NCBI GenBank assembly: GCA_963804955.1
Contig: CAWDSQ010000008.1
Coordinates: 32,001 to 96,000, forward strand
Direction: 5' to 3'
Length of the DNA: 64,000 bases
Source of the DNA: an uncultured delta proteobacterium
GTDB lineage: Bacteria; Desulfobacterota; WTBG01; CAIYCZ01; CAIRTM01
In this document: positions 1 to 64,000 of the stretch, in pieces
How positions within the stretch are numbered: position 1 is the stretch's first letter
Layout: each line of letters starts with the position of its first letter
Notes under the pieces: generated by a model
What the model was told of the DNA's origin: nothing
Seen by the model: only the letters and a program-made list of their open reading frames with translations
Databases searched by the model: none
Position numbers and translations under genes: made by a program

Positions 1-549
1 GCCAGCGCTTCGGGCGCCCGCTGCGCAACTTCAGCAAGCACGGTTTCAACATGGCTCATGCGGGTGGCGAGGTCATCGGTAAGGGCCGCGCCCTCGGCGT
101 CCTGCATGTGCCGCAGCTGCCCGAGGGCCTGCTCAAGCACCGGTTTGATAAAGGCCCACAGCAGCTCTTTATCATGCTGGTTGTCCGGCTCTTTGAAAAA
201 GATGTCGCGCAAGGGAAGCAGGCTGGCCATATCAATGGCGCCGGGGATGCCCGCCTCTTGCTGTATTTTGCTGAGCTGGCCGTACAGGTTCTTTACCTTG
301 GCCGCCATCGATTTGCATTTCAACGTCCCCGTTCTGCTGGGACGAGTACTGCAGGTTGATATCGACTTTCCCCCGCGAAACATGCGCCGATATGAGCTTG
401 CGGATGTCGCTTTCAAGGGGGTAAAAGATTTTCGGTATCCGCAGGGATATGTCCAGAAAGCGGTGATTGACCGAGCGCGCTTCGGCGCTTATTTTGCGCT
501 CATCGGTTGCCTGTTCGCTGCGGCCGTAGCCGGTCATGCTTCGAAGCAT
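1..549 (-). CDS. yicC: YicC/YloC-family endoribonuclease, partial (runs off the left edge; apparent frameshift near 290)
   Basis: N-terminus MLRSMTGYGR...RSVNHRFLDI...RGKVD is the YicC signature; another frame continues ...LRHMQDAEGAALTDDL to the window edge. Confidence 0.85.
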
Positions 550-605
550 GGGGTTTCTCCATATAAGGGTTCAATGCAGGGGCGTATGGACCATACGCCC
601 TTACT

Positions 606-2135
606 TTAGTTGCTGATAGTATCTTGTCGCGCAATGCCGTTTAAAAGAGCGATAAGCTCCGGCGACCGGTAGTCGGGAAAGGTCCAGGCAAGGGCCGTGA
701 ACGTGCCGCCTTTATACAGCAGGGTCAGGTCGGCAAAAACCCCGTCGCGCAGATACGGCCGGTGCGCAAAATTTTTGCAGGTGGCCAGTATCAAATGATG
801 CAGGGTTATATATCCCGGGTCGATATTCACCCGGCGGGTGCCGTCGGGCCGCGCACAGGCCGCTTCAAGGCCGTTTGTAAAGAGCTTGATGCCGGGCAGG
901 CTCTCGGGAGCGATCAGGTCGCCAAAGGTTATGAAATGACGAAAAAGCCCCGGGCCGATCTCAGCCTCATAATAGTCGGTATAGTCGAAGGACAAACGGT
1001 CGCTTCGGTAGTCAATCGGGCCATACTGCTCTGCAAGGCGGAGGCATACCGCATCTATGAGTTCCGGCTCGCCGGTGATGATGCTTGCGAGGAGCTTGAC
1101 GGGCTGCGGCTGTCGGGGTGCGCTCACGGTTCGGTAAATGTATTGTGAAGAATTGCACTGTCTCAGCTGATCGACCGTCAGGGTCGATGTGCCGATATAA
1201 TGGATCACCACGCCTGCTGCCACATTGGCAATGCGCGCAGCCTCCTCCCATGTGGCGCCAGCCGTGCGGGCAAGCACCAGTGTGCTGATGACCGTGTCGC
1301 CGGCGCCGGTGACGTCGTAGACCTGTTCGGCCGCAGTTTGTATTTTTACGTCAAGGCCGGCGCTGTCAACAAGGCGCATGCCCAGTTCCCCGAGCTTGAC
1401 CAGCACGCAGCTGCAGCCGAGATTGTTCATGATATCATGGGCTGCTGAAAGCGCTTCGTCGTCGCCCGTTATTTCGTGGCGCATGAAGCCGCTTGCTTCC
1501 TTGCGGTTGGGCACCACGATGGTGATGTTTTTGAAATGCTTGAAGTTGCTGAACTTGGGATCAACGGCAACGATCAGATTCGGCCGGCCTGTCACCTGCG
1601 GCAGCACCTCATGCAGAAGCTGCGGCGTGATGAGCCCCTTTTCATAGTCTGAAAAGATGATGGCATCCAGGCTGCCGGCATGGGAAATAATGCGCTCGGC
1701 AAGCTGCTTTCTGCACGAAGAGGGCACCGGTGATCGATCCTCACGGTCAAGCCGTATGACCTGCTGGTTGTGGGCGATGATGCGCGTCTTTATGGTCGTC
1801 GGCCGCGACGGTTCGGTTATAAGGCAGCACGGGTCGGCGCCCGCAGAGGTGATGCGCTCGCGCACCAGCGCGCCGTCGGCGTCATCGCCCACGACGCCGC
1901 ACAGCAGCACATTGCGGTTGCCCAGCGCAGCAATATTATTGAACACATTGGCCGCTCCGCCCAGGCGCACGTCGCGGGCAGTGCCGTTAGAGAGGTTTAC
2001 CACAGGTATGGGCGCCTCGGGCGAAATGCGCTCCACCGAGCCCTTCACATATTCATCAAGCATCACGTCCCCGACGACCATGATGCGGCCAGCCGGAAAT
2101 GCGCTCAGTATCTGTTGGAGCCGTTCTTTTTGCAT
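606..2135 (-). CDS. rfaE1: Heptose-7-phosphate kinase (HldE/RfaE domain I, PfkB fold) read in frame into a DUF4416-family domain (about 606-1127)
   Basis: VVGDVMLDEY..G.VERISPEAPIPV, GGAANV and DVTGAGDT motifs; C-terminal part has FDYTDYY, NIDPGY and WTFPDY; likely start ATG 2135. Confidence 0.85.
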   Translation of the reverse strand: MQKERLQQILSAFPAGRIMVVGDVMLDEYVKGSVERISPEAPIPVVNLSNGTARDVRLGGAANVFNNIAALGNRNVLLCGVVGDDADGALVRERITSAGADPCCLITEPSRPTTIKTRIIAHNQQVIRLDREDRSPVPSSCRKQLAERIISHAGSLDAIIFSDYEKGLITPQLLHEVLPQVTGRPNLIVAVDPKFSNFKHFKNITIVVPNRKEASGFMRHEITGDDEALSAAHDIMNNLGCSCVLVKLGELGMRLVDSAGLDVKIQTAAEQVYDVTGAGDTVISTLVLARTAGATWEEAARIANVAAGVVIHYIGTSTLTVDQLRQCNSSQYIYRTVSAPRQPQPVKLLASIITGEPELIDAVCLRLAEQYGPIDYRSDRLSFDYTDYYEAEIGPGLFRHFITFGDLIAPESLPGIKLFTNGLEAACARPDGTRRVNIDPGYITLHHLILATCKNFAHRPYLRDGVFADLTLLYKGGTFTALAWTFPDYRSPELIALLNGIARQDTISN

Positions 2136-2140
2136 ACGAA

Positions 2141-2653
2141 TCAATATGTCAGCAGTGAAAAAATATTTTTCCCGGCCAGGGCGTCCCTGCCCTTCAGGCC
2201 GGCAAGCTCTATGATGAAGCAGCACTCGGCCACAACCCCGCCGGTTTTTTCAACAAGTTCACAGGCCGCCTGCATGGTGCCGCCGGTTGCCAGCAGGTCG
2301 TCGATGAGCAGCACGCGCATGCCCGGGGTGACGGCATCAACATGCATTTCGATTTTGTCCGTGCCGTATTCAAGGCTGTACCGGGCAGACACGGTTTTTG
2401 CCGGCAGCTTGCCCGGCTTGCGTATGGGGATGAACCCCAGGCCCAGTTTTGCCGCCAGGGCGGCGCCGAAAATAAAGCCGCGTGATTCGATGCCAATGAT
2501 AGCGTCAAGGCTGCCGGCCGGGTAGCGCTGCGCAAGCTCATTAATGACACAGGAAAAAGCCGCTCCGTCTTTCAGCATGGTGGTGATATCGCGGAAGAGT
2601 ATGCCCGGCTTGGGGAAATCGGGTATGCTGCGTATGGTGCTTTTGAGATCCAT
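2141..2653 (-). CDS. apt: Adenine phosphoribosyltransferase
   Basis: IPDFPKPGILFRDIT, GIESRGF, RKPGKLP, YSLEYG and the PRPP motif LLIDDLLATGGT. Confidence 0.97.
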   Translation of the reverse strand: MDLKSTIRSIPDFPKPGILFRDITTMLKDGAAFSCVINELAQRYPAGSLDAIIGIESRGFIFGAALAAKLGLGFIPIRKPGKLPAKTVSARYSLEYGTDKIEMHVDAVTPGMRVLLIDDLLATGGTMQAACELVEKTGGVVAECCFIIELAGLKGRDALAGKNIFSLLTY

Positions 2654-2664
2654 GAATGCTCCTT

Positions 2665-3450
2665 CTACAGTATGGATGATGCTGCCGCCAGGCGGCAGGT
2701 ACAGTCGGTGAAATCAACCTGCTTAATGGCCGCGCGCAGCAGCAGCTTAACGTTTTCAGAGTTTTTCTGCATGGTTTTCTGGATAAGCTCCCAGGAGACG
2801 GGCTCCTCGCTTGCATGCCAGCAGTCATAATCGGTGCTCATGGCGATGGCGGCATAGCAGATGCCCGCCTCCCGCGCCAGCACGACTTCGGGCACGGTGC
2901 TCATATTGATGACGTCGGCGCCCCACATGCGAAACATTTTGCTCTCGGCGCGGGTGGAGAAGCGGGGGCCTTCTATGGTGATAACCGTTCCGCAGCCATG
3001 GGAGTCAAGGCCGAGAGTTCCTGCTGTTTTTGAAAGGATGGCGCGCAGTTTGTCGCAAAAGGGGTCTGCCATGGGAATGTGACAGACCTCCTGCCCTTCA
3101 TAGAACGTGGCGATGCGACGCGTGGTGCGGTCGATGAACTGGTCGGGAAATATAAGATGCCCGGGCTTGATTTCCTCCCGCAGGGACCCGACGGCCGTGA
3201 CGGCAAAGATATGCGTCACGCCCACTTGTTTCATGGCCCAGATATTGGCCCTGAAATTGACTGCCGACGGGTATATGCTGTGGCTGTCTCCGTGGCGCGG
3301 CAGCGTTGCGATCTCGATGCCGTCAAGCCTCCCCGTGGTCACAAGTCCAGACGGTGCGCCATAGGGCGTATGCACCTTCTGCATGGCCGCGTTTTCCAGC
3401 AGCCCCGGATTGCCGAATCCCGTGCCGCCGATGATGCCGATTTTGATCAT
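2665..3450 (-). CDS. mtnP: S-methyl-5'-thioadenosine phosphorylase
   Basis: IGIIGGTG, TPYG, RHG..H, GPRFSTRAES, INMS..PE..LARE and TDYDCW motifs; start reassigned to ATG 3450. Confidence 0.92.
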   Translation of the reverse strand: MIKIGIIGGTGFGNPGLLENAAMQKVHTPYGAPSGLVTTGRLDGIEIATLPRHGDSHSIYPSAVNFRANIWAMKQVGVTHIFAVTAVGSLREEIKPGHLIFPDQFIDRTTRRIATFYEGQEVCHIPMADPFCDKLRAILSKTAGTLGLDSHGCGTVITIEGPRFSTRAESKMFRMWGADVINMSTVPEVVLAREAGICYAAIAMSTDYDCWHASEEPVSWELIQKTMQKNSENVKLLLRAAIKQVDFTDCTCRLAAASSIL

Positions 3451-3690
3451 GCGGTGCTCCTTTTTCTGCCCGGAAGAGGTGAAAAAACGTTTTAAACAAT
3501 AGCAGAAGGCCCGGCAGCGGGCAAGCATTAAATCGGCGGCGGCATATCGCGAGTTTGCGGGGGTAGCCCATGAGTGGTCCGGCAGCGCTTGTGCTGGCTG
3601 CGTGCGCATTGCGGGAAGCCGGTCGGCAGGGAGCATCAGCTGCAGCCCCGCCCTGCGCGTGAGCAACAGGATGCCTTATGGGACAGGTTT

Positions 3691-4524
3691 TTAATGCAGG
3701 ACGCGCTTGCGCTCGGCGCTGAGATATTTCACCATCGTGATGCTGGTGCCCTTTTCATTGAAAAAGACCTCATCCATCAGGTATTTGACGATGAATATTC
3801 CCCGCTTGTCAGGCAGTGTTGACGTGGTTTCCGCAAACTCGCCGGTAAGGGCTGTGCAGTCAAACCCCTCTCCTTCGTCTTCAATGGTTATGGACAGCTT
3901 TTCGCTGTCAAATACGGCCCGGAGCAGTATCTTTTTTGATTCATCCATTTGATTGCCGTGGGCAAAGGCGTTATTGAGCAGCTCGTCAAGGCAGATGGAG
4001 ATATTGCTTAAGAACATTTCGTCTTCAATGCCCCGCCACTGACATTCCCGCACGACATACAGGGCCGCCGAGGCAAGCAGGTGCGAGTAGTTCGGAATTT
4101 CTATTTCCGTGATATTTTTGATGCCTTCCTGCAGGCGGTGCGTACCCAGAGAAAATTCCCGCAGCCGCAGGCCGCGCTTGATGACGTTTTCAATTTCCTT
4201 AATAGTGAAGGGCTTTGTGATGAAGTTGTAGGCGCCGTGACTCAGCGCGCTCACCACATTGTTGACATCGCCATGACCGGAAATGACCGCCACGGGGATA
4301 TTTGCATTGATCTGGCGGATTTTTTTTATGAACTCGAATCCATCCATGTTCGGCATCATGAGGTCGGTGATAATAAGGTCAACCTTGCTGGTTTTGACTT
4401 TTTCCAGCCCGTCAGTGCCATCAACAGCGGTGAGGGGATTAAGGTGCAGCCCTTTGAGCATGTTGGCCAGCATGGCAAGCATGGCCTGATCATCGTCGAC
4501 TATAAGAACATTGACTTCTTTCAT
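3691..4524 (-). CDS. Response regulator (REC) fused to an anti-sigma-factor-type HATPase domain
   Basis: VDDD/DLMMP/KPF receiver; C-terminal ELLNNAFAHGN, IEDEGEGF, RGIFIV..LMDEV.FNEKG. Confidence 0.85.
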   Translation of the reverse strand: MKEVNVLIVDDDQAMLAMLANMLKGLHLNPLTAVDGTDGLEKVKTSKVDLIITDLMMPNMDGFEFIKKIRQINANIPVAVISGHGDVNNVVSALSHGAYNFITKPFTIKEIENVIKRGLRLREFSLGTHRLQEGIKNITEIEIPNYSHLLASAALYVVRECQWRGIEDEMFLSNISICLDELLNNAFAHGNQMDESKKILLRAVFDSEKLSITIEDEGEGFDCTALTGEFAETTSTLPDKRGIFIVKYLMDEVFFNEKGTSITMVKYLSAERKRVLH

Positions 4525-4769
4525 GGCTCACCCCGTTATTTGTGATTGCGTAGCGTTCATGGTCGGTTTATTCATTTTATATAATACCCGCATAATATAT
4601 AATCAAGTAAATAAGTTAAAAAATCGATTTGCCGTATGCTGACTCCGAAGGATTCCTGCCGGGAATGCGCAGTAAAAGCTTGCTTTTTTCGAAGATATTG
4701 GCTACTAATTCTCCAAAAATATAAATAGTTGGTTGTCGATTTCAATCTCTGTAAGAAGGGGGTCTCTGC

Positions 4770-5112
4770 ATGGCTGAATCTCAATATGCCAAAATGCGCA
4801 GCAAGGTTCGTATCAAAACAGACCTCAAGGCACACTGTTTCATACAAAACGAGGAAGCTCAGCCCATTGAATGCACTGATCATTGATTTGAGCACCGCCG
4901 GAGCCGGGGTGGTCTTCCAGCATAATGGAAAGATTGCCATCGGAGATATTGTTGCGATTAATATTTTTTTACCGAATACTATTTTGCATGTTGCGGTTCG
5001 CGCCGAAATCCGGTGGTTGCGGCGCAGGGCTAAAGACATGATTTGCGGCACCCAATTTCAGGAAGTGCTCAGCGAAAGAATGTTTAACCAGCTTATTAAA
5101 AAAAACCCCTGA
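4770..5112 (+). CDS. PilZ-domain protein (apparent frameshift near 4878)
   Basis: ATG 4770 gives MAESQYAKMRSKVR (RxxxR); the adjacent frame gives DLSTAG (DxSxxG) and ..EIRW...CGTQF. Confidence 0.7.
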
Positions 5113-5213
5113 AGCCTGCTTTTCTTCTGCCAATAGAAGCGCCTTGTTTTTTTAAACCCCATCCCTGCCGATACAGGGCTGAAGGGTTTGCCGATTGTGC
5201 CGGGAAAAAGCGA

Positions 5214-5242
5214 TTGACAAAACAGGCAATTTTGGTTATTTT
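5214..5242 (+). promoter_or_regulatory. Probable sigma-70 promoter of tRNA-Asn
   Basis: TTGACA, 17-bp spacer, TATTTT, about 30 bp upstream of the tRNA. Confidence 0.5.
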
Positions 5243-5272
5243 ACTACTTTGCTTTTGTATCGATAATTCTGT

Positions 5273-5348
5273 TCCCCAGTAGCTCAGTCGGTAGAGCGGG
5301 TGGCTGTTAACCACCATGTCCGTGGTTCGAGTCCGCGCTGGGGAGCCA
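5273..5348 (+). tRNA. tRNA-Asn (GTT)
   Basis: 76-nt cloverleaf: acceptor TCCCCAG/CTGGGGA, D arm GCTC/GAGC, anticodon loop CTGTTAA, GTTCGA T loop, encoded CCA. Confidence 0.97.
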
Positions 5349-5353
5349 ACTTT

Positions 5354-5386
5354 AAAAGCCCGGTTCCGTTAAGGAGCCGGGCTTTT
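5354..5386 (+). terminator. Intrinsic terminator after tRNA-Asn, probably bidirectional
   Basis: AAAAGCCCGGTTCC-loop-GGAGCCGGGCTTTT. Confidence 0.85.
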
Positions 5387-5417
5387 CTTGATTCCAGAGT
5401 CAGTGTGAGCAAAGAAC

Positions 5418-5756
5418 TTAGAGGAATTCTATTTGGTTTTTGATAGCGTTTTTTGAAGAGCGTTGTAAAAAAGTTAACAGCCTGCGAAGGGTTTCTCCAA
5501 TCGGAAGGTGTTTTGAAACAATAATACCAAAATGCTCCCTGCCGCTACCAAGGTATTCGTTATGCAGCAGAACGAAATCTTTCACATTATAGGTAACCAG
5601 GCATCTTCCTTGCTTTGCCGAAAATTGTAGTTGCTCATCATCCGACTTGCCTTTTTGGCTTAGTTCTTGAGCGTGATACGCATCGTAGCCTCTCTGGCGA
5701 AGAGCATGTGCTACAGCAAGCTGCACATCTTCATCCAGCAGCAGTTTTATCTTCAT
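5418..5756 (-). CDS. DUF5615-family PIN-like toxin
   Basis: LLLDED...LRQRGYD...GKSD.E.L..S...GRCLVTYN.KDF; overlaps the upstream DUF433 gene by ATGA. Confidence 0.85.
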   Translation of the reverse strand: MKIKLLLDEDVQLAVAHALRQRGYDAYHAQELSQKGKSDDEQLQFSAKQGRCLVTYNVKDFVLLHNEYLGSGREHFGIIVSKHLPIGETLRRLLTFLQRSSKNAIKNQIEFL

Positions 5757-6064
5757 GCGCGCGCTTTCCGTTTTGCCGGGCTGCGCCCTCCTTGTTTTTT
5801 CCAGAAAGCAATATCTGAAGATTCTTTTATTTCACTATCCAGTTCTTTTTGATGGTCAAAATAATATGCAAGAGCGGAATGCACTTGTGCGGAAGTAAGA
5901 TGAGATAGATTTATAAGAATCTCATCAACGCTCATCCCCATCTGGTAATACTCGGCAATACATCTAACGGTAATTCTTGTCCCCTCAATTACAGGTTCAC
6001 CATGAGCAATATCATGCCGGAATATAATGTAAGGATATGTTATTTTTGCAAGAGCTTTACCCAT
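5753..6064 (-). CDS. DUF433-family antitoxin
   Basis: GEPVIEGTRITV...GMSVDEI....HLT.AQVHSALAYY. Confidence 0.9.
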   Translation of the reverse strand: MGKALAKITYPYIIFRHDIAHGEPVIEGTRITVRCIAEYYQMGMSVDEILINLSHLTSAQVHSALAYYFDHQKELDSEIKESSDIAFWKKQGGRSPAKRKARA

Positions 6065-6112
6065 AACAAATATCTCCTTAATAATTTATCAAATCCGTTG
6101 AATTGCTGACGA

Positions 6113-6379
6113 CTATTTTTTTTGCCACTGAGCTATGTTCTCCATGTCGGCACGATAGTCCTGAAGGTCATACTGCCGTTCGATCTGCTTATTGCCGAGA
6201 AAAAAATGGAAATCGGTCTTGGTCATATTGGCCAGTTTCCGCGCACTGCCCAGTGACAGCATCCCTTCTTTGTAAAGAGCAGCCGCCAACTCTTTCCTTA
6301 TGGTATTTTTGAGTTTATGTTTTGGAATTTTTGCTTCCAGCAAAATCTCATAAGGTACATCTATTACAATACTGCTCAC
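6113..6379 (-). CDS. UPF0175-family HTH protein (orphan antitoxin-like)
   Basis: ELAAALYKEGMLSLGSARKLANMTK.DF; GTG start 6379 with AGGAG upstream. Confidence 0.75.
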   Translation of the reverse strand: MSSIVIDVPYEILLEAKIPKHKLKNTIRKELAAALYKEGMLSLGSARKLANMTKTDFHFFLGNKQIERQYDLQDYRADMENIAQWQKK

Positions 6380-6561
6380 GGTGAGTCTCCTTTCAATCGA
6401 ACCGGCAGGGCACTGTTGAAATAAACCTTGATTTTTCCGGCTATTACATCCCAAAGACCTATAATGCAGTATAGAAAGCAGCGGCTTATGTGTCAATCAA
6501 AAGATGTGCAACGCTCCAGAGCTACTTTGAAAAACGATGTTGGGAAAATTAAAGCGTTACT

Positions 6562-6642
6562 GTAATCTCCCCGTGCCTAGACATGTCCGGGTTGGGGAGG
6601 CAAAAGTAAAAGCCCGATTCCTTTTGGAGCCGGGTTTTTTTT
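6562..6642 (+). repeat. Cassette junction copy 1 (left arm + tRNA 3' fragment + terminator)
   Basis: GTAATCTCCCCGTGCCTAGACAT, then 15/18 match to tRNA 5331-5348, then AAAAGCCCGATTCC..GGAGCCGGGTTTT. Confidence 0.85.
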
Positions 6643-6665
6643 ATGATTAAGAAAAAGGTGCAGTT

Positions 6666-6995
6666 CTAAAGAAGTGTGTGGAGCTTTGCCATGACTTCAG
6701 CAAGGATATCCTCTGAAACCCGGGCAACCAATTTTGCTTCCCGCGTCTGCCAATCGAGACTCTTGACCTGATCGCTTAAGATAACGCCCTTGATACCTTT
6801 AACATTAACGGAGACCTCAAATGGATAGCCCTTGACCTTGCTGGTAATCGGGCAGAACAAGGCAAGACCAACTCGACGATTATACTCGCGGGGAGAGAGA
6901 ACCAGTGCGGGACGATGGCCGGTTTGTTCATGTCCGCTTTGAGGATTAAACTGAAGCCAGACAATGTCGCCCCTATCCGGCACAAAGGCCGGCAT
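6666..6995 (-). CDS. mazF: MazF/PemK endoribonuclease toxin
   Basis: PDRGDIVWLQFNPQSGHEQ.GHRPALVLSP..YN...CPITS.VKGYPFEV...DQVKSLDW. Confidence 0.95.
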   Translation of the reverse strand: MPAFVPDRGDIVWLQFNPQSGHEQTGHRPALVLSPREYNRRVGLALFCPITSKVKGYPFEVSVNVKGIKGVILSDQVKSLDWQTREAKLVARVSEDILAEVMAKLHTLL

Positions 6996-7237
6996 TACCA
7001 GACCTCCTTGCCCTGGGCCGAACCAAAATCAACTTCGCCGTGGATATTTCCTTTTTTAATTTTTTTAAGCATATCTTCAAGCGCAAAGACGGGCTTCTCA
7101 ACGGGCACTATCACCAGGCGGTTGCCTTCCTCAAGTATCTCAACCTGGGATCCTTCATATAGCTTAATATCTTTGGCTACCGGGCTTGGAATCCGCACAC
7201 CCAGGCTATTACCCCATTTTTGCACAGTTGTAATCAT
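6995..7237 (-). CDS. mazE: MazE (AbrB-type) antitoxin
   Basis: VQKWGNSLGVRIP...G.EVW; translationally coupled to mazF. Confidence 0.93.
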   Translation of the reverse strand: MITTVQKWGNSLGVRIPSPVAKDIKLYEGSQVEILEEGNRLVIVPVEKPVFALEDMLKKIKKGNIHGEVDFGSAQGKEVW

Positions 7238-7256
7238 GACAAGCCTCTATGAATAG

Positions 7257-7279
7257 ATGTTTATACATAGTATATACAT
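7257..7279. promoter_or_regulatory. Palindromic operator upstream of mazE
   Basis: ATGTTTATAC-ATA-GTATATACAT inverted repeat 20 bp from the start codon. Confidence 0.55.
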
Positions 7280-7447
7280 TCAAAAAGATTATTCGTCAAT
7301 AGTGTTTTATTTAGTACCCCTCTTAGCTCTCCGGTCACAAGTTCAAATTCTTATTTGAAATTGCGTTTAGACGCTACGTTTAGTTTGCATCAGTAATGCG
7401 GAAGGGTTTTTTCAAAGTTGTCCGCAAAGAAAAATGAAAGCCTTACA

Positions 7448-7528
7448 GTAATCTCCCCGTGCCCAGATGGGGTCGTGATGGGGTGCCAATTTTAAAAGCC
7501 CGATTCCTTTTGGAGCCGGGCTTTTTTT
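7448..7528 (+). repeat. Cassette junction copy 2
   Basis: GTAATCTCCCCGTGCCCAGATGG, then 13/18 match to the tRNA 3' end, then the same terminator family. Confidence 0.85.
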
Positions 7529-7793
7529 CAAGCAGAATCAGTCTGCCGGATTTAATATCCCGGCAGGCTTTGTACATAAGTCTGTTGGGGTAACGGTCAC
7601 GTTCCTTTCCGGCGGTTTTGACAGCCCGGCCACGAGCCTGCAGCGTGTACAGATACCAGATCTATTTTTGCCTGTATGAAGTGCTTCCCGATGGCGCAGG
7701 CAGCATATACCTGTTTCAGCGAAATCCTCGCGCGGCTGCGTCCTGCGCGCATGCTGGCGAAATCGTTCGGCGCAAGCCAGGCCTCGCTTGAGC

Positions 7794-8594
7794 TTATCGC
7801 ATCATGGATTCAGCTTTTACTCCTGCATCGAGAATTATGATGTCAACCCGCCGGTTCTGCTGCCTGCCCGCCTCGCTGTCATTGCCGGCAACAGGGTAGC
7901 TTTTGCCGTATCCTTTTGAAACAATCCGATAAAATGGGACCTGCCTGCTCAGCAGTGCATTGCGCACAGCCTCTGCCCGGCGCTGCGACAGCTCAAGGTT
8001 ATAGGACTCAGAGCCGATGCTGTCGGTATGGCCTTCGATCAGCACCGAACGGTCTGTGTGCTCGCTTAAAAAAGCCGCCAGCTGGTCGATGGTGCGATTC
8101 GCGCCGGGAAGCAACTGCGCCTTATCAAACTCGAACAACACATCGCCCAGCGTCAGCACCATGCCGCGGTCGCTTTTTTTGGCATTCAGCTCCGCAAGCT
8201 CTGCCGAAAGCTTGTCTGAGCGTTTGCGCTCAAGATCGATTTCCGCATCGCGTGCTTCCAGCAGTACCTGGTTCTTTTCCCTGCCCAGCTCGGTAATGGT
8301 CGCGCCGGAGAGCTTTCGGTCTGCCACGGCCACGGCAATTTGAGCTTTGCGCTCGGCAAGATAGGCCAGGTATTTTACATCCTCGATATTTTCCGCCTTT
8401 TCGGCCTGCTCCAGGGCAAGCTCCGCGTCATACATCTCAACCTGCGCATATTCATTCACCCAGGTTTTTGCTTTTGCTGCAGTGTAGGCGCTGCGCGCCC
8501 GCAGCAGATCAGGCTGATTGGCAGGTATGCTGCTGCAGCCTGCAAGCATGGCGATAAGGATGCAGTATAAGAGATACTCAAATGGTCGCTTCAT
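7794..8594 (-). CDS. OmpA-family lipoprotein with N-terminal DUF4398-like domain
   Basis: Lipobox LAGC; DVLF.FDKA, IEGHTDS.G...YNL.LSQRRAEAV, GYG...PVA.N....GRQQNRRV. Confidence 0.9.
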   Translation of the reverse strand: MKRPFEYLLYCILIAMLAGCSSIPANQPDLLRARSAYTAAKAKTWVNEYAQVEMYDAELALEQAEKAENIEDVKYLAYLAERKAQIAVAVADRKLSGATITELGREKNQVLLEARDAEIDLERKRSDKLSAELAELNAKKSDRGMVLTLGDVLFEFDKAQLLPGANRTIDQLAAFLSEHTDRSVLIEGHTDSIGSESYNLELSQRRAEAVRNALLSRQVPFYRIVSKGYGKSYPVAGNDSEAGRQQNRRVDIIILDAGVKAESMMR

Positions 8595-8607
8595 GGCGAG
8601 CCTCCTT

Positions 8608-8997
8608 TTAGGGCTGTTGTCTTTTTTTTATCCGTTCAGCTTCACCTTGAAGCGCCTCGATGCTCTGCCGCATTTCAAAGGCATCCTTTTCCGCCTTGGC
8701 CGAAAGGGCTTTCTCCTGGGCAAGCTGCGCATCAAGCAGTGCTTGATCTATAAGCCGCTCGGCCTGTTCATACTCCTCGTCGGCGATTGCTTTTTTCGCC
8801 GCCTGGTACTTGTCTTCAGCAAACCGCAGCTCCAGTGGCGCATACGTGGAAGCATCAGCCTTGAGCGCATCATTGATGGCATATTCAAGGTTGGCCATTT
8901 TGCCTGTCGGCGCAATCCCGGCGCAGGCTCCGCTGAGCATGACCAGAATAAGGAGAACGCAACACCTCAAGTTTTTTTGCTGTACCAGCAGATTCAT
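8608..8997 (-). CDS. DUF4398-family lipoprotein
   Basis: Signal peptide ending SGAC; A.TYAPLELR.AEDK...A; usual partner of the OmpA gene. Confidence 0.75.
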   Translation of the reverse strand: MNLLVQQKNLRCCVLLILVMLSGACAGIAPTGKMANLEYAINDALKADASTYAPLELRFAEDKYQAAKKAIADEEYEQAERLIDQALLDAQLAQEKALSAKAEKDAFEMRQSIEALQGEAERIKKRQQP

Positions 8998-9103
8998 ACG
9001 GACCTCATCGCAAAATAGTTTTGGATTGCTTGATTCAGATTCAGCGCCAGAAAATTATAATTTTTTTTAATGACAGTTGCAAACACTGAGTTTTCCGCGG
9101 GTG

Positions 9104-10986
9104 CTACTTGAAGCAATCTGCGATATCTACCGTATTACTCTCCCTGACTGCCGTATACTTGCTCCACCAGAGGGCATCGATTTGTTTCAGATAGGGCTTT
9201 GTGCCGGGCGTACGGTAACGGGCGAGATGGCCGGGGCCGCCATTATAAACAGCATAGGTTGCCCGGGCAAGGTTGTCGGAGCCCCCGGTCTGAAGGTGCT
9301 CTTTTTTTGCAATCGCATAATCCCGCAGATAATGGAGCAAAATCTCGCAGCCTGCCCGACCATTGTACACGATATCTCCGGAGAGACCGGCGGGATCATA
9401 GATGCCGCGCCAGACTTTATGATTTATCTGCATAATGCCCACCGATGTGCCATTTGAGGACATGAGGGGGGTGAGCTTATTGTTTTTCCGGATAAACTGC
9501 TGCCAGCAGCTCTCCTGCCAGGCAGTGGCAAACACCATGTCGTGGAACAGGGTATGGTAGTGCGGGTCGAGCTTCTTTTTCTCAAGGGCCTCTGTTGCCA
9601 GGTTATCCAGCAGCTGCTGCACCAGGGGGAGATATATGTCAATATCCTTTTTCTCCGGCGCCCAGTTTTTCAACTTTGCATACGCATCGGTTTCTGCCCA
9701 GGCTTCCTGAAGAGACAGGCAGGCTAAAAAACCTGACGGCGCAGCGTTCTGCACGCTCATGCCGGCATCAAAATCAGGGGGAATTGACGGCGCAGGCAGG
9801 GGGGCTCCCAGGCCCAGCAGAGTGCGCAGCTCAGGATCTATGTCGGTTGAGTAGCTGACTGGGTCCTCGGCTGCCTTCGAATCAAGCTTGCGGGAAATAA
9901 TGCGCAGGCTGTCATCAGAGAGTTCAATGCCGCTGTCCCGGCCCCCCTGGCTCAGGGATATGGCTGCATCGGCGGTGGTAATAAAGCTGGTGGCATCCTG
10001 CAGCTCCCGGCCTGGCTGGGCGCCTGCGGTCATACCCATGGCTGCCGAGCGCACCTGGTCCCAGGTCAGCGCGAACAGATTCGGCAGCTGCTCCCGGGCC
10101 CCTGCGTCTACGGCACATTGTAGTTCGGCAATTGCATAGCGCGCATCAAGAAGTGCTGCCAGGCATTTTTCGCGCTCCGGCCCCGTATTCCTGCGGGCCA
10201 TGCGCTTGACAGCAAAGGTGAGAAAGGCATCCCAGCTCTCCAGCCTGCGCCGCTGTTGCTGCTGCCACATCTTTTCAATCCGCTGCTCACGTGTCGGCTT
10301 TGTGAAAGTCGGCGGAACCCTCACCTCGATCAAAACGCCACGGCCGTCAGGCGCCATTTTGAGTTTTTGTACGGTAATGGATTCGGCCAGGGCTTGTGCC
10401 TCCTCGGGTCTGCTGGGCAGCATGGTTGGCAGCAGCGCGCGCAGCTCGGCCATCGGGCTGGAGAAATCAACCCTGAGCGCTTCGATGCGGGGATACAGGT
10501 TGTTTTTGATGATGCTGTAGAGTTTCAGGTCCGGATGACCTGGAGTGCGGTTTTCATCAAGCAGCCTGTAGCCCGTAATTTTTAAGGCCGCTGAGCTGGT
10601 GGCGGGATCAAGCCACGGCTCGAGCAGATATTTCCACAAATCCTTTCCATTCACGGGAGCCCGTGCAGAGCGCCGTCCTGTATTTCGCCAAGATGAGCGC
10701 TGCCCGGCATGGTGATTTTCAGGCAGCTTTTCTGTACGTCAACATACGGCCTCGCAAGGATAAAGCGGCTGCAGCCGCCGTCTTCGTCAAGAATTGTACA
10801 CTGCTCATCGGGCTCTTTGAAAATCTGCTCCAGCAGGGGGGCTCTGATAAGGCCGGAATCAAAATAGAGCGGCACCTTAAGCAGTGTGGCGGGGCAGGCC
10901 TCAGGCGCAAACCCGAACAGGATCAGCGCCACGAGTGCACTAATTGCTGCGCAGGGAATGGTGATTTTCATGGCCGGTTCTTTCAT
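9104..10986 (-). CDS. Exported lytic-transglycosylase-domain protein (ORFs 10651-10986 and 9104-10654, probably one frameshifted gene)
   Basis: Signal peptide in the first ORF; C-terminal AWQES, SVGIMQIN and YAVYNGGPG SLT motifs. Confidence 0.7.
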
Positions 10987-11393
10987 AATGAATCAGCAAA
11001 CGGTGCATGTATGCGGGATCGGCAATGACAAAAGCCGGATTCCTTATCGATACTACATTGTTGAAGAGATGGATTCTCTCAGCAGCTTTAATAATTCCCT
11101 GAGGATGCCCTGCAAAGCTTTCTTTTATGCTAATCCTTGCGGCTAAAGGCAAGCAGCTGCTGTGTAAGGTGCTAGATGCCTGCTTTGGAATAGTGCAAAT
11201 ATAGGCCGATGGTTGTTATGAGTCAAGGTAAATGCCTGATCAGAATAACCTCGCGGGGGTGGGGTGAGGTGTGCGCTGAATATCATGTATCACAATGTGT
11301 TATGCTCTTTCTGAATCGCCAAAATTCCACAGTGCGGCTACTTGCCAAAACAATTTGCGGAATATTTCGATATGAAAAGATCAAAGACTTAAA

Positions 11394-11474
11394 GTAATCT
11401 CCCAGTGTCCAAACGGATCCGAGCTGGGGAGCCCCATTTAAAAGCCTGATTCCGCGAAGGAGCCGGGCTTTTTT
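11394..11474 (+). repeat. Cassette junction copy 3
   Basis: GTAATCTCCCAGTGTCCAAACGG, then 15/18 match to the tRNA 3' end, then the terminator. Confidence 0.85.
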
Positions 11475-11897
11475 GGTGTCTGCATGGTTTATTAACGTGT
11501 TTGTTTTGCGTTATAGCGGAACAGGGAGATACTATGTCAGCCGACAAGCGCTCGGACATTTAGCTACCCGTTCTTATTGTGTCGGCGACATAATTAACGG
11601 TTGTATGCTTGCTAAAATAAGAGAAGATCGGGTTAGGCTTGAGTGCGATGGAGAAAAGGTAAGACTTTATCTGCATTGATACAGTAACAGCGTATTTTGA
11701 TATCGAGAAGCCTTCAGGTCATGTGCCTGCGCTCGGGGAATTTGGATATATCCCCCGCAGGTGAGCCGCCCTGAGGCCTAAAGATGCATGCAACCCAAAA
11801 TTTTGATATTCCCCCCAAGGTAGTAAGATAAACTGAACGGACAGCTGTTATAAAGAAAATTTGAATGTACTTTATCAGCGTTTCTGTACTCCATAGT

Positions 11898-12425
11898 TTA
11901 CAGCCGTTTTTTTTCTAACCAGTAAAACAGAAAAAGTCCGCCGGCGATAAAAAAGAGAATAATTATCCAGGGGCTCACACCCAGCATCTGGGGAAGCGTG
12001 ATCTTTCCAAAATCCCCCCATGTTAGAAGTGTTTTTTTAAGTGCAGGATAGGCCTCAGCAAAAAGGGCTGCCCCTGCAAGCATGCCAAGCACCCCCCATA
12101 GACCATCAAGCCGACCTTCTGCAAGCGCACCCACCGATGTTCCGGGACAATAGCCAAGTATACCCCAGCCGATGCCAAAAATAAGGCCTCCAGGAATAAC
12201 AGCGCCCAGAATTGTCGGCTTAACAGAGAGTGTGGCAAGGCCGAAATCCAGTAATGCATACACGCCGATCATGCCCACCATCACGGTTGAAAACATAAAT
12301 TTTACAATGGTCATGTCCATGAAGCGCAGTGCCCCAAGCTGCCGGTCATACCGAAGCACGCTGCCGCGCTGCAGAAGAAAACCAAACAGCACGCCGGTTA
12401 CCAATCCGTAGAGGAGTGTATTCAT
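11898..12425 (-). CDS. YeeE/YedE-family sulfur-compound transporter subunit
   Basis: G.LFGFLLQ, GGLIFGIGW...GYCPGT; multiple TM helices. Confidence 0.85.
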   Translation of the reverse strand: MNTLLYGLVTGVLFGFLLQRGSVLRYDRQLGALRFMDMTIVKFMFSTVMVGMIGVYALLDFGLATLSVKPTILGAVIPGGLIFGIGWGILGYCPGTSVGALAEGRLDGLWGVLGMLAGAALFAEAYPALKKTLLTWGDFGKITLPQMLGVSPWIIILFFIAGGLFLFYWLEKKRL

Positions 12426-12955
12426 TGTTCATCCCTCCCTCTGTACAGAATTCTGGCCGTAATAACTCCTCCGATAAAAAAACAAATGAGGGCTATAAAG
12501 CCGCTGACCGCCAGCTGTGCTGAACCACTTAGGCCATGTCCCGACGGGCAGCCATCGGCAAGGCGTGCGCCGAACATTGCAATAACGCCGCCAACAAAAG
12601 CAACTCCTGCCCGTTTGAGAATGCTACCGCCAAATCGCTTGCGCCACATATCGGGAAGAGCCTGAAGTTTATACGTGCTCGAAATTTTGGACGCAATTGA
12701 AGCGCCGAAGAAAATACCGATAACAAACATCCACTGCCAGTCGACGATAGGCGCTTCCTTCATAAAATAGTCCATCGAAGCGACTCGTTCGGGGGTGAAA
12801 ATTTTTTCTATCATACCGGTTGACCGCACGAAGGTGGTTGATGTGCCGAAAAATTTTCCAGAAAGCGCAACCGATCCGACAAGAACAAGTCCGGCGAGAG
12901 CGCCTGCAAGATAAGGATTCCAGAAGCTTTCACCCTGTGTTGTCCTCATGCTCAT
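12422..12955 (-). CDS. YeeE/YedE-family sulfur-compound transporter subunit
   Basis: WNPYLAGAL, FGARLADGCPSGHGLSG. Confidence 0.85.
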   Translation of the reverse strand: MSMRTTQGESFWNPYLAGALAGLVLVGSVALSGKFFGTSTTFVRSTGMIEKIFTPERVASMDYFMKEAPIVDWQWMFVIGIFFGASIASKISSTYKLQALPDMWRKRFGGSILKRAGVAFVGGVIAMFGARLADGCPSGHGLSGSAQLAVSGFIALICFFIGGVITARILYRGRDEQ

Positions 12956-13169
12956 TATGGCCTCCCTTCAAAATAGTATTTTGTTTCCGGCCTCCCCGCC
13001 TCATAAAATTCCCTGCAGCCCGTATGGCGGTTGCATCCTGACAGGTACCGGCTTCGTGGGAGACTGTCCATACATATACGGTTTTGTAATGTGCAAAACA
13101 TTTGCCCTGTAATGACCATGCTGCCTGTTCGGTCAGAATCAAAACCGGCAATCCGTTCACAGGTAAGTA

Positions 13170-14516
13170 TCAGGAACCGCTTTTTTTTATTGGGGCTGCA
13201 AGACCGTGCTTTTTCATTTTATACCTCAGGACCCGCTCGCTAATCCCCAGCGCTTCGGCTGCCCGTGTCTGTACCCAGCCGGTTTGTTCAAGCGCGGCAC
13301 ACAGCAGTTCCTTTTCCATGGCCTCAAGGCTTTGCTCAAGCGTGCCCTGCGTCGAGGCCTGATACTGACGCACTTCAAAGGGCAGAACGGAGGCGTCGAT
13401 CAGGGTACCCCGGGCCAGGGTGATGCTGCGCTGCACGATATGCTCCAGCTCCCGGACATTGCCGGGATAGGGATATTTGATCAGGGCATCCAGCGCTTCG
13501 GGGGCAAGGCGATAGGGCCGGTCGGCATAGCGCTGCAGGAAAAACTCTATCAGCGGGGGGATGTCTTCCCGCCGCGATCGCAGGGGCGGAATTTCCAGTT
13601 CAAGCACCTTGATGCGGTAGTAGAGGTCCTGCCGGAACAGACCGTCTGCGGCAAGCCGGCTGATGTCGCGGTTGGTAGCAGCGATCAGCCGGGCGTCGAC
13701 ATTGATCTGCTGTTCGCCACCGATTCGGGCGAAATGTTTTTCCTGAATGGCCCGCAGCAGTTTGGGCTGCATCGGCAGCGGCAGCTCGGTGATTTCATCC
13801 AGAAACAGCGTGCCTCCATCGGCCAGCTCAAAATGACCGCGGCGCCTGCCGGCAGCGCCGGTGAAAGAGCCCTTTTCATGGCCGAACAGCTCGCTTTCAA
13901 AAAGATTTTCGGGAATAGCCGCGCAGTTGAGTGCAATAAAGCCACCGTCTTTTCTGGTGCTGAGCAGGTGTATGAGATGGGCAAGAAGCTCCTTGCCCGT
14001 GCCGGTTTCGCCCTGAATCAGGACGGGCCAGGGGCTGCCGGCCAGCCTGCCGGCCAGCGACAGCACGCGCTTCATGGCCTGGCTTTTGGCGATGATGTTC
14101 AGAGGCAGATCCCGGTTCTCGATTGCTGCTTCAATATCGGTCACATCGCCGTCAATAGCCGCCTGCTGCTCGATGGTCTGAATTTTTACAAGCAGCTCGT
14201 CCAGGTCGACAGGTTTTTCAAGAAACTCATCGGCGCCCAGCTTCATGACCGCAACGGCCGTATGCACGCTGCTGAAGGCCGTTATCATGATGGCGCGCAC
14301 CAGCGGATTAACCTCCTTCAGGTGCTGTAAAAGCTCTTCACCGCTTTCGCCGGGCATGCGCTGATCAAGCAGCACGAGCTGCACGGGCTCTCGCTGAAAA
14401 ACGGCCCGGGCCTCCTGCCCGCTGGCAGCGGTGAGAACGTCATGGCCCTGGTGCCTGAGAAAGCCGCTGAGCATGTCGCGCTGGCTGGCTTCGTCGTCCA
14501 CAACAAGTATGTTCAT
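13170..14516 (-). CDS. Sigma-54-dependent response regulator (REC-AAA+-HTH)
   Basis: GETGTGKEL, ESELFGHEKGSFTGA, GGTLFLDEI, PGNVREL, C-terminal Fis-type HTH. Confidence 0.95.
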   Translation of the reverse strand: MNILVVDDEASQRDMLSGFLRHQGHDVLTAASGQEARAVFQREPVQLVLLDQRMPGESGEELLQHLKEVNPLVRAIMITAFSSVHTAVAVMKLGADEFLEKPVDLDELLVKIQTIEQQAAIDGDVTDIEAAIENRDLPLNIIAKSQAMKRVLSLAGRLAGSPWPVLIQGETGTGKELLAHLIHLLSTRKDGGFIALNCAAIPENLFESELFGHEKGSFTGAAGRRRGHFELADGGTLFLDEITELPLPMQPKLLRAIQEKHFARIGGEQQINVDARLIAATNRDISRLAADGLFRQDLYYRIKVLELEIPPLRSRREDIPPLIEFFLQRYADRPYRLAPEALDALIKYPYPGNVRELEHIVQRSITLARGTLIDASVLPFEVRQYQASTQGTLEQSLEAMEKELLCAALEQTGWVQTRAAEALGISERVLRYKMKKHGLAAPIKKSGS

Positions 14517-16078
14517 GCCGGTTGATCTCCTGTTGGCTTGGCCGGGAATAGTATAGTGATTAAAAGAATGCCGCCGTCCGCCGGCTGTATGGCAAGAGTC
14601 CCGCCGTGCTCCTGAACAATGCGCCGCACGATGGCAAGGCCAAGGCCCGTGCCGTCCGGCCTGCCGGTAAAATAGGGCTCGGTGATCCGTGCGACTGCTT
14701 CCCCGGGCAGGGAAAAGCCGCCGTTGGTCATCGCCAGGCGAATGTCACGGCCCAGGTCGTCTATGACTATCTTTATAAATCCGCCACGGGGCTGGGCTTC
14801 CATTGCGTTTTTGAGGAGGTTTTCAATGACCTGCTCGATCAGATCCTGATCTCCGGAAACAGGCCGTGCCGAATCAGCCACAAGCTCCACGCTGATGCCC
14901 TGCTGCCGGCAGCGAGCCTCGTAGAGCCGCAGCACTTTTTCAACGCTGCGGTCAAGCCGCACGGCATGCCGCACCAGGGCGCGAGGCACAGCATAGCTCA
15001 GCAGATCGCTTACAATGCCGTTGGTCCTGCGAACGGCGTCACGCATGATCTCAAGCAGGGCCAGGTTCTCACCACTCAGTGCCGGCGCTTCTTTCTGCAG
15101 GCGCTGCAGTCCCATGCTCAGGGCGTTCAAGGGGTTTCGTATCTCATGCGCGATTGCGGCCGCGGCTTTTCCCAGTGCCGCATCCTGCCGTTCGTCAGCG
15201 ATCTTTTTTTCATATGCGCTGATCTGCGCCAGATGCTTTGCCTGCTGCCGGTACAGCACAAGCGACAGCACCAGCCCCAGGCAGGCAACCGCTGCGCTGA
15301 AGCCGATAAAATCGCGCCACAGCCGCTGCATGGCCGTTTCAAGATGCGCGGCATCAAGGCCTACCGTCATGCCGGTTTCGCCCACGGTCATGTTCACTTC
15401 AGCAACCGCCGCAGGGCCGCTGCCCATAAGTTCGACCTGCTGCTCACGCCCCGTCTGCGCAGAGTTGTTTCCGGCAGGCATCGTTCTGATGTACCGAATA
15501 CCCGGAAGCCGCGTGATGGTAGCTATAACCGCTTCAAGGCCGAGCTCTTTTTGGAGCTTTTCTATCCGGGCCGCTTCAACCCCTACCAGCACCCATCCTC
15601 CCTTGTTCGAGTCGGGCCAGCGCAGCACATATAAGTGGGATGCAGCATTATACTGGAGCAACGGCGTTTTTTCAGGATGCAGAGACAGAGCTTTAGTCCA
15701 GCCTGGAGGACCTTCCACAACAGCCCCGCCGGGTCGCGCTATATATATGCCGGCCAGGCTCGCTTCACGGGCAAACCCCGACAGTTCGCCTGCGGTAAAC
15801 GGCTCGATAGCATCAAGATAGAGGATAAAGCGGGCAGTATTGCCCAGAAAGGTCTGCAGCAGTTCCTCGGACACCTGCTGCGACAGCAGCGCACCTTTTG
15901 CGCTTAACTCAATGACATTGGCGACAAGCCCTGAGGCCTCCTTGATTCTTGCGATAAAGGCATCACGCGTCACCTGCGCCTGCCATAGAAAATAGCCGAC
16001 AATGGCTGCAAACATACAGCCGAAGGCCAGCAGGTTGCTGACCCAAAGCGGCAGCGACCTACCGGCCGCCCTGGCCAC
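14513..16078 (-). CDS. Membrane sensor histidine kinase, cognate of 13170-14516
   Basis: Two TM segments, AHEIRNPL, NLLKNA, GTGLGL; start reassigned to GTG 16078 behind GGAGGAGG. Confidence 0.85.
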   Translation of the reverse strand: MARAAGRSLPLWVSNLLAFGCMFAAIVGYFLWQAQVTRDAFIARIKEASGLVANVIELSAKGALLSQQVSEELLQTFLGNTARFILYLDAIEPFTAGELSGFAREASLAGIYIARPGGAVVEGPPGWTKALSLHPEKTPLLQYNAASHLYVLRWPDSNKGGWVLVGVEAARIEKLQKELGLEAVIATITRLPGIRYIRTMPAGNNSAQTGREQQVELMGSGPAAVAEVNMTVGETGMTVGLDAAHLETAMQRLWRDFIGFSAAVACLGLVLSLVLYRQQAKHLAQISAYEKKIADERQDAALGKAAAAIAHEIRNPLNALSMGLQRLQKEAPALSGENLALLEIMRDAVRRTNGIVSDLLSYAVPRALVRHAVRLDRSVEKVLRLYEARCRQQGISVELVADSARPVSGDQDLIEQVIENLLKNAMEAQPRGGFIKIVIDDLGRDIRLAMTNGGFSLPGEAVARITEPYFTGRPDGTGLGLAIVRRIVQEHGGTLAIQPADGGILLITILFPAKPTGDQPA

Positions 16079-16658
16079 CCCGGCCTCCTCCGCTCCCGCC
16101 TGCGCCGCCTCCACCACCACCGCCTGAGCCTCCACCACCACCGCCTGAGCCACTTCCTCCGCCGAACCCGCCACCACCACCGCTTGAGCCACTTCCCCCG
16201 CCGAACCCTCCTCGGCCACCACCTCCACCGGCCCCTCCTCCGAAGCCGCTACCGTGGTTGCCGCCGCCTGCCGAACCCTTGCCCAGGCGCTGCCGAACCC
16301 CGGTCGAGTCTTGCGGGCCGGCGCCCCGTTCACCTGGCTGGCCTGCTGGCCCTTTGCCCCTGCGGTCATTGAAATATGAGTTTGATGCGGAAAAACGACC
16401 GGTGCTTTTATCCATAGAACCCCATACCCGGACAAGCGCGTTCTGCTGAGTATTTTTCGGCAGGGCCGTTCGTTCGATCGTAATGACCTTAGGTTTCTGG
16501 CCGGCATCATCACGTAAGTCGGCAGGGCCGTCGACTACTTCCATCTGAACTGTACCCTTGTCCTGATCAATGGAGATGACCCGGCCGAGTATCAGCTCTT
16601 CGGCGCTGCAGTACGAGATGCACAGCAGTGAAATTAAAAATACCAGGAAAAACCGCAT
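16059..16658 (-). CDS. Exported protein with a long Gly/Ser-rich C-terminal tail
   Basis: Signal peptide, a beta-rich domain and about 60 residues of GGGS-type repeats. Confidence 0.65.
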   Translation of the reverse strand: MRFFLVFLISLLCISYCSAEELILGRVISIDQDKGTVQMEVVDGPADLRDDAGQKPKVITIERTALPKNTQQNALVRVWGSMDKSTGRFSASNSYFNDRRGKGPAGQPGERGAGPQDSTGVRQRLGKGSAGGGNHGSGFGGGAGGGGGRGGFGGGSGSSGGGGGFGGGSGSGGGGGGSGGGGGGGAGGSGGGRGGQGGR

Positions 16659-17683
16659 TGCGTCACCATCTGATGATAGAACTCAGAATTTACTTTTGAA
16701 TTGTTTTTAAGCCACGTCATTTTGCCGTAGACCTCCACCGGGCCGAAAAACCGGCTGACCTGCGCTCCCGCGAAAAACGTTTTATCAGTGCGATTCGTGT
16801 GCAGCGGGCTTTCATCATAGGCCGTGCGCCACAGCCCCGACTCAAGCTGCAGCCGCCAGACTTCGGTCATATCCCAGGTGAGACGGGTGCTTGCATGCAC
16901 CTGCCGGTAGGTTTCAAAGTCGTCGGTAGAATGAAGCCGCGAGTAGCCAGTGAGGATACTGCCGTATACTGTCGGCGTCAGAAACAGGTCGCAGATAAAG
17001 TCGCCGTTTGTCAGATGATCATTGCGCGAGGTTTTCACGACCGACAGCTCCTGCAGATCAGCCTCGGCCCCGCTGCCGCTGCCAGCCAGAGAAAGAAGCC
17101 CCGCGGCAGATGCTTCCTGGCCTTGCGGCTCGGCATAGCTGTAGGAGGAGTTTTTGTAGTTCAGGCGGCTGTAGGTCCCTTCAAGGGACAGTGTCATAAA
17201 ACGGGAATATATCCAGCTCAGCCGCAGGCCGGCAAGATACTGGTCCCGATCGTCCTCCGGCATGTAATCATCGCGGTAAGAATTCGCCTCCACAAGCAGC
17301 GCCGGCACCAGCCGGCTTCCCAATACCGGACGGGCCAGCTCGCCGCGGGCTCTTAAAAAATAATTGTCGCCCACGCGCGTATAGTTTTGATAACTGCCCT
17401 CCAGCAGACCCATAAAACTTGCGCCACCCCCAAGCTGCCAGGTATCGGACATGCCGGCCCGATGGAATATAAAGCCGGAGCCTTTCCGGTTATTGGTCTG
17501 CGCGGGGTTGTCATTATATCCCGCAGACGTCTCCAGGCTGAAATCTGCGCAATCAGCGACTGATGGCCATGCATACGACATAAACACCAAGCTCCCGCAG
17601 ATGAGCACAAGCAGCCTCTCCCGCCAAATGCCTTTTTCTATCTGCTCAGATACTCCGGAAATTTTTTTCGTAAGGCTCGCCAA
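16634..17683 (-). CDS. Putative outer-membrane beta-barrel protein
   Basis: Signal-like segment, GYNDN start motif, alternating amphipathic strands, C-terminal aromatic SWYF; exact start uncertain. Confidence 0.6.
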   Translation of the reverse strand: MASLTKKISGVSEQIEKGIWRERLLVLICGSLVFMSYAWPSVADCADFSLETSAGYNDNPAQTNNRKGSGFIFHRAGMSDTWQLGGGASFMGLLEGSYQNYTRVGDNYFLRARGELARPVLGSRLVPALLVEANSYRDDYMPEDDRDQYLAGLRLSWIYSRFMTLSLEGTYSRLNYKNSSYSYAEPQGQEASAAGLLSLAGSGSGAEADLQELSVVKTSRNDHLTNGDFICDLFLTPTVYGSILTGYSRLHSTDDFETYRQVHASTRLTWDMTEVWRLQLESGLWRTAYDESPLHTNRTDKTFFAGAQVSRFFGPVEVYGKMTWLKNNSKVNSEFYHQMVTQCGFSWYF

Positions 17684-17922
17684 AACCTGCTTGCTCCGGG
17701 GGTTCGCTTTTGTTGGCTAAAAAAGCTCTGCTCAAGGCCAGTACCGCACTCGCAAGATCCAGCCCAAAATTGTTTCTACTTTTACTTTACTGCACATGCA
17801 TTGTATTGCAATAATTATTTTCTATTGTGCAGGCGGGCGGCAAGCACGGCTTGCGAACCCCAAAACCGTGGTTGCCGCTGCCCTCTGGAACTGCACATCC
17901 GCCCGCATAGCATGCTTACTGC

Positions 17923-18444
17923 TTACTTTTTCCCGCCGTACCGGCCACCCCTCCACAGGGGTTTTCCCGTATCGGGATCGCGCAGCTGCACCTCCGTGCC
18001 GTTCACGGTGATCGTCATGGCTATATTGCGCTCAACGCCGGAAAAGTTCACCGTATAGCCGCTGGCCGACACTTCGTCGCCAACCTCCGGCCGGTCAACA
18101 TCAAGCTTGTCCCAGTAGCGCACAGGGCCGATGCCGTACACGGTAGCATTGTCTTCTGCCGTTGCAATCACCATGCCCTGGCCGTAGCCTATGCTGATAA
18201 CAGTTCCTTCATACACAAAAGGCGTTCCTTCAAGAATACCCTGGGCTATTCCGCTGTAGTTTGCCTGCGTGCAGGTGCCGTTGCCCTGTCCGCCATTTGT
18301 GCCATTATACTGCTGGCCGCCCTTGGTGCCGTTACCATTGCCGTCGCTGCCATTGCCACCATTACCATTGCCGGCATAGCCTGAACCTGCTCCGATCAGC
18401 ACCGCCAGAGCAATAATAAAAGCTGTATATAAGGTCTTTTTCAT
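17923..18444 (-). CDS. Exported protein with GNG-rich linker and probable OB-fold domain
   Basis: MKKTLY signal peptide; GIGP..YW.......VGDEVSASGY...LRD..TGKPLW. Confidence 0.6.
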   Translation of the reverse strand: MKKTLYTAFIIALAVLIGAGSGYAGNGNGGNGSDGNGNGTKGGQQYNGTNGGQGNGTCTQANYSGIAQGILEGTPFVYEGTVISIGYGQGMVIATAEDNATVYGIGPVRYWDKLDVDRPEVGDEVSASGYTVNFSGVERNIAMTITVNGTEVQLRDPDTGKPLWRGGRYGGKK

Positions 18445-18570
18445 TTTATCTCTCCTGTTTTTTTGTTTTTCATTCACCGATTATTAAACTCTTTCTGGCT
18501 TTTTCACTATTCATCTTCCGGGGGGCATCACCGTCCTTTCTCACAGTCAACGATTCTGCCCATTTGTCAT

Positions 18571-18673
18571 TACACGAATAATGCCAAAACATTTTTCATG
18601 TTTTTTCAGCAAGTTGCAATAATCGGCACTAAGCCTTTTCGACAATCATTGTTTTCACCCGACAAAATTGTCG
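18571..18673 (-). promoter_or_regulatory. Possible sigma-54 promoter with upstream palindromic activator site for the 18444 operon
   Basis: Minus-strand TGGCATTATTCGTGTA (18571-18586); CGACAA-AA-TTGTCG at 18660-18673 plus a weaker copy near 18640. Confidence 0.4.
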
Positions 18674-18860
18674 AACAGTAGGATTTTGACTTCTCACTAC
18701 AGTAAAGGTTCAGCATACTTCTTTTGGAGAATACTTTTCAACTTGCCAGTTATGTATGGTGGTTCGATCAACCCCCAGCTTTTCAGCTGAGTGACAGTTG
18801 ATGGTATCCTTTATTTGAAGGGGTTTTTTAAAGGCGAAGAAGGCAAATTAAAGGGTTACG

Positions 18861-18940
18861 GCAATCTCCCCGTGCCCGGATGTGTCCGGGGTGGAGAGCC
18901 AAATTTAAAAGCCCGATTCCGCAAGGAGTCGGGCTTTTTT
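18861..18940 (+). repeat. Cassette junction copy 4
   Basis: GCAATCTCCCCGTGCCCGGATGT, then 15/18 match to the tRNA 3' end, then the terminator. Confidence 0.88.
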
Positions 18941-19155
18941 ATTCATAATGCCGCTGTTTTTAAGCTCGTAAGAATGGAAAAGCAGACCGATTATATATTT
19001 GTCAATTTATTTCCTTTCTTCCCCGCGCCTGAAGGGCTGCTTTCCTCGGAGGTTGTGAGAAGGGGGGCGCCATGCTATATTAACAGCAATTGGGTGGTTG
19101 ACCCGTAACGCAACAAATTGCGAAATGCGCATATCAACAGAGAAAGGAATAAGGC

Positions 19156-19433
19156 ATGAAAAAAGTACAAGAATTGATCATTCTTTGCGTTGCCGCTATC
19201 TTTATAGCGGCTGCAGGATTCAGCAGTGAAGGCAGATGTGACGAGCATCCAAAAGCAGACCATCCGGCTGTCGAAGCACCAAAGGCTGCTCCTCCACAGG
19301 CTGAACAGCCTGTTGCGGACCAACCAAAGGCCGACCAACCAAGGCCGACCACAAAGCTGAGCACCCCAAAGCTGAACATCCACAGGCAGAACCTCCCAAG
19401 GCCGACCATCCGTCATCGGAACATCCGCGATGA
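19156..19433 (+). CDS. Small secreted protein made of (K/Q)A(E/D)(H/Q)P pentapeptide repeats (apparent frameshift near 19340)
   Basis: Signal peptide, then DEHP KADHP..QAEQP VADQP KADQP; the shifted frame continues KAEHP KAEHP QAEPP KADHP SSEHPR to a stop overlapping the next ATG. Confidence 0.65.
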
Positions 19434-20819
19434 TGGTAAGGTCTGTGAAGCGTCAGTTGACATGCCTCTCGGCATGCGGCTGCCTGTTTGCACTGCTGGC
19501 GGCCCTTGTTGTAGCTCAAGGCTCTATCCGGGAGGCATGGGCGGTCACGGAGAGCAAGCCTGCCGCCTCCGCTCTGCCGGCCGTTGTGACCGCTGATATT
19601 CAGGCCGGCATCGAGCGCCACATCGAGCAGCAAGCGCGCCTGGGTGAGGGCTACTTTCGCCTGCAGTTCAAGGATCGTGAGCTGCGGCTGAAACTGGTGC
19701 GGGTACACACCGAGTATCTTGCAAACCTGGGTCCCCGGCGGCATTTCGCCTGCGTTGACCTGGCGGATGTGAGCGGCGACGTGTACGACGTTGATTTTTT
19801 CCTTTCGGGCGATCCCGGCTCCATGACCGTTACCGAGACGACCGTCCACAAGATAAACGGTCAGCCTTACTACGCGTGGGAGCAGAAAAAGGACGGGACC
19901 TGGCACCGGATACCCATCGAGCGCGCATCGGAAGGGCATTTCGGCGTTATCCGTGAGCGAGACAACTTTGAGTTCAAGTATTGGGCGAGGCTGCCGGAGC
20001 TGACAGCCCCGGCGCGCATGTGGCTTCCACTGCCTGAAACGGACCGGTTCCAGACGATTGAAATTGTCTCTATGCTGGTTCCCGGCAGGCAGCGCATTGT
20101 TCATGACCGCAAGCACGGCAACCGCGTGCTGATTTTGGACCTGGCTCCTGACGACAGCGGACGGGACAATCGATATCCGTTTTGCAGTGCGGCGCAGCGA
20201 GAAATCCGCCTATGCAGCGCCGAAACCCGAGGAAATGCACCTGGCGCCTGACAGGCTCGTGCCTATCACCGACGAGTTTCAGGCAACGGCGCGCACGGTC
20301 GTCGCCGGCAAAAAGGAAGACCTCGTGCGGGCCCGTGCGCTCTACGATCATGTGATAGACCGCATGCGCTACATGAAATATGGCGATGGCTGGGGCAAGG
20401 GGGACGCCGTCTACGCCTGCAGCATTCGAACCGGCAATTGCACGGATTTTCATGCCTATTTCATCGCGCTGGCCCGGTCGATCGGCCTGCCGGCGCGTTT
20501 CGCGATAGGAGCAGGCATCCCCTCCGAGAGAAACGACGGCGGAATAGACGGCTATCACTGCTGGGTAGAGTTTTATGCCGATGGCAAGTGGTGGCCTGTG
20601 GACATCAGCGAAGCAGATAAGTATACAGCCCTTTCAACATATTATTTCGGCCATCATCCGGCCAACCGTTTCGAATTTAGCCGGGGCCGTGATTTGGAAG
20701 TTGACCCGCTTCCGGCATCGGGACCGATCAATTTTCTTGCTTACCCTCTGCTGGAAGTTGCAGGACAACCGGTCAGGGCCGACGTCGCGTTTTCGTTCAA
20801 GAGAACGGTTCAGCATTAA
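19430..20819 (+). CDS. Exported transglutaminase-like protein (ORFs 19430-20251 and 20187-20819, apparent frameshift)
   Basis: Catalytic triad motifs GNCTDF, YHCWVEFY and WWPVD; N-terminal signal peptide. Confidence 0.8.
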
Positions 20820-20842
20820 TGGGGGCTTAATTTAATCGAACA

Positions 20843-20923
20843 GCAATCTCCCCGTGCCCGGATGTGTCCGGGTTGGAGACCCAAAATTAAAAGCCCGACT
20901 CCTTGCGGAATCGGGCCTTTTTT
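20843..20923 (+). repeat. Cassette junction copy 5
   Basis: GCAATCTCCCCGTGCCCGGATGT, then 14/18 match to the tRNA 3' end, then the terminator. Confidence 0.88.
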
Positions 20924-21165
20924 CTTTTAAAGCCACGGACAAAACAGGGGGAACATTGTTGCATGTGTCGAATTACCAGCATTGCAGCCAATGCCTTGAA
21001 AATTGCCGGGGCATAACCGGGGCAGCCCTGGTGCTGCAAAAGCGCGCACAAAGTTGGGCGGTAAACGAGGTGGATACAGGTAATCAAACAGACCCTGTCA
21101 AAAATTTTACTGCAGCCTTAAAAAATTCCTCACGAGATGCTGCATAAAATCAAACAGGGCACAGG

Positions 21166-21826
21166 TCAATCCATGACACAACGCACACTAATGCCGTAGT
21201 CCTTGGTTACGCCTGTATAGTCCCTTAAAATTCCGCTCTGGGTCATATCCAGCATCATGGTCCAGGCGTGGGTGTCGTCGTACTCAGTAGAGGTCCAGAT
21301 CATGATGTGGTACCCCAGCATTTTAAAAGTGCCCGCAGGATTACGGTTACCGCTTGGCAGAGCGGAAAACCCGCTTGAGTTTGTGGCTCCCGTATTAGGG
21401 CTGTGCCACAGGCCGGTTCCGGCTTCAATTGTTCCGGTTGCTTTCAGCCTCCCACCGGCAATTTTGCTTATTTCAAATCCATCGTTTGGCTCCGAGCGAG
21501 GGTCCAAATATTTTACAAGGGTTGACCACTCCTCGTCACTTCCCAGGTGCCAGCCGGCAGGGCAGGCAGTCAATGCTGTTTCCCAGTCATAAAGCCTGCC
21601 ATAGGTTTCGCAATTTTCAGGATCATCATCATAACACCAGCTGTTCCCGGTCTCGTAGTTAAGGTCCTGCGCAAGCCAGGTCTGATCTCCGAGCTTCACC
21701 GTTTTGTATGTCTGCCCATCACGTGCATCCGTCATTTCACCCAAAACGGGTTTTATTGCAACCACCGGTACATAAAAACAGAATTGCCATCATGATTAGT
21801 AAAAATGGTTTAATTGTTTTTTTCAT
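21166..21826 (-). CDS. FISUMP (Fibrobacter succinogenes major paralogous) domain lipoprotein; N-terminal frameshift
   Basis: TDARDGQTYKTV.LG.QTWLA.DLNY, YGRLYDW, ACPAGWHL, SVRC; signal peptide from ATG 21826 is in another frame. Confidence 0.8.
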
Positions 21827-21897
21827 TTTACTCCTCCCTGTTACGGCATTTTACTGAAGCCCGGCTAAATACCACACAACGTCAATCAGGGTGTATT

Positions 21898-22593
21898 TTA
21901 GTCCTTAAGGCAACGCACGGAAAGGCTTGTGGCCCTTTCCATGCTCCACTGACCTTCCTCCGCCCGGTAAATGGACTTGAGGCCGTAATCAAGGACACGG
22001 AACCAAACTTTGCTGTTGGCGTTTTCAGTAGAGGTCCAGTAGATGGCATGCCTGCCCATAACATCGCAAGAGCCATCGTCGTAACAGACACCGGCAGGCA
22101 CAGCGGAAAATTTGCTTGAGTTTGTGGCTCCTACATTAGGGTAGTTCCATAACCCGGTTTCGTCTCGTAAGTTGCCGGTTGCTTTCAGCATACCACCAGC
22201 CCATATGCTTTCTTCCACAACGCTGGAACCCGCTTGAGGGTCCGCCTTGGGATCCAGATATTTTATAAGGGTTGACCACTCCTCGTCACTTCCCAGATGC
22301 CAGCCGGCAGGGCAGGCTGTTTTCGATGCTTCCCAGTCGTATAGCCTGCCATAAATTTCGCAATTTGCAGTGTCGTCATCATAGCACTTACTTTCATCGC
22401 TCGCGTAGTTAAGGTCCCGCGCAAGCCAGGTCTGCTCTCCAAGGGTTACTGTTTGATAGGTCTGTGCATCGCGAGCATCTGTCATTTCTCCCAAAACAGG
22501 TGTAGGATCAGGAGGTGGGGTTTTTTTGCAACCACCTGCAAATAAAAATAACAAGGCCATCATTATTAGTGAAAATGTTTTAATTCCCTTCAT
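21898..22593 (-). CDS. FISUMP domain lipoprotein, paralog of 21166-21826
   Basis: Lipobox LFAGGC and the same motif set, ending SVRCLKD. Confidence 0.85.
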   Translation of the reverse strand: MKGIKTFSLIMMALLFLFAGGCKKTPPPDPTPVLGEMTDARDAQTYQTVTLGEQTWLARDLNYASDESKCYDDDTANCEIYGRLYDWEASKTACPAGWHLGSDEEWSTLIKYLDPKADPQAGSSVVEESIWAGGMLKATGNLRDETGLWNYPNVGATNSSKFSAVPAGVCYDDGSCDVMGRHAIYWTSTENANSKVWFRVLDYGLKSIYRAEEGQWSMERATSLSVRCLKD

Positions 22594-22934
22594 ATGCTTT
22601 CTCCTTGTTAAGGGTTTTATTTGCCTTGGCAGGCGTCTTTGCACTAGATTTAAAATATCAAAAATATAAATTTACGTCAATATGTTTTATGGACTCATAG
22701 AGGCTCTTTGATCTTAAATCGTAAATCTAACCTTAAATCGTAAATCGTGTCTTCGACCGTAAAACTGACCACTCAAATGACCTGACTTACAGGATTTCGG
22801 CCAGAAGCCTGGCGTTCAAACTATAGGAAAAATTTAATTTTTAAGATGTCGTGTTCAGCAAAGGGCCCAAATCAAAAGGCTTCTGAAGATTCGGAGGGCC
22901 GGTGAGAACGGGGCAATAAACAATGGCGTGGTCC

Positions 22935-23014
22935 GTAATTTCCCGTGCCCGGATGTGTCCGCGCCGGGGAGCCATATATATACTGCCGCAGCTGTAAACG
23001 AAAGCGGCAGTTTT
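22935..23014 (+). repeat. Terminal junction copy 6 (attR-like) followed by a different terminator
   Basis: GTAATTTCCCGTGCCCGGATGT, then GTCCGCGCCGGGGAGCCA (17/18), then ACTGCCGC..GCGGCAGTTTT. Confidence 0.88.
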
Positions 23015-23352
23015 GTTGTGGCGCTTGATTCTGCCGGGCTATGTCTATGTTTTGAAATACAAGCCTATCAGGCCGATTCTTTGTCGCCAGACAACCGCGT
23101 ATCGTTCAGCCTGCAGGCACACAATGATAAAGAGCGGGAGAGGACAAGGCATATCCGCAAGCAGCAGGGCTCATGGCTGCTTATATATCAGGAGCAGTGC
23201 ATCAGCCGGCCAGAGGCAATGCAGCGGGAGGAGTTTTAAAACGGGTTGTGTCGTGAAAAAATAAAAGAGATTATGGTGGATGCTCAGTCGGTAGGGGCTG
23301 CCGCGACGAATATGATGCGCCGAAAGCTTTCCATGCCTCTGCCGGTGAGCCA

Positions 23353-23499
23353 TGGCGCAGAGTGTGCCGTTATGGTTTGTGCCATATCAGGTGCAAAGCA
23401 TTTTGTCTGTCCTCCCAGCGTTGCACCTGGCGTAAAACAGCTTGCATATACGGCTTGTTTTGTTTTTGCGTATTTCTATACATTGGCACGCAACTTGAA
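23353..23499 (+). promoter_or_regulatory. Sigma-54-type promoter with tandem enhancer
   Basis: TGGCACGCAACTTGAA at 23484-23499; TGGCGCA-gag-TGTGCCG and cgttatg-gtt-TGTGCCA at 23353-23384. Confidence 0.65.
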
Positions 23500-23533
23500 G
23501 TTAATAAAGATATATCCAACACAAGAGGCGAGC

Positions 23534-24124
23534 ATGAATATACTCATTGCAGACGACGATGCTGATTCAAGGACTTTACTTGAAGTTCTTCTCCAAAAAA
23601 TGGGGTACGGTGTTATAACCGCACAAGACGGCACTGAAGCATTAGAAAAGATGCAATTACCCGGCTCTCCCACCCTTGTTATTCTGGACTGGATGATGCC
23701 GGGTATGGAGGGCATTGAGGTCTGCCGCCGTTACCGTGAGCACTGTAGAGATGAAACAAAATATATCATCTTGCTGACAGCAAAGGATTCCATAGACAGC
23801 ATTGTGGATGGGTTGGCTGCGGGAGCAAACGATTATATCTCGAAGCCGTTCAATAAACGCGAGCTTTTTGCCCGATTGAATGTCGGCAGGCGCTTTATCG
23901 AACTTCAGCAAAAACTGGCTGATCACATAGCAGAACTCAAGGATTCACTTGAACACGTTAAAAAACTTCAGGGGATATTGCCGATCTGCATGTACTGCCA
24001 TAATATCCGCAACGATCAGGAAAGCTGGGAGCGTATCGACAACTATATCGCGGATCACTCAGATGCCGAGTTCAGCCACGGCATCTGTCCCGAGTGCTTT
24101 GCAAAGCATCATTCGAGTGCTTAG
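23534..24124 (+). CDS. Response regulator with C-terminal four-Cys domain (PICxxC...HGICPxC)
   Basis: ADDD/LDWMMP/KPF receiver; LPICMYCHNIRND..SW...FSHGICPEC. Confidence 0.85.
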   Translation: MNILIADDDADSRTLLEVLLQKMGYGVITAQDGTEALEKMQLPGSPTLVILDWMMPGMEGIEVCRRYREHCRDETKYIILLTAKDSIDSIVDGLAAGANDYISKPFNKRELFARLNVGRRFIELQQKLADHIAELKDSLEHVKKLQGILPICMYCHNIRNDQESWERIDNYIADHSDAEFSHGICPECFAKHHSSA

Positions 24125-24362
24125 TAGTGCCGCCTGCCTCAACATCTGAAAGCAGAGACCCTGCCCCTTCGCCCTGAGCCGGGGTCAAAGGGTTGAACGG
24201 TTCAATGCCCGACCGGAGGCTTTTGCAGTATTGCAATGGAATAAACAGGCCTCGGCATAGAAGGTTGGGTTGATTCGCGAGGCGGAAAAACTCAGCGGGT
24301 TCTTCCTGAATGCCGGCTTTTATGCCGCACCTGTTTTGGATAGAGAGGATTTTTTTTATACA

Positions 24363-26079
24363 TCATGATTCAGGGCAGGGAAGCTTTATCGTAAAGGTGG
24401 TTCCCGCGCCCACTTCACTTGTGACCGTGAGCCTGCCATGATGCTTTTTGGTGACTATATCATAGGCAATGCTGAGCCCCAGGCCGCTGCCGACCCCCAC
24501 TTCCTTTGTGGTAAAAAAAGGCTCAAATATTCTTGCGATGTTATTTTCGGATATCCCGCAGCCCGTATCAGCTATTGAAATGCAAACCGAACCGTCACGC
24601 GCCCGGGTTTTTATTGTTATGACGCCTTCTTTTTCTATGGAATGGGCAGCGTTGACAAGCAGGTTCATGAAAACCTGGCCTATCTGATGAGAATGTCCTT
24701 TTATAGGCGGTATGTCGCCATAGTCCTTATTGATCGTGGTTTTGTATTTAAGCTCATTCCAGACTATATTAAGCGTTTTTTCCATGCACTCATGCACATC
24801 AAAAAGCTCCGGTTCATCGTTGCCCTGATGGGTAAAAAGCTTCAAATCATGCACTATTTTCTTAACGCGTTCAGCGCCGCTTGCCGACTCGGCAATCAGG
24901 TCTGAGGCGTCATTGAGCAGATAATCAATTTTCTGCTCCCTTTTTATTTCGTTCATTTTCATTATAGACGCCGCAGACCCCTCCGCCTCAAGCACCTGAG
25001 GAATCCCGGCTATGTAGTGCGCTAGCCGCTTTATGTATTTATCCATGGTGGAAAGATTACTCGCTATGAAGGCCATCGGGTTATTTATCTCATGGGCTAT
25101 GCCTGCCGCCAGGATGCCCAGGGCCGCCATTTTTTCTGTCTGCATAAGATGCGCCTGCAAATGTGTCTTTTCTTCCTCCTGAAGAATTTTATCGGTAATA
25201 TCGCGCATGGAGAGAAAAACATGCTCCCTGCCGTTAAATTTTATTATTCTTCCCCGGCATGAAACAGGCACGGGCGTGCCGTCTTTTTTGAAATGTTCCA
25301 CACGCAGCAGGATAAATGCCGGGCCTTCCCCGGTCTTCGTGAATCCCTCGCACAAACTTTTATAATTGTCTTCATTCATAAGCAGCAGCAGATCCTTGCC
25401 CACCACCTCGTTTTTTTCATATCCGTACAAGTTTTGAGCCGCCATATTAATGTCAGAAATAATTCTGGATGCTGTATCAAATATGATAATAGCATCGGAT
25501 TCCTTCTCAAACAAAAGGCGAAACCGCTCCTCGCTTTCCTGCAGTTTTTTCTGAAGCTCATACCGGTAGAGCGCCATCTTCATCGTGGAGATAAGCTCCT
25601 TGGGGACAAAGGGCTTTATAATGTAGCCATACGGCTCCGATATTTTCGATTCTTCCATGGTCCATTCATCTGAACATGCGGTTATGAAAACGACGGGAAT
25701 ATTCAGCTGCTTTTTTATCTCATGCGCCGCCTGAACACCATTCATGTCACCCTGCAGCATGTATATCCATCAATATCAGGTCAGGGCGGTGCTCTATCGC
25801 CTTTGCAATGGCCCCCTCACCCGTCAGAGCCATATCGACAACTTCATACGCATTGTTCACAAGGAGCGTTTTAATAAAAAGAGCGGTCAGCTGTTCGTCT
25901 TCAACAATTAAAACCCTGATCGCGCGTTTGGGCATGCCCTCACCGGACTCGATGCACTGCTGTTGAGCGCAGGCTGAACTATCCTGACCGTTATCGCAGC
26001 AGCCGGTCATGCTTCGGCCGCAGGCGCCAGCCGCTTCTCTGTTTACTTCCGGATTTACCATGGTTACCCCACCTGACAT
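24363..26079 (-). CDS. REC-PAS-histidine kinase (apparent frameshift near 25760; start uncertain)
   Basis: Receiver split as DLILMDI / MLQGDMNG; AHEINNP, QVFMNLLVNA, FEPFFTTK.VG.GSGLGL. Confidence 0.85.
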
Positions 26080-26624
26080 TTACACCAGTTTTTGATTTCT
26101 TCGATGTCACCTTTTGACATTTCATCAATTACCACAGCATCGGAAGTGTCCCGCTTAACGGAGCCGATGCCGGGGAACTCCTCCTCGATCCGCGCAAGCT
26201 CATTGCGCTGTATCAGAACGGTGCGCAGCAGCAGATTCCGTTCCTCCTCAATGTCGTATTTTTCAAGGCCAAGCTTTACTGAAAGCTTCAGTTCGTCAGG
26301 ATCCCACGGCTTGGTAAAAAAGCGGTAGATTTCACCATCATTGACGGCTTTCATGACGGTTTTTACATCAGCCCTGCCCGTAAACAGCGTGCGTATAATC
26401 TGGGGGTGTTCTGCGCGCACCCAGGCCAGCAGTTCATGGCCCGACATTCCGGGCATCATCGCATCGGAAATGACAAGATGCACCTGCTCTTTTTCAATGA
26501 CCTCGCGCGCCTTAAAAGCCGAGTCTGCGGTGAGGACGGTATAGTCTTCATCCTCAAACAGACGAACCATCGACCGCAGCACATTGGGGTCATCATCGAC
26601 GACAAGAATGCAATTTCTTTTCAT
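26064..26624 (-). CDS. Response regulator (REC plus coiled coil)
   Basis: ILVVDDD, ISDAMMPGMSG, IYRFFTKPW. Confidence 0.85.
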   Translation of the reverse strand: MKRNCILVVDDDPNVLRSMVRLFEDEDYTVLTADSAFKAREVIEKEQVHLVISDAMMPGMSGHELLAWVRAEHPQIIRTLFTGRADVKTVMKAVNDGEIYRFFTKPWDPDELKLSVKLGLEKYDIEEERNLLLRTVLIQRNELARIEEEFPGIGSVKRDTSDAVVIDEMSKGDIEEIKNWCKCQVG

Positions 26625-26635
26625 GGCTTGCTCCA

Positions 26636-27955
26636 TTATTCTTTGGATTTCCACACAAAAACGTTTTGAGCAGGGGGATCGATTTCACGAATACGGTTCA
26701 GCGTCTCAATGTTTTCTTCGGTCAGTTCGGTCCCCGCAGACATAAAGAGCAGGCCTGTCCCGGTTCGCATGAAGCGCGAGAGGCGCATGCCGGGGTGCAG
26801 CTCCTCCGGCGGGCACTGATTTTCCGGAACGTCCAGGAAACAGGAAAAACTCTTTTCAATGCCCTCAATAACCGGCTTGACACCCAGGATAATCGATCTA
26901 TCGTACTTTTTGCCGGCATCCTGCTCGACCACAGAAAGGGCTGCGGTAAAGTCATACCGGCCGCCGTTCGGCCCCGGATTCGCGAAACGATCTATAGCGT
27001 CGGCCACGGCAATAATGCGCGCGCCCAGGGGAATATCGGTTCCGCCAATGCCATCAGGATAGCCTGCCCCGTTCATCCATTCATGGTGGTGGCGGATGAG
27101 CCGTCCGGCCTCGCGCAGGCATTCTATGGGTTCTACAGCAGCCTGCCCTCTGACCGGGTGCTGCTCATACTCTTTGCGCTCAGAAAACGTCAGGCCACGG
27201 GAATCTTTTTTCAGCACAGCTTCGGAGATACCGATTTTTCCTATATCATGCAGCAGCGCGCCGGCCCGCACAGTGGCTGTTTCATGTTCGGAAATATCCA
27301 GGGCTTCAGCTATGCGTACAGAAAGCTCGGCAACCATCCTGGCATGGTTGCTTTTCTGAGTGTCGCAGAGCTCAATGAGGCCGGAAAAAGCTTCAAGAGA
27401 GTTTTGGAAGTTTTTCTCAAGCTTTTCATTAAGAACCTGCAAATTCTGATTGCTTCGCTGTATGTCGAGCGTCTGCTCCTGAACCCGCTGCTCCAGCTGC
27501 GTATTCCATACACTCAACTCATGGGTGAGCCGCTTGTTTTCCTTAACAAGAGCATACCGCTCCACTGCCTCTGCAACCGTCCGTTTAAGTATGCTCTCGT
27601 CCCAGGGCTTGCTGAGATATTTATAAATTTCTCCCTGATTAATGGCGTCCACGGTATCCTTCAAGTCGGAATATGCTGTGAGCAGCATGCGGATAGTGTC
27701 CGGCTGCTTTTTTTTTGCCATGGATAAAAATTGTGTGCCGCTCATTCCCGGCATGCGCTGATCTGATATAATGACGGCTACTTCCCTTTCATCAAGCAGC
27801 TCAAGCCCCTGCAGGCCTGATGGAGCGATTTCAATGTCATACTCCAGTTCCGCCAGCTGCCGTTTGAGCGATCGAAGGATATTTTCTTCATCATCGACAA
27901 GCAAAATCGTATAATCTTCGTTTTGAATATTCATAGTCCGTTTCTCTTTCGACAT
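26636..27955 (-). CDS. REC-HD-GYP putative cyclic-dinucleotide phosphodiesterase
   Basis: LHDIGK, HHHEWMNGAGYPDG, ARIIAVAD. Confidence 0.88.
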   Translation of the reverse strand: MSKEKRTMNIQNEDYTILLVDDEENILRSLKRQLAELEYDIEIAPSGLQGLELLDEREVAVIISDQRMPGMSGTQFLSMAKKKQPDTIRMLLTAYSDLKDTVDAINQGEIYKYLSKPWDESILKRTVAEAVERYALVKENKRLTHELSVWNTQLEQRVQEQTLDIQRSNQNLQVLNEKLEKNFQNSLEAFSGLIELCDTQKSNHARMVAELSVRIAEALDISEHETATVRAGALLHDIGKIGISEAVLKKDSRGLTFSERKEYEQHPVRGQAAVEPIECLREAGRLIRHHHEWMNGAGYPDGIGGTDIPLGARIIAVADAIDRFANPGPNGGRYDFTAALSVVEQDAGKKYDRSIILGVKPVIEGIEKSFSCFLDVPENQCPPEELHPGMRLSRFMRTGTGLLFMSAGTELTEENIETLNRIREIDPPAQNVFVWKSKE

Positions 27956-28021
27956 GCCATTCGGTTGTGTTCGGAAATGCGCAGGGTTTGATTTCCTTCA
28001 TGAGCCGGATCAAAAAGCCGG

Positions 28022-28399
28022 CTAGTGGTTTTTATAATCGGCTTGCCTGCCTGTCCCGCCCCGGAAGTCTGATCCCGCTTCGCATTCAGGCAGATTGTTT
28101 TGAATGAATTTTATTAATCTGCCCTTATCCGTTTCGCCCAGAAGCCTTGATTCTTCTTCTCCATCCCTCAGCAGCATAAAGGTCGGTGTGCCGGCAATAG
28201 CAGGAGGATTGCCACCGGCTTTAAGAGACATCTCGCGCGTAACATAGATTTTTAATGAGTCGCTGAATAGTTCAGACACTTCAATGAGAGTTTTGAGCTG
28301 TTTTTTGTAGGTTCCATTGTAGTTCAGATACGCTACCAGGACAGCACCGGCCTTCTGGCTGAGCTGCTCGCAGTTGTCAACGCCAATTTCAATTATCAT
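28022..28399 (-). CDS. Thioredoxin-fold-like protein lacking CxxC
   Basis: C-terminal IAGTPTFMLLRDGEE..RLLG resembles the thioredoxin cis-Pro region. Confidence 0.5.
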   Translation of the reverse strand: MIIEIGVDNCEQLSQKAGAVLVAYLNYNGTYKKQLKTLIEVSELFSDSLKIYVTREMSLKAGGNPPAIAGTPTFMLLRDGEEESRLLGETDKGRLIKFIQNNLPECEAGSDFRGGTGRQADYKNH

Positions 28400-28452
28400 G
28401 TTTCAATCCTTTCATAGGTGCCATTAAGCATATAAAAAAAGCGCCGGGGCAC

Positions 28453-29955
28453 TTAGCCACCGTTCTGATGATGAACCGCCTGCCCCGCAGGGGCAAGAGG
28501 CAGGGTAACGATAAATGTTGTTCCCTGACCGGGCCGGCTTTCAACCCTAATGCCGCCTCCGTGACGCTCAACAATTTGTTTCACAACCGGAAGGCCAAGA
28601 CCGTTGCCGGAACCTTTTTCTTTCGTGGTAAAAAACGGGTCGAAGATTCTATCCATGTCTTCCCGCGCAATGCCGCAGCCGGTATCCTCAACAGACAGAT
28701 GTATAAGCTCTTTCTCCGGATCACAGGCTGTTGTAAGACGTATTATTTTCTTCTCTGTATTTTTTATTGCCTGTGCGGCGTTGATTATGAGATTCATAAA
28801 AACCTGCTCAAGCTGGTTAAAGTCACCTTGTATGAGTTTTGTCTCGCATGCGTATTCCTTGCATACCTTCACGTACTTTGTCTCACCTATCCCTAAAAGA
28901 AAATCGGCGGCTTTTTCCAATGGTTGTTCAATACAGAAGGTGGATATACGCAGGGGTTTCGGCCGTGCAACCTCCATGAGGTCGCGGGTAAGGCCGCTAA
29001 TGAGGAGGGCCGCATCAGACATTAATGAAATTTTGCATTTCGCATCAGCGCTGAGTGGCTCCTGCTGCAAAAGCTCGCCGTACCCTGTTATGACCTGCAC
29101 GGGATTTTTGATTTCATGGGCCAGTTTTGCCGCAAGCTGACCTAAAAGGGCAAGCTTTTCTGATTGCAAAAGCTGCGCCTGCATTTTTTTCTCTTCAGTG
29201 ATGTCACGGATGATGACAAGAATAGCGCCCCCCCCGCCCTGAAGATATGAGCAGAGAGATATTATTCTGCTTGTATCCAGGATTTTACCGCTGCGGCAGA
29301 GCATTTTCTGCTCGCGCTCGCTGAGGGTCTCTCCCTGCAGAAGCCTTTGAAATTCCTCCTGTATTGCGGGCATTTCCTGCTCAGGTGCAAACAGCATGGG
29401 TTGACCCAGAACATCATCACGGGAATATTCAAAAAGTTCGACAAAGGCCGGATTGACAAACTGCACATTCAATAACGAATCGTATACGATTATCGGGTTT
29501 GGAGAAGAATCAAAAAAAGCCTGGAGTATCGATGCATAACGGGCATGTTCTTTTTTCAGCCGGCTTTTTGTGACGGCAAATGAAACGACCCTGCAGATTT
29601 CCTCCTGCTGTACCGGCTTTGTGAGATAGGCGACTGTTTCATGCTTCATGAGCATAGCCGCAGTTTCAAACGAAGGATAGGCTGACATCAGAATGGTTTC
29701 ACAAAACGGGAGCAGCCTTTTAATATCTCCAATAACCTCAATGCCGCTCTTGTTGTCGGGAAGAATACGGTCAACCACAGCCACATCAAAATCCTGCTGC
29801 CCGGCGCTCTTCAGCGCGCTGGGCCCGTCCGGTACGATTACGACGTTATAGCCCGCGTCCGTCAGGAAAACATTAAACGTATCACGTATGCTCTCTTCAT
29901 CATCCACCACGAGAATCCGGGGTTTTATCTCGTTTATTTCATCCTGCTGCTTCAT
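28453..29955 (-). CDS. REC-PAS-histidine kinase
   Basis: AHEIKNP, QVFMNLIINA, FDPFFTTK..G.GLGL. Confidence 0.9.
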   Translation of the reverse strand: MKQQDEINEIKPRILVVDDEESIRDTFNVFLTDAGYNVVIVPDGPSALKSAGQQDFDVAVVDRILPDNKSGIEVIGDIKRLLPFCETILMSAYPSFETAAMLMKHETVAYLTKPVQQEEICRVVSFAVTKSRLKKEHARYASILQAFFDSSPNPIIVYDSLLNVQFVNPAFVELFEYSRDDVLGQPMLFAPEQEMPAIQEEFQRLLQGETLSEREQKMLCRSGKILDTSRIISLCSYLQGGGGAILVIIRDITEEKKMQAQLLQSEKLALLGQLAAKLAHEIKNPVQVITGYGELLQQEPLSADAKCKISLMSDAALLISGLTRDLMEVARPKPLRISTFCIEQPLEKAADFLLGIGETKYVKVCKEYACETKLIQGDFNQLEQVFMNLIINAAQAIKNTEKKIIRLTTACDPEKELIHLSVEDTGCGIAREDMDRIFDPFFTTKEKGSGNGLGLPVVKQIVERHGGGIRVESRPGQGTTFIVTLPLAPAGQAVHHQNGG

Positions 29956-30003
29956 GATTGCATTTGCACCCACCAGAGATTTGCTGTGTCCGCTAACACT
30001 CAA

Positions 30004-30152
30004 TTCAACATTGATGCCATAGTGCAGGAAATGTTTTTAATAAATAAGTGAAGGAATTCAGAGTGAGTAAGAACAGGGGACATGTGGATGGGTGTGCAAA
30101 AGCAGTGGGTTACCTGTTCAGTGACACAAAATGAGCGCTACAATCTGTGCCA
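30004..30152 (-). promoter_or_regulatory. Sigma-54-type promoter with tandem enhancer
   Basis: Minus-strand TGGCATCAATGTTGAA (30004-30019); TGACACA...TGTGCCA block at 30122-30152. Confidence 0.6.
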
Positions 30153-30190
30153 TAAAGGAAAGGCGCCCGTATCCTTCAGGTGGGAGTCGT

Positions 30191-30319
30191 GAGTTCGGAG
30201 TTGGGTGCGTAGGGGCAGGTTTCAAACCTGCCCTGAGTTCGTCTTTAATTTTCCTCCCACCAGGGGAGGGAAGATGTGAAAGCGGCAGTTCGATGTTTTT
30301 GATACTCCGAACTCCGAAC
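30191..30319 (+). repeat. About 128-bp composite repeat; inverted copy at 32299-32424
   Basis: Heptamers + GTAG REP + half DUF559-type arm; near-identical reverse complement by eye. Confidence 0.8.
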
Positions 30320-30447
30320 CTAAACCTCAACTCCTGAACTAGAAGGCGAACTTTGAACCATTCGAACCTTTGAACTTGAACCTTGAACTTTGAACTTTAA
30401 CTTTGAACAATTTTCCCCAAAGGCAAGGCCCCCGGCAAAGCCCGATT

Positions 30448-32151
30448 TCATTTATTGTCAAGCAGGTGCAGGTCTTTGAGCTTGCGGTAAAAAGTCCTGC
30501 GGCTTATGCCCAGCAATTCAGCCGCTTTTGACCTGTTCCACCTTGTCTGCTTGAGTGCATTGAGAATCTGATCATAGTCCAGGGCGCATTCTGATTCTTC
30601 CCCTCCGTTTTCAAGACCTGAAGCATCCTTGAGCTGAAGGGAAATATGATCGGTTGTTATGGTATCGGTGTTGCAAAGAATAAATGCCCGTTCAAGCACA
30701 TTTTCAAGCTCGCGGACATTGCCCGGCCACTGATAGTTTACAAAAAGCCGCATTACCTGATCGGAAACCCCCTTGATGTCTTTTTTTAACTTTTTGTTGA
30801 ATTTGGCGCAGAAGTGGCTCACCAGCAGGGGGATATCCTCAATGCGCTTCGAAAGAGCCGGAAGATTCATTTCCATGACATTCAGGCGATAATACAGGTC
30901 CTCGCGGAAAGAGCCCTGCCGCATTTTTTCAAGAAGGTCGCAGTTTGTGGCGGCAATGACCCGGATATCAACCTTGATGGGGCGGTTATCCCCGACCCTT
31001 TCAAACTCATGCTCCTGGAGCACCCGCAGGAGCTTGAGTTGCAGAGAAGGGGCCATGTCGCCGATTTCATCAAGAAAAATAGTTCCTTCGTGAGCCATTT
31101 GAAACCTGCCGATCTTGTCTTTGATCGCTCCGGTAAAAGCCCCGGCCACATGGCCGAACAGCTCGCTTTCCAGAAGATTCTCCGCAAAAGCCGTGCAGTT
31201 GAACTTGACCAGCGGTTTTAAAGCCCGTGAGCCGCTGTAGTGTATGGCCTCGGCGACAAGCTCCTTGCCGGTTCCGCTTCCTCCGGTAATAAGGACCGTG
31301 GTGCTGGTTTCTGCAAGAGCCTCTATGCGCGTATAGATATCCTGCATGATGGCGCTTTTACCTATGATTTTATGAAAAAACTGCCTTTCCTGCAGCTCCC
31401 TTTCGAGAGTGGTAATTCTGCTGATATCGCGCAGTACGAGCACTGAGCCCAGAAATGTTCCATCGCGGTCGATAAGCGGCGAACAGTTGATGACCACAAC
31501 CATCGGTTTGCCGTCATTGCCCGTGGCCTCCGTACGGAACTCTCTGACCGGCTCCCGCGTTTGTATGGTTTTTTCAAGCACCTCAATGCAGGAACTGAAA
31601 GACGGCCTGACCACTTCCCGCATTGTTTTGCCGGGCAGCTGTTCGGAATTAAAAAGGGAAAAATGCTCGATGGCTTCATTTGCATGTGTAATAACCATGG
31701 TATCGTCAACGGATACAACGCCATCCTGCACGCTGGCAAAAATGGCTTCAAGATTGCGGAGATACCGCTCCCGCTCATCATCAATGGCCTTGTGGCGCAG
31801 TGCAAGGGCGACAATCCTGAGCAGAATTTCCTGTGTCACGGGCTTGGATATATAGTCAAAGGCGCCGAGCCGCACCGCAGACGTTGCAGTTTCTATGTTC
31901 GGGACGCCGGTAATCATGACAACCGGGCACCGCAATCCTTTCTGCTTAATCTCGCGCAACAGGTCTATACCTGTTTTTTCTCCCATAATTATATCGCTCA
32001 CCACGACGTCGAGGCGCGAAGACATTAATGACGTGAGGGCCGAATCATAATTTTCGGCAAGAACGACTTCATAGCCTTCCTCCTCAAGAAAAGTCTGAAA
32101 AGCAATGCGCACATGTTCTTCATCATCGACGACTAAAATTCTGTTTTTCAT
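30448..32151 (-). CDS. Sigma-54 enhancer-binding protein (REC-PAS-AAA+-HTH)
   Basis: GGSGTGKEL, ESELFGHVAGAFTGA, FLDEIGD, WPGNVREL, HTH. Confidence 0.95.
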   Translation of the reverse strand: MKNRILVVDDEEHVRIAFQTFLEEEGYEVVLAENYDSALTSLMSSRLDVVVSDIIMGEKTGIDLLREIKQKGLRCPVVMITGVPNIETATSAVRLGAFDYISKPVTQEILLRIVALALRHKAIDDERERYLRNLEAIFASVQDGVVSVDDTMVITHANEAIEHFSLFNSEQLPGKTMREVVRPSFSSCIEVLEKTIQTREPVREFRTEATGNDGKPMVVVINCSPLIDRDGTFLGSVLVLRDISRITTLERELQERQFFHKIIGKSAIMQDIYTRIEALAETSTTVLITGGSGTGKELVAEAIHYSGSRALKPLVKFNCTAFAENLLESELFGHVAGAFTGAIKDKIGRFQMAHEGTIFLDEIGDMAPSLQLKLLRVLQEHEFERVGDNRPIKVDIRVIAATNCDLLEKMRQGSFREDLYYRLNVMEMNLPALSKRIEDIPLLVSHFCAKFNKKLKKDIKGVSDQVMRLFVNYQWPGNVRELENVLERAFILCNTDTITTDHISLQLKDASGLENGGEESECALDYDQILNALKQTRWNRSKAAELLGISRRTFYRKLKDLHLLDNK

Positions 32152-32298
32152 GATTCCACCTCTTTGTACGTGGTTTTAATGGTGCTGCTTCCGTAAAAGT
32201 CAAATATTCCGTTATTGCTAATCCGTCGCGGCGGAAAAGGTTCAAATGTTCAAGGTTGTAGGGGCGAATGGCATTCGCCCTCTAGTTAGGAGTTGAGA

Positions 32299-32424
32299 GT
32301 TCGGAGTTCGGAGTATAAAAACACCGTACTGCCGTTTCCATCTTCCCTCCCCTGGTGGGAGGAAAAATAAAGACGAACCCAGGGCAGGTTTGAAACCTGC
32401 CCCTACGCACCCAACTCTGAACTC
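32299..32424 (-). repeat. Inverted copy of 30191-30319
   Basis: Reverse complement aligns over the full length. Confidence 0.8.
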
Positions 32425-32457
32425 CCAACTCCGAACTTTCCCTGCGCTCCGAACTCC

Positions 32458-34086
32458 CTACTCCGAACAGCCCTTCCTTCCGTTACCCAGCGGCAAATCA
32501 ATCATGACTTTTGTAAATTCCCCGGACCTGCTCTCAAACAGGAGCCTGCCGCCGTGCTGCCTGATAATATTGTTGCTGATGCTCAGACCAAGCCCGGTGC
32601 CCTGACCGGCGGGCTTGGTTGTGAAAAACGGGCTGCATATTTTTTCAAGAATCTCATCTGGTATGCCGCATCCCCTGTCATAAAACACCACCCGCAGGTA
32701 TGAGCGTTCTTCATCTGCAACAGTCAGGCCGTATATCTCAAGAATTTTGTTTTCGCCGGCCGACGGGTACTTCATGTTCAGGGCAAACAAAGCATTGCTC
32801 AGAATATTGATACATACCTGCTGGATTTTCTGCGCCTGCACGCATACCTCAGGCAATTCCGGCGGCAGATTTATAATGGTTTTTACGCTGCTTTCCAGAA
32901 ACAGCTTCTGCAGCAGTGCGTATGATTCCTCGATGATTGTGTGTATGGCGCATGCTGATGATACTTCGCCTCCGCTGCGGACGAAGGTCAGCAGGCTTTT
33001 CACTATTTTTGCTATACGCTCGCTTTCTTTTATAATTCGCTGCGGCATTTCAATATCGCCGCCCTGCGCCTTGTTTCTGTTTACTATTATCTGGGCATAA
33101 TTGATGACTCCCATAATAGGGTTGTTGATCTCATGGGCCACTCCGGCGGCAATTTCGCCGATAGAGGCCAGCTGCGCAGACACGAGGGCTTCCTCTTCCA
33201 GGAGCTTTTTTTCGGTAATGTCGCTGAAACTTACACGAAGCCCGAGGTACTCGCCTTCATCAGAGTAAATAGGCTGATACGATGCGGTGACCCATTTTAT
33301 TTTGCGGCTTTTTGTTGAGATGCGGAATACGAAATCATCAGCATAGCTTTTTTCTTTAAGCGCTTTGTCAAAAACCGGCCGTATGTGTTCATAATCCTCA
33401 GGATGCACGATCTGCTGAAGATGATCCGGCAGCTTAAGGTACTCATCGGGGGTGTAGCCGGTTATGCGCAGCACCGCCGGGTTGGTCCAGACCATCTTGC
33501 CGTCGGGAGCAACCCAGGACTCCCAGTCATAGGAATAATCAGCAACCAGGCGGAAGCGCTCTTCGCTTTTGCGCAGGGCATTCTCCGCCAGCAGCCGCTC
33601 GTGAATCTCCTCGCGCAACAGGCCGACGGTTTTCTCAAGCTGCTGTGTCCGTTGCGCAACCCGGGCCTCAAGCTCGCTGTTGAGCTGCTCAAGGCGCTCC
33701 CGTATATTGCGCAGCTCGATATGTGTCCGCACCCGTTCCAGAACCTCTTTGGTCTGAAACGGTTTTGTTATATAATCTACGCCTCCGGCTTCAAAAGCCT
33801 TTATCTTCTCAGCTGCTTCCATCATCCCGCTGATGAATATCACCGGGATTGCGCGCGTCTGCTCCCGGGCCTTCAGCCGCCTGCACACTTCGTAGCCGTC
33901 CATCACCGGCATCTTTATGTCAAGCAGGATCAAATCCGGCGGCTCAACATCTATCGTCTTTAATGCGGCGGCCCCGCTTTTCACAGCCCGCACCTGATAC
34001 CCCTGAGCTATCAGCGACTCCGACAGCAGCTCCAGATTTGCCTCAGAGTCATCCACTATCAGTATGCTTTGCTCCGCCGTGTTCAT
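32458..34086 (-). CDS. REC-PAS-histidine kinase
   Basis: AHEINNP, PFFTTKPAGQGTGLGL. Confidence 0.9.
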   Translation of the reverse strand: MNTAEQSILIVDDSEANLELLSESLIAQGYQVRAVKSGAAALKTIDVEPPDLILLDIKMPVMDGYEVCRRLKAREQTRAIPVIFISGMMEAAEKIKAFEAGGVDYITKPFQTKEVLERVRTHIELRNIRERLEQLNSELEARVAQRTQQLEKTVGLLREEIHERLLAENALRKSEERFRLVADYSYDWESWVAPDGKMVWTNPAVLRITGYTPDEYLKLPDHLQQIVHPEDYEHIRPVFDKALKEKSYADDFVFRISTKSRKIKWVTASYQPIYSDEGEYLGLRVSFSDITEKKLLEEEALVSAQLASIGEIAAGVAHEINNPIMGVINYAQIIVNRNKAQGGDIEMPQRIIKESERIAKIVKSLLTFVRSGGEVSSACAIHTIIEESYALLQKLFLESSVKTIINLPPELPEVCVQAQKIQQVCINILSNALFALNMKYPSAGENKILEIYGLTVADEERSYLRVVFYDRGCGIPDEILEKICSPFFTTKPAGQGTGLGLSISNNIIRQHGGRLLFESRSGEFTKVMIDLPLGNGRKGCSE

Positions 34087-34104
34087 CGATTTCACCTGTA
34101 GAAA

Positions 34105-34182
34105 AAGGTTCAAGGCCAAAGTTCAAGGTTTAAGGTTCAAGGTTTGAGGTTCAAGGTTTAAGGTTCAAGGTTTAAGGTTCAA
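34105..34182 (+). repeat. Heptamer tandem repeat (GGTTCAA/GGTTTAA)n
   Basis: About ten near-perfect 7-bp units. Confidence 0.9.
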
Positions 34183-34268
34183 AGAAATCCCCCCACTTTA
34201 AATGGACTCGTTTTCAGCTATTTCATAAGTCCTGAAATTTTTCCATCTTGACTCTTTAATCACGAAAC

Positions 34269-34670
34269 CTACATATTTTTACCTGAACTCTTTTTTCCGT
34301 CTTCCCTCCCCTGGTGGGAGGGATTGAGGGAGGGGGCCAATAATCTGTTCCTAATAGCCTCCACTACCCCGTCAATATTTTCAAAGATGTCCGTATTCCA
34401 AAACCGGACAACCTCAAAGCCTTCCGATCTAAGCCAGTCATCCCGCCGTTTATCGCTTTCCATAGCTAGTGCATGCTGGCCGCCGTCAAGTTCTATGATC
34501 AATCCTTTTTCAAAACAGACAAAATCTGCAATATAATTCCCGATTTGCTGCTGCCGTCTGAATTTGAAAGCCTCCATCTGTTGCGCTCGCAGCCTGCTCC
34601 ACAGATACTTCTCTGCTTCAGTTGACTGCTGCCGCAGTTTTTTAGAAACAGATGCTAATCGCTTGATCAA
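34269..34670 (-). CDS. DUF559-family endonuclease-domain protein
   Basis: LR...T.AE..LW..LR.......FRRQ..IGNYIADF.C....LIIELDGGQH...D..RD.WL...GF.V.RFWN. Confidence 0.9.
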   Translation of the reverse strand: MIKRLASVSKKLRQQSTEAEKYLWSRLRAQQMEAFKFRRQQQIGNYIADFVCFEKGLIIELDGGQHALAMESDKRRDDWLRSEGFEVVRFWNTDIFENIDGVVEAIRNRLLAPSLNPSHQGREDGKKSSGKNM

Positions 34671-34710
34671 TCAGATCCCCCTCCCTCAATCCCTCCCACC
34701 AGGGGAGGGA
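34303..34710. mobile_element. DUF559 element bounded by perfect 34-bp inverted repeats
   Basis: 34303-34336 is the exact reverse complement of 34677-34710. Confidence 0.6.
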
Positions 34711-34776
34711 AAAAGAAAAAAGCCCTATATTAAAAATGTAACCATTTTGAACCTTCAACTTCTTCACTCCTCACTC

Positions 34777-35937
34777 CTATATATTAAAAGCAATGCTGAA
34801 TGCACAACCGCCTTCTTGAGGCCTTTCAACAGCCACCGTGCCGCCCAGCTGAACAGCAAGCGCAGCCAGCAGCTGCATCCCCAGTGACGATGCTTTCTGC
34901 GGGTCGATCTCAGGCGGAAAACCTGCGCCGTCATCACTTACCCGCAGCAGCATTCGGGACGTACTGCCTGTGCCGGAGGTTCCAGCCTCAGCCGCATGTA
35001 AATCAACTGTAATAATGCCCGGCCGTTCATCCGGGAACGCATGTTTAATGGAATTAGAAACCAGCTCATTTATGATAAGTCCGCACGGAACGGATTTTTC
35101 AAGCGGCATTTCCACCCTGCCGATCCTGTTGATAATCCGGATGCGGCCGCCGGCCGGTCCCATTGAAAATATAAGCAGACGGCACAGCTCATCCACATAC
35201 GACGCAAAATCTATGTGGGCCACATCATGAAAGCTGCACAGCATTTCATGCAGCAGCGCCATGGAATTGATGCGGTTGCTGGTGTCCTGCAGCACATTGA
35301 AAGCCGACGGATTGTCTATGCGTTGAGCCTGCAGCGCAAGAAGGCTTTGCACAACCTGCAGATTATTCTTAACGCGGTGATGCACTTCCTTCAGCAGGGC
35401 TTCTTTTTCATTGAGCGAGACCCGCAGGGCATTCTCCGCCAGCAGCCGCTCGTGAATCTCCTCGCGCAGCAGGCCGACGGTTTTCTCAAGCTGCTGTGTC
35501 CGTTCCGCAACCCGGGCCTCAAGCTCGCTGTTGAGCTGCTCAAGGCGCTCCCGTATATTCCGCAGCTCGATATGTGTCCGCACCCGTTCCAGAACCTCTT
35601 TGGTCTGAAACGGTTTTGTTATATAATCTACGCCTCCGGCTTCAAAAGCCTTTATCTTCTCAGCTGCTTCCATCATCCCGCTGATGAATATCACCGGGAT
35701 TGCGCGCGTCTGCTCCCGGGCCTTCAGCCGCCTGCACACTTCGTAGCCGTCCATCACCGGCATCTTTATGTCAAGCAGGATCAAATCCGGCAGCTCAACA
35801 TCTATCGTCTTTAATGCGGCGGCCCCGCTTTTCACAGCCCGCACCTGATACCCCTGCGCTATCAGCGACTCCGACAGCAGCTCCAGATTTGCCTCAGAGT
35901 CATCCACTATCAGTATGCTTTGCTCCGCCGTGTTCAT
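34777..35937 (-). CDS. REC-HisKA_2-type histidine kinase
   Basis: LKEVHHRVKNNLQ, NELVSNSIKHAF, SLGMQL; N-terminal third nearly identical to 32458-34086. Confidence 0.9.
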   Translation of the reverse strand: MNTAEQSILIVDDSEANLELLSESLIAQGYQVRAVKSGAAALKTIDVELPDLILLDIKMPVMDGYEVCRRLKAREQTRAIPVIFISGMMEAAEKIKAFEAGGVDYITKPFQTKEVLERVRTHIELRNIRERLEQLNSELEARVAERTQQLEKTVGLLREEIHERLLAENALRVSLNEKEALLKEVHHRVKNNLQVVQSLLALQAQRIDNPSAFNVLQDTSNRINSMALLHEMLCSFHDVAHIDFASYVDELCRLLIFSMGPAGGRIRIINRIGRVEMPLEKSVPCGLIINELVSNSIKHAFPDERPGIITVDLHAAEAGTSGTGSTSRMLLRVSDDGAGFPPEIDPQKASSLGMQLLAALAVQLGGTVAVERPQEGGCAFSIAFNI

Positions 35938-35959
35938 CGTTCTTTTCCTTGAAACAGTT

Positions 35960-36390
35960 ATTAGTTCAGAGTTCAAGAAGTTCGGAGTTCAAAGTTCGGA
36001 GTTAAAAACACAACTACCGAAAGCGGGATTTTAACCGTTGAATATGTCTTCATCACTCAACGCTGAACTAGCTCCGAACTGTCTTATGTCTTTACTCCGA
36101 ACACCGAACTCTCTTCGCTTCTTGAGCCGAAACTGTCCCTTTCATATCTTGACTCCGAACTCCGAACTATCTCGTCTTTTCATCTCGAATCCGAACTGAT
36201 TCCTTGTCCATGTCTTCTGAATCGATCCGAATCTTCGAACTCCTTTCTGTTTTCATCTCGAATCTTGAATCCGGAATCTTGAATCTCCTTGTCCCTGCTT
36301 TCATCTTGAATCTTGAATCCACGGAACATCTTGAATCTCCTTGTCCTTGTTTTCATCTTGAATCTTGAATCCGGAATCTTGAATCTCCTT
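35960..36390. repeat. Heptamer mosaic spacer: (AGTTCGG)n, (CCGAACT)n, (TTGAATC)n
   Basis: Degenerate 7-bp units and a repeated GAATCTTGAATCCGGAATCTTGAATCTCCTT block. Confidence 0.8.
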
Positions 36391-36418
36391 ACCTCCTTTC
36401 AACACCTCACCTATCCCG

Positions 36419-39400
36419 TCATAGTCGTAGCCGGCCGGCATACCCGGCCAGCAGCGCCCCAAGCCGCCCGTCAAATTTTTTAACCTCCCCGATCAGCTCG
36501 CGCATCCGGCTCACATCAGCCATGTCCGCAGCCCTGTTTAGTGCCTGTGTCAGTTCATCCGGCAAACCGGCCACCAGGCACGCGCGCTCAGCCTCATTGA
36601 TTTCAGCCTCACTGCATGCAGCCTGATCCGGGCTCTGCAAGGTATACGGCACATACTGCATCGTCTCCCGTATGAGGTCATCGCGGCGCAGCGGCTTGCA
36701 CAGATACCCCTGGCAGAGAGCCCGTATCCGCATCTCTTCCTCTTTCAGCGCATGCGCCGTCACCGCTATGACCGGTATATCCCTCAACGCCGTATCGCTT
36801 TTCAGTATCCGCATGAACTCGTAGCCGTCCATTACCGGCATCTTCATATCCAGAAGCAGCAAGTCCGGCTTCCTCCGCCTCGCCTTCTCCAGGGCTTCCT
36901 GCCCGTTTGCCGCCTCCTCAATCTCCAGGTTGCAGCCATCATAAAAGCCCTTAATCACCTCGCGGTTAGAGTCTATGTCGTCGACCACCAGAATCAGCGC
37001 CGGCTTGAACCTGACTTCATCATATTCTTCCCGGCCGGGCTCTGCTTTCTGTTCAAGCTCCCCTTTCGCCACTTCCGCTACAGGCAGTTCAACTGTAAAC
37101 ATGCTGCCCTTGCCTACACAGCTTTCCAGCCTGATGCGCCCATCCATCGACTCCACCAGGCTTTTGGTTATCGACAACCCCAGCCCCGTGCCGCCGTACC
37201 CCTTCATCGCAAGCCCCTTCAGCTGTTCAAAGGGCTCAAATATCCTCTCAAATTCCTCCTCCGGTATCCCGATTCCCGTATCCTGAACAGAGATACTGAT
37301 CTGTCGCCTGCTGCCCTCATCTTCCTGCATGCTTTGAGCTTTCACGAGCACCTGCACCGTGCCGGCGTCCGTGAACTTTACCGCATTGCCTATCAGGTTC
37401 AACAAAATCTGCCGCAGCCGCACAGGGTCCACAAGAACCAGTCCCGGCACTGCCTGCTCTACTTCAGTGCAAAGCTCTATGTGTTTTTCTTCAATCCGCT
37501 GGCTGAACATCCGGCACACATCCTCCAGCACCTGCCGCAGCGATACCGGCTCCTGATGAAGGTCCATTTTCCCGGCCTCTATTTTTGAAAAATCAAGTAT
37601 GTCGTTGAGCAGCGTCAAAAGAGCGTTGCCGCTTTCGTAAATCCGGTGCACATACTCATGCTGCCTTCCATCCTGCACCAGTTTTTCAAGAATTTCTGAA
37701 AATCCTATTATTGCATTCATAGGGCTGCGGAACTCATGGCTCATATTGGCCAGAAACATGCTTTTGGCCCGGCTTGCCGACTCAGCAGCCTGCTTGGCCA
37801 GCGCAAGCTCATCAGTGCGAATCCGCACCAGCTCCTCAAGATTGTTCTGGTATTCGGCCAGTTTTTCCTGTGCCTGTATTCGTTCGGTACTATCCCGGAT
37901 TGCCGCCAAATGCACTGCCCTGCCGTTCTGCAAAAAGCATCGCGCGGTAATTTCGACGGAAAATTCACCGCCGTCCTTTCTGCGATGCCGGCGATGGGGT
38001 ATTGTTATGATCTGGCCGACAGCAGGCAGCATAGCCTGCATATGCAGCATGCCATTTTCAGGCTGAGCCGCCATGTCGGTGATTTTCAACTGTAATAGTT
38101 CCTTGTGATCATACCCGTACAGTGCAGTTGCGGCTTTATTAGCCTGCAGTATGCGCGAGGAGATATTATCAATCAAAAAAATAGCATCCGATTCAGCATC
38201 GAAAAGCTGACGGTAATTCTCTTCGCTCTGTATCAAGGCCTCTTCGGCCAGCTTGCGCGATGTGATGTCCAGAAACGATAGCAGCACCCGTGATTCATTC
38301 CCGGATTTTATTTGTATCGTTGAACAAAGCAGCGCCACATCCTCCCTCCGTCCCTTGCGAAGCAGTGTCGTACGGTACTCGACATCAATATGCATTCTGC
38401 CGGTGCTCAGGGTATCGGCAATGGCCGCATATACCCCGCATGCTTCGCACTGAGGCCCGTATCCGCAGCCGCGCGGGTCGTCAAAAGAGTTAATGCAGCC
38501 GAAAACACCGCATACCCTCTCATTGGCGATTGCGCTGTTGGGCCATACCGTAAACTCGACAAAGGCGCGATTGGCCTGCACTACGCGGCGCTCGGCATCG
38601 ATCACACACAGCATGACCTGCGTGCCGTCGTAGATGGCTTTGAGTTCATCCATGCTGAGCTGAAGGTTTATCTCCATCTGCTTGCGCTCGGTAATGTCCT
38701 GAATAAATGCAACATAAAGATCGCTGTCGCGTCCCCCGATGGCATCTGTGGATAATTCCGTCGTGATGATCGTGCCGTCTTTTTTTATGAAGCGCTTTTC
38801 AAACGCATATGGCAATTTGTATTCGCCGCTTATAATGCGGGCATGTATATCCGTCTCCCGTTCAATATCCTCTGCGGGAGTCAGATCCGTCCATGACTTT
38901 GTGCGGAGTTCTTCCTCGGTGTAGCCCAGCATCTGGCAGAGCTTGGGATTGATATCAATCCAGCCTTTGGTTATGCTTGTCGTGGCGATGCCGATGATGG
39001 GCAGATAAAAGTAGGCGCGCAGATGCTCGAGCGAAGCCTTCAGGTCCCTTTCGGCTAGACGCTGTTCCGTAATGTTGCGGCTGTAGATGGCCAGCTGGTT
39101 TGCCCTCCCCGTATTGTCGATGATCGGATAGATGCTGTCAGTATAAAATTCCCCGTTAAAGTCTTCTTCAAGCTGGCTCGCTGTACCAGTCTGCATGATG
39201 GGAAACAAAATTGCCTCTGCGTTTTGCGGCTTGCTCCGGGGGGAAGCATTCTAAAATGCATGTGCCCATCAGCTCATCAATTGTTTTTCCCATCCTTTTA
39301 GCCATTTGTTCATTAAGGCAGACGAACTTGTACTCATGATCAAGTATGCACGCCGCATCCACGGTGGCATTGAGAAGGGCCCGGGTCGCCTCTTCGCTTG

Positions 39401-39821
39401 TCCGCAGCGACATTTCTGCCTGCTTGCGCTCCATCAGCAGGCGCCACTCGCGCAGACAGCGCTCGGCTGTGCGCGGCATGCTGGTAAACGCCTCCGGTGA
39501 TTTGACCACATAATCAAAAGCTCCCGCTTTCATGGCCTCAACGGCGACCTTTTCATTGCCGTAGCTGGTCATAACCACGATTGGGAAAAGGCCTGATTCC
39601 GATGGGGACGACAATACGTCAAGAGCGCTGCCGTCGGGCAGCTTCATGTCCATGATGGCAATATCGGGCGGCTGCTGTGCAATAGAAGTTACATACTGCT
39701 GCATCGACTGCGCGACCTGTACCTCATCCCCGGGCCGGGCTGTTTTGAAAGCCCGCCGAATGGCTTCGGCATGCGCCGGCTCGTCTTCTACGATCAGTAT
39801 CAGTTTGCCGCTGGTTTCCAT
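36419..39821 (-). CDS. Hybrid kinase REC-(PAS)n-HK-REC (apparent frameshift near 39200)
   Basis: N-terminal REC in ORF 39168-39983; several PAS/PAC repeats; FLANMSHEFRSP, RLRQILLNLIGNAVKFT, C-terminal REC. Confidence 0.85.
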
Positions 39822-39839
39822 GATACGCTCCCTTTGATT

Positions 39840-40015
39840 AAGTTCGGAGTTGGGAGCAATTAGTTCGGAGTTCGGAGTTGGGAGTTCGGAGAAAAAACAA
39901 ACCAAACTCATAACTCCGAACTTTATTAGTCCGAACTCCAAACGCCCACTCGAACTCCCTACTCCGAACTGTCTTATCTCCATGTTCCGAACACCGAACT
40001 CCTCACTCCGAACTA
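39840..40015. repeat. Inverted heptamer arms (AGTTCGG)n ... (CCGAACT)n
   Basis: Complementary tracts at 39840-39890 and 39910-40015. Confidence 0.8.
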
Positions 40016-40036
40016 GCGGGCGTGGGCACCGCGCCC

Positions 40037-40397
40037 CTACTTCTTCAAAGAACTCATAAGCCCACTGAGCATTTTTGATAGTTCAGCACACCAATTCCTT
40101 GAGTAGTTCTCTGTTTTGACTATCCATAAAATGCTGCCTGTATGCTATCTCGGTTACAGCAACACATTCACGGGCTGAACGCCGTGAAATTTTTAAAAAC
40201 TGGTTGAATTCTGGTTTGCTCCCGCCGGTTCCTTCTGCAATATTTAAACAAATGGATATTGCAGCTCTTCTGAATTGATCCGTTAAAGAAAATGCTTCAG
40301 CCTTTGGAAAACCTTTTGTAATGGCATATACAAAATCAACATACTCCAGAGCCTTTTGATATACCTGCAACTCCTCAAAAGAAAATTTTTCTGCCAT
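40037..40397 (-). CDS. Four-helix-bundle protein (23S rRNA IVS protein / Avd-like family); frameshift near the 3' end
   Basis: FEEL.VYQKA...TKGFPK.E.FSL.DQ.RRAA.SI..NIAEG; the shifted frame ends ELSKMLSGLMSSLKK at a TAG inside a REP. Confidence 0.85.
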
Positions 40398-40529
40398 TTT
40401 TCACCTTTCTAATTTTGTCTCCCAACTCCGAACTCCCAACTGTCTTTAGGTCTCTGCTCCGAACTCCCAACTCCGAACTCTAAACTCCCAACTCCCGACT
40501 CCAAACTAGCGGGCGCGGGCACCGCGCCC

Positions 40530-40975
40530 CTACTCCGGAAACCGGTTCCAGGCCAGCCAGTAGTAGCCGAATGCCTCCAGCAGCTGTGGTGAATTTTTCA
40601 AAATCGACAGGCTTCACCAGATAGCTGCAGGCGCCGTTGCTATAGGAATTGACCATGTCGGATTCCGCTCCTGATGTCGTGAGCACGACCGTCGGTATGT
40701 GTTTCAGATGGTCATCTTTCTTTATGCGGCGCAGCACTTCTAGTCCGTCTACTTTCGGCAGGCGCAAGATCAAGCAGAATAAGGTGCGGCATCGGATTGG
40801 CTGCCTGATCGGCATAGCCGTTCTGCCGGAACAGATAGTCAAGGGCTGCCTGCCCGTCTGTTACATGCACAATGCGGTTTGCTACGCGAAAGTCCTCAAG
40901 ATTTCGTCTGACGATTTCGGCATGCGCCATGTCATCTTCAACCAGCAGAATAATAATGGGGTCGCCTTTAACCAT
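40530..40975 (-). CDS. Single-domain response regulator (Rcp1-like), frameshifted
   Basis: ILLVEDD..HAE, DG.AALDYL, LILLDL / LPKVDGLEVL, IP.VVLTTS, YLVKPVDF across two frames. Confidence 0.8.
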
Positions 40976-41186
40976 GAGAGGGTCTCCTTTTTGTTAATAG
41001 TTATGAGTTCTGAGTTCGGAGTTCAGAGTTAGAAATCAGAGTTCGGAGTTCGGAGTATTAAATCACACTTATCGTAAATCCGGAATTTTAAACCTTGCCT
41101 TATGTCTTCACTCCGAACTCCTTTATGTCTTAACTCCGAACACTCGCTTCGTACAGTCTTCATGTCTTCGAACTCCGAACTCCGAA

Positions 41187-43537
41187 TCATGACTCCGAAC
41201 TCTTCCGCGGTAGCGTGAAGTAGAAGCACGCCCCCTTGCCGGGTCCCTCCGACTCAACCCAGATTGTGCCGCCATGCGCTTCAATGATACGCTTCACCAG
41301 AGCAAGGCCCAGGCCCGAGCCCTCCATGCCGGAATTGAGTTTTTCGAATAATCCGAAGAGCTTATCTGTGTGCCGCGGTTCGATGCCCATGCCATTGTCG
41401 CGCACAAAGCACATGCATATCGCCATTCTTTTTTTCTGCGCCGATCTCAATGAGCGGCGCCTTCTGCTCGCCCATGAACTTAACGGCATTGTCCAGCAGG
41501 TTCTGAAACACCTCCACCAGCCGCACCCGGTCGCCGAAGAGCAGAACGGGTTTTTCCGTTACCGTTACGCGCACGCCCCGCTCGTCGATTCTGCCTGCAA
41601 CCAGGGCAAGGGCCTCCTGCACGATGTCCTGCAGCGGCGCTTCAACAGAGGGGTTGGCCATGCGCCCGATGCGCGATAACTGAAGCAGCTCATCGAGCAA
41701 TGCAACCATTTTTTGAGAGGCCGTGTTGATATAGCCCAGATCCTGCGCCACCTGCTCCTGGTCGCCCTGGCCATATCCTCTGCGAGATGGCCCATAAAAG
41801 TTCTGATCGTCACCAGCGGGCTTCGCAGGTCATGGGATACCGAGTAGGTGAAGCGCTCCAGCTCGTCGTTTTTTGCCTGCAGAGCTTCTTCAGCCTGCTT
41901 GCGCTCGGTAATGTCGCGCATGATGTGAACAAATCCGGTTATTTTTCCGTCTGGCGCTTTGATCGGGTCAGCCACCACAAGAAAAAATTTTTCGCCAGCC
42001 GAAAACTCCAACATTTCGCGCACGCCGCTTGCCCGTGCTTTGACGATCGGGCAATCCGGGATAGGGTTTTCGGCGTGGTGAATAAGCTGGTGGCATTTTC
42101 CTCCCCAGCACAGCCGGGTAATCAAGACCAAAGAAATCAACAAAAGCGCGATTGCACTGCTCGACAGTACCATCAATGCTTAAAAGCGCTACGGGATCAA
42201 GAATGGCGTCGAAGGTGGCGCGCCATTTCTCGCTGGCCTGCCGGAGGCGATTCCTCCATTTTTTTGCGCTCGGTGATATCGCGGGCAGTTGAAATTGCCC
42301 CTGTCCGACGTTTCCCCCGGCGTCCTTGAGTACATGGCACCACCAGGCAAGCAATCGCTTCTGCCCGTCGCGGCGGCGCTGCCAGCTTTCAACATAAACC
42401 GTTTCTTCATTTCCTTGAAAAATATCCGGACCCTGTCATAGGTTGCCTGTTTGCCTTCAAAATAGAAGGCTGCCTCCTGCCGACCACATTATCGCCGAAG
42501 AACTCAATGCCAGCCTTGTTGGCCCAGGCATAGACCTTATTGGCGTCAACTTCCATGATGACATCCGTTATAGCGGCAAGCAGGGCCTCCTGCCGGTTGG
42601 CAAAGGCTTTTAGCTGCTGTTCAGCCTGCCTGCTTCGGGTGATATCGTGCAGGGTGACATATACCTGAAAGGGCGAGTTTTCACCGGGCCGGAACTGGGG
42701 AATAGCATTGACTATCGTCCATGTATACTCTTTGGTGCAGGGGTTCAGGATTCCGACCGTCATGTCCTTAACCGGCAGTCCTGTTCGTAAAGCAGCCATT
42801 GAAGGATGCTCATCGCCGGGCAGCAGGCCGCCGTCGTCCCGTATAACGCTCCAGGCGGGGGTGAGGGAGGTCCGTTCCAGAAACTCCTGCCGCGTCAGCC
42901 CGAAAATCTGCAGGGCCGCCGGGTTCACGTCTGTGAGACGGCCGTCGGCAGCCTGGTAAAAAGCGCCCTGCGACATGCCTTCAAACAGGGTCCGGTATTT
43001 TTCTTCGCTCCACCACAGGGTTTCCTCATCCCGCTTACGCTGGATGATTTCCTGCTCCAGCGCCAGCATTTTGTGCTCCAGCTTTCGAATAAGGGTCTCG
43101 TTGTACATCCGGTAATAGACTGTTTCATCATCAATACGGCATGGGGGCGAAGGGATATGGCCGGCCTGGTCAGCCTCCATAACCTGCCGCACAGAGTCTA
43201 AGAAAACCTCCGGTTCCATCGGCTTGACGATAAAACGGGCAGCTCCCAGACGTAAGGCCAGTTCTTCGTCCCTGGGGTCGGTATAGGTGGCTGTGTAAAT
43301 AATCAGGGGTATGTTTTGCAACAGGCTGTCGTGTTTCCATTCCCGCAGCAGGGCAAAACCATCCATCGTCGGCATCAGAATATCGGAAATTGCAATATCC
43401 GGAGGGTTGCTCCGGGCCAGCTCAAGTGCTTCGGCACCGTTTCTGGCGCTGATGACCTCAAAGCCATCGCCTTCAAGAATGGACCGGAGCAGATATATAT
43501 TCTGCTCGAGATCATCAACGATGAGGGCTTTTTTCAT
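41187..43537 (-). CDS. REC-(PAS)n-histidine kinase broken into about five ORFs by frameshifts
   Basis: REC and PAS in 42407-43702; FTYSVSHDLRSPL, VFQNLLDNAVKF and GSGLGL in successive frames. Confidence 0.75.
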
Positions 43538-43620
43538 GATGCACCTTCTCGCATTTTTAAAGTTCAAGGTTAAAAGTTTAATCCGCCGCGGCGGAGCATA
43601 CGCCCCTTCCGCTTCCGTCT

Positions 43621-43915
43621 TCCCTCCCCTGGTGGGAGGGACCGAGGGAGGGGGCCTATAATCTTCAATGCTTTTGTCTTTCTTCCTGTATCTGAATACC
43701 ATTCTCCATCTTGAATTGATTTTAGGATTTTAATCCCCCTCCCTTTCATTCCCTCCCACCAGAGACTGTGTCGCAATTAACTTTGCTGTCATCTCGACCG
43801 AAGGGAGAGATCTTTGTAGTAAGTAAAATCAAGGGCTTAAGATTTCTCACCGCCTGCGGCGGATTCGAAATGACATTAATAAATCAATTGTGACACAGCC
43901 TCCCAAGGGGAGGGA
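43621..43915. mobile_element. Non-coding derivative of the DUF559-type element; similar copy at 50292-50432
   Basis: Same terminal arms and shared internal ATAATCTTCAATGCTTTTGTCTTTCTTC. Confidence 0.6.
43762..43902. mobile_element. 141-bp MITE with 17-bp TIRs and a CCA target duplication
   Basis: GAGACTGTGTCGCAATT ... AATTGTGACACAGCCTC (15/17); CCA on both sides; interrupts the arm CCCTCCCACCA|GGGGAGGG. Confidence 0.7.
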
Positions 43916-44151
43916 AAAATACATCATGAATCTTGAATCTCTTCACTACCAACTCCGAACTGCCTTTTCGTCTTCACTCCGAACTCCCAACTCAAGGGCG
44001 GGAGAACCCCGCCCCTACGTTTTTAACCTTGAACCTTAAACGTTTTTTTCAACCTTGAACCTTGAACTGTTGAACCTTGAACTTCATTTTTCAACCTTTA
44101 ACTTTTTTCTTAACCATGAACCTCTTTGCTCCCAACCCTTTTTCCCGTCAG

Positions 44152-44519
44152 TTACAAATACTGTGCAACTTCTGAAACAAATGTTTCGGGATTGATGGGC
44201 TTTTCAATGTATCCGGTGCATCCGGCCTTTAAAACCCGCTCGCGGTCTCCGACCATGGCATATGACGTCACGGCCACAATAGGCACTTCGGCCAATGCCG
44301 GATTTTTTCTCAATGCTTCAGCGACAGCATAGCCGTCCATGCCGGGAAGATGGATATCTAAAAGAATGAGCGCAGGGTTAACCTGGCCTGCCAGCGCAAT
44401 GCCGGTCTCCCCATCCCGCGCAGGCAACAAACTCCGGTAGCCGTCTTTTTCTCAAGGATAAACTGTTGGCAAGATAGCAGATTCTGTTCATTGTCCTCAA
44501 TGATAAGAATTGTTTTCAT
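44152..44519 (-). CDS. Single-domain response regulator (DivK-like), frameshifted
   Basis: MKTILIIEDNEQN; ILLDIHLPGMDGY, VAVTSYAMVGDRE..L.AGC.GYIEKPI. Confidence 0.8.
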
Positions 44520-46560
44520 GCGCTGCCCCTACGTTTTTAACTTTGAACTTTTGAACCTTGAACTTCTTTACTCCGTAACTCAAGCCCCCAGACCCTGACA
44601 CCTGTTCAATGGGCAGCGTAAATATAAATGTGCTGCCAACGCCCGGCTCGCTTTCAACTCTGATGCTTCCCCCCAGCATCTCCACCAGTTTTTTGCAAAT
44701 CGATAGCCCGAGCCCGGTTCCTTCATGGCTGCGGGTCAGGCCGGTATCGATCTGCCGGAAAGGTTTGAAAAGTTTGTCCATGTCCTGTTGCCCGATGCCG
44801 ATGCCGGTATCGCGGATGCGCGTTTCCAGCCGGCCTTCATTGATCCTGCAATCAATATGCACCTCTCCGTGTTCGGTGAACTTAACAGCATTACTGACAA
44901 GATTGATCAAAATCTGCTTCACCCGGCGGTTGTCGCTCTCTACGATGCCCACCGTCGATGCGATGGCGGCGGAAAGAGACAGCCCTTTTTTTGCCGCCTG
45001 TGGCATAACGGTTTGCAGAACATCCTCGACTGCCAGACGCAGGTCAAAAGGTTGTTTGACGATCTCCAGCTGTCCGGCCTCAATTTTTGAAATATCCAGC
45101 ACATCATTGATCAACGCCAGCAAATGGCGTGCGCTGTCCCGGATCATGGTGAGCTGTTTGGTTTGCTCCTCATTGAGCGGGCCGGCCAGAAGCTGAAGAA
45201 GAATGCCTGTAAATCCAATGATCGAGTTGAGCGGTGTGCGCAGTTCATGAGACATGGTGGCGAGAAACGCCGATTTGAGGTGGTCTGCGTCCTGTGCCCG
45301 TTCCATGGCGACTTTGAGTTCTTCCGTGCGCCTTGCCACGCTTTGTTCCAGTTCGGCGGCATGCTGCTTAATTGTTTCGTGCAAGCGGGTATTCTGTAGA
45401 CCCGCGGTCACCTGGTCGGCAAGGGCCTCCAGAAATATGGCTTGCTGTTCAAAATCGCGCTGCTCGATTGAGGCCAGACCGAGTGCGCCGATGACCTCAT
45501 CTCCGCTGTGCAGGGGCAGGGCTGCAAAGGAACGCACCATTGCGTTCCTGTCTGTTTCACCGGCGCAGCGGGCATCTGTAGGAATGTCGCGAAAGTACAG
45601 GGCGCGGCCTGATTGTACTGCCAGGCCGCACAAGCGCCTGCCCACAGGAAGGCCGGGTACGCAAGTATGATTGATGTGGCTATCTTGAGGGGCTTCGGCC
45701 TGAAGCCTTAAATCGCCTCCTTCGCGCACAAACAGAAACGCTTGATCCGGTGATACTGCCGTAAGCGTTTCCTCCAGCGCAGCCTGCGTGACCAGGGACA
45801 GTTCCAGGCTGGCGTTTACTTTACTACTCAGGGCATTGAGGGCTGCCAGTTGTTGAGTTCTTTGATTGAGCGTTTTCTCGGCCAGCTTGCGCTCGGTGAT
45901 ATCGTGCAGGGTGACATATACCTGAAAGGGCGAGCTTTCACCGGGCCGGAACTGGGGAATAGCATTGACTATCGCCCATGTATACTCTTTGGTGCTGGGG
46001 TTCAGGATTCCGACCGTCATGTCCTTAACCGGCAGTCCTGTGCCTAAAGCAGCCATTGAAGGATGCTCATCACCGGGCAGCAGGCCGCCGTCTTCCCGTA
46101 TGACGCTCCAGGCGGTGGGGAAGGAGGCCCGTTCCAGAAACTCCTGCCGCGTCAGCCCGAACATCCGCAGGGCCGCCGGGTTCACGTCTGTGAAACGGCC
46201 GTCGGCAGCCTGGTAAAAAGCGCCCTGCGACATGCCTTCAAATAATGTCCGGTATTTTTCTTCATTCCGGCGCAGTTCCAGACTGCTGTCTCGAAAATCT
46301 TTAAACATCCGGGTCATAAAAAGGATTGCCAGAAAAAAAAGCAGGGAAATGAGCAGCGTAAGTATCTCTGGAGCGGCAAGCTCTTTGCCGGTGGAAAGAG
46401 ATTCTCCCAGCGTGCCGGTGCGGCGCCCAACGATCAGCAGCGCTGAAATCACGAGAAGCACCCACGGCAGCCTGCGGGGTGCATAACGAATTTGTGCCAA
46501 TGCGATAACAGCCGCCGTGGCCTGCAGCAGGATGCCTAAGATGTAAACAGTTGCGTTCAT
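44497..46560 (-). CDS. Membrane PAS-GAF-histidine kinase
   Basis: Three N-terminal TM segments, PAS, GAF, FLATMSHELRTPL, NLVSNAVKFT, GTGLGL. Confidence 0.9.
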   Translation of the reverse strand: MNATVYILGILLQATAAVIALAQIRYAPRRLPWVLLVISALLIVGRRTGTLGESLSTGKELAAPEILTLLISLLFFLAILFMTRMFKDFRDSSLELRRNEEKYRTLFEGMSQGAFYQAADGRFTDVNPAALRMFGLTRQEFLERASFPTAWSVIREDGGLLPGDEHPSMAALGTGLPVKDMTVGILNPSTKEYTWAIVNAIPQFRPGESSPFQVYVTLHDITERKLAEKTLNQRTQQLAALNALSSKVNASLELSLVTQAALEETLTAVSPDQAFLFVREGGDLRLQAEAPQDSHINHTCVPGLPVGRRLCGLAVQSGRALYFRDIPTDARCAGETDRNAMVRSFAALPLHSGDEVIGALGLASIEQRDFEQQAIFLEALADQVTAGLQNTRLHETIKQHAAELEQSVARRTEELKVAMERAQDADHLKSAFLATMSHELRTPLNSIIGFTGILLQLLAGPLNEEQTKQLTMIRDSARHLLALINDVLDISKIEAGQLEIVKQPFDLRLAVEDVLQTVMPQAAKKGLSLSAAIASTVGIVESDNRRVKQILINLVSNAVKFTEHGEVHIDCRINEGRLETRIRDTGIGIGQQDMDKLFKPFRQIDTGLTRSHEGTGLGLSICKKLVEMLGGSIRVESEPGVGSTFIFTLPIEQVSGSGGLSYGVKKFKVQKFKVKNVGAAHENNSYH

Positions 46561-46614
46561 GGTGCTCACCTTCAAGGTTCAAGAAAAATCAATTCATGAT
46601 TTCTGATTCATGAT

Positions 46615-46685
46615 TGATGCCGCCGTAAAAAGTCCCAGCGGTTGTCATGCAATGACAGTTTTTTTAACTTTTTACGACTTCATCA
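46615..46685. mobile_element. Miniature inverted-repeat element remnant
   Basis: TGATGCCGCCGTAAAAAGT ... ACTTTTTACGACTTCATCA (16/19 inverted match). Confidence 0.5.
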
Positions 46686-46879
46686 TGATTGAAAATAAAA
46701 ATAACTGATTTAGAACGTGGAATAGTTTAGCCTCTCTCAATTTTGAATTTTGAATCCGGAATTTTGAATCTTGAATTTTTTCTCCCTACTCCGAACTCAT
46801 GCCTCCGAACTATGGGATGCGGGCACCGCGCCCCTACTTCCCCTTGACATTTGCCGGTCATCTATCATATATAATAACC

Positions 46880-47131
46880 ATGCAGCTAAACATCGAAATC
46901 AAGACATCTCTGAAGCGTGAATACAGCTTGTGCACTCATGCTGTCGCCTTTTATAAAAAATCGCTGAGTGAATTTGAGCAAAAATATCATCTTACCACCT
47001 CGGCGTTTTTGAAGAAATTTGAGGCAGGCCGCATGGGTGATGAATCCGATTTCTTCGACTGGTACGCCTTCGCGAAGCTTCTCACCCGTTGGCAAAAAAC
47101 ACGCTCAACCATCCAGTCGACAGTACGATGA
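46880..47131 (+). CDS. Putative antitoxin
   Basis: FEQKY.LTT..FL.KFEAG.MGDE.DFFDW; ATGA overlap with the next gene; TTGACA at 46844. Confidence 0.6.
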   Translation: MQLNIEIKTSLKREYSLCTHAVAFYKKSLSEFEQKYHLTTSAFLKKFEAGRMGDESDFFDWYAFAKLLTRWQKTRSTIQSTVR

Positions 47132-47505
47132 TACAAAGATTTGTTGCGCGTTTCGAACAAAGTATCACCTCACATCCCGTTGCTTTATCCTCAGACATCA
47201 AAAAATATTTCAGCCCGCATGATGATGCTGTATATATTCGTGGCGTCGTGCTTTTTACCGATGCTTCATCCCTTGAACTTTCACTTTTCATTCAAAAAAC
47301 AGGCCGTACGCTTTCTGTCGACAAGTACAGGTTCCATTATATGGATCGCCAGAACCGCATGATTTTCCGCTATGATAATGCCCCGCATCATCCCGATCTG
47401 ACCTCTTTTCCCCATCATAAGCACATAAGCAACCGTACAATTGCGGCCTCTTTTAAAGAACTGCCTGACATTCTTGAAGAAATCAGCGCAATTATTTTGC
47501 AATAA
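47128..47505 (+). CDS. DUF6516/TumE-family putative toxin
   Basis: F.D.S.L, KYRFHY.......IFRYDNAPHHP...SFPHHKH. Confidence 0.75.
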   Translation: MIQRFVARFEQSITSHPVALSSDIKKYFSPHDDAVYIRGVVLFTDASSLELSLFIQKTGRTLSVDKYRFHYMDRQNRMIFRYDNAPHHPDLTSFPHHKHISNRTIAASFKELPDILEEISAIILQ

Positions 47506-47737
47506 GACAGGTTCAAGTTTTAAAAGTTCAAGGTTTTGTTTTTATTTTTTCAATATTGAACATTGAACCTTCCAACTTTGAACATCTTTTCTGTTTTCAA
47601 CATTGAACCTTAAACGTTTTTTTTAACCTTGAACCTTTGAACTTTGAACCTCTTTTTTGAACCTTGAACGTTTTTGCTTCGAACACCGAACTCATAACTC
47701 CGAACTATAGGCCGTTCAGCCAGACGCCACTACGACC

Positions 47738-48646
47738 TTACTCCTTTCCCGCCAGACAAACGCGGTTGCGCCCCCTGTCTTTCGCTTCATACAGGGCGGC
47801 ATCAGCTTCTGCCAGCAGCTCATTCTCTGTCATATTTCCATGCCACACCGCCACACCGATACTGAGAGTGATCCACAGATTCCCCTGCCTGGTGGGTATC
47901 GGATTGCCGGCAATTGCAGTTCGCAAACGCTCATAGACGAGGCTCACAGCCTGTCCTTTGATGTTTGTTGCTATCACCGCAAACTCTTCTCCGCCGAGGC
48001 GGCCCAGATAGTCGTACTGCCGCAGGCTGCCTTCCAGAAGGCGAACAAGTCCGCACAGCACCTCATCGCCCACCTGATGTCCATATGCATCATTCACCTG
48101 TTTGAAATGATCAACGTCGCACATGCCCACGGTCAAGCCGCTGCTTATCCGCCTTTCTCTGGCAAGCTCACGGGTCAGAGCCTCCAGAATGGCCCTCCGG
48201 TTGAGAACGCCCGTGAGCGAGTCGTGCGCGGCCTGGTGAGCAAGCGCATTTCGTGCATCCAGCAGCTTGTTCTGCATTTCAATCAGGCGCCGCCCCGCGT
48301 TTATTCTGGCCCTCAGTTCGCCGGCGTCAAAGGGTTTAGCAAGATAGTCGACAGCGCCGGCCTCAAGACCGGTAATTATGTCGGCCTTTTCTCCTTTTGA
48401 TGTCAACATGATGATGTGCGGCGGCTGGTCCGTTTCCACCTGCCGGATGCGGCGGCACAACTCCATGCCATCGAGTTCAGGCATCATCCAGTCGAGAATA
48501 ACTATCCGGGGTGCGTCATGCTGCTGCATGGCCTGCCAGGCTTCAGCACCGTTTGCCGCAGTCACCACCTCATAGCCGCACTTTTCCAGAAGTGCTGTGA
48601 GAACGGTACGAGACAGGGGGTCATCATCAGCAATTAAAATTCTCAT
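47738..48646 (-). CDS. REC-GGDEF diguanylate cyclase
   Basis: HDSLTG..NRR, DVDHFKQVND.YGH..GDEVL, RQYD I-site, GGEEF. Confidence 0.93.
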   Translation of the reverse strand: MRILIADDDPLSRTVLTALLEKCGYEVVTAANGAEAWQAMQQHDAPRIVILDWMMPELDGMELCRRIRQVETDQPPHIIMLTSKGEKADIITGLEAGAVDYLAKPFDAGELRARINAGRRLIEMQNKLLDARNALAHQAAHDSLTGVLNRRAILEALTRELARERRISSGLTVGMCDVDHFKQVNDAYGHQVGDEVLCGLVRLLEGSLRQYDYLGRLGGEEFAVIATNIKGQAVSLVYERLRTAIAGNPIPTRQGNLWITLSIGVAVWHGNMTENELLAEADAALYEAKDRGRNRVCLAGKE

Positions 48647-48909
48647 TGCAAAGGCCTGTTAATTATTTTTGCTTTTTAAACCTCGAACTTCTTCACTACC
48701 AACTCCGAACTCATGACTCACAACTTTAGGGCACGGGCACCGTGCTACGCTCCCAACTCCGAACTGTCTTTACGTCTTCGCTCCGAACTCCGAACTCAGG
48801 GGCGGGACGACCCCGCCCCTACGTTTTAACCTTGAACCTTGAACTGTTGAACCTTGAACTTCATTTTTCAACCTTGAACCTTGAACGTTTTTTACTCCCC
48901 ACTCCGAAC

Positions 48910-50190
48910 TCATGACTCCGAACTCTTCCGCGGTAGCGTGAAGTAGAAGCACGCCCCTTTGCCGAGGCCCTCCGACTCAACCCAAATCCTGCCGCCATGA
49001 ACTTCCACTATGCGCTTCACCAGGGCAAGGCCCAGGCCCGTGCCCGATGAATCAGGATCGAGTTTTTCGAATATGCCGAACAGTTTATGCTTGTGCCGCG
49101 GATCAATGCCCATGCCGTTATCGCGCACATAGCACACGATTTCACCCGACTTCATTTCCGCGCCGATTTCAATTAGCGGCTTGGTTTGCTCTCCCATGAA
49201 CTTAGCGGCATTATCAATAAGATTTTGGAAAATCTCCACAATTCGAACACGGTCGCCGTACAGCAAAACGGGTTTTTCCGTTATCGTTACCTGCGCGCCC
49301 CGTTTGTCAATGCGTCCTGCGGTCAGGCTAAGCGCCTCCTGCACAATTTCCTGCAGGGGCGCTTCAACGGACGGCGTTATGACGCGCCCGATCTGCGAGA
49401 ATTTCAGAAGTTCATCAAGCAGCGCATCCATTTTCTCCGCCGCAGAATTTATATAGGCAAAATCCTGAACCATACGGCCCGTGTCATTATCAGCCAGGTC
49501 CTCCACAAAATGCCCCAGGAAAGTTCTGATGGTCACCAGGGGGGTTTTCAGGTCATGGGCGACGGAACGGGCGAAGCGCTCCAGGTCGGCATTTTTTTCG
49601 TTCAGTGCGGCCCTGGCCTGACTGTGCTCGGTTATGTCGCTCAGTACGGCACGGCATACGGGTGTGCCGGTTTTTGTATCCTGTGCCACGTTCGCCTCTA
49701 TGCGTGCATGGAAGGGTGCGCCGCCTTGTTTGAGCATCCGTATATCAAATGCCTGGTTCTCCTGCGTTTCAAAAAGTTTTTTGAAGCACAGATAGTAGAG
49801 GTCGACATCCTCGGTAAGCATATAGCGCGACAGGGGGTGCCTGAGCAGTTTGCTTCTGTCAACGCCGAGCAGCGAACATGCCGTGAGATTGGCCTCAAGG
49901 ATCAGGCCTTTTTCACTGAGGGTGAAATACCCTACCGGGGCCAAATCATACAAATCAAAGTACCGCAGCAAGGTGTTTTTCAGCTCCTCCTGAACCCGCC
50001 GCAGCTCATCGTTTTGCATCTCAAGTTCGATCTGGTGCACCTCAAGCTCATGGTTGAGGTGCTGTGCTTCCTCGGGCATGACAGGCCCTTGGTCGATGTG
50101 CTGCCTGCGCAGGGCATCTTCGGCCTTTTGTCGCAGAGCAGCGGCCTGCGAAGTCGGGGTTTCAGTGGGCTTATTTTTCTTTTTCGCCAT
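48910..50190 (-). CDS. PAS histidine kinase
   Basis: ELEVHQIELEMQN coil, PAS, VAHDLKTPL, FQNLIDNA, GTGLGL. Confidence 0.9.
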   Translation of the reverse strand: MAKKKNKPTETPTSQAAALRQKAEDALRRQHIDQGPVMPEEAQHLNHELEVHQIELEMQNDELRRVQEELKNTLLRYFDLYDLAPVGYFTLSEKGLILEANLTACSLLGVDRSKLLRHPLSRYMLTEDVDLYYLCFKKLFETQENQAFDIRMLKQGGAPFHARIEANVAQDTKTGTPVCRAVLSDITEHSQARAALNEKNADLERFARSVAHDLKTPLVTIRTFLGHFVEDLADNDTGRMVQDFAYINSAAEKMDALLDELLKFSQIGRVITPSVEAPLQEIVQEALSLTAGRIDKRGAQVTITEKPVLLYGDRVRIVEIFQNLIDNAAKFMGEQTKPLIEIGAEMKSGEIVCYVRDNGMGIDPRHKHKLFGIFEKLDPDSSGTGLGLALVKRIVEVHGGRIWVESEGLGKGACFYFTLPRKSSES

Positions 50191-50588
50191 GGGTCATGCC
50201 TTTAAGTTCCAGGGTTCAAAAAAAAAGATGTTCAAGGTTCAAAAAGTATTCTTAAATTTTGAATCCGTTTACTCCGAAATTTTTTCCGTCTTCCCTCCCC
50301 TTGTGGGAGGGACCGAGGGAGGGGGCCAATAATCTTCAATGCTTTTGTCTTTCTTCTTGTCTCATGAAGCAGCAATCCTGAATTGATTTTAAGATTTAAA
50401 TCCCCCTCCCTGTATCTTTCCAACCAGGGGAGAAAAAAATACATTTTGAATCTAGAATCCGGAATCCTGAATCTCTTCACTCCGAACACCCAACTCCGAA
50501 CCCAGGGCAGGTTTGAAACCTGCCCCAACACTCCGAACTCACAACTTTAGGGCACGGGAACCGTGCCCCTACGCTCCGAACTCCGAAC

Positions 50589-52661
50589 TCATGACTCCGA
50601 ACTCTTCCGCGGTAGCGTGAACCAGAAGCACGCCCCTTTGCCGAGCCCCGCCGACTCAACCCAAATCCTGCCGCCATGGACTTCAATTATACGCTTTGCC
50701 AGAGCAAGCCCCATGCCCGATCCCTCGGAATGAGCATCAAGTTTATCGAACAAGCCAAAGAGCCGATCCTTGTAACGCATGTCTATGCCCATCCCGTTAT
50801 CACGCACAAAAAACAAGATATCCCCGTTCTTTTTTTCTGTGCCGATTTCAATGAACGGCTCCTTCTGCGGACCCATGAATTTCACGGCATTGTCCACCAG
50901 ATTTTGAAACACTTTCACCAGACACGGGCGGTCGCCATAGAGCATACTGGGCTCCTGCCCCACCACAACCTGTACGCAACGCTCGGTTATCCGGCCTGCA
51001 ACCAAATCCAAGGCATCCTGGACAAGCTCCTGAAACGGTACTTCCACTGGTGGATTGACAACGCGCCCGATGCGCGACAAGTCAAGCAGTTCTTCAAGCA
51101 GGGCATTCATCCTGTCGGCTGCCGTATGGATAAAGCCCAGATCCTGCGCTACATGTTCCGTATCAGCCTTTGCCATATCCTGCTCCAGATACCCGAGAAA
51201 TGTTTTGATAGTCACCAGCGGGCTTTTCAGATCATGGGAAACCGTATAGTTGAAATGGACAAGCTCCTCGTTTTTTGCCTGCAGAGCCGCTTCTGCCTGC
51301 CTGCGCTCGGTTATGTCCAGCACCATGCCTGACGAGCGGACAATACTACCGGCGTCATTTTTAAAATGGTGGCATTTTTCGTAAACATAGCGTACCTCAC
51401 CGGTTTTTTTACGGACCACCCGGTGCATTATTTCATAGCCGTCCAAGCCTTTCTGCAGCGATTCCGAATACGCTTTGTCAACCGCTGCGCGATCCTCCGG
51501 GTGCACTGCATCAAGAAAAGCCTCAAAGGAGGCTTTAAATTCCTGTGCCTGCAGGCCAAAAATGCGATAGACCTCGTCCGACCAAATTAACCGTTTGGTT
51601 GAAATATCCAAATCCCAGCTTCCAAGATGAGCAATTTCCTGAGCTTTGCTCAACCGTGCAGTACCTTCACGCAACTCGAGCTCCATCTGTTTGCGCGCAG
51701 TAATATCATTGCCGATGGCTAAAAACCCGGTAAGTTTTCCTTCAGAGTCGAAGATCGCCCTGTTCGTCCAGCTTACCCATACCCGGGAGCCGTCTTTGCG
51801 CATGTTTTCATTTTCATTTTGTGCATACTTATCCGGGTTGCGGACAATATCATCAACCATGGCGCGCAAATCGCGGTTTGTGCTGTCGCGTTCGGGCACG
51901 ATGGTGCCAATCACGGATTTGCCCAGTATTTCCTCTTTTGAAAAGCCGAAAAATTTTTCCGCGAATTCATTAAAGAACGTTATTGAGCCCCCCTGTTCCC
52001 AGCGCAGAATAATACTGTTGGCGCATTCGACCAGTTCCCGGTAGTTCTTTTCGCTTTCCAGGAGCGCTTTTTTGTTTTTTTCACCCTCTTGCAGATTTAT
52101 AAAAAGCCTGCAGATGAGCATGGTGGCTACCGGAAACACGACCAGCACCGGGGGGCCGATGCGCCCCATCACATCAACTGATGATGCAGCCGGCAGCAGC
52201 ATCATCATGCCTACCATGACGGTATGTACCAGGAACCCGAAGCCCAGGAGTATAAAATTTGTCATCAGGGCCGGGTTGTGCAGCCGCAGATAATAAAACA
52301 CCACGCCCAGAGCAGCCGACTCGCCGATAACGCTGACGCCCATCAGGGCTCCGCCGCCGCCGAGCCACAGACGGTATGCCCCGCATATTCCCGCAGCGAT
52401 AGCGGCGATAACAGGCCCGCCGAACAGGCCTGCCACAGCAAGGATGATGGAGCGGCCATCGAAAATAATGCCGGGCGCAAAGTGCAGCGGCGTCATCATG
52501 CCGACAATTCCCACACTGCCGAAAATAAATCCTGACAGAACAGAGGCCATATGCGGGTAGCGATTCAGTCTGCGCATGGTTATATTGCTTGAAAGCAGCT
52601 GCTGCGCAAGGATCAAGGCCATAAGCAGCGCTATGTTTTGAATAAGATTAAGGAGTATCAT
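50589..52661 (-). CDS. 5TM (LytS/YhcK-type)-PAS-PAS histidine kinase
   Basis: PGIIFDGRSI.L...GLFGG, R...GGGG; VSHDLKSPL. Confidence 0.9.
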   Translation of the reverse strand: MILLNLIQNIALLMALILAQQLLSSNITMRRLNRYPHMASVLSGFIFGSVGIVGMMTPLHFAPGIIFDGRSIILAVAGLFGGPVIAAIAAGICGAYRLWLGGGGALMGVSVIGESAALGVVFYYLRLHNPALMTNFILLGFGFLVHTVMVGMMMLLPAASSVDVMGRIGPPVLVVFPVATMLICRLFINLQEGEKNKKALLESEKNYRELVECANSIILRWEQGGSITFFNEFAEKFFGFSKEEILGKSVIGTIVPERDSTNRDLRAMVDDIVRNPDKYAQNENENMRKDGSRVWVSWTNRAIFDSEGKLTGFLAIGNDITARKQMELELREGTARLSKAQEIAHLGSWDLDISTKRLIWSDEVYRIFGLQAQEFKASFEAFLDAVHPEDRAAVDKAYSESLQKGLDGYEIMHRVVRKKTGEVRYVYEKCHHFKNDAGSIVRSSGMVLDITERRQAEAALQAKNEELVHFNYTVSHDLKSPLVTIKTFLGYLEQDMAKADTEHVAQDLGFIHTAADRMNALLEELLDLSRIGRVVNPPVEVPFQELVQDALDLVAGRITERCVQVVVGQEPSMLYGDRPCLVKVFQNLVDNAVKFMGPQKEPFIEIGTEKKNGDILFFVRDNGMGIDMRYKDRLFGLFDKLDAHSEGSGMGLALAKRIIEVHGGRIWVESAGLGKGACFWFTLPRKSSES

Positions 52662-52805
52662 GGCTTTAAAACCTTAAAAAATTGTTCAAGGTTCAAAAGT
52701 TCAAAGTTCAAGGTTTTGTTTTTATTTTTTCAACATTGAACTTTGAACCTTCCAACTTTGAACATCTTTTCTATTTTCAGTATTGAACATTGAACCTTGA
52801 ACCTT

Positions 52806-54791
52806 CTAACCTTGAACCAGTTTGCCCGGCAAACTGAACCAAAAACAAGCCCCTTTGCCGAGGCCCTCCGACTCAACCCAAATCCTGCCGCCGTGCAGTT
52901 CAACAATACGCTTCACCAGCGCAAGACCCATGCCCGAACCTTCGATCTCAGGGTGAAGTTTTTCAAACAGTTCAAACAGCTTGTGCGTATGCTGTGGGTC
53001 GATGCCAATGCCGTTATCGCGCACAAAGCATGCAATCTCGCCATTCCTTATTTCAGCACCTATTTCAATAAGCGGCTCGGTTTGCTCTCCCATGAACTTA
53101 GCGGCATTATCAATAAGATTCTGAAAAACCTCCGCCAGCCGCACCCGGTCGCCATAGAGCAGCACCGCCTCTTGTGTTACCTGTACCCGCACTCCCCGCT
53201 GATCAATGCGTCCAGCCACCAGGGCCAGCGCCTCCCGCACGATTTCCTGCAGCGGCGTTTCAACCGATGGGTTCATTACGCGTCCGAGGCGCGACAAATG
53301 CAGCAGCTCATCCAGCAGCTGACCCATTTTCGCCGTGGCAGTATGTATATACTGCAGGTCCCGGGCTATGTTCTCAGTGTCGCCGCGCGACAGGTCATCG
53401 GCAAGGTGGCCCATAAAAGTCCTGATTGTCACCAGCGGGCTTCTCAAATCATGCGAAACAGTGTAGGTAAAGCGTTCCAGCTCGGCGTTTTTTTCCTGCA
53501 AGGCCTGTTCCGCGAGTTTTCGCTCGGTGATATCCAGCAAAAGGGCTGCGGAGTTTAAGAGCTTGCCGTTTTCGCCGTAGTTAAAAATGCTGCAGTCATG
53601 AATATGGCGTATTTCTCCGCCCGGGCGTATGATCCGGTACTCAAGCTCGACCAGGGATCGCTCGTCGTTGAAGCCGTTCCAGGCCTTGACAAGGGCCGGA
53701 TAATCCTCCGGGTGCACGCAACGGGTAAATTCGGAAAAAAGCATGGGACTGCCGACCGGCAGGCCAAGAATGCGGTAGATTTCATCGGACCACCGGTAGT
53801 GTCCTGTTTCGGGATTATAAGTCCAGGTGCCCAAATGGGCTATCTGCCGGGCTTCGGCCAGAAGGCTTTCGGTTTCAAGCAGGGCCGCTTCCACCCTTTT
53901 GCGCTCGGCAAGCTCCAGCTTCAAAGCCTCCTCTGCACGCTTGCGCTGGGTGATGTCGACCACAGCGCCGATGAGCCCGGCCGTGCGGCCGCCCGGGCCG
54001 GGAAATGCAGCCTTATGGAAAACCACATCGTGAACCGCACCCCGGACGTCCCTGACCTGCGACTCATAAACCTGAAGTCCGGAATGCTGCAGCAGTTCAA
54101 GATCCTTTGCGTGATAGACCCGGGCCAGCTCATCATCTGCGATATCGAACACGCTTTTGCCGATAAGGTCCTGACGGGCGCACCCATAGAATTCTTCAAA
54201 GGCCCTGTTGCATCCCAGGTAGCGCGCGTCAAGGTCCTTGTAGAACACCGGCAGCGGAATGGCATTGAGCAGCGCTTCTATGAAAATACTGCTCTGCCGA
54301 AGCCCATCCTCAGCCTTTTTGCGATCGTAGATTTCCTTCAGCAGCAGCTCATTTGCAAGCCGCAAATCGGCTGCCTGATGTTTGAACCTGTTGCGCAGCC
54401 GGCGCAGCTCCAGATGGGTGTGAACGCGGGCAAGCAATTCCTCTGGCTCAAACGGTTTGACAATATAATCGACAGCTCCCAGCTTAAAACCATCGATTCT
54501 CTTTCCTGTTTCCGTGAAACCGCTGAGGAAAATGACCGCAATGTCCCGGCATTCGGGCCGCGCCTGGAGTTGTCTCAAGACCGAAAACCCGTCCATATCC
54601 GGCAAGTTTATATCAAGCAGAATCAATTCCGGCGACAGGGTTTCTACTGCACCAAGAGCCTGCTTGCCGCTGTCGGCGCAGTGCACATGATAGCCCTGCT
54701 GAGACAGTATATGCTCCAGCATAGCCAGTGACGATTCATCATCGTCGACAACAAGAATAGCGCCGGTATCGTTTGTCGTCTTTTTTTCCAT
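52806..54791 (-). CDS. REC-PAS-PAS histidine kinase
   Basis: Receiver, two PAS/PAC domains, FTYTVSHDLRSPL. Confidence 0.9.
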   Translation of the reverse strand: MEKKTTNDTGAILVVDDDESSLAMLEHILSQQGYHVHCADSGKQALGAVETLSPELILLDINLPDMDGFSVLRQLQARPECRDIAVIFLSGFTETGKRIDGFKLGAVDYIVKPFEPEELLARVHTHLELRRLRNRFKHQAADLRLANELLLKEIYDRKKAEDGLRQSSIFIEALLNAIPLPVFYKDLDARYLGCNRAFEEFYGCARQDLIGKSVFDIADDELARVYHAKDLELLQHSGLQVYESQVRDVRGAVHDVVFHKAAFPGPGGRTAGLIGAVVDITQRKRAEEALKLELAERKRVEAALLETESLLAEARQIAHLGTWTYNPETGHYRWSDEIYRILGLPVGSPMLFSEFTRCVHPEDYPALVKAWNGFNDERSLVELEYRIIRPGGEIRHIHDCSIFNYGENGKLLNSAALLLDITERKLAEQALQEKNAELERFTYTVSHDLRSPLVTIRTFMGHLADDLSRGDTENIARDLQYIHTATAKMGQLLDELLHLSRLGRVMNPSVETPLQEIVREALALVAGRIDQRGVRVQVTQEAVLLYGDRVRLAEVFQNLIDNAAKFMGEQTEPLIEIGAEIRNGEIACFVRDNGIGIDPQHTHKLFELFEKLHPEIEGSGMGLALVKRIVELHGGRIWVESEGLGKGACFWFSLPGKLVQG

Positions 54792-54961
54792 TTAGCACCT
54801 GCATTCGATACGCTGTGGCGAAACGGATTCAAAATTCCGGATTCAAAACAAAAAAATTCAAAATGAAAAACATAGATTTATAATGTGAAAATAGTTTCTT
54901 CTTTGTGAATTTTGATTCATGCATCTTCTTTCCACTCCCAATTCCATACCCTCGGCCGCAT

Positions 54962-55837
54962 CTACGATCTTTCGGGCGGGACAACCCCGTCCCTACGATC
55001 CGAACTGACTATATTTTTTAACGGCAAAGAAAAAAAGAATGTTGTGCCTTTTCCCTCCGCGGTTTGTACCCATATGTCGCCGCCGTGGGCCACCACGATT
55101 TTTTTTGAAATGGCCAGGCCAAGGCCGGTGCTGGACTCGCCGGCCGTGCTTTGCACGCTGGTTCTGCCAAAGGGCTTAAAAAGCTGGTCGACTTCCTTTT
55201 GGGGTATGCCCTGGCCCTGGTCGCTGACTGACACAACTACACGGGCGCCCTCGCTGGCCACCGCGATATCGACTGCGGTTCCGGATGCGGAAAATTTAAT
55301 AGCGTTTGAAATCAGATTATCCAGCACCTGATCGATTTTCTGCCCGTCAAAGAAAGCCGGTATGCCGGTATGCTCATTCGTAATATGCAGTGCAATCTGT
55401 TTTTTCTGCGCCAGAAAACTGTTAAAGCGCACCGCCTGCTGAACATGCTCCATGAGATTGCCCGGCTGCACAAGCAACTCAAATTTCCCCGATTCAATTT
55501 TTGCAATATCAAGAAAGCTGTTCACAACTTCGAGGGCTGAACGGCCTGTTTTTTCAATGATCGACAAAAATTTCGTTTGGTCTTCATCAAGCAGGGGGCT
55601 GATTTCTTCCGCTAAAATTTCACTATAGTTTATGATAAGAGCAAGGGGCTTGCGGATATCATGGGCCGCCATACCGACAAAGCGGTTTTTTTCTTCATTG
55701 AGCTGCGCCAGCTCGACATTTTTTTTTGCAAGCTCGCGATGCATATCGGCAAGCTCATTGTTCAGTCGCGAAAGCTCCTCGTACAGGTCAACCCCTGTGC
55801 GGCTGTTTTTCGTATCGATAGTTGGTGTGTCTTCCAT
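54962..55837 (-). CDS. Cytoplasmic histidine kinase with no sensor domain
   Basis: Coiled coil, then AAHDIRKPL, NLISNAIKFS, STGLGL. Confidence 0.88.
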   Translation of the reverse strand: MEDTPTIDTKNSRTGVDLYEELSRLNNELADMHRELAKKNVELAQLNEEKNRFVGMAAHDIRKPLALIINYSEILAEEISPLLDEDQTKFLSIIEKTGRSALEVVNSFLDIAKIESGKFELLVQPGNLMEHVQQAVRFNSFLAQKKQIALHITNEHTGIPAFFDGQKIDQVLDNLISNAIKFSASGTAVDIAVASEGARVVVSVSDQGQGIPQKEVDQLFKPFGRTSVQSTAGESSTGLGLAISKKIVVAHGGDIWVQTAEGKGTTFFFSLPLKNIVSSDRRDGVVPPERS

Positions 55838-55975
55838 AAGGGCCTTAAAAAAGTTCAGGGTTCAAGGTTCAAGGTTTAAGGTTTAAGGTTGTAGGGGCGA
55901 ATGGCATTCGCCCTCTAGTTCGGAGTTGAGAGTTCGGAGTTCGGAGTATAAAAACACCGAACTTCTCTTTCCGTC

Positions 55976-56056
55976 TTCCCTCCCCTTGTGGGAGGACCGA
56001 GGGAGGGGGCCAATAAATGATTTCTGATAGTATCCATAACCCCGTCAATATTTAAA
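55976..56056 (-). pseudogene. 3' remnant of a DUF559 gene with its terminal arm
   Basis: NIDGVMDTIRNHLLAPSL versus NIDGVVEAIRNRLLAPSL in 34269-34670. Confidence 0.7.
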
Positions 56057-56110
56057 ACCCAGGGCAGACACGCAGGTCTGCCCTTGCGATTTCGAATCAT
56101 GAATCATGAA

Positions 56111-57163
56111 TTAAATGCCTGCTATGCGCAACGCCTCCCGGGCCGAACCTGCATAAAAGTCAGCGCCGACAAGCTTTGCCAGGCCGGCGTCACGGTTGAA
56201 GCCGAAACCGCCGACAATGATTTTTGTCGGCCGGGTATCCGAGGCCCGCACCTTTTCGATAATTTTTTCTACCTTATTGACGCTTGAGGCCATTGCCGCG
56301 GATATGCCCAGAATATCGGCTTTCTTTTCAAGCAGCGTGTCGACGATGTTATAGGCGGGCATATTGGCGCCCAGATAGCACACATTCCAGCCTTCCATTT
56401 CAAATAAATCAGCCACCATTCGCATGCCGATTTCATGCAGCTCGCCGCTGACGCATATGCCGACCATGGCGCCGCCCTTTTTTTCTGCATTGCAGATATG
56501 CGGGTAGTACAGCTGCGACATGATGAGCTGCGTAACGGCGCTGCAAAAATGCTCCTGCGCAACCGTGATTTTATTTGTCTGCCAGAGGCGGCCTATTTCA
56601 TACTGCACGGGCTGCAGGACATTGATATAGATATCCTGTATGGGCATGCCTGCTTGAAAGCTGTCCATCACCAGCCGGGTCGCGGCGGCGCGATCACCCA
56701 GCAGCACGGCATCGAGATACCGCTGTGCAAGCTCTCCCTGCGGCGACTGCGGGTCGATAAATGAGCAGGGTGCTTCCAGCGGGCCGCTTATTTCAGACCT
56801 GCCCGCCTGCATATAGCTGGAAATTATCTCGTGGGTTTCCGGGGGAAGCGCCGCCAGCAGCCCCGCCCTGACAAGCTCGACATTTTTTTCAAGCACGTCA
56901 AGCGCAATGCCATTGCTGCTGAACATTGATTTTGTCCAGTCGATATATTCGGTAAACAGGCCCGGGTTTTTTTCCGCAATCGCATTGGCAAGATAGGAAA
57001 GCTCATAATGGGTGTATTCCAGCAGCTTTTCCGGCTCTACGCCGAACCGGTCAAACATCCCCTGCAGTGCGCCGTATCTGCTCCGGGCGATTTCCCGGGA
57101 AAGGGCGTCCTGCGAGGCAAGTATCAGGGAGCTGACTTTCTGCTCGTCAATGTGTGCGGCCAT
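56111..57163 (-). CDS. Cobalamin-binding sensor protein (helical N-domain plus CarH-type B12 module)
   Basis: W-x9-EH (WQTNKITVAQEH), ELHEIG, YLGANMP, IVGG. Confidence 0.85.
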   Translation of the reverse strand: MAAHIDEQKVSSLILASQDALSREIARSRYGALQGMFDRFGVEPEKLLEYTHYELSYLANAIAEKNPGLFTEYIDWTKSMFSSNGIALDVLEKNVELVRAGLLAALPPETHEIISSYMQAGRSEISGPLEAPCSFIDPQSPQGELAQRYLDAVLLGDRAAATRLVMDSFQAGMPIQDIYINVLQPVQYEIGRLWQTNKITVAQEHFCSAVTQLIMSQLYYPHICNAEKKGGAMVGICVSGELHEIGMRMVADLFEMEGWNVCYLGANMPAYNIVDTLLEKKADILGISAAMASSVNKVEKIIEKVRASDTRPTKIIVGGFGFNRDAGLAKLVGADFYAGSAREALRIAGI

Positions 57164-57554
57164 GAAACCTCCGTGTCATTAAAAGGTTGATTCAAAATTC
57201 CGGATTCAAGATTCAAGATAAAAGTCAAGATTCAAAATGTTGAACATGTTTGCCATCCCCAGTGTTGAGGGTTCGACCCTTCTTGATCTTCATCTTGAAT
57301 CTTGAATCAGCAATCTTGAATTAGATTTTTTAGGATTTAAATCCCCCTCCCTTTCATTCCTCCCACCAGGGGAGGGTAAAATTAACTTTGCTGCACCTCG
57401 GGCCGGCGGTAGAGATCCTGCCCGTAATTAAAATTAAGAATCGTTTTCAACTCGGGATTTGAATCATCAATAACCTTGAACACAGTTTCCAGGGAACGTT
57501 ACATTTTGAATCTTCACTCCGAAAGTCTTGAATCTCTCACTCCGAACTCTGAAC

Positions 57555-60203
57555 TCATGCAATCTCCTGCCCCAGGCAGCTGGAGAACCAAACGCACGCT
57601 CCCTTGCCCAACCCTTCAGACTCAATCCATATCCTGCCGCCATGAACCTCCACGATTCGTTTCGCCAGCGCGAGGCCCATGCCCGTACCCTCCATCTCCG
57701 GATCAAACTTCTCAAAAAGGTCGAACACTTTGTCTATATGCCGCGGGTCTATGCCCACGCCGTTATCGAGCACGAACAAAAGATTCTCGCCATTTTTTGT
57801 TTTCAGGCCGATTTCAATCTTCGGCTCCTTTTGATCGCCCATGAATTTGACGGCATTGTCTATAAGGTTCTGAAACAACTCGACCAGCCGCACGCGGTCG
57901 CCGCGCAGCAGCAGGGGTTGCTGCGTGATTTCAACCCGAACGCCCCGCCGGGCAATCTGGCCTGCCACAATGGTCAGCGCCTCGTTCACGATATCCTGCA
58001 GCGGCGCTTCAACCTCCGGGTTCAAGACGCGACCGATGCGCGTCAGCTCCAGCAGTTCATCCAGCAGCCTGCCCATCTTGTCGGCAGCTCCGCGGATATA
58101 GGTAAAATCTTTTTCTATGCGCCCGGCATCCTGCTTCTGCAAGTCTTTCTCCAGGTACCCAAGAAAGGTTTTCACCGTCACGAGCGGGCTTTTTAAATCG
58201 TGAGACATGGTGTAGGTAAAGCGCGTCAGCTCGGCATTTGTTTCCAGCAATTGCTTTTTCATAGCGCTCGCGGCTCGAGGCGTGCGATTAAGTATTGGCG
58301 CCACATGATCGGCTATGCTTTGCAGCTTCTGCATATCGGCCCCGGTGTAATCGGTTGTTTTATTGGCCACCTGGAAAAGGCCGATAACCTCACCCCCCAG
58401 CATAATGGGCAGTGATATATGCCGTTCGAGAACGACATGCCCCTCGGGGGTTTTTGAGGAGCGCTCATTGGTGTAATTTGCTTTTTTTTCACGTATGGCC
58501 CGGGGCCAGCTGCTGCGCCCCAGGTCTCACGGGGAAATCGTATGGTTTTATCGGGCATCTGGCATCGGTCCCAGATCTGACGGGTCATGGTTGGCACAAC
58601 CAGCGAGCCATCAGTATCGAGATAGCCGAAAACGCCAAACTGGCTTTGCATGACCTCAAGAATAACCAGCAGTACTTCATTATACATTTCCTCATCTGAG
58701 GCGGTAATAAAGATAGTCGCAATTTTGGCCTGCAGGGCCAGCGTCCGCTCTGCCTGCTTGCGTTCGGTGATGTCGCGGATATTGCACTGGATCACTTTCT
58801 TGCCGTTCACGAGATAAACATTGCTGACGAATTCGACTTCAATACGCTGCCCGGCGGCGGTTTCCAGAGGCAAATTCTCATAGCGGATGTATTCATTGTC
58901 CTGCAATTCCGTAAAGTTTTCTTTGCTGGTGATGATATCCCTGAAAAAGCCCAGCTCCCAGATTTCCTTTTCGAGAAAAGCCTCGTGTGCAAAACCCAGC
59001 AACTCGATCAGAAAAGGGTTCACATCCACGACCATTCCGGTCTTGGCATCAAGTATCAAAATACCGTCTTTGGCAGTCTCGAAAAGCCTGCGATACCGTA
59101 TCTCCGAAGCGCGCAGCGCCTCTGCAGCCTGCAATTGTTCCCGGTAGAACAGCATCCGCTGCTGCCGCCACAGGCCGAACAACATCGCTGCCAGGCCGCA
59201 GAATATGCTTATAACCACAATAATCGTGGTCCAGAACCGCGCCTGCAGCGGCGCAAATATTTCAGTAGTGTCCATGCGCGCCACCAGAAACCACGGCGAA
59301 TCAGGCACCCGGCGCAGGGCGGCAATGACAGGTTGTGTACGGTAATCTCTACCTTCAAAAATCCCTTCCCTGCCCAGTGCCGCCCTCGCGGCAGGCAATA
59401 GAAGATTGGTCAGGGGAAAGCGCAGGTTAAGGGCGGTATTTTTTTGAAACTTCAGTTCATTCAAAAAAAGCACACTGGCGCCGTCGCGGCGCACGAGAAG
59501 CGTTTCGGCCGTACTGCTTGACGTGGGCCAGCGTTTGAGAATCGGGTAGAGGTACTATCCGGATTAATGCGAAGGACTATTATGCCCAAGGGCCGGCGGC
59601 CGGTCTGGGTATCGTAGAAGGGTACCACAGGGCTATATGCGGGGTATCTCTGTATTGCGGTGGAGATCCTGAAAACGATCTGTTTCGAGCTAGCGCTTCT
59701 GGATAAGCTGCGAAGAGTAGCGGATACTGGCGGCTGCATGTCATCCGGTGTCAGGCGGCGAACTCCCTGTGCATCAAAGAGGCTGATCCGGTTATAGCTG
59801 AAATTCTCCTTCACCCGGCCTAACCAGGAGCTGTTTTTGTGCATCGGTATCCTGCGGATTATTCAAATAGCGCTGCACCAGAGCTGAAAAAACGGTGTTT
59901 TTGAAGAATAGTTTGAGCCGTCACCCAGCCGTTCCTTCCTCCACTGCACCAGCTCGTCCACCTTCAAATCGGCTATGGCTGAGAGCTGATACTCCACTTG
60001 CATGCGGAAATGCCGTGAATACGTGCGATAGGAAGTATAGCCGATAGCGATTATGCCCGCGGCAAAGATAAGGAAAATGATGACGAGCGCATACGGGAAA
60101 TGGCTGCCGTGTTTAGTGCGGGTTGCATGCTTGCCTTCCCCTGAAGGGGTTATTGATTGGGAGTTGGGATTGGGAGTTCAGAGTTCGAATAGGGTAAAAA
60201 CAT
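57555..60203 (-). CDS. Membrane sensor kinase (periplasmic domain-PAS-GAF-HK), multiply frameshifted; start approximate
   Basis: TM plus LSAIADLKVDELVQWRKERL near 59950; PAS and GAF in 58313-59494; MSHDLKSPL kinase core in 57555-58403. Confidence 0.75.
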
Positions 60204-60223
60204 TTCCGTTAAATTAGTGATTT

Positions 60224-60940
60224 TTATCTGAATCCGAAATGTTGAATCTTCTTTCTTAAACATTTCCGGATAGAGTTTCCGCGCGCATTCGGGGCAGATG
60301 CCGTGCCTGAATTCAGCCTCGAGTGCTCGACTATGTATTTCTCGATTCTGTTCCAGTAGCCGTCATCATCCCTGATTTTTTTGCAGTTGCTGCAAATAGG
60401 GATCATGCCCTTCAGTGTCCGTATGTTTTCCAGTGCCCCTTGCAATTCCAGAATCAGATTTTCCCTGTCCTGCTCGGCTTGTTTGCGCTCAGTAATTTCA
60501 TGCTGGAGTTGTTGATTGGCAAGCCGTAAATCAGCAGCCTGCTGTTCAAAACTATCACGCAGCCGGCTGAGCGACAGGTGTGTCTGCACCCGTGCCAGCA
60601 ATTCTTCACGCTGAAACGGTTTGGTGATAAAGTCAACGGCGCCAAGCTTCAAGCCCTTGACCCGCTGCGCCATTTCCGTAAGCCCACTGAGGAAAATAAC
60701 GGGGATGTCCCGGGTTGCCTGCTCCGCTTTGAGCCGCTGCAAAACCTCAAACCCATCCATATCCGGCATGCAGATGTCCAGCAGTATCAATTCCGGGGAG
60801 AGGCAGCTGCACAGACCAGCGCCAGTTGCCCCGTTGTCTACGGGGCGCACCTGATAGCCTTCGCTCAACAGGATATGCGTCAACAGATCCAGTGACTCCC
60901 TTGTGTCGTCAACAACCAGAATGCTGCCTTTGCCGATCAT
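60224..60940 (-). CDS. Response regulator with C-terminal PICxxC domain (3' frameshift likely)
   Basis: Receiver; IPICSNCKKIRDDDGYW; HGICPEC lies in a shifted frame. Confidence 0.82.
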   Translation of the reverse strand: MIGKGSILVVDDTRESLDLLTHILLSEGYQVRPVDNGATGAGLCSCLSPELILLDICMPDMDGFEVLQRLKAEQATRDIPVIFLSGLTEMAQRVKGLKLGAVDFITKPFQREELLARVQTHLSLSRLRDSFEQQAADLRLANQQLQHEITERKQAEQDRENLILELQGALENIRTLKGMIPICSNCKKIRDDDGYWNRIEKYIVEHSRLNSGTASAPNARGNSIRKCLRKKIQHFGFR

Positions 60941-61149
60941 ATCGTTTTCCTCCGGAAACTCATTAGCATGCAGGATTCCTGCAATTGACAAGAAGACGAG
61001 GGCTGACTTTTTAATCTGTCTCATACACCAGCCCATGCTATCTATATAGATTATATTGAAAACCAAACTTTTAATAAGGCATATACTTTTATTTTTTCAT
61101 ATTTTTAATGGAGCCATACAGAATGAACAACATTCTCTTGATTTAACAT

Positions 61150-61297
61150 TACAAAAATCAGGCCACATGAACCATGTTTGGCATAAGTATAAATACATAT
61201 TTTATTTAGTAAAAAAATAAATAAAATAAAAAAATGTTTCAATTTTTTTTAAACGTAATACTGTATGGCACAAACCGTGTCGGCACAAACTGTGTCA
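61150..61297 (-). promoter_or_regulatory. Sigma-54-type promoter with tandem enhancer at the head of the kinase cluster
   Basis: Minus-strand TGGCCTGATTTTTGTA (61150-61165); AT-rich spacer; TGGCACA-aac-CGTGTCG and CGGCACA-aac-TGTGTCA at 61266-61297. Confidence 0.6.
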
Positions 61298-62064
61298 AAG
61301 TGTGTCATGGTGCCGCAAGGAAAGTTCAGAGTCCTGTGTTCGGAGTTCAGAGCGTAGGGGCACGGTGCCCGCCCCTGAGTTCGGTGTTCGGAGTATGAAA
61401 TTCAAGATTTCCGGATTCAAGATTCAAAATAATTTTCCCCCCTCGTGGGAGGGAATGAAAGGGAGGGGGATTGAATTTAAAATCAATTCAGGATTGCACT
61501 CTCAACAAAAAACGGCATTCAGTAATCTGTGGTTTTTACAAATCTTCGCTTAACCTTGGAGCGCAGCCCGTTCTTGTTTGGGTGGGACGCAGCGCATTTG
61601 TTTAGCACTTTAGATTGCTGATTCATGCTACATGAAGAAAAAAAAAGCATGAAGATTATTGGCCCAGGCAGGCTCGGGAGAGATCTTTGTAGTAAGTAAA
61701 ATCAATGGCTTAAGATTGATGCGCGGGAACCTAGAATTAAATATAGATTCATGATTCAAAATTTAAGTTAAATGGGGGAGGAGTGAAGAGATTCAAAATT
61801 CAACATTGAGGATGGCAAACATATTCCACGGTTTAAATCAGTGAATTTTATCCTGAATCCATCCGGAATCAATTTATTCATCTTGAATCAGCAATCTTGA
61901 ATTGATTAAAAAATTGTAGGGGCAAACCTGTGTTGGTTTGCCCCAGGGGGCGGTTGAGGTGGAGGGAGCAGAAAGGGCTCCGAGAGCATATCCGTCGCAT
62001 AAGGGGAGGAATGTGCCGGACATGCTCCGCATTGCCCTGTTTGTTTTAAGTTTTTTTCTGCATG

Positions 62065-63024
62065 TTAGTTATCGCAGACATTACCAATGCCATCGTGGTC
62101 CCGATCTTTTTGCGACATCCTGCAAAAGTTCCACCAGGCGCCCGCGCACTCACTTTTGCCTGTGCATGGTCCGCCCGAAACACAGGTTCCCAGCAGTGGT
62201 CCATTCGGCGTATCCGGGCAATTGTCTTCTGCATCATCAATGCCGTCCTGGTCTGCATCAGCATATGCACTATCAGTAAACACCGCAGTAGGATATTCAC
62301 GCTTCAGAGCGTTAAATCCTTTTCTGCCGGCTATATAGTACACGGTAAAACCGCTTGCGCCGCCTGCGAAAACGAATTCTCCCATCTTCGGCGCATTTCC
62401 GTAAAAATACGCGCCTTCCAGGACGGCGCAATCAGCAAATGCCTCATCCCACATGCGGGTAACGCTGGCAGGAAGGGTAACTCTGGCCAGACCGGAGCAC
62501 TTCGCAAACGCAAACTCCCCAATTGTTTTAATGCTGGCAGGGAAGGTCACGCCGGTTAAGCCGGCAGAGCCATAAAACGCCCATAGAGCAATGTTCGAAA
62601 CGCTGTCAGGTATGGTGAATTCACCGGATTTTCCGGCAGGATAGGTAATAAGCGTTGTTTTATTTTTATTGTAAAGAACGCCCGTCAAGCTGCTATAGGC
62701 AGTGTTGTCAGGGGCAACAGCTATGCTGGTCAAACCGGTGCAATTCGAAAATGCATAATCCCCGATTTTTGAAACGCTGCCAGGGATGACAACGCTCGTT
62801 ATACCGGTGTCTGCAAATGCTGCAAAACCAATGCTCTCAACCGGCATACCGTCTATAGCAGGTGGAATAACAACAGCCCCGCCGACGCCGTCATAGCACA
62901 TGATTTTGATAGCGCCGTTAAATTCTTCATAATAAAAATCCCCATCCTGCTGTGCAAAAGCAGACGAGCACAAAAACACAAACCCGATTAATGACACAAT
63001 ATATGTTGCTTTTCTTATCTTCAT
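62065..63024 (-). CDS. Secreted BspA-type leucine-rich-repeat protein with TSP3-like Ca-binding repeats
   Basis: Signal peptide; IP.SV..IG..AF..C..L repeats; DADQDGIDDAEDNCP and DRDHDGIGNVCDN. Confidence 0.85.
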   Translation of the reverse strand: MKIRKATYIVSLIGFVFLCSSAFAQQDGDFYYEEFNGAIKIMCYDGVGGAVVIPPAIDGMPVESIGFAAFADTGITSVVIPGSVSKIGDYAFSNCTGLTSIAVAPDNTAYSSLTGVLYNKNKTTLITYPAGKSGEFTIPDSVSNIALWAFYGSAGLTGVTFPASIKTIGEFAFAKCSGLARVTLPASVTRMWDEAFADCAVLEGAYFYGNAPKMGEFVFAGGASGFTVYYIAGRKGFNALKREYPTAVFTDSAYADADQDGIDDAEDNCPDTPNGPLLGTCVSGGPCTGKSECAGAWWNFCRMSQKDRDHDGIGNVCDN

Positions 63025-63336
63025 ATACCCTCCTGAAAAAATATTTTTTACGCTTTTCCGAAAACTGATCAACAAGCTCTGCCCGCGTTACAATGGGGTG
63101 CAAGCCTGGCGCCGCTCCTGTGCATGTATCTGTTTGCTGTGCTGTCACGTTGGTTCCATAACTACCCCTGTTTGAAGGTTTTCGTCACTGTGTACCGCTC
63201 ATGTACTGCAGCTAATCCATTTCAAGAACGATGCCATGCGATAAAAAATTATTCCGGAATAAAAACCCCCATGAATTCAGCAGATTACACGGTTGCCCGT
63301 ATACAGAATTCTGAAATGACGCTGAACGGCTCTGTG

Positions 63337-64000
<664 letters not shown>

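Follow-up and report, generated by a model that had tools for sequence, protein, structure and literature searches.

Integrons (intI, attI, attC) hold ordered arrays of small cassettes in one orientation, many of them toxin-antitoxin cassettes, and the integrase is encoded outside the cassettes; a cassette mostly consists of one promoterless ORF, set in that one orientation and ending in attC. Cis-mobilisable elements (CIMEs) of streptococcal ICEs are integrase-less, att-flanked elements mobilised by a helper, and pdif modules and IMEX are Xer-dependent modules bounded by recombination sites; to our knowledge, no CIME/pdif-type system forms arrays of at least six modules beside a tRNA gene. 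Tycheposon arrays of Prochlorococcus are described as elements that follow one another 3′ of an intact tRNA gene with nothing but partial copies of that tRNA between them, with newcomers thought to push older elements outward, niche genes as cargo, a recombinase (tyrosine type, rarely serine type) and frequently replication genes in each element, and integrase fragments in remnants (bioRxiv 10.1101/2020.12.28.424599). In phage T4, segB, a free-standing GIY-YIG homing endonuclease gene, is reported to lie in the tRNA gene region (PMC2330249, PMC13096335).

The window, the whole 64,000-nt stretch analysed here from an uncultured delta proteobacterium (assembly G000, 4.26 Mb, 87% complete), contains an array of six blocks and six junctions 3′ of a tRNA-Asn gene that is single-copy in the whole assembly (Table 1). 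An earlier note, made from the letters of this stretch, had proposed the order tRNA-core-P′, repeated P-core-P′, then P-core-B′; this was borne out with five P-core-P′ units, and both the hairpin and the DNA beyond the last junction differ from those at the others. The locus thus has the form of a tandem tRNA island, with an intact tRNA gene and elements bounded by direct repeats of its 3′ part. Measured spacings of 1254, 886, 3946, 7467, 1982 and 2091 nt agree with the block sizes given earlier, and the array was confirmed over 5273..23014, but a degraded GIY-YIG gene just beyond it (~23040-23240) had been missed. A terminator had been claimed after each junction: one type does stand behind the tRNA and junctions 1-5, but the hairpin behind junction 6 is different. 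A terminator scan picked up two of the shared-type hairpins and that of junction 6, and the tRNA-Asn genes of array-free relatives also have the 5352..5386-type hairpin behind them. Upstream of the array lie a 159-aa ORF without a family and a response regulator (Pfam).

Table 1. Features of the tRNA-Asn array and its distal flank (window positions).
Feature	Position	Strand	Detail
tRNA-Asn (gtt)	5273..5348	+	array anchor; ARAGORN; Rfam tRNA, 65 bits
Terminator hairpin 3′ of tRNA-Asn	5352..5386	+	type also behind junctions 1-5
Block 1	5387..6544	-	DUF5615 (PIN-like) 5418-5756, DUF433 5753-6064, UPF0175 6113-6496
Junction 1	6545..6642	+	conserved arm, 18-nt tRNA-end copy (15/18), terminator
Block 2	6643..7430	-	MazF 6666-6995, MazE 6995-7237
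Junction 2	7431..7528	+	13/18
Block 3	7529..11376	-	OmpA/DUF4398 7794-8594, DUF4398 8608-8997, 516-aa protein (weak SLT match) 9104-10654, 111-aa ORF
Junction 3	11377..11474	+	15/18
Block 4	11475..18843	-	two sulphur-transport halves, sigma-54 response regulator 13170-14516, histidine kinase 14513-16513, two more ORFs
Junction 4	18844..18941	+	15/18
Block 5	18942..20825	+	repeat-rich ORF(s), transglutaminase-like protein 20187-20819
Junction 5	20826..20923	+	14/18
Block 6	20924..22916	-	two paralogous Fib_succ_major genes 21166-21765, 21898-22644
Junction 6	22917..23012	+	arm, tRNA-end copy (17/18), different hairpin 22983-23012; P-core-B′ array end
GIY-YIG (bacterial Slx1-like) nuclease pseudogene	23040..23240	+	frameshifted, shortened
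Exact 13-nt copy of tRNA-Asn positions 10-22 (D arm)	23282..23294	+	only other copy in window

A repeat search found a 98-nt family whose copies begin at the first nucleotide of junctions 1-5 and are 67-83% identical to the reference copy, and a 55-nt family in which the tRNA end (5332) and a sixth copy at 22958 are also included. All six junctions lay where they had been placed, and the match counts given earlier for the final 18 nt of the tRNA were recovered exactly. A 13/18 match by itself is at chance level: each of 10 shuffled windows held 0-10 sites with at least 13 matches, and the real window has four such sites besides the junctions. The whole junction is far beyond chance, with E values of 3e-28 to 6e-24 for five copies (nhmmer profile against the 4.26-Mb genome); the sixth scored 2.5e-11 with a profile of arm plus core. 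All six strong copies fall within G000:C8:38546-54976; they share a single orientation and one 17.7-kb stretch beside the tRNA. The next matches in the genome are three degenerate single copies (E 9e-5, 1e-3 and 5e-3). The genome-wide scatter that would have spoken against a link to tRNA-Asn was therefore not seen with the junction profile, and six strong copies in one array with three weak ones elsewhere do not make a MITE- or REP-like family.

It is thus very unlikely that the blocks are immobile and that the junction represents a small repeat, dispersed among resident genes as a truncated tRNA-Asn plus terminator. This reading would account for the degenerate single copies beside ordinary genes (G000:C14, C7 and C8:114871, G003:C8, G001:C421), including one adjoining purC in G001, for another that adjoins an aroK-aroC fusion inside a G013 block, and for the housekeeping-type genes in some blocks. 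The arm in G003 also aligns weakly with the 5′ flank and first 15 nt of the tRNA (7 of 300 shuffles reached this score), which would suit a junction derived from a tRNA gene by internal deletion, but the arm-to-flank similarity is non-significant in the six window copies. Besides the confinement of the strong copies, it is opposed by the flanks, since the DNA upstream of tRNA-Asn is syntenic as far as another genus whereas block content downstream differs between species, and by blocks that swap neighbours along with their junctions. The same genes in the same order with no junctions between them were not seen in relatives.

The two parts of the junction differ in conservation. A block of ~17 nt in the arm is nearly invariant across all genomes while the adjoining tRNA-derived stretch varies, and the arm as a whole (~40 nt) is better conserved than the tRNA-derived part. 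One arm variant is present in 5/6 junctions of G000 vs 4/22 copies elsewhere, a sharing that looks like gene conversion. The earlier note had cast the tRNA as an attI, and three observations count against this model in its simple form: the distal junction 6 matches the tRNA best while the proximal junction 2 matches it worst, so that the match does not track position; the variable part of the core accompanies now the left cassette, now the right, depending on the comparison; and blocks 1 and 6 occur in G003 without a junction on one side. Judged by the variable part of the core, the crossover point is not fixed.

The possibility that the junction acts as RNA, as a minihelix-like truncated tRNA ending in CCA that would close every cassette transcript and serve for processing or as a priming tag in RNA-based copying of cassettes, is barely credible. 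An outer helix does form in nearly all copies (83% of cells paired) because the arm holds the inverse complement of the acceptor 3′ strand, and the single copy at G000:C14 retains a whole T arm between the two acceptor strands. Covariation nevertheless did not exceed that of shuffled data (0-1 pairs with a change in both partners), fold z-scores ranged from +0.8 to -2.5, the junction matched no Rfam family, a reverse transcriptase match was absent from G000 and most cassette genes are antisense to the junction.

The blocks hold 2-6 ORFs each, most of them antisense to the junction, range in GC content from 0.44 to 0.60 and contain promoter-like sites and terminators; across genomes, the smallest blocks measure 0.3-0.9 kb. 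Genes never extend across a junction, and Pfam content agrees with the earlier view that neighbouring blocks are functionally unrelated. As in integrons, small unrelated cassettes rich in toxin-antitoxin pairs form an ordered array, a repeated site of ~60-100 nt, in part palindromic, closes each cassette, all sites point one way, the enzyme is not in the cassettes, and cassette order varies between relatives. Unlike integron cassettes, those described here bring their own promoters and terminators and as many as six genes, which may lie on either strand, and so depart in ORF number, orientation and promoters; the array is anchored at a tRNA gene, no integrase gene lies beside it, and the genome's IntI-like gene, on another contig, is broken and shows no co-occurrence with the junction.

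The absence of a recombinase ORF from the array was upheld by Pfam and by a six-frame search through stops, in which neither an integrase nor a fragment or pseudogene of one was found inside the blocks. Every PF00589 match in the genome lay outside the array, none being within or beside it, so that an intI next to an attI is absent. No recombinase family was found among the ~170 ORFs (22, 42, 74 and 37) in and around arrays, and no integrase fragment in the arrays of eight other genomes and contigs. A serine recombinase gave no match in G000, nor did this 87%-complete assembly yield a helper element or matching integrase that shares the att site. Xer-like genes are present on G000:C20 and, split, on G000:C35. 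Two tyrosine recombinases were tried as the array enzyme and set aside: the distribution of a small one on G000:C8 does not track junction-positive genomes, and neither do homologues of the integron-type integrase on G000:C32, whose gene is the one interrupted, by ~670 nt. The modules would resemble CIMEs, pdif modules and IMEX if, as proposed, their borders are recombination sites served by a recombinase encoded elsewhere, and are unlike them in that neither helper nor cognate integrase was found for the array in G000.

These searches bear on the proposal that the array is the wreck of six successive integrase-bearing islands at tRNA-Asn, whose integrases and most other genes were later deleted. 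Repeated integration at a tRNA would leave just such a tandem series with partial tRNA copies, the account of tycheposons includes arrays of this kind as well as scattered partial tRNAs (bioRxiv 10.1101/2020.12.28.424599), and integrases adjoin tRNA-Asn in two genomes of the same class (G025 and G037), which are the only such cases and are both junction-free. An integrase in each element or remnant is, however, not seen in the window or in the eight other arrays, the blocks go down to 0.3-0.9 kb, the same non-tRNA arm stands at every junction across families, and small blocks recur intact at other positions; we consider this origin improbable. Set against tycheposons, the locus shares elements stacked behind an intact tRNA gene with partial tRNA copies between, and differs in having no block with a recombinase in any genome, in its small blocks and in its extra conserved non-tRNA arm.

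The junction is conserved across genera and families: its model matches 9/42 genomes of the class, with 5/5 of the genus among them and three families represented. In G003, G002 and G013, whose contigs permit the comparison, the array stands 3′ of tRNA-Asn with unchanged orientation; arrays vary in block number and content. Cassettes are re-used in other contexts. The G003 copy of block 1 (94% identity) lies far from the tRNA, fifth in line and behind a GIY-YIG unit; that of block 2 (85%) sits behind a different cassette, and block 2 is absent from G002; that of block 6 (88%) is distal, with homology ending inside the arm of junction 6. Homology to G003 also stops 33 nt before junction 1 and begins 188 nt after junction 5. 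Contigs of other metagenomes join the arm of junction 2 to a tRNA-type core and block 1 (X4, 7467/7468 to 5331; X3, 7488 to 5354), and X3 also joins the tRNA terminator to block 2 (5383 to 6662). An RND-efflux cassette stands behind three different arms in G003, G002 and G034 yet retains the terminator type that belongs to it; between G003 and G034 its AcrB shows 81% identity, compared with 44-50% for the flank gene, and the best AcrB matches in G013 and G020 reach only 40-44%. The RND-efflux block has thus passed horizontally, junction included, from one family to another.

Differences between relatives had been expected to end at junctions. G002 and G003 differ by exactly one ~0.8-kb unit comprising the MazEF genes, one terminator and one arm, with both edges within a junction; a 1.3-kb indel in cassette X has no junction boundaries, so that the expectation held in the first case and not in the second. 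Blocks do recur at other positions or behind other neighbours, and one block with one junction is present or absent; they thus seem to move as units, since relatives hold some of them in other places and orders. In our reading, this is a real, mobile, integrase-less cassette array, and the mover is either a trans-acting site-specific recombinase or recombination between junctions, nuclease-triggered or plain homologous.

The reading that we tentatively favour, while giving it somewhat less than an even chance, is that the tandem array of mobile cassettes at the tRNA-Asn 3′ end arises by site-specific recombination within the junction, with the recombinase supplied in trans. Such capture had been suggested by the earlier note; the layout, the behaviour of blocks, the lack of an integrase in cis and the confined junction agree with it, but the two tyrosine recombinases tried do not follow the junction. 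Also counting against it are the unfixed crossover, the arm variant shared by most G000 junctions, wear that does not track position, the one-sided blocks 1 and 6 of G003, the indel in cassette X and the degenerate single copies beside ordinary genes. A cassette is a self-contained unit that begins with a terminator, continues with one to six genes under their own promoters and closes with an arm and a worn tRNA 3′ end. The conserved arm would be the putative protein-binding side of the site, and the tRNA end with its flank the chromosomal partner. Cassettes would be inserted, lost and reshuffled, presumably as circular intermediates, by a recombinase that would be encoded outside the array and is not recognisable in the 87%-complete assembly.

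The GIY-YIG pseudogene at the distal end opens a nuclease-based alternative. Pfam gave no match to it at E 0.01. The D-arm scrap beyond it is placed where intact units keep a leftover partial tRNA, so that a homing-type unit, a nuclease ORF between complete and partial tRNA, is present at the distal end only and in degraded form; intact units of this kind occur in G007, G008 and G004. GIY-YIG copies, intact or broken, lie inside the arrays of G004, G003 and three metagenome contigs, homologues stand immediately 3′ of tRNA-Asn on the same strand in G007, G008, G015 and G023, and G008 has at least three tandem empty units. In the wider family, a same-strand tRNA was found within 600 nt upstream at 45/73 metagenome loci, and a partial or whole second tRNA copy followed the ORF in 26 of these 45 (local alignment score of at least 45, without a shuffle control). 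The proteins are bare Slx1-like domains of ~90 aa without a DNA-binding domain, nearest by sequence to solved UPF0213 proteins and SLX1.

Homologous recombination between the ~60-100-nt junction repeats could accordingly move cassettes, possibly after a tRNA-targeting GIY-YIG break, and we regard this as possible but doubtful. A break at tRNA-Asn or at a junction would be repaired, much as in homing and with no integrase, from a donor whose two junction copies flank extra DNA, and the extra DNA would therefore be copied in. The nuclease pseudogene and tRNA scrap that close the array, the related copies in and behind other arrays and tRNAs, the variable crossover and the homogenised look of the G000 junctions fit this course. 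Short, diverged repeats are a poor substrate for RecA-type recombination, however, and those here are only 67-87% alike; homology search alone leaves the better conservation of the arm unexplained, and a site-specific system would likewise account for the one strict orientation and the single tRNA anchor. Where GIY-YIG units adjoin other tRNAs, they moreover have no cargo arrays within 1.5-6 kb and lack the conserved arm, and no intact homologue was found at E 1e-5 in G000, G001, G002, G013, G020 or G034. Compared with T4 SegB, as reported, the locus is alike in having a GIY-YIG gene among or behind tRNA genes, where flanking DNA can travel by break repair, and unlike in that the gene is chromosomal and encodes a bare domain, and in that arm-bearing cassettes are not found with GIY-YIG genes at other tRNAs. 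Under the reading favoured above, the GIY-YIG unit would have come first, with cassettes added later between it and the tRNA.

A wider proposal, perhaps worth entertaining though we lean against it, is that of an integron-independent platform: the 3′ end of an essential tRNA gene would capture, the site would be a minihelix-like truncated tRNA plus arm, cassettes would be complete expression units (promoter, genes and terminator) circulating between families of an uncultured class, and the mover would lie outside the array, possibly the bare Slx1-like GIY-YIG nuclease. If recombinase-less cassettes are indeed piled up at a tRNA gene, exchanged there and handed from family to family, integron-type gene capture would not be tied to integron integrases, and a working platform may lie behind some of what is annotated at tRNA genes as degraded genomic islands. 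The system, of six cassettes, one 100-nt site and one tRNA, is compact and testable. As a separate observation, bare Slx1-like GIY-YIG genes lie between a tRNA gene and a leftover tRNA copy in many organisms, which offers a testable function for a widespread family that lacks one.

The junction that closes each gene block (about 100 nt, with a conserved arm, a worn copy of the tRNA-Asn 3′ end, or core, and a terminator) was recovered in a repeat search of the window as a 98-nt repeat in five copies; a 55-nt repeat family joined these five junctions to the tRNA 3′ end with its flank and to a sixth copy. In each junction a non-tRNA arm some 40 nt long leads into the worn copy of the tRNA end, which a short stretch rich in A and T separates from a hairpin carrying a run of T; one hairpin type is found directly behind tRNA-Asn and in junctions 1–5 and a different one in junction 6. 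In integration-site notation the layout is tRNA-core-P′, five P-core-P′ and a closing P-core-B′, which bears out the arrangement proposed in an earlier note with n = 5 and a change of hairpin at junction 6; the note's counts of positions matching the tRNA's final 18 nt (15, 13, 15, 15, 14 and 17) were reproduced exactly. The tRNA is the single tRNA-Asn gene found in the window's own assembly (G000; 36 contigs, 87% complete), in which the window occupies C8:32001-96000. A junction profile searched against all of G000 matched the six array copies at E 3e-28 to 2.5e-11; outside the array it picked up just three copies, each single and degenerate, with E between 9e-5 and 5e-3. The array is therefore real, far above chance and limited to the tRNA-Asn locus. 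With the strong copies all behind tRNA-Asn and not scattered, a dispersed repeat among immobile genes is a very improbable account. Among the degenerate copies, that on contig C14 runs from the arm into a complete tRNA-Asn T arm and the acceptor 3′ strand, resembling a tRNA without D and anticodon arms, that on C7 is some 150 nt away from tRNA-Leu(caa), and that on C8 adjoins genes that sit by junctions in two relatives (G001, G002).

Coordinates of features in the window and, where prefixed by genome (G) or locus (L) and contig (C), elsewhere
Feature	Position	Strand	Content or basis
tRNA-Asn(gtt)	5273-5348	+	ARAGORN; sole tRNA found in window
98-nt repeat, five copies	6545, 7431, 11377, 18844, 20826		repeat search
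55-nt family, sixth copy	22958		repeat search
Block 1			PIN-like DUF5615/DUF433 pair, UPF0175 protein (Pfam)
Block 2			MazF/MazE (Pfam)
Block 3			OmpA-type and DUF4398 proteins; large protein with weak SLT match (Pfam)
Block 4			split sulphur transporter, sigma-54 response regulator, histidine kinase, two more ORFs (Pfam)
Block 5			repeat-rich ORF, transglutaminase-like protein (Pfam)
Block 6			two paralogous Fib_succ_major proteins (Pfam)
Tandem repeats, block 4	16066-16233		histidine kinase gene
Tandem repeats, block 5	19243-19427		ORF
Tandem duplication, block 6	21166-22644	-	Fib_succ_major paralogues
Frameshifted, shortened GIY-YIG pseudogene	23040-23240		59.5% identity over 42 residues to G023 copy; first motif in second frame
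PfkB/DUF4416 ORF	606-2225	-	539 aa
Degenerate junction copy	G000:C14:223331-223421	-	outside window
Degenerate junction copy	G000:C7:423914-423981	-	outside window
Degenerate junction copy	G000:C8:114871-114961	+	outside window
IntI-like gene	G000:C32:99791-101287 (L140:5792-7288)	-	outside window
GIY-YIG gene behind tRNA-Asn	G007:C135:7134-7409
GIY-YIG gene behind tRNA-Asn	G008:C145:35749-36033
GIY-YIG gene behind tRNA-Asn	G015:C17:296-589
GIY-YIG gene behind tRNA-Asn	G023:C115:691-948
ORF beside truncated tRNA units	L148:7705-7971 (L148 = G008:C145)	-
Tandem tRNA-Asn pair	G004:C407:2690-2870
Tandem tRNA-Asn pair	G016:C13:132594-132775

An RNA role of the junction was considered and is hardly credible. 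Rfam at a permissive threshold returned the tRNA alone between 4500 and 24000, with two sub-threshold matches taken as chance; RNA folds of 15 junction copies gave z values of +0.8 to -2.5; and an acceptor-like helix, tried in two registers over 34 aligned copies, was 83% paired with covariation no better than in shuffles. Of seven comparisons between the arm and the 5′ flank of the tRNA, a single one attained 7/300 shuffles, a level that none of the six window copies attained. An IHF-like site in the arm, whose consensus was fitted by only 5 of 26 alignment rows by eye, is no more than a weak lead.

No real gene spans any junction, and GC content ranges from 0.44 to 0.60 between blocks. The two genes of block 6 arose by a tandem duplication of 750-nt period and 82% identity; short in-frame tandem repeats were also noted in the block 5 ORF (15-nt periodicity) and where the histidine kinase gene of block 4 codes for the protein's N-terminal part (G/C-rich, 9–21-nt periodicity). 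The stated absence of a recombinase or transposase ORF held: scans of arrays and their surroundings, covering 22, 42, 74 and 37 ORFs, turned up no such family. Integrase pseudogenes were sought in the blocks by a six-frame search for PF00589 (the tyrosine recombinase/integrase family) that read through stops, which gave seven places in the genome and none in the array; that the blocks are decayed integrase-bearing islands is accordingly improbable.

To follow the junction in relatives, a sequence model of arm and core (R1, built from alignment A1) was applied at a cut-off of E 1e-4 to 42 genomes of the class. It matched nine: all five of the genus, two from other genera (G013, G007), one from a second family (G020) and one from a third (G034). 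Where contigs allow, the arrays lie behind tRNA-Asn and in its orientation, with four junctions plus a GIY-YIG unit in G003 and three junctions in G013; in G002 the tRNA contig carries one junction, and further ones are found on short contigs. Synteny from G000 to G013 holds for the upstream flank of tRNA-Asn and breaks down behind the tRNA; an empty site, with tRNA-Asn followed by the window's post-array genes, was found in no relative. An exact-pattern scan of genome contigs for the 17-letter arm motif gave at least 119 stretches, and among 118 of the listed loci the junction profile reached E ≤1e-10 only in L019, L021, L075 and L092, which are or match already known genomes; the remaining listed loci were taken as chance.

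The earlier note's view of the blocks as cassettes was strengthened when cassette number and order at tRNA-Asn were compared across relatives, since blocks 1, 2 and 6 recur in G003 in other contexts and the MazEF block with its junction is absent from G002. In G003, whose tRNA-Asn flank is 90% identical to the window's, the tRNA is followed by cassette X (TetR, aldo-keto reductase, SDR and flavodoxin-like genes), a junction, block 2 (85%), a junction, cassette Y (TetR and RND efflux), a junction, a GIY-YIG pseudogene, a partial tRNA, block 1 (94%), two other ORFs and block 6 (88%), and homology to the window ends inside the junction 6 arm. In G002 the order is tRNA, X, junction, Y; this single junction aligns with both MazEF-flanking junctions of G003, so that the two genomes differ by exactly one MazEF block and one junction. 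Y stands behind three different arms (G003, G002 and G034) and retains its own terminator type in all three. Between G003 and G034 its AcrB shares 81% identity, against just 44–50% for the flank gene, and the closest relatives in G013 and G020 are no better than 40–44%, which indicates that Y and its junction passed between families. Among 24 sequencing runs, available as contigs only (the best containing 0.29 of the words), contig pieces from four other metagenomes (90% likeness) join the junction 2 arm to a tRNA-type core and block 1, and others join the tRNA terminator directly to block 2; these joints fit other cassette orders in other strains, on contigs that cannot separate a circle from a rearranged array. 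Some findings speak against neat units: in G003 no junction closes the right side of block 1 or the left side of block 6, G002 and G003 differ by a 1.3-kb indel within X, single degenerate junctions are found next to ordinary genes (purC, for example), and an aroK-aroC fusion lies in one block of G013. Overall, the array is real and conserved, and behaves as a cassette array without a recombinase of its own.

A site-specific recombinase supplied in trans, as the earlier note had suggested, may move the cassettes at the junctions, and we hold this reading, the favoured one of two still standing, tentatively. The classical att layout and the single orientation of the junctions count for it, as does an arm whose central ~17 nt are nearly invariant over three families while the adjoining tRNA-derived stretch drifts; against it, the candidates tested by distribution over the 42 genomes fail to track the junction. 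A small tyrosine recombinase further along the window's contig is present in junction-free genomes and missing from most junction-positive ones. The integron-type integrase of G000, an IntI-like gene with the family's extra segment, is interrupted by ~670 nt rich in A and T, and the distribution of its homologues likewise fails to follow the junction. PF00589 was adjacent to tRNA-Asn only in G025 and G037 among the matches listed, both genomes without junctions; a weak arm-like copy on G025:C246, after a secretion-ATPase-like gene and 3.3 kb from a Xer-sized recombinase, was judged uninformative. G000 gave no resolvase or reverse transcriptase match and, outside the array, three Y1-transposase and three other GIY-YIG matches.

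A tblastx comparison pointed to the DNA directly past junction 6, which holds a GIY-YIG pseudogene that Pfam does not detect; 40 nt past it, 13 nt repeat tRNA-Asn positions 10–22 exactly, the sole other copy in the window. Homologues of ~90 aa come directly after tRNA-Asn, and share its strand, in four genomes; others were found inside the arrays of G004, G003 and three metagenome contigs. Each is followed by a leftover tRNA-Asn piece reaching from the D or anticodon arm to CCA, and several of the ORFs stop at a triplet within the copied anticodon loop. Nearest by sequence are solved UPF0213 proteins and SLX1, and within the GIY-YIG superfamily, as outlined in PMC1564403, the protein falls in the bare 'bacterial Slx1-like' group. 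Relatives were collected in 80 metagenome loci (L155–L234), 73 with enough upstream sequence to judge: a same-strand tRNA (Asp, Pro, Asn, Ala, Gly, Met, His, Leu or Thr) stood within 600 nt upstream in 45, and in 26 of these a second copy, partial or whole, lay behind the ORF, usually spanning tRNA position 8–18 to the 3′ end. A bare GIY-YIG gene wedged between a tRNA and its second copy looks like a tRNA-targeting homing-type element; a literature search of limited coverage gave no description of GIY-YIG genes so nested. The window's array thus ends in the relic of a putative tRNA-targeting nuclease unit, an unexpected link between the array and this putative nuclease family. In the simplest history, the nuclease unit came in before the cassettes, which were added afterwards between it and the tRNA.

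These units bear on another mechanism, exchange by homologous recombination or driven, perhaps started, by a nuclease, which is possible but rather unlikely. No crossover point is fixed, since the variable core tracks the left cassette in X, is unlike in the two MazEF copies and in two genomes seems bound to Y; a single arm variant is shared by five of the six junctions in G000 and by only 4 of the 22 found elsewhere; junction wear is independent of position; and G008 carries at least three empty tandem units. Against the nuclease as motor, six of the nine junction-positive genomes have no intact gene of this Slx1-like GIY-YIG family, and the GIY-YIG genes at other tRNAs have neither arm nor cargo arrays. 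The G008 units, at least three, are head-to-tail truncated tRNA-Asn copies of ~64 nt (an anticodon-loop piece, a new hairpin, and the T loop to CCA) with nothing between them; they lie between tRNA-Asn and the GIY-YIG ORF, upstream of the latter, with one more behind it.

The array is a variant of tRNA-anchored integrative arrays, new in form. Of the systems described so far, tandem integrative elements at tRNA genes come closest, among them tycheposons, in which (bioRxiv 10.1101/2020.12.28.424599) partial tRNAs separate stacked elements, each with its own integrase; the partial tRNAs between stacked units are shared, whereas the integrase per element is not. The 'multicopy' element at tRNA-Asn of G. 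metallireducens (PMC2700814), whose two copies repeat the 5′ flank together with the 5′ part of that tRNA, was ruled out as a junction, and P. carbinolicus's mutant tRNA-Asn, as PMC3543383 presents it, is unrelated. A literature search of limited coverage turned up no described array at tRNA-Asn that lacks integrases. The cassette logic is shared with integrons, from which the array differs in enzyme, site and cassette build. In helper-dependent att-flanked modules and Xer-dependent modules, the recombination enzyme is encoded elsewhere, a principle they have in common with the window's array.

Tandem tRNA-Asn pairs about 25 nt apart, the second copy 85–90% identical, occur in G004 and G016. 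Upstream of the array, PfkB kinase and DUF4416 form one ORF in G000 and are split by a TAA stop in G003, G002 and G013 (two stops in G013), either through a fusion or through a base-calling difference.
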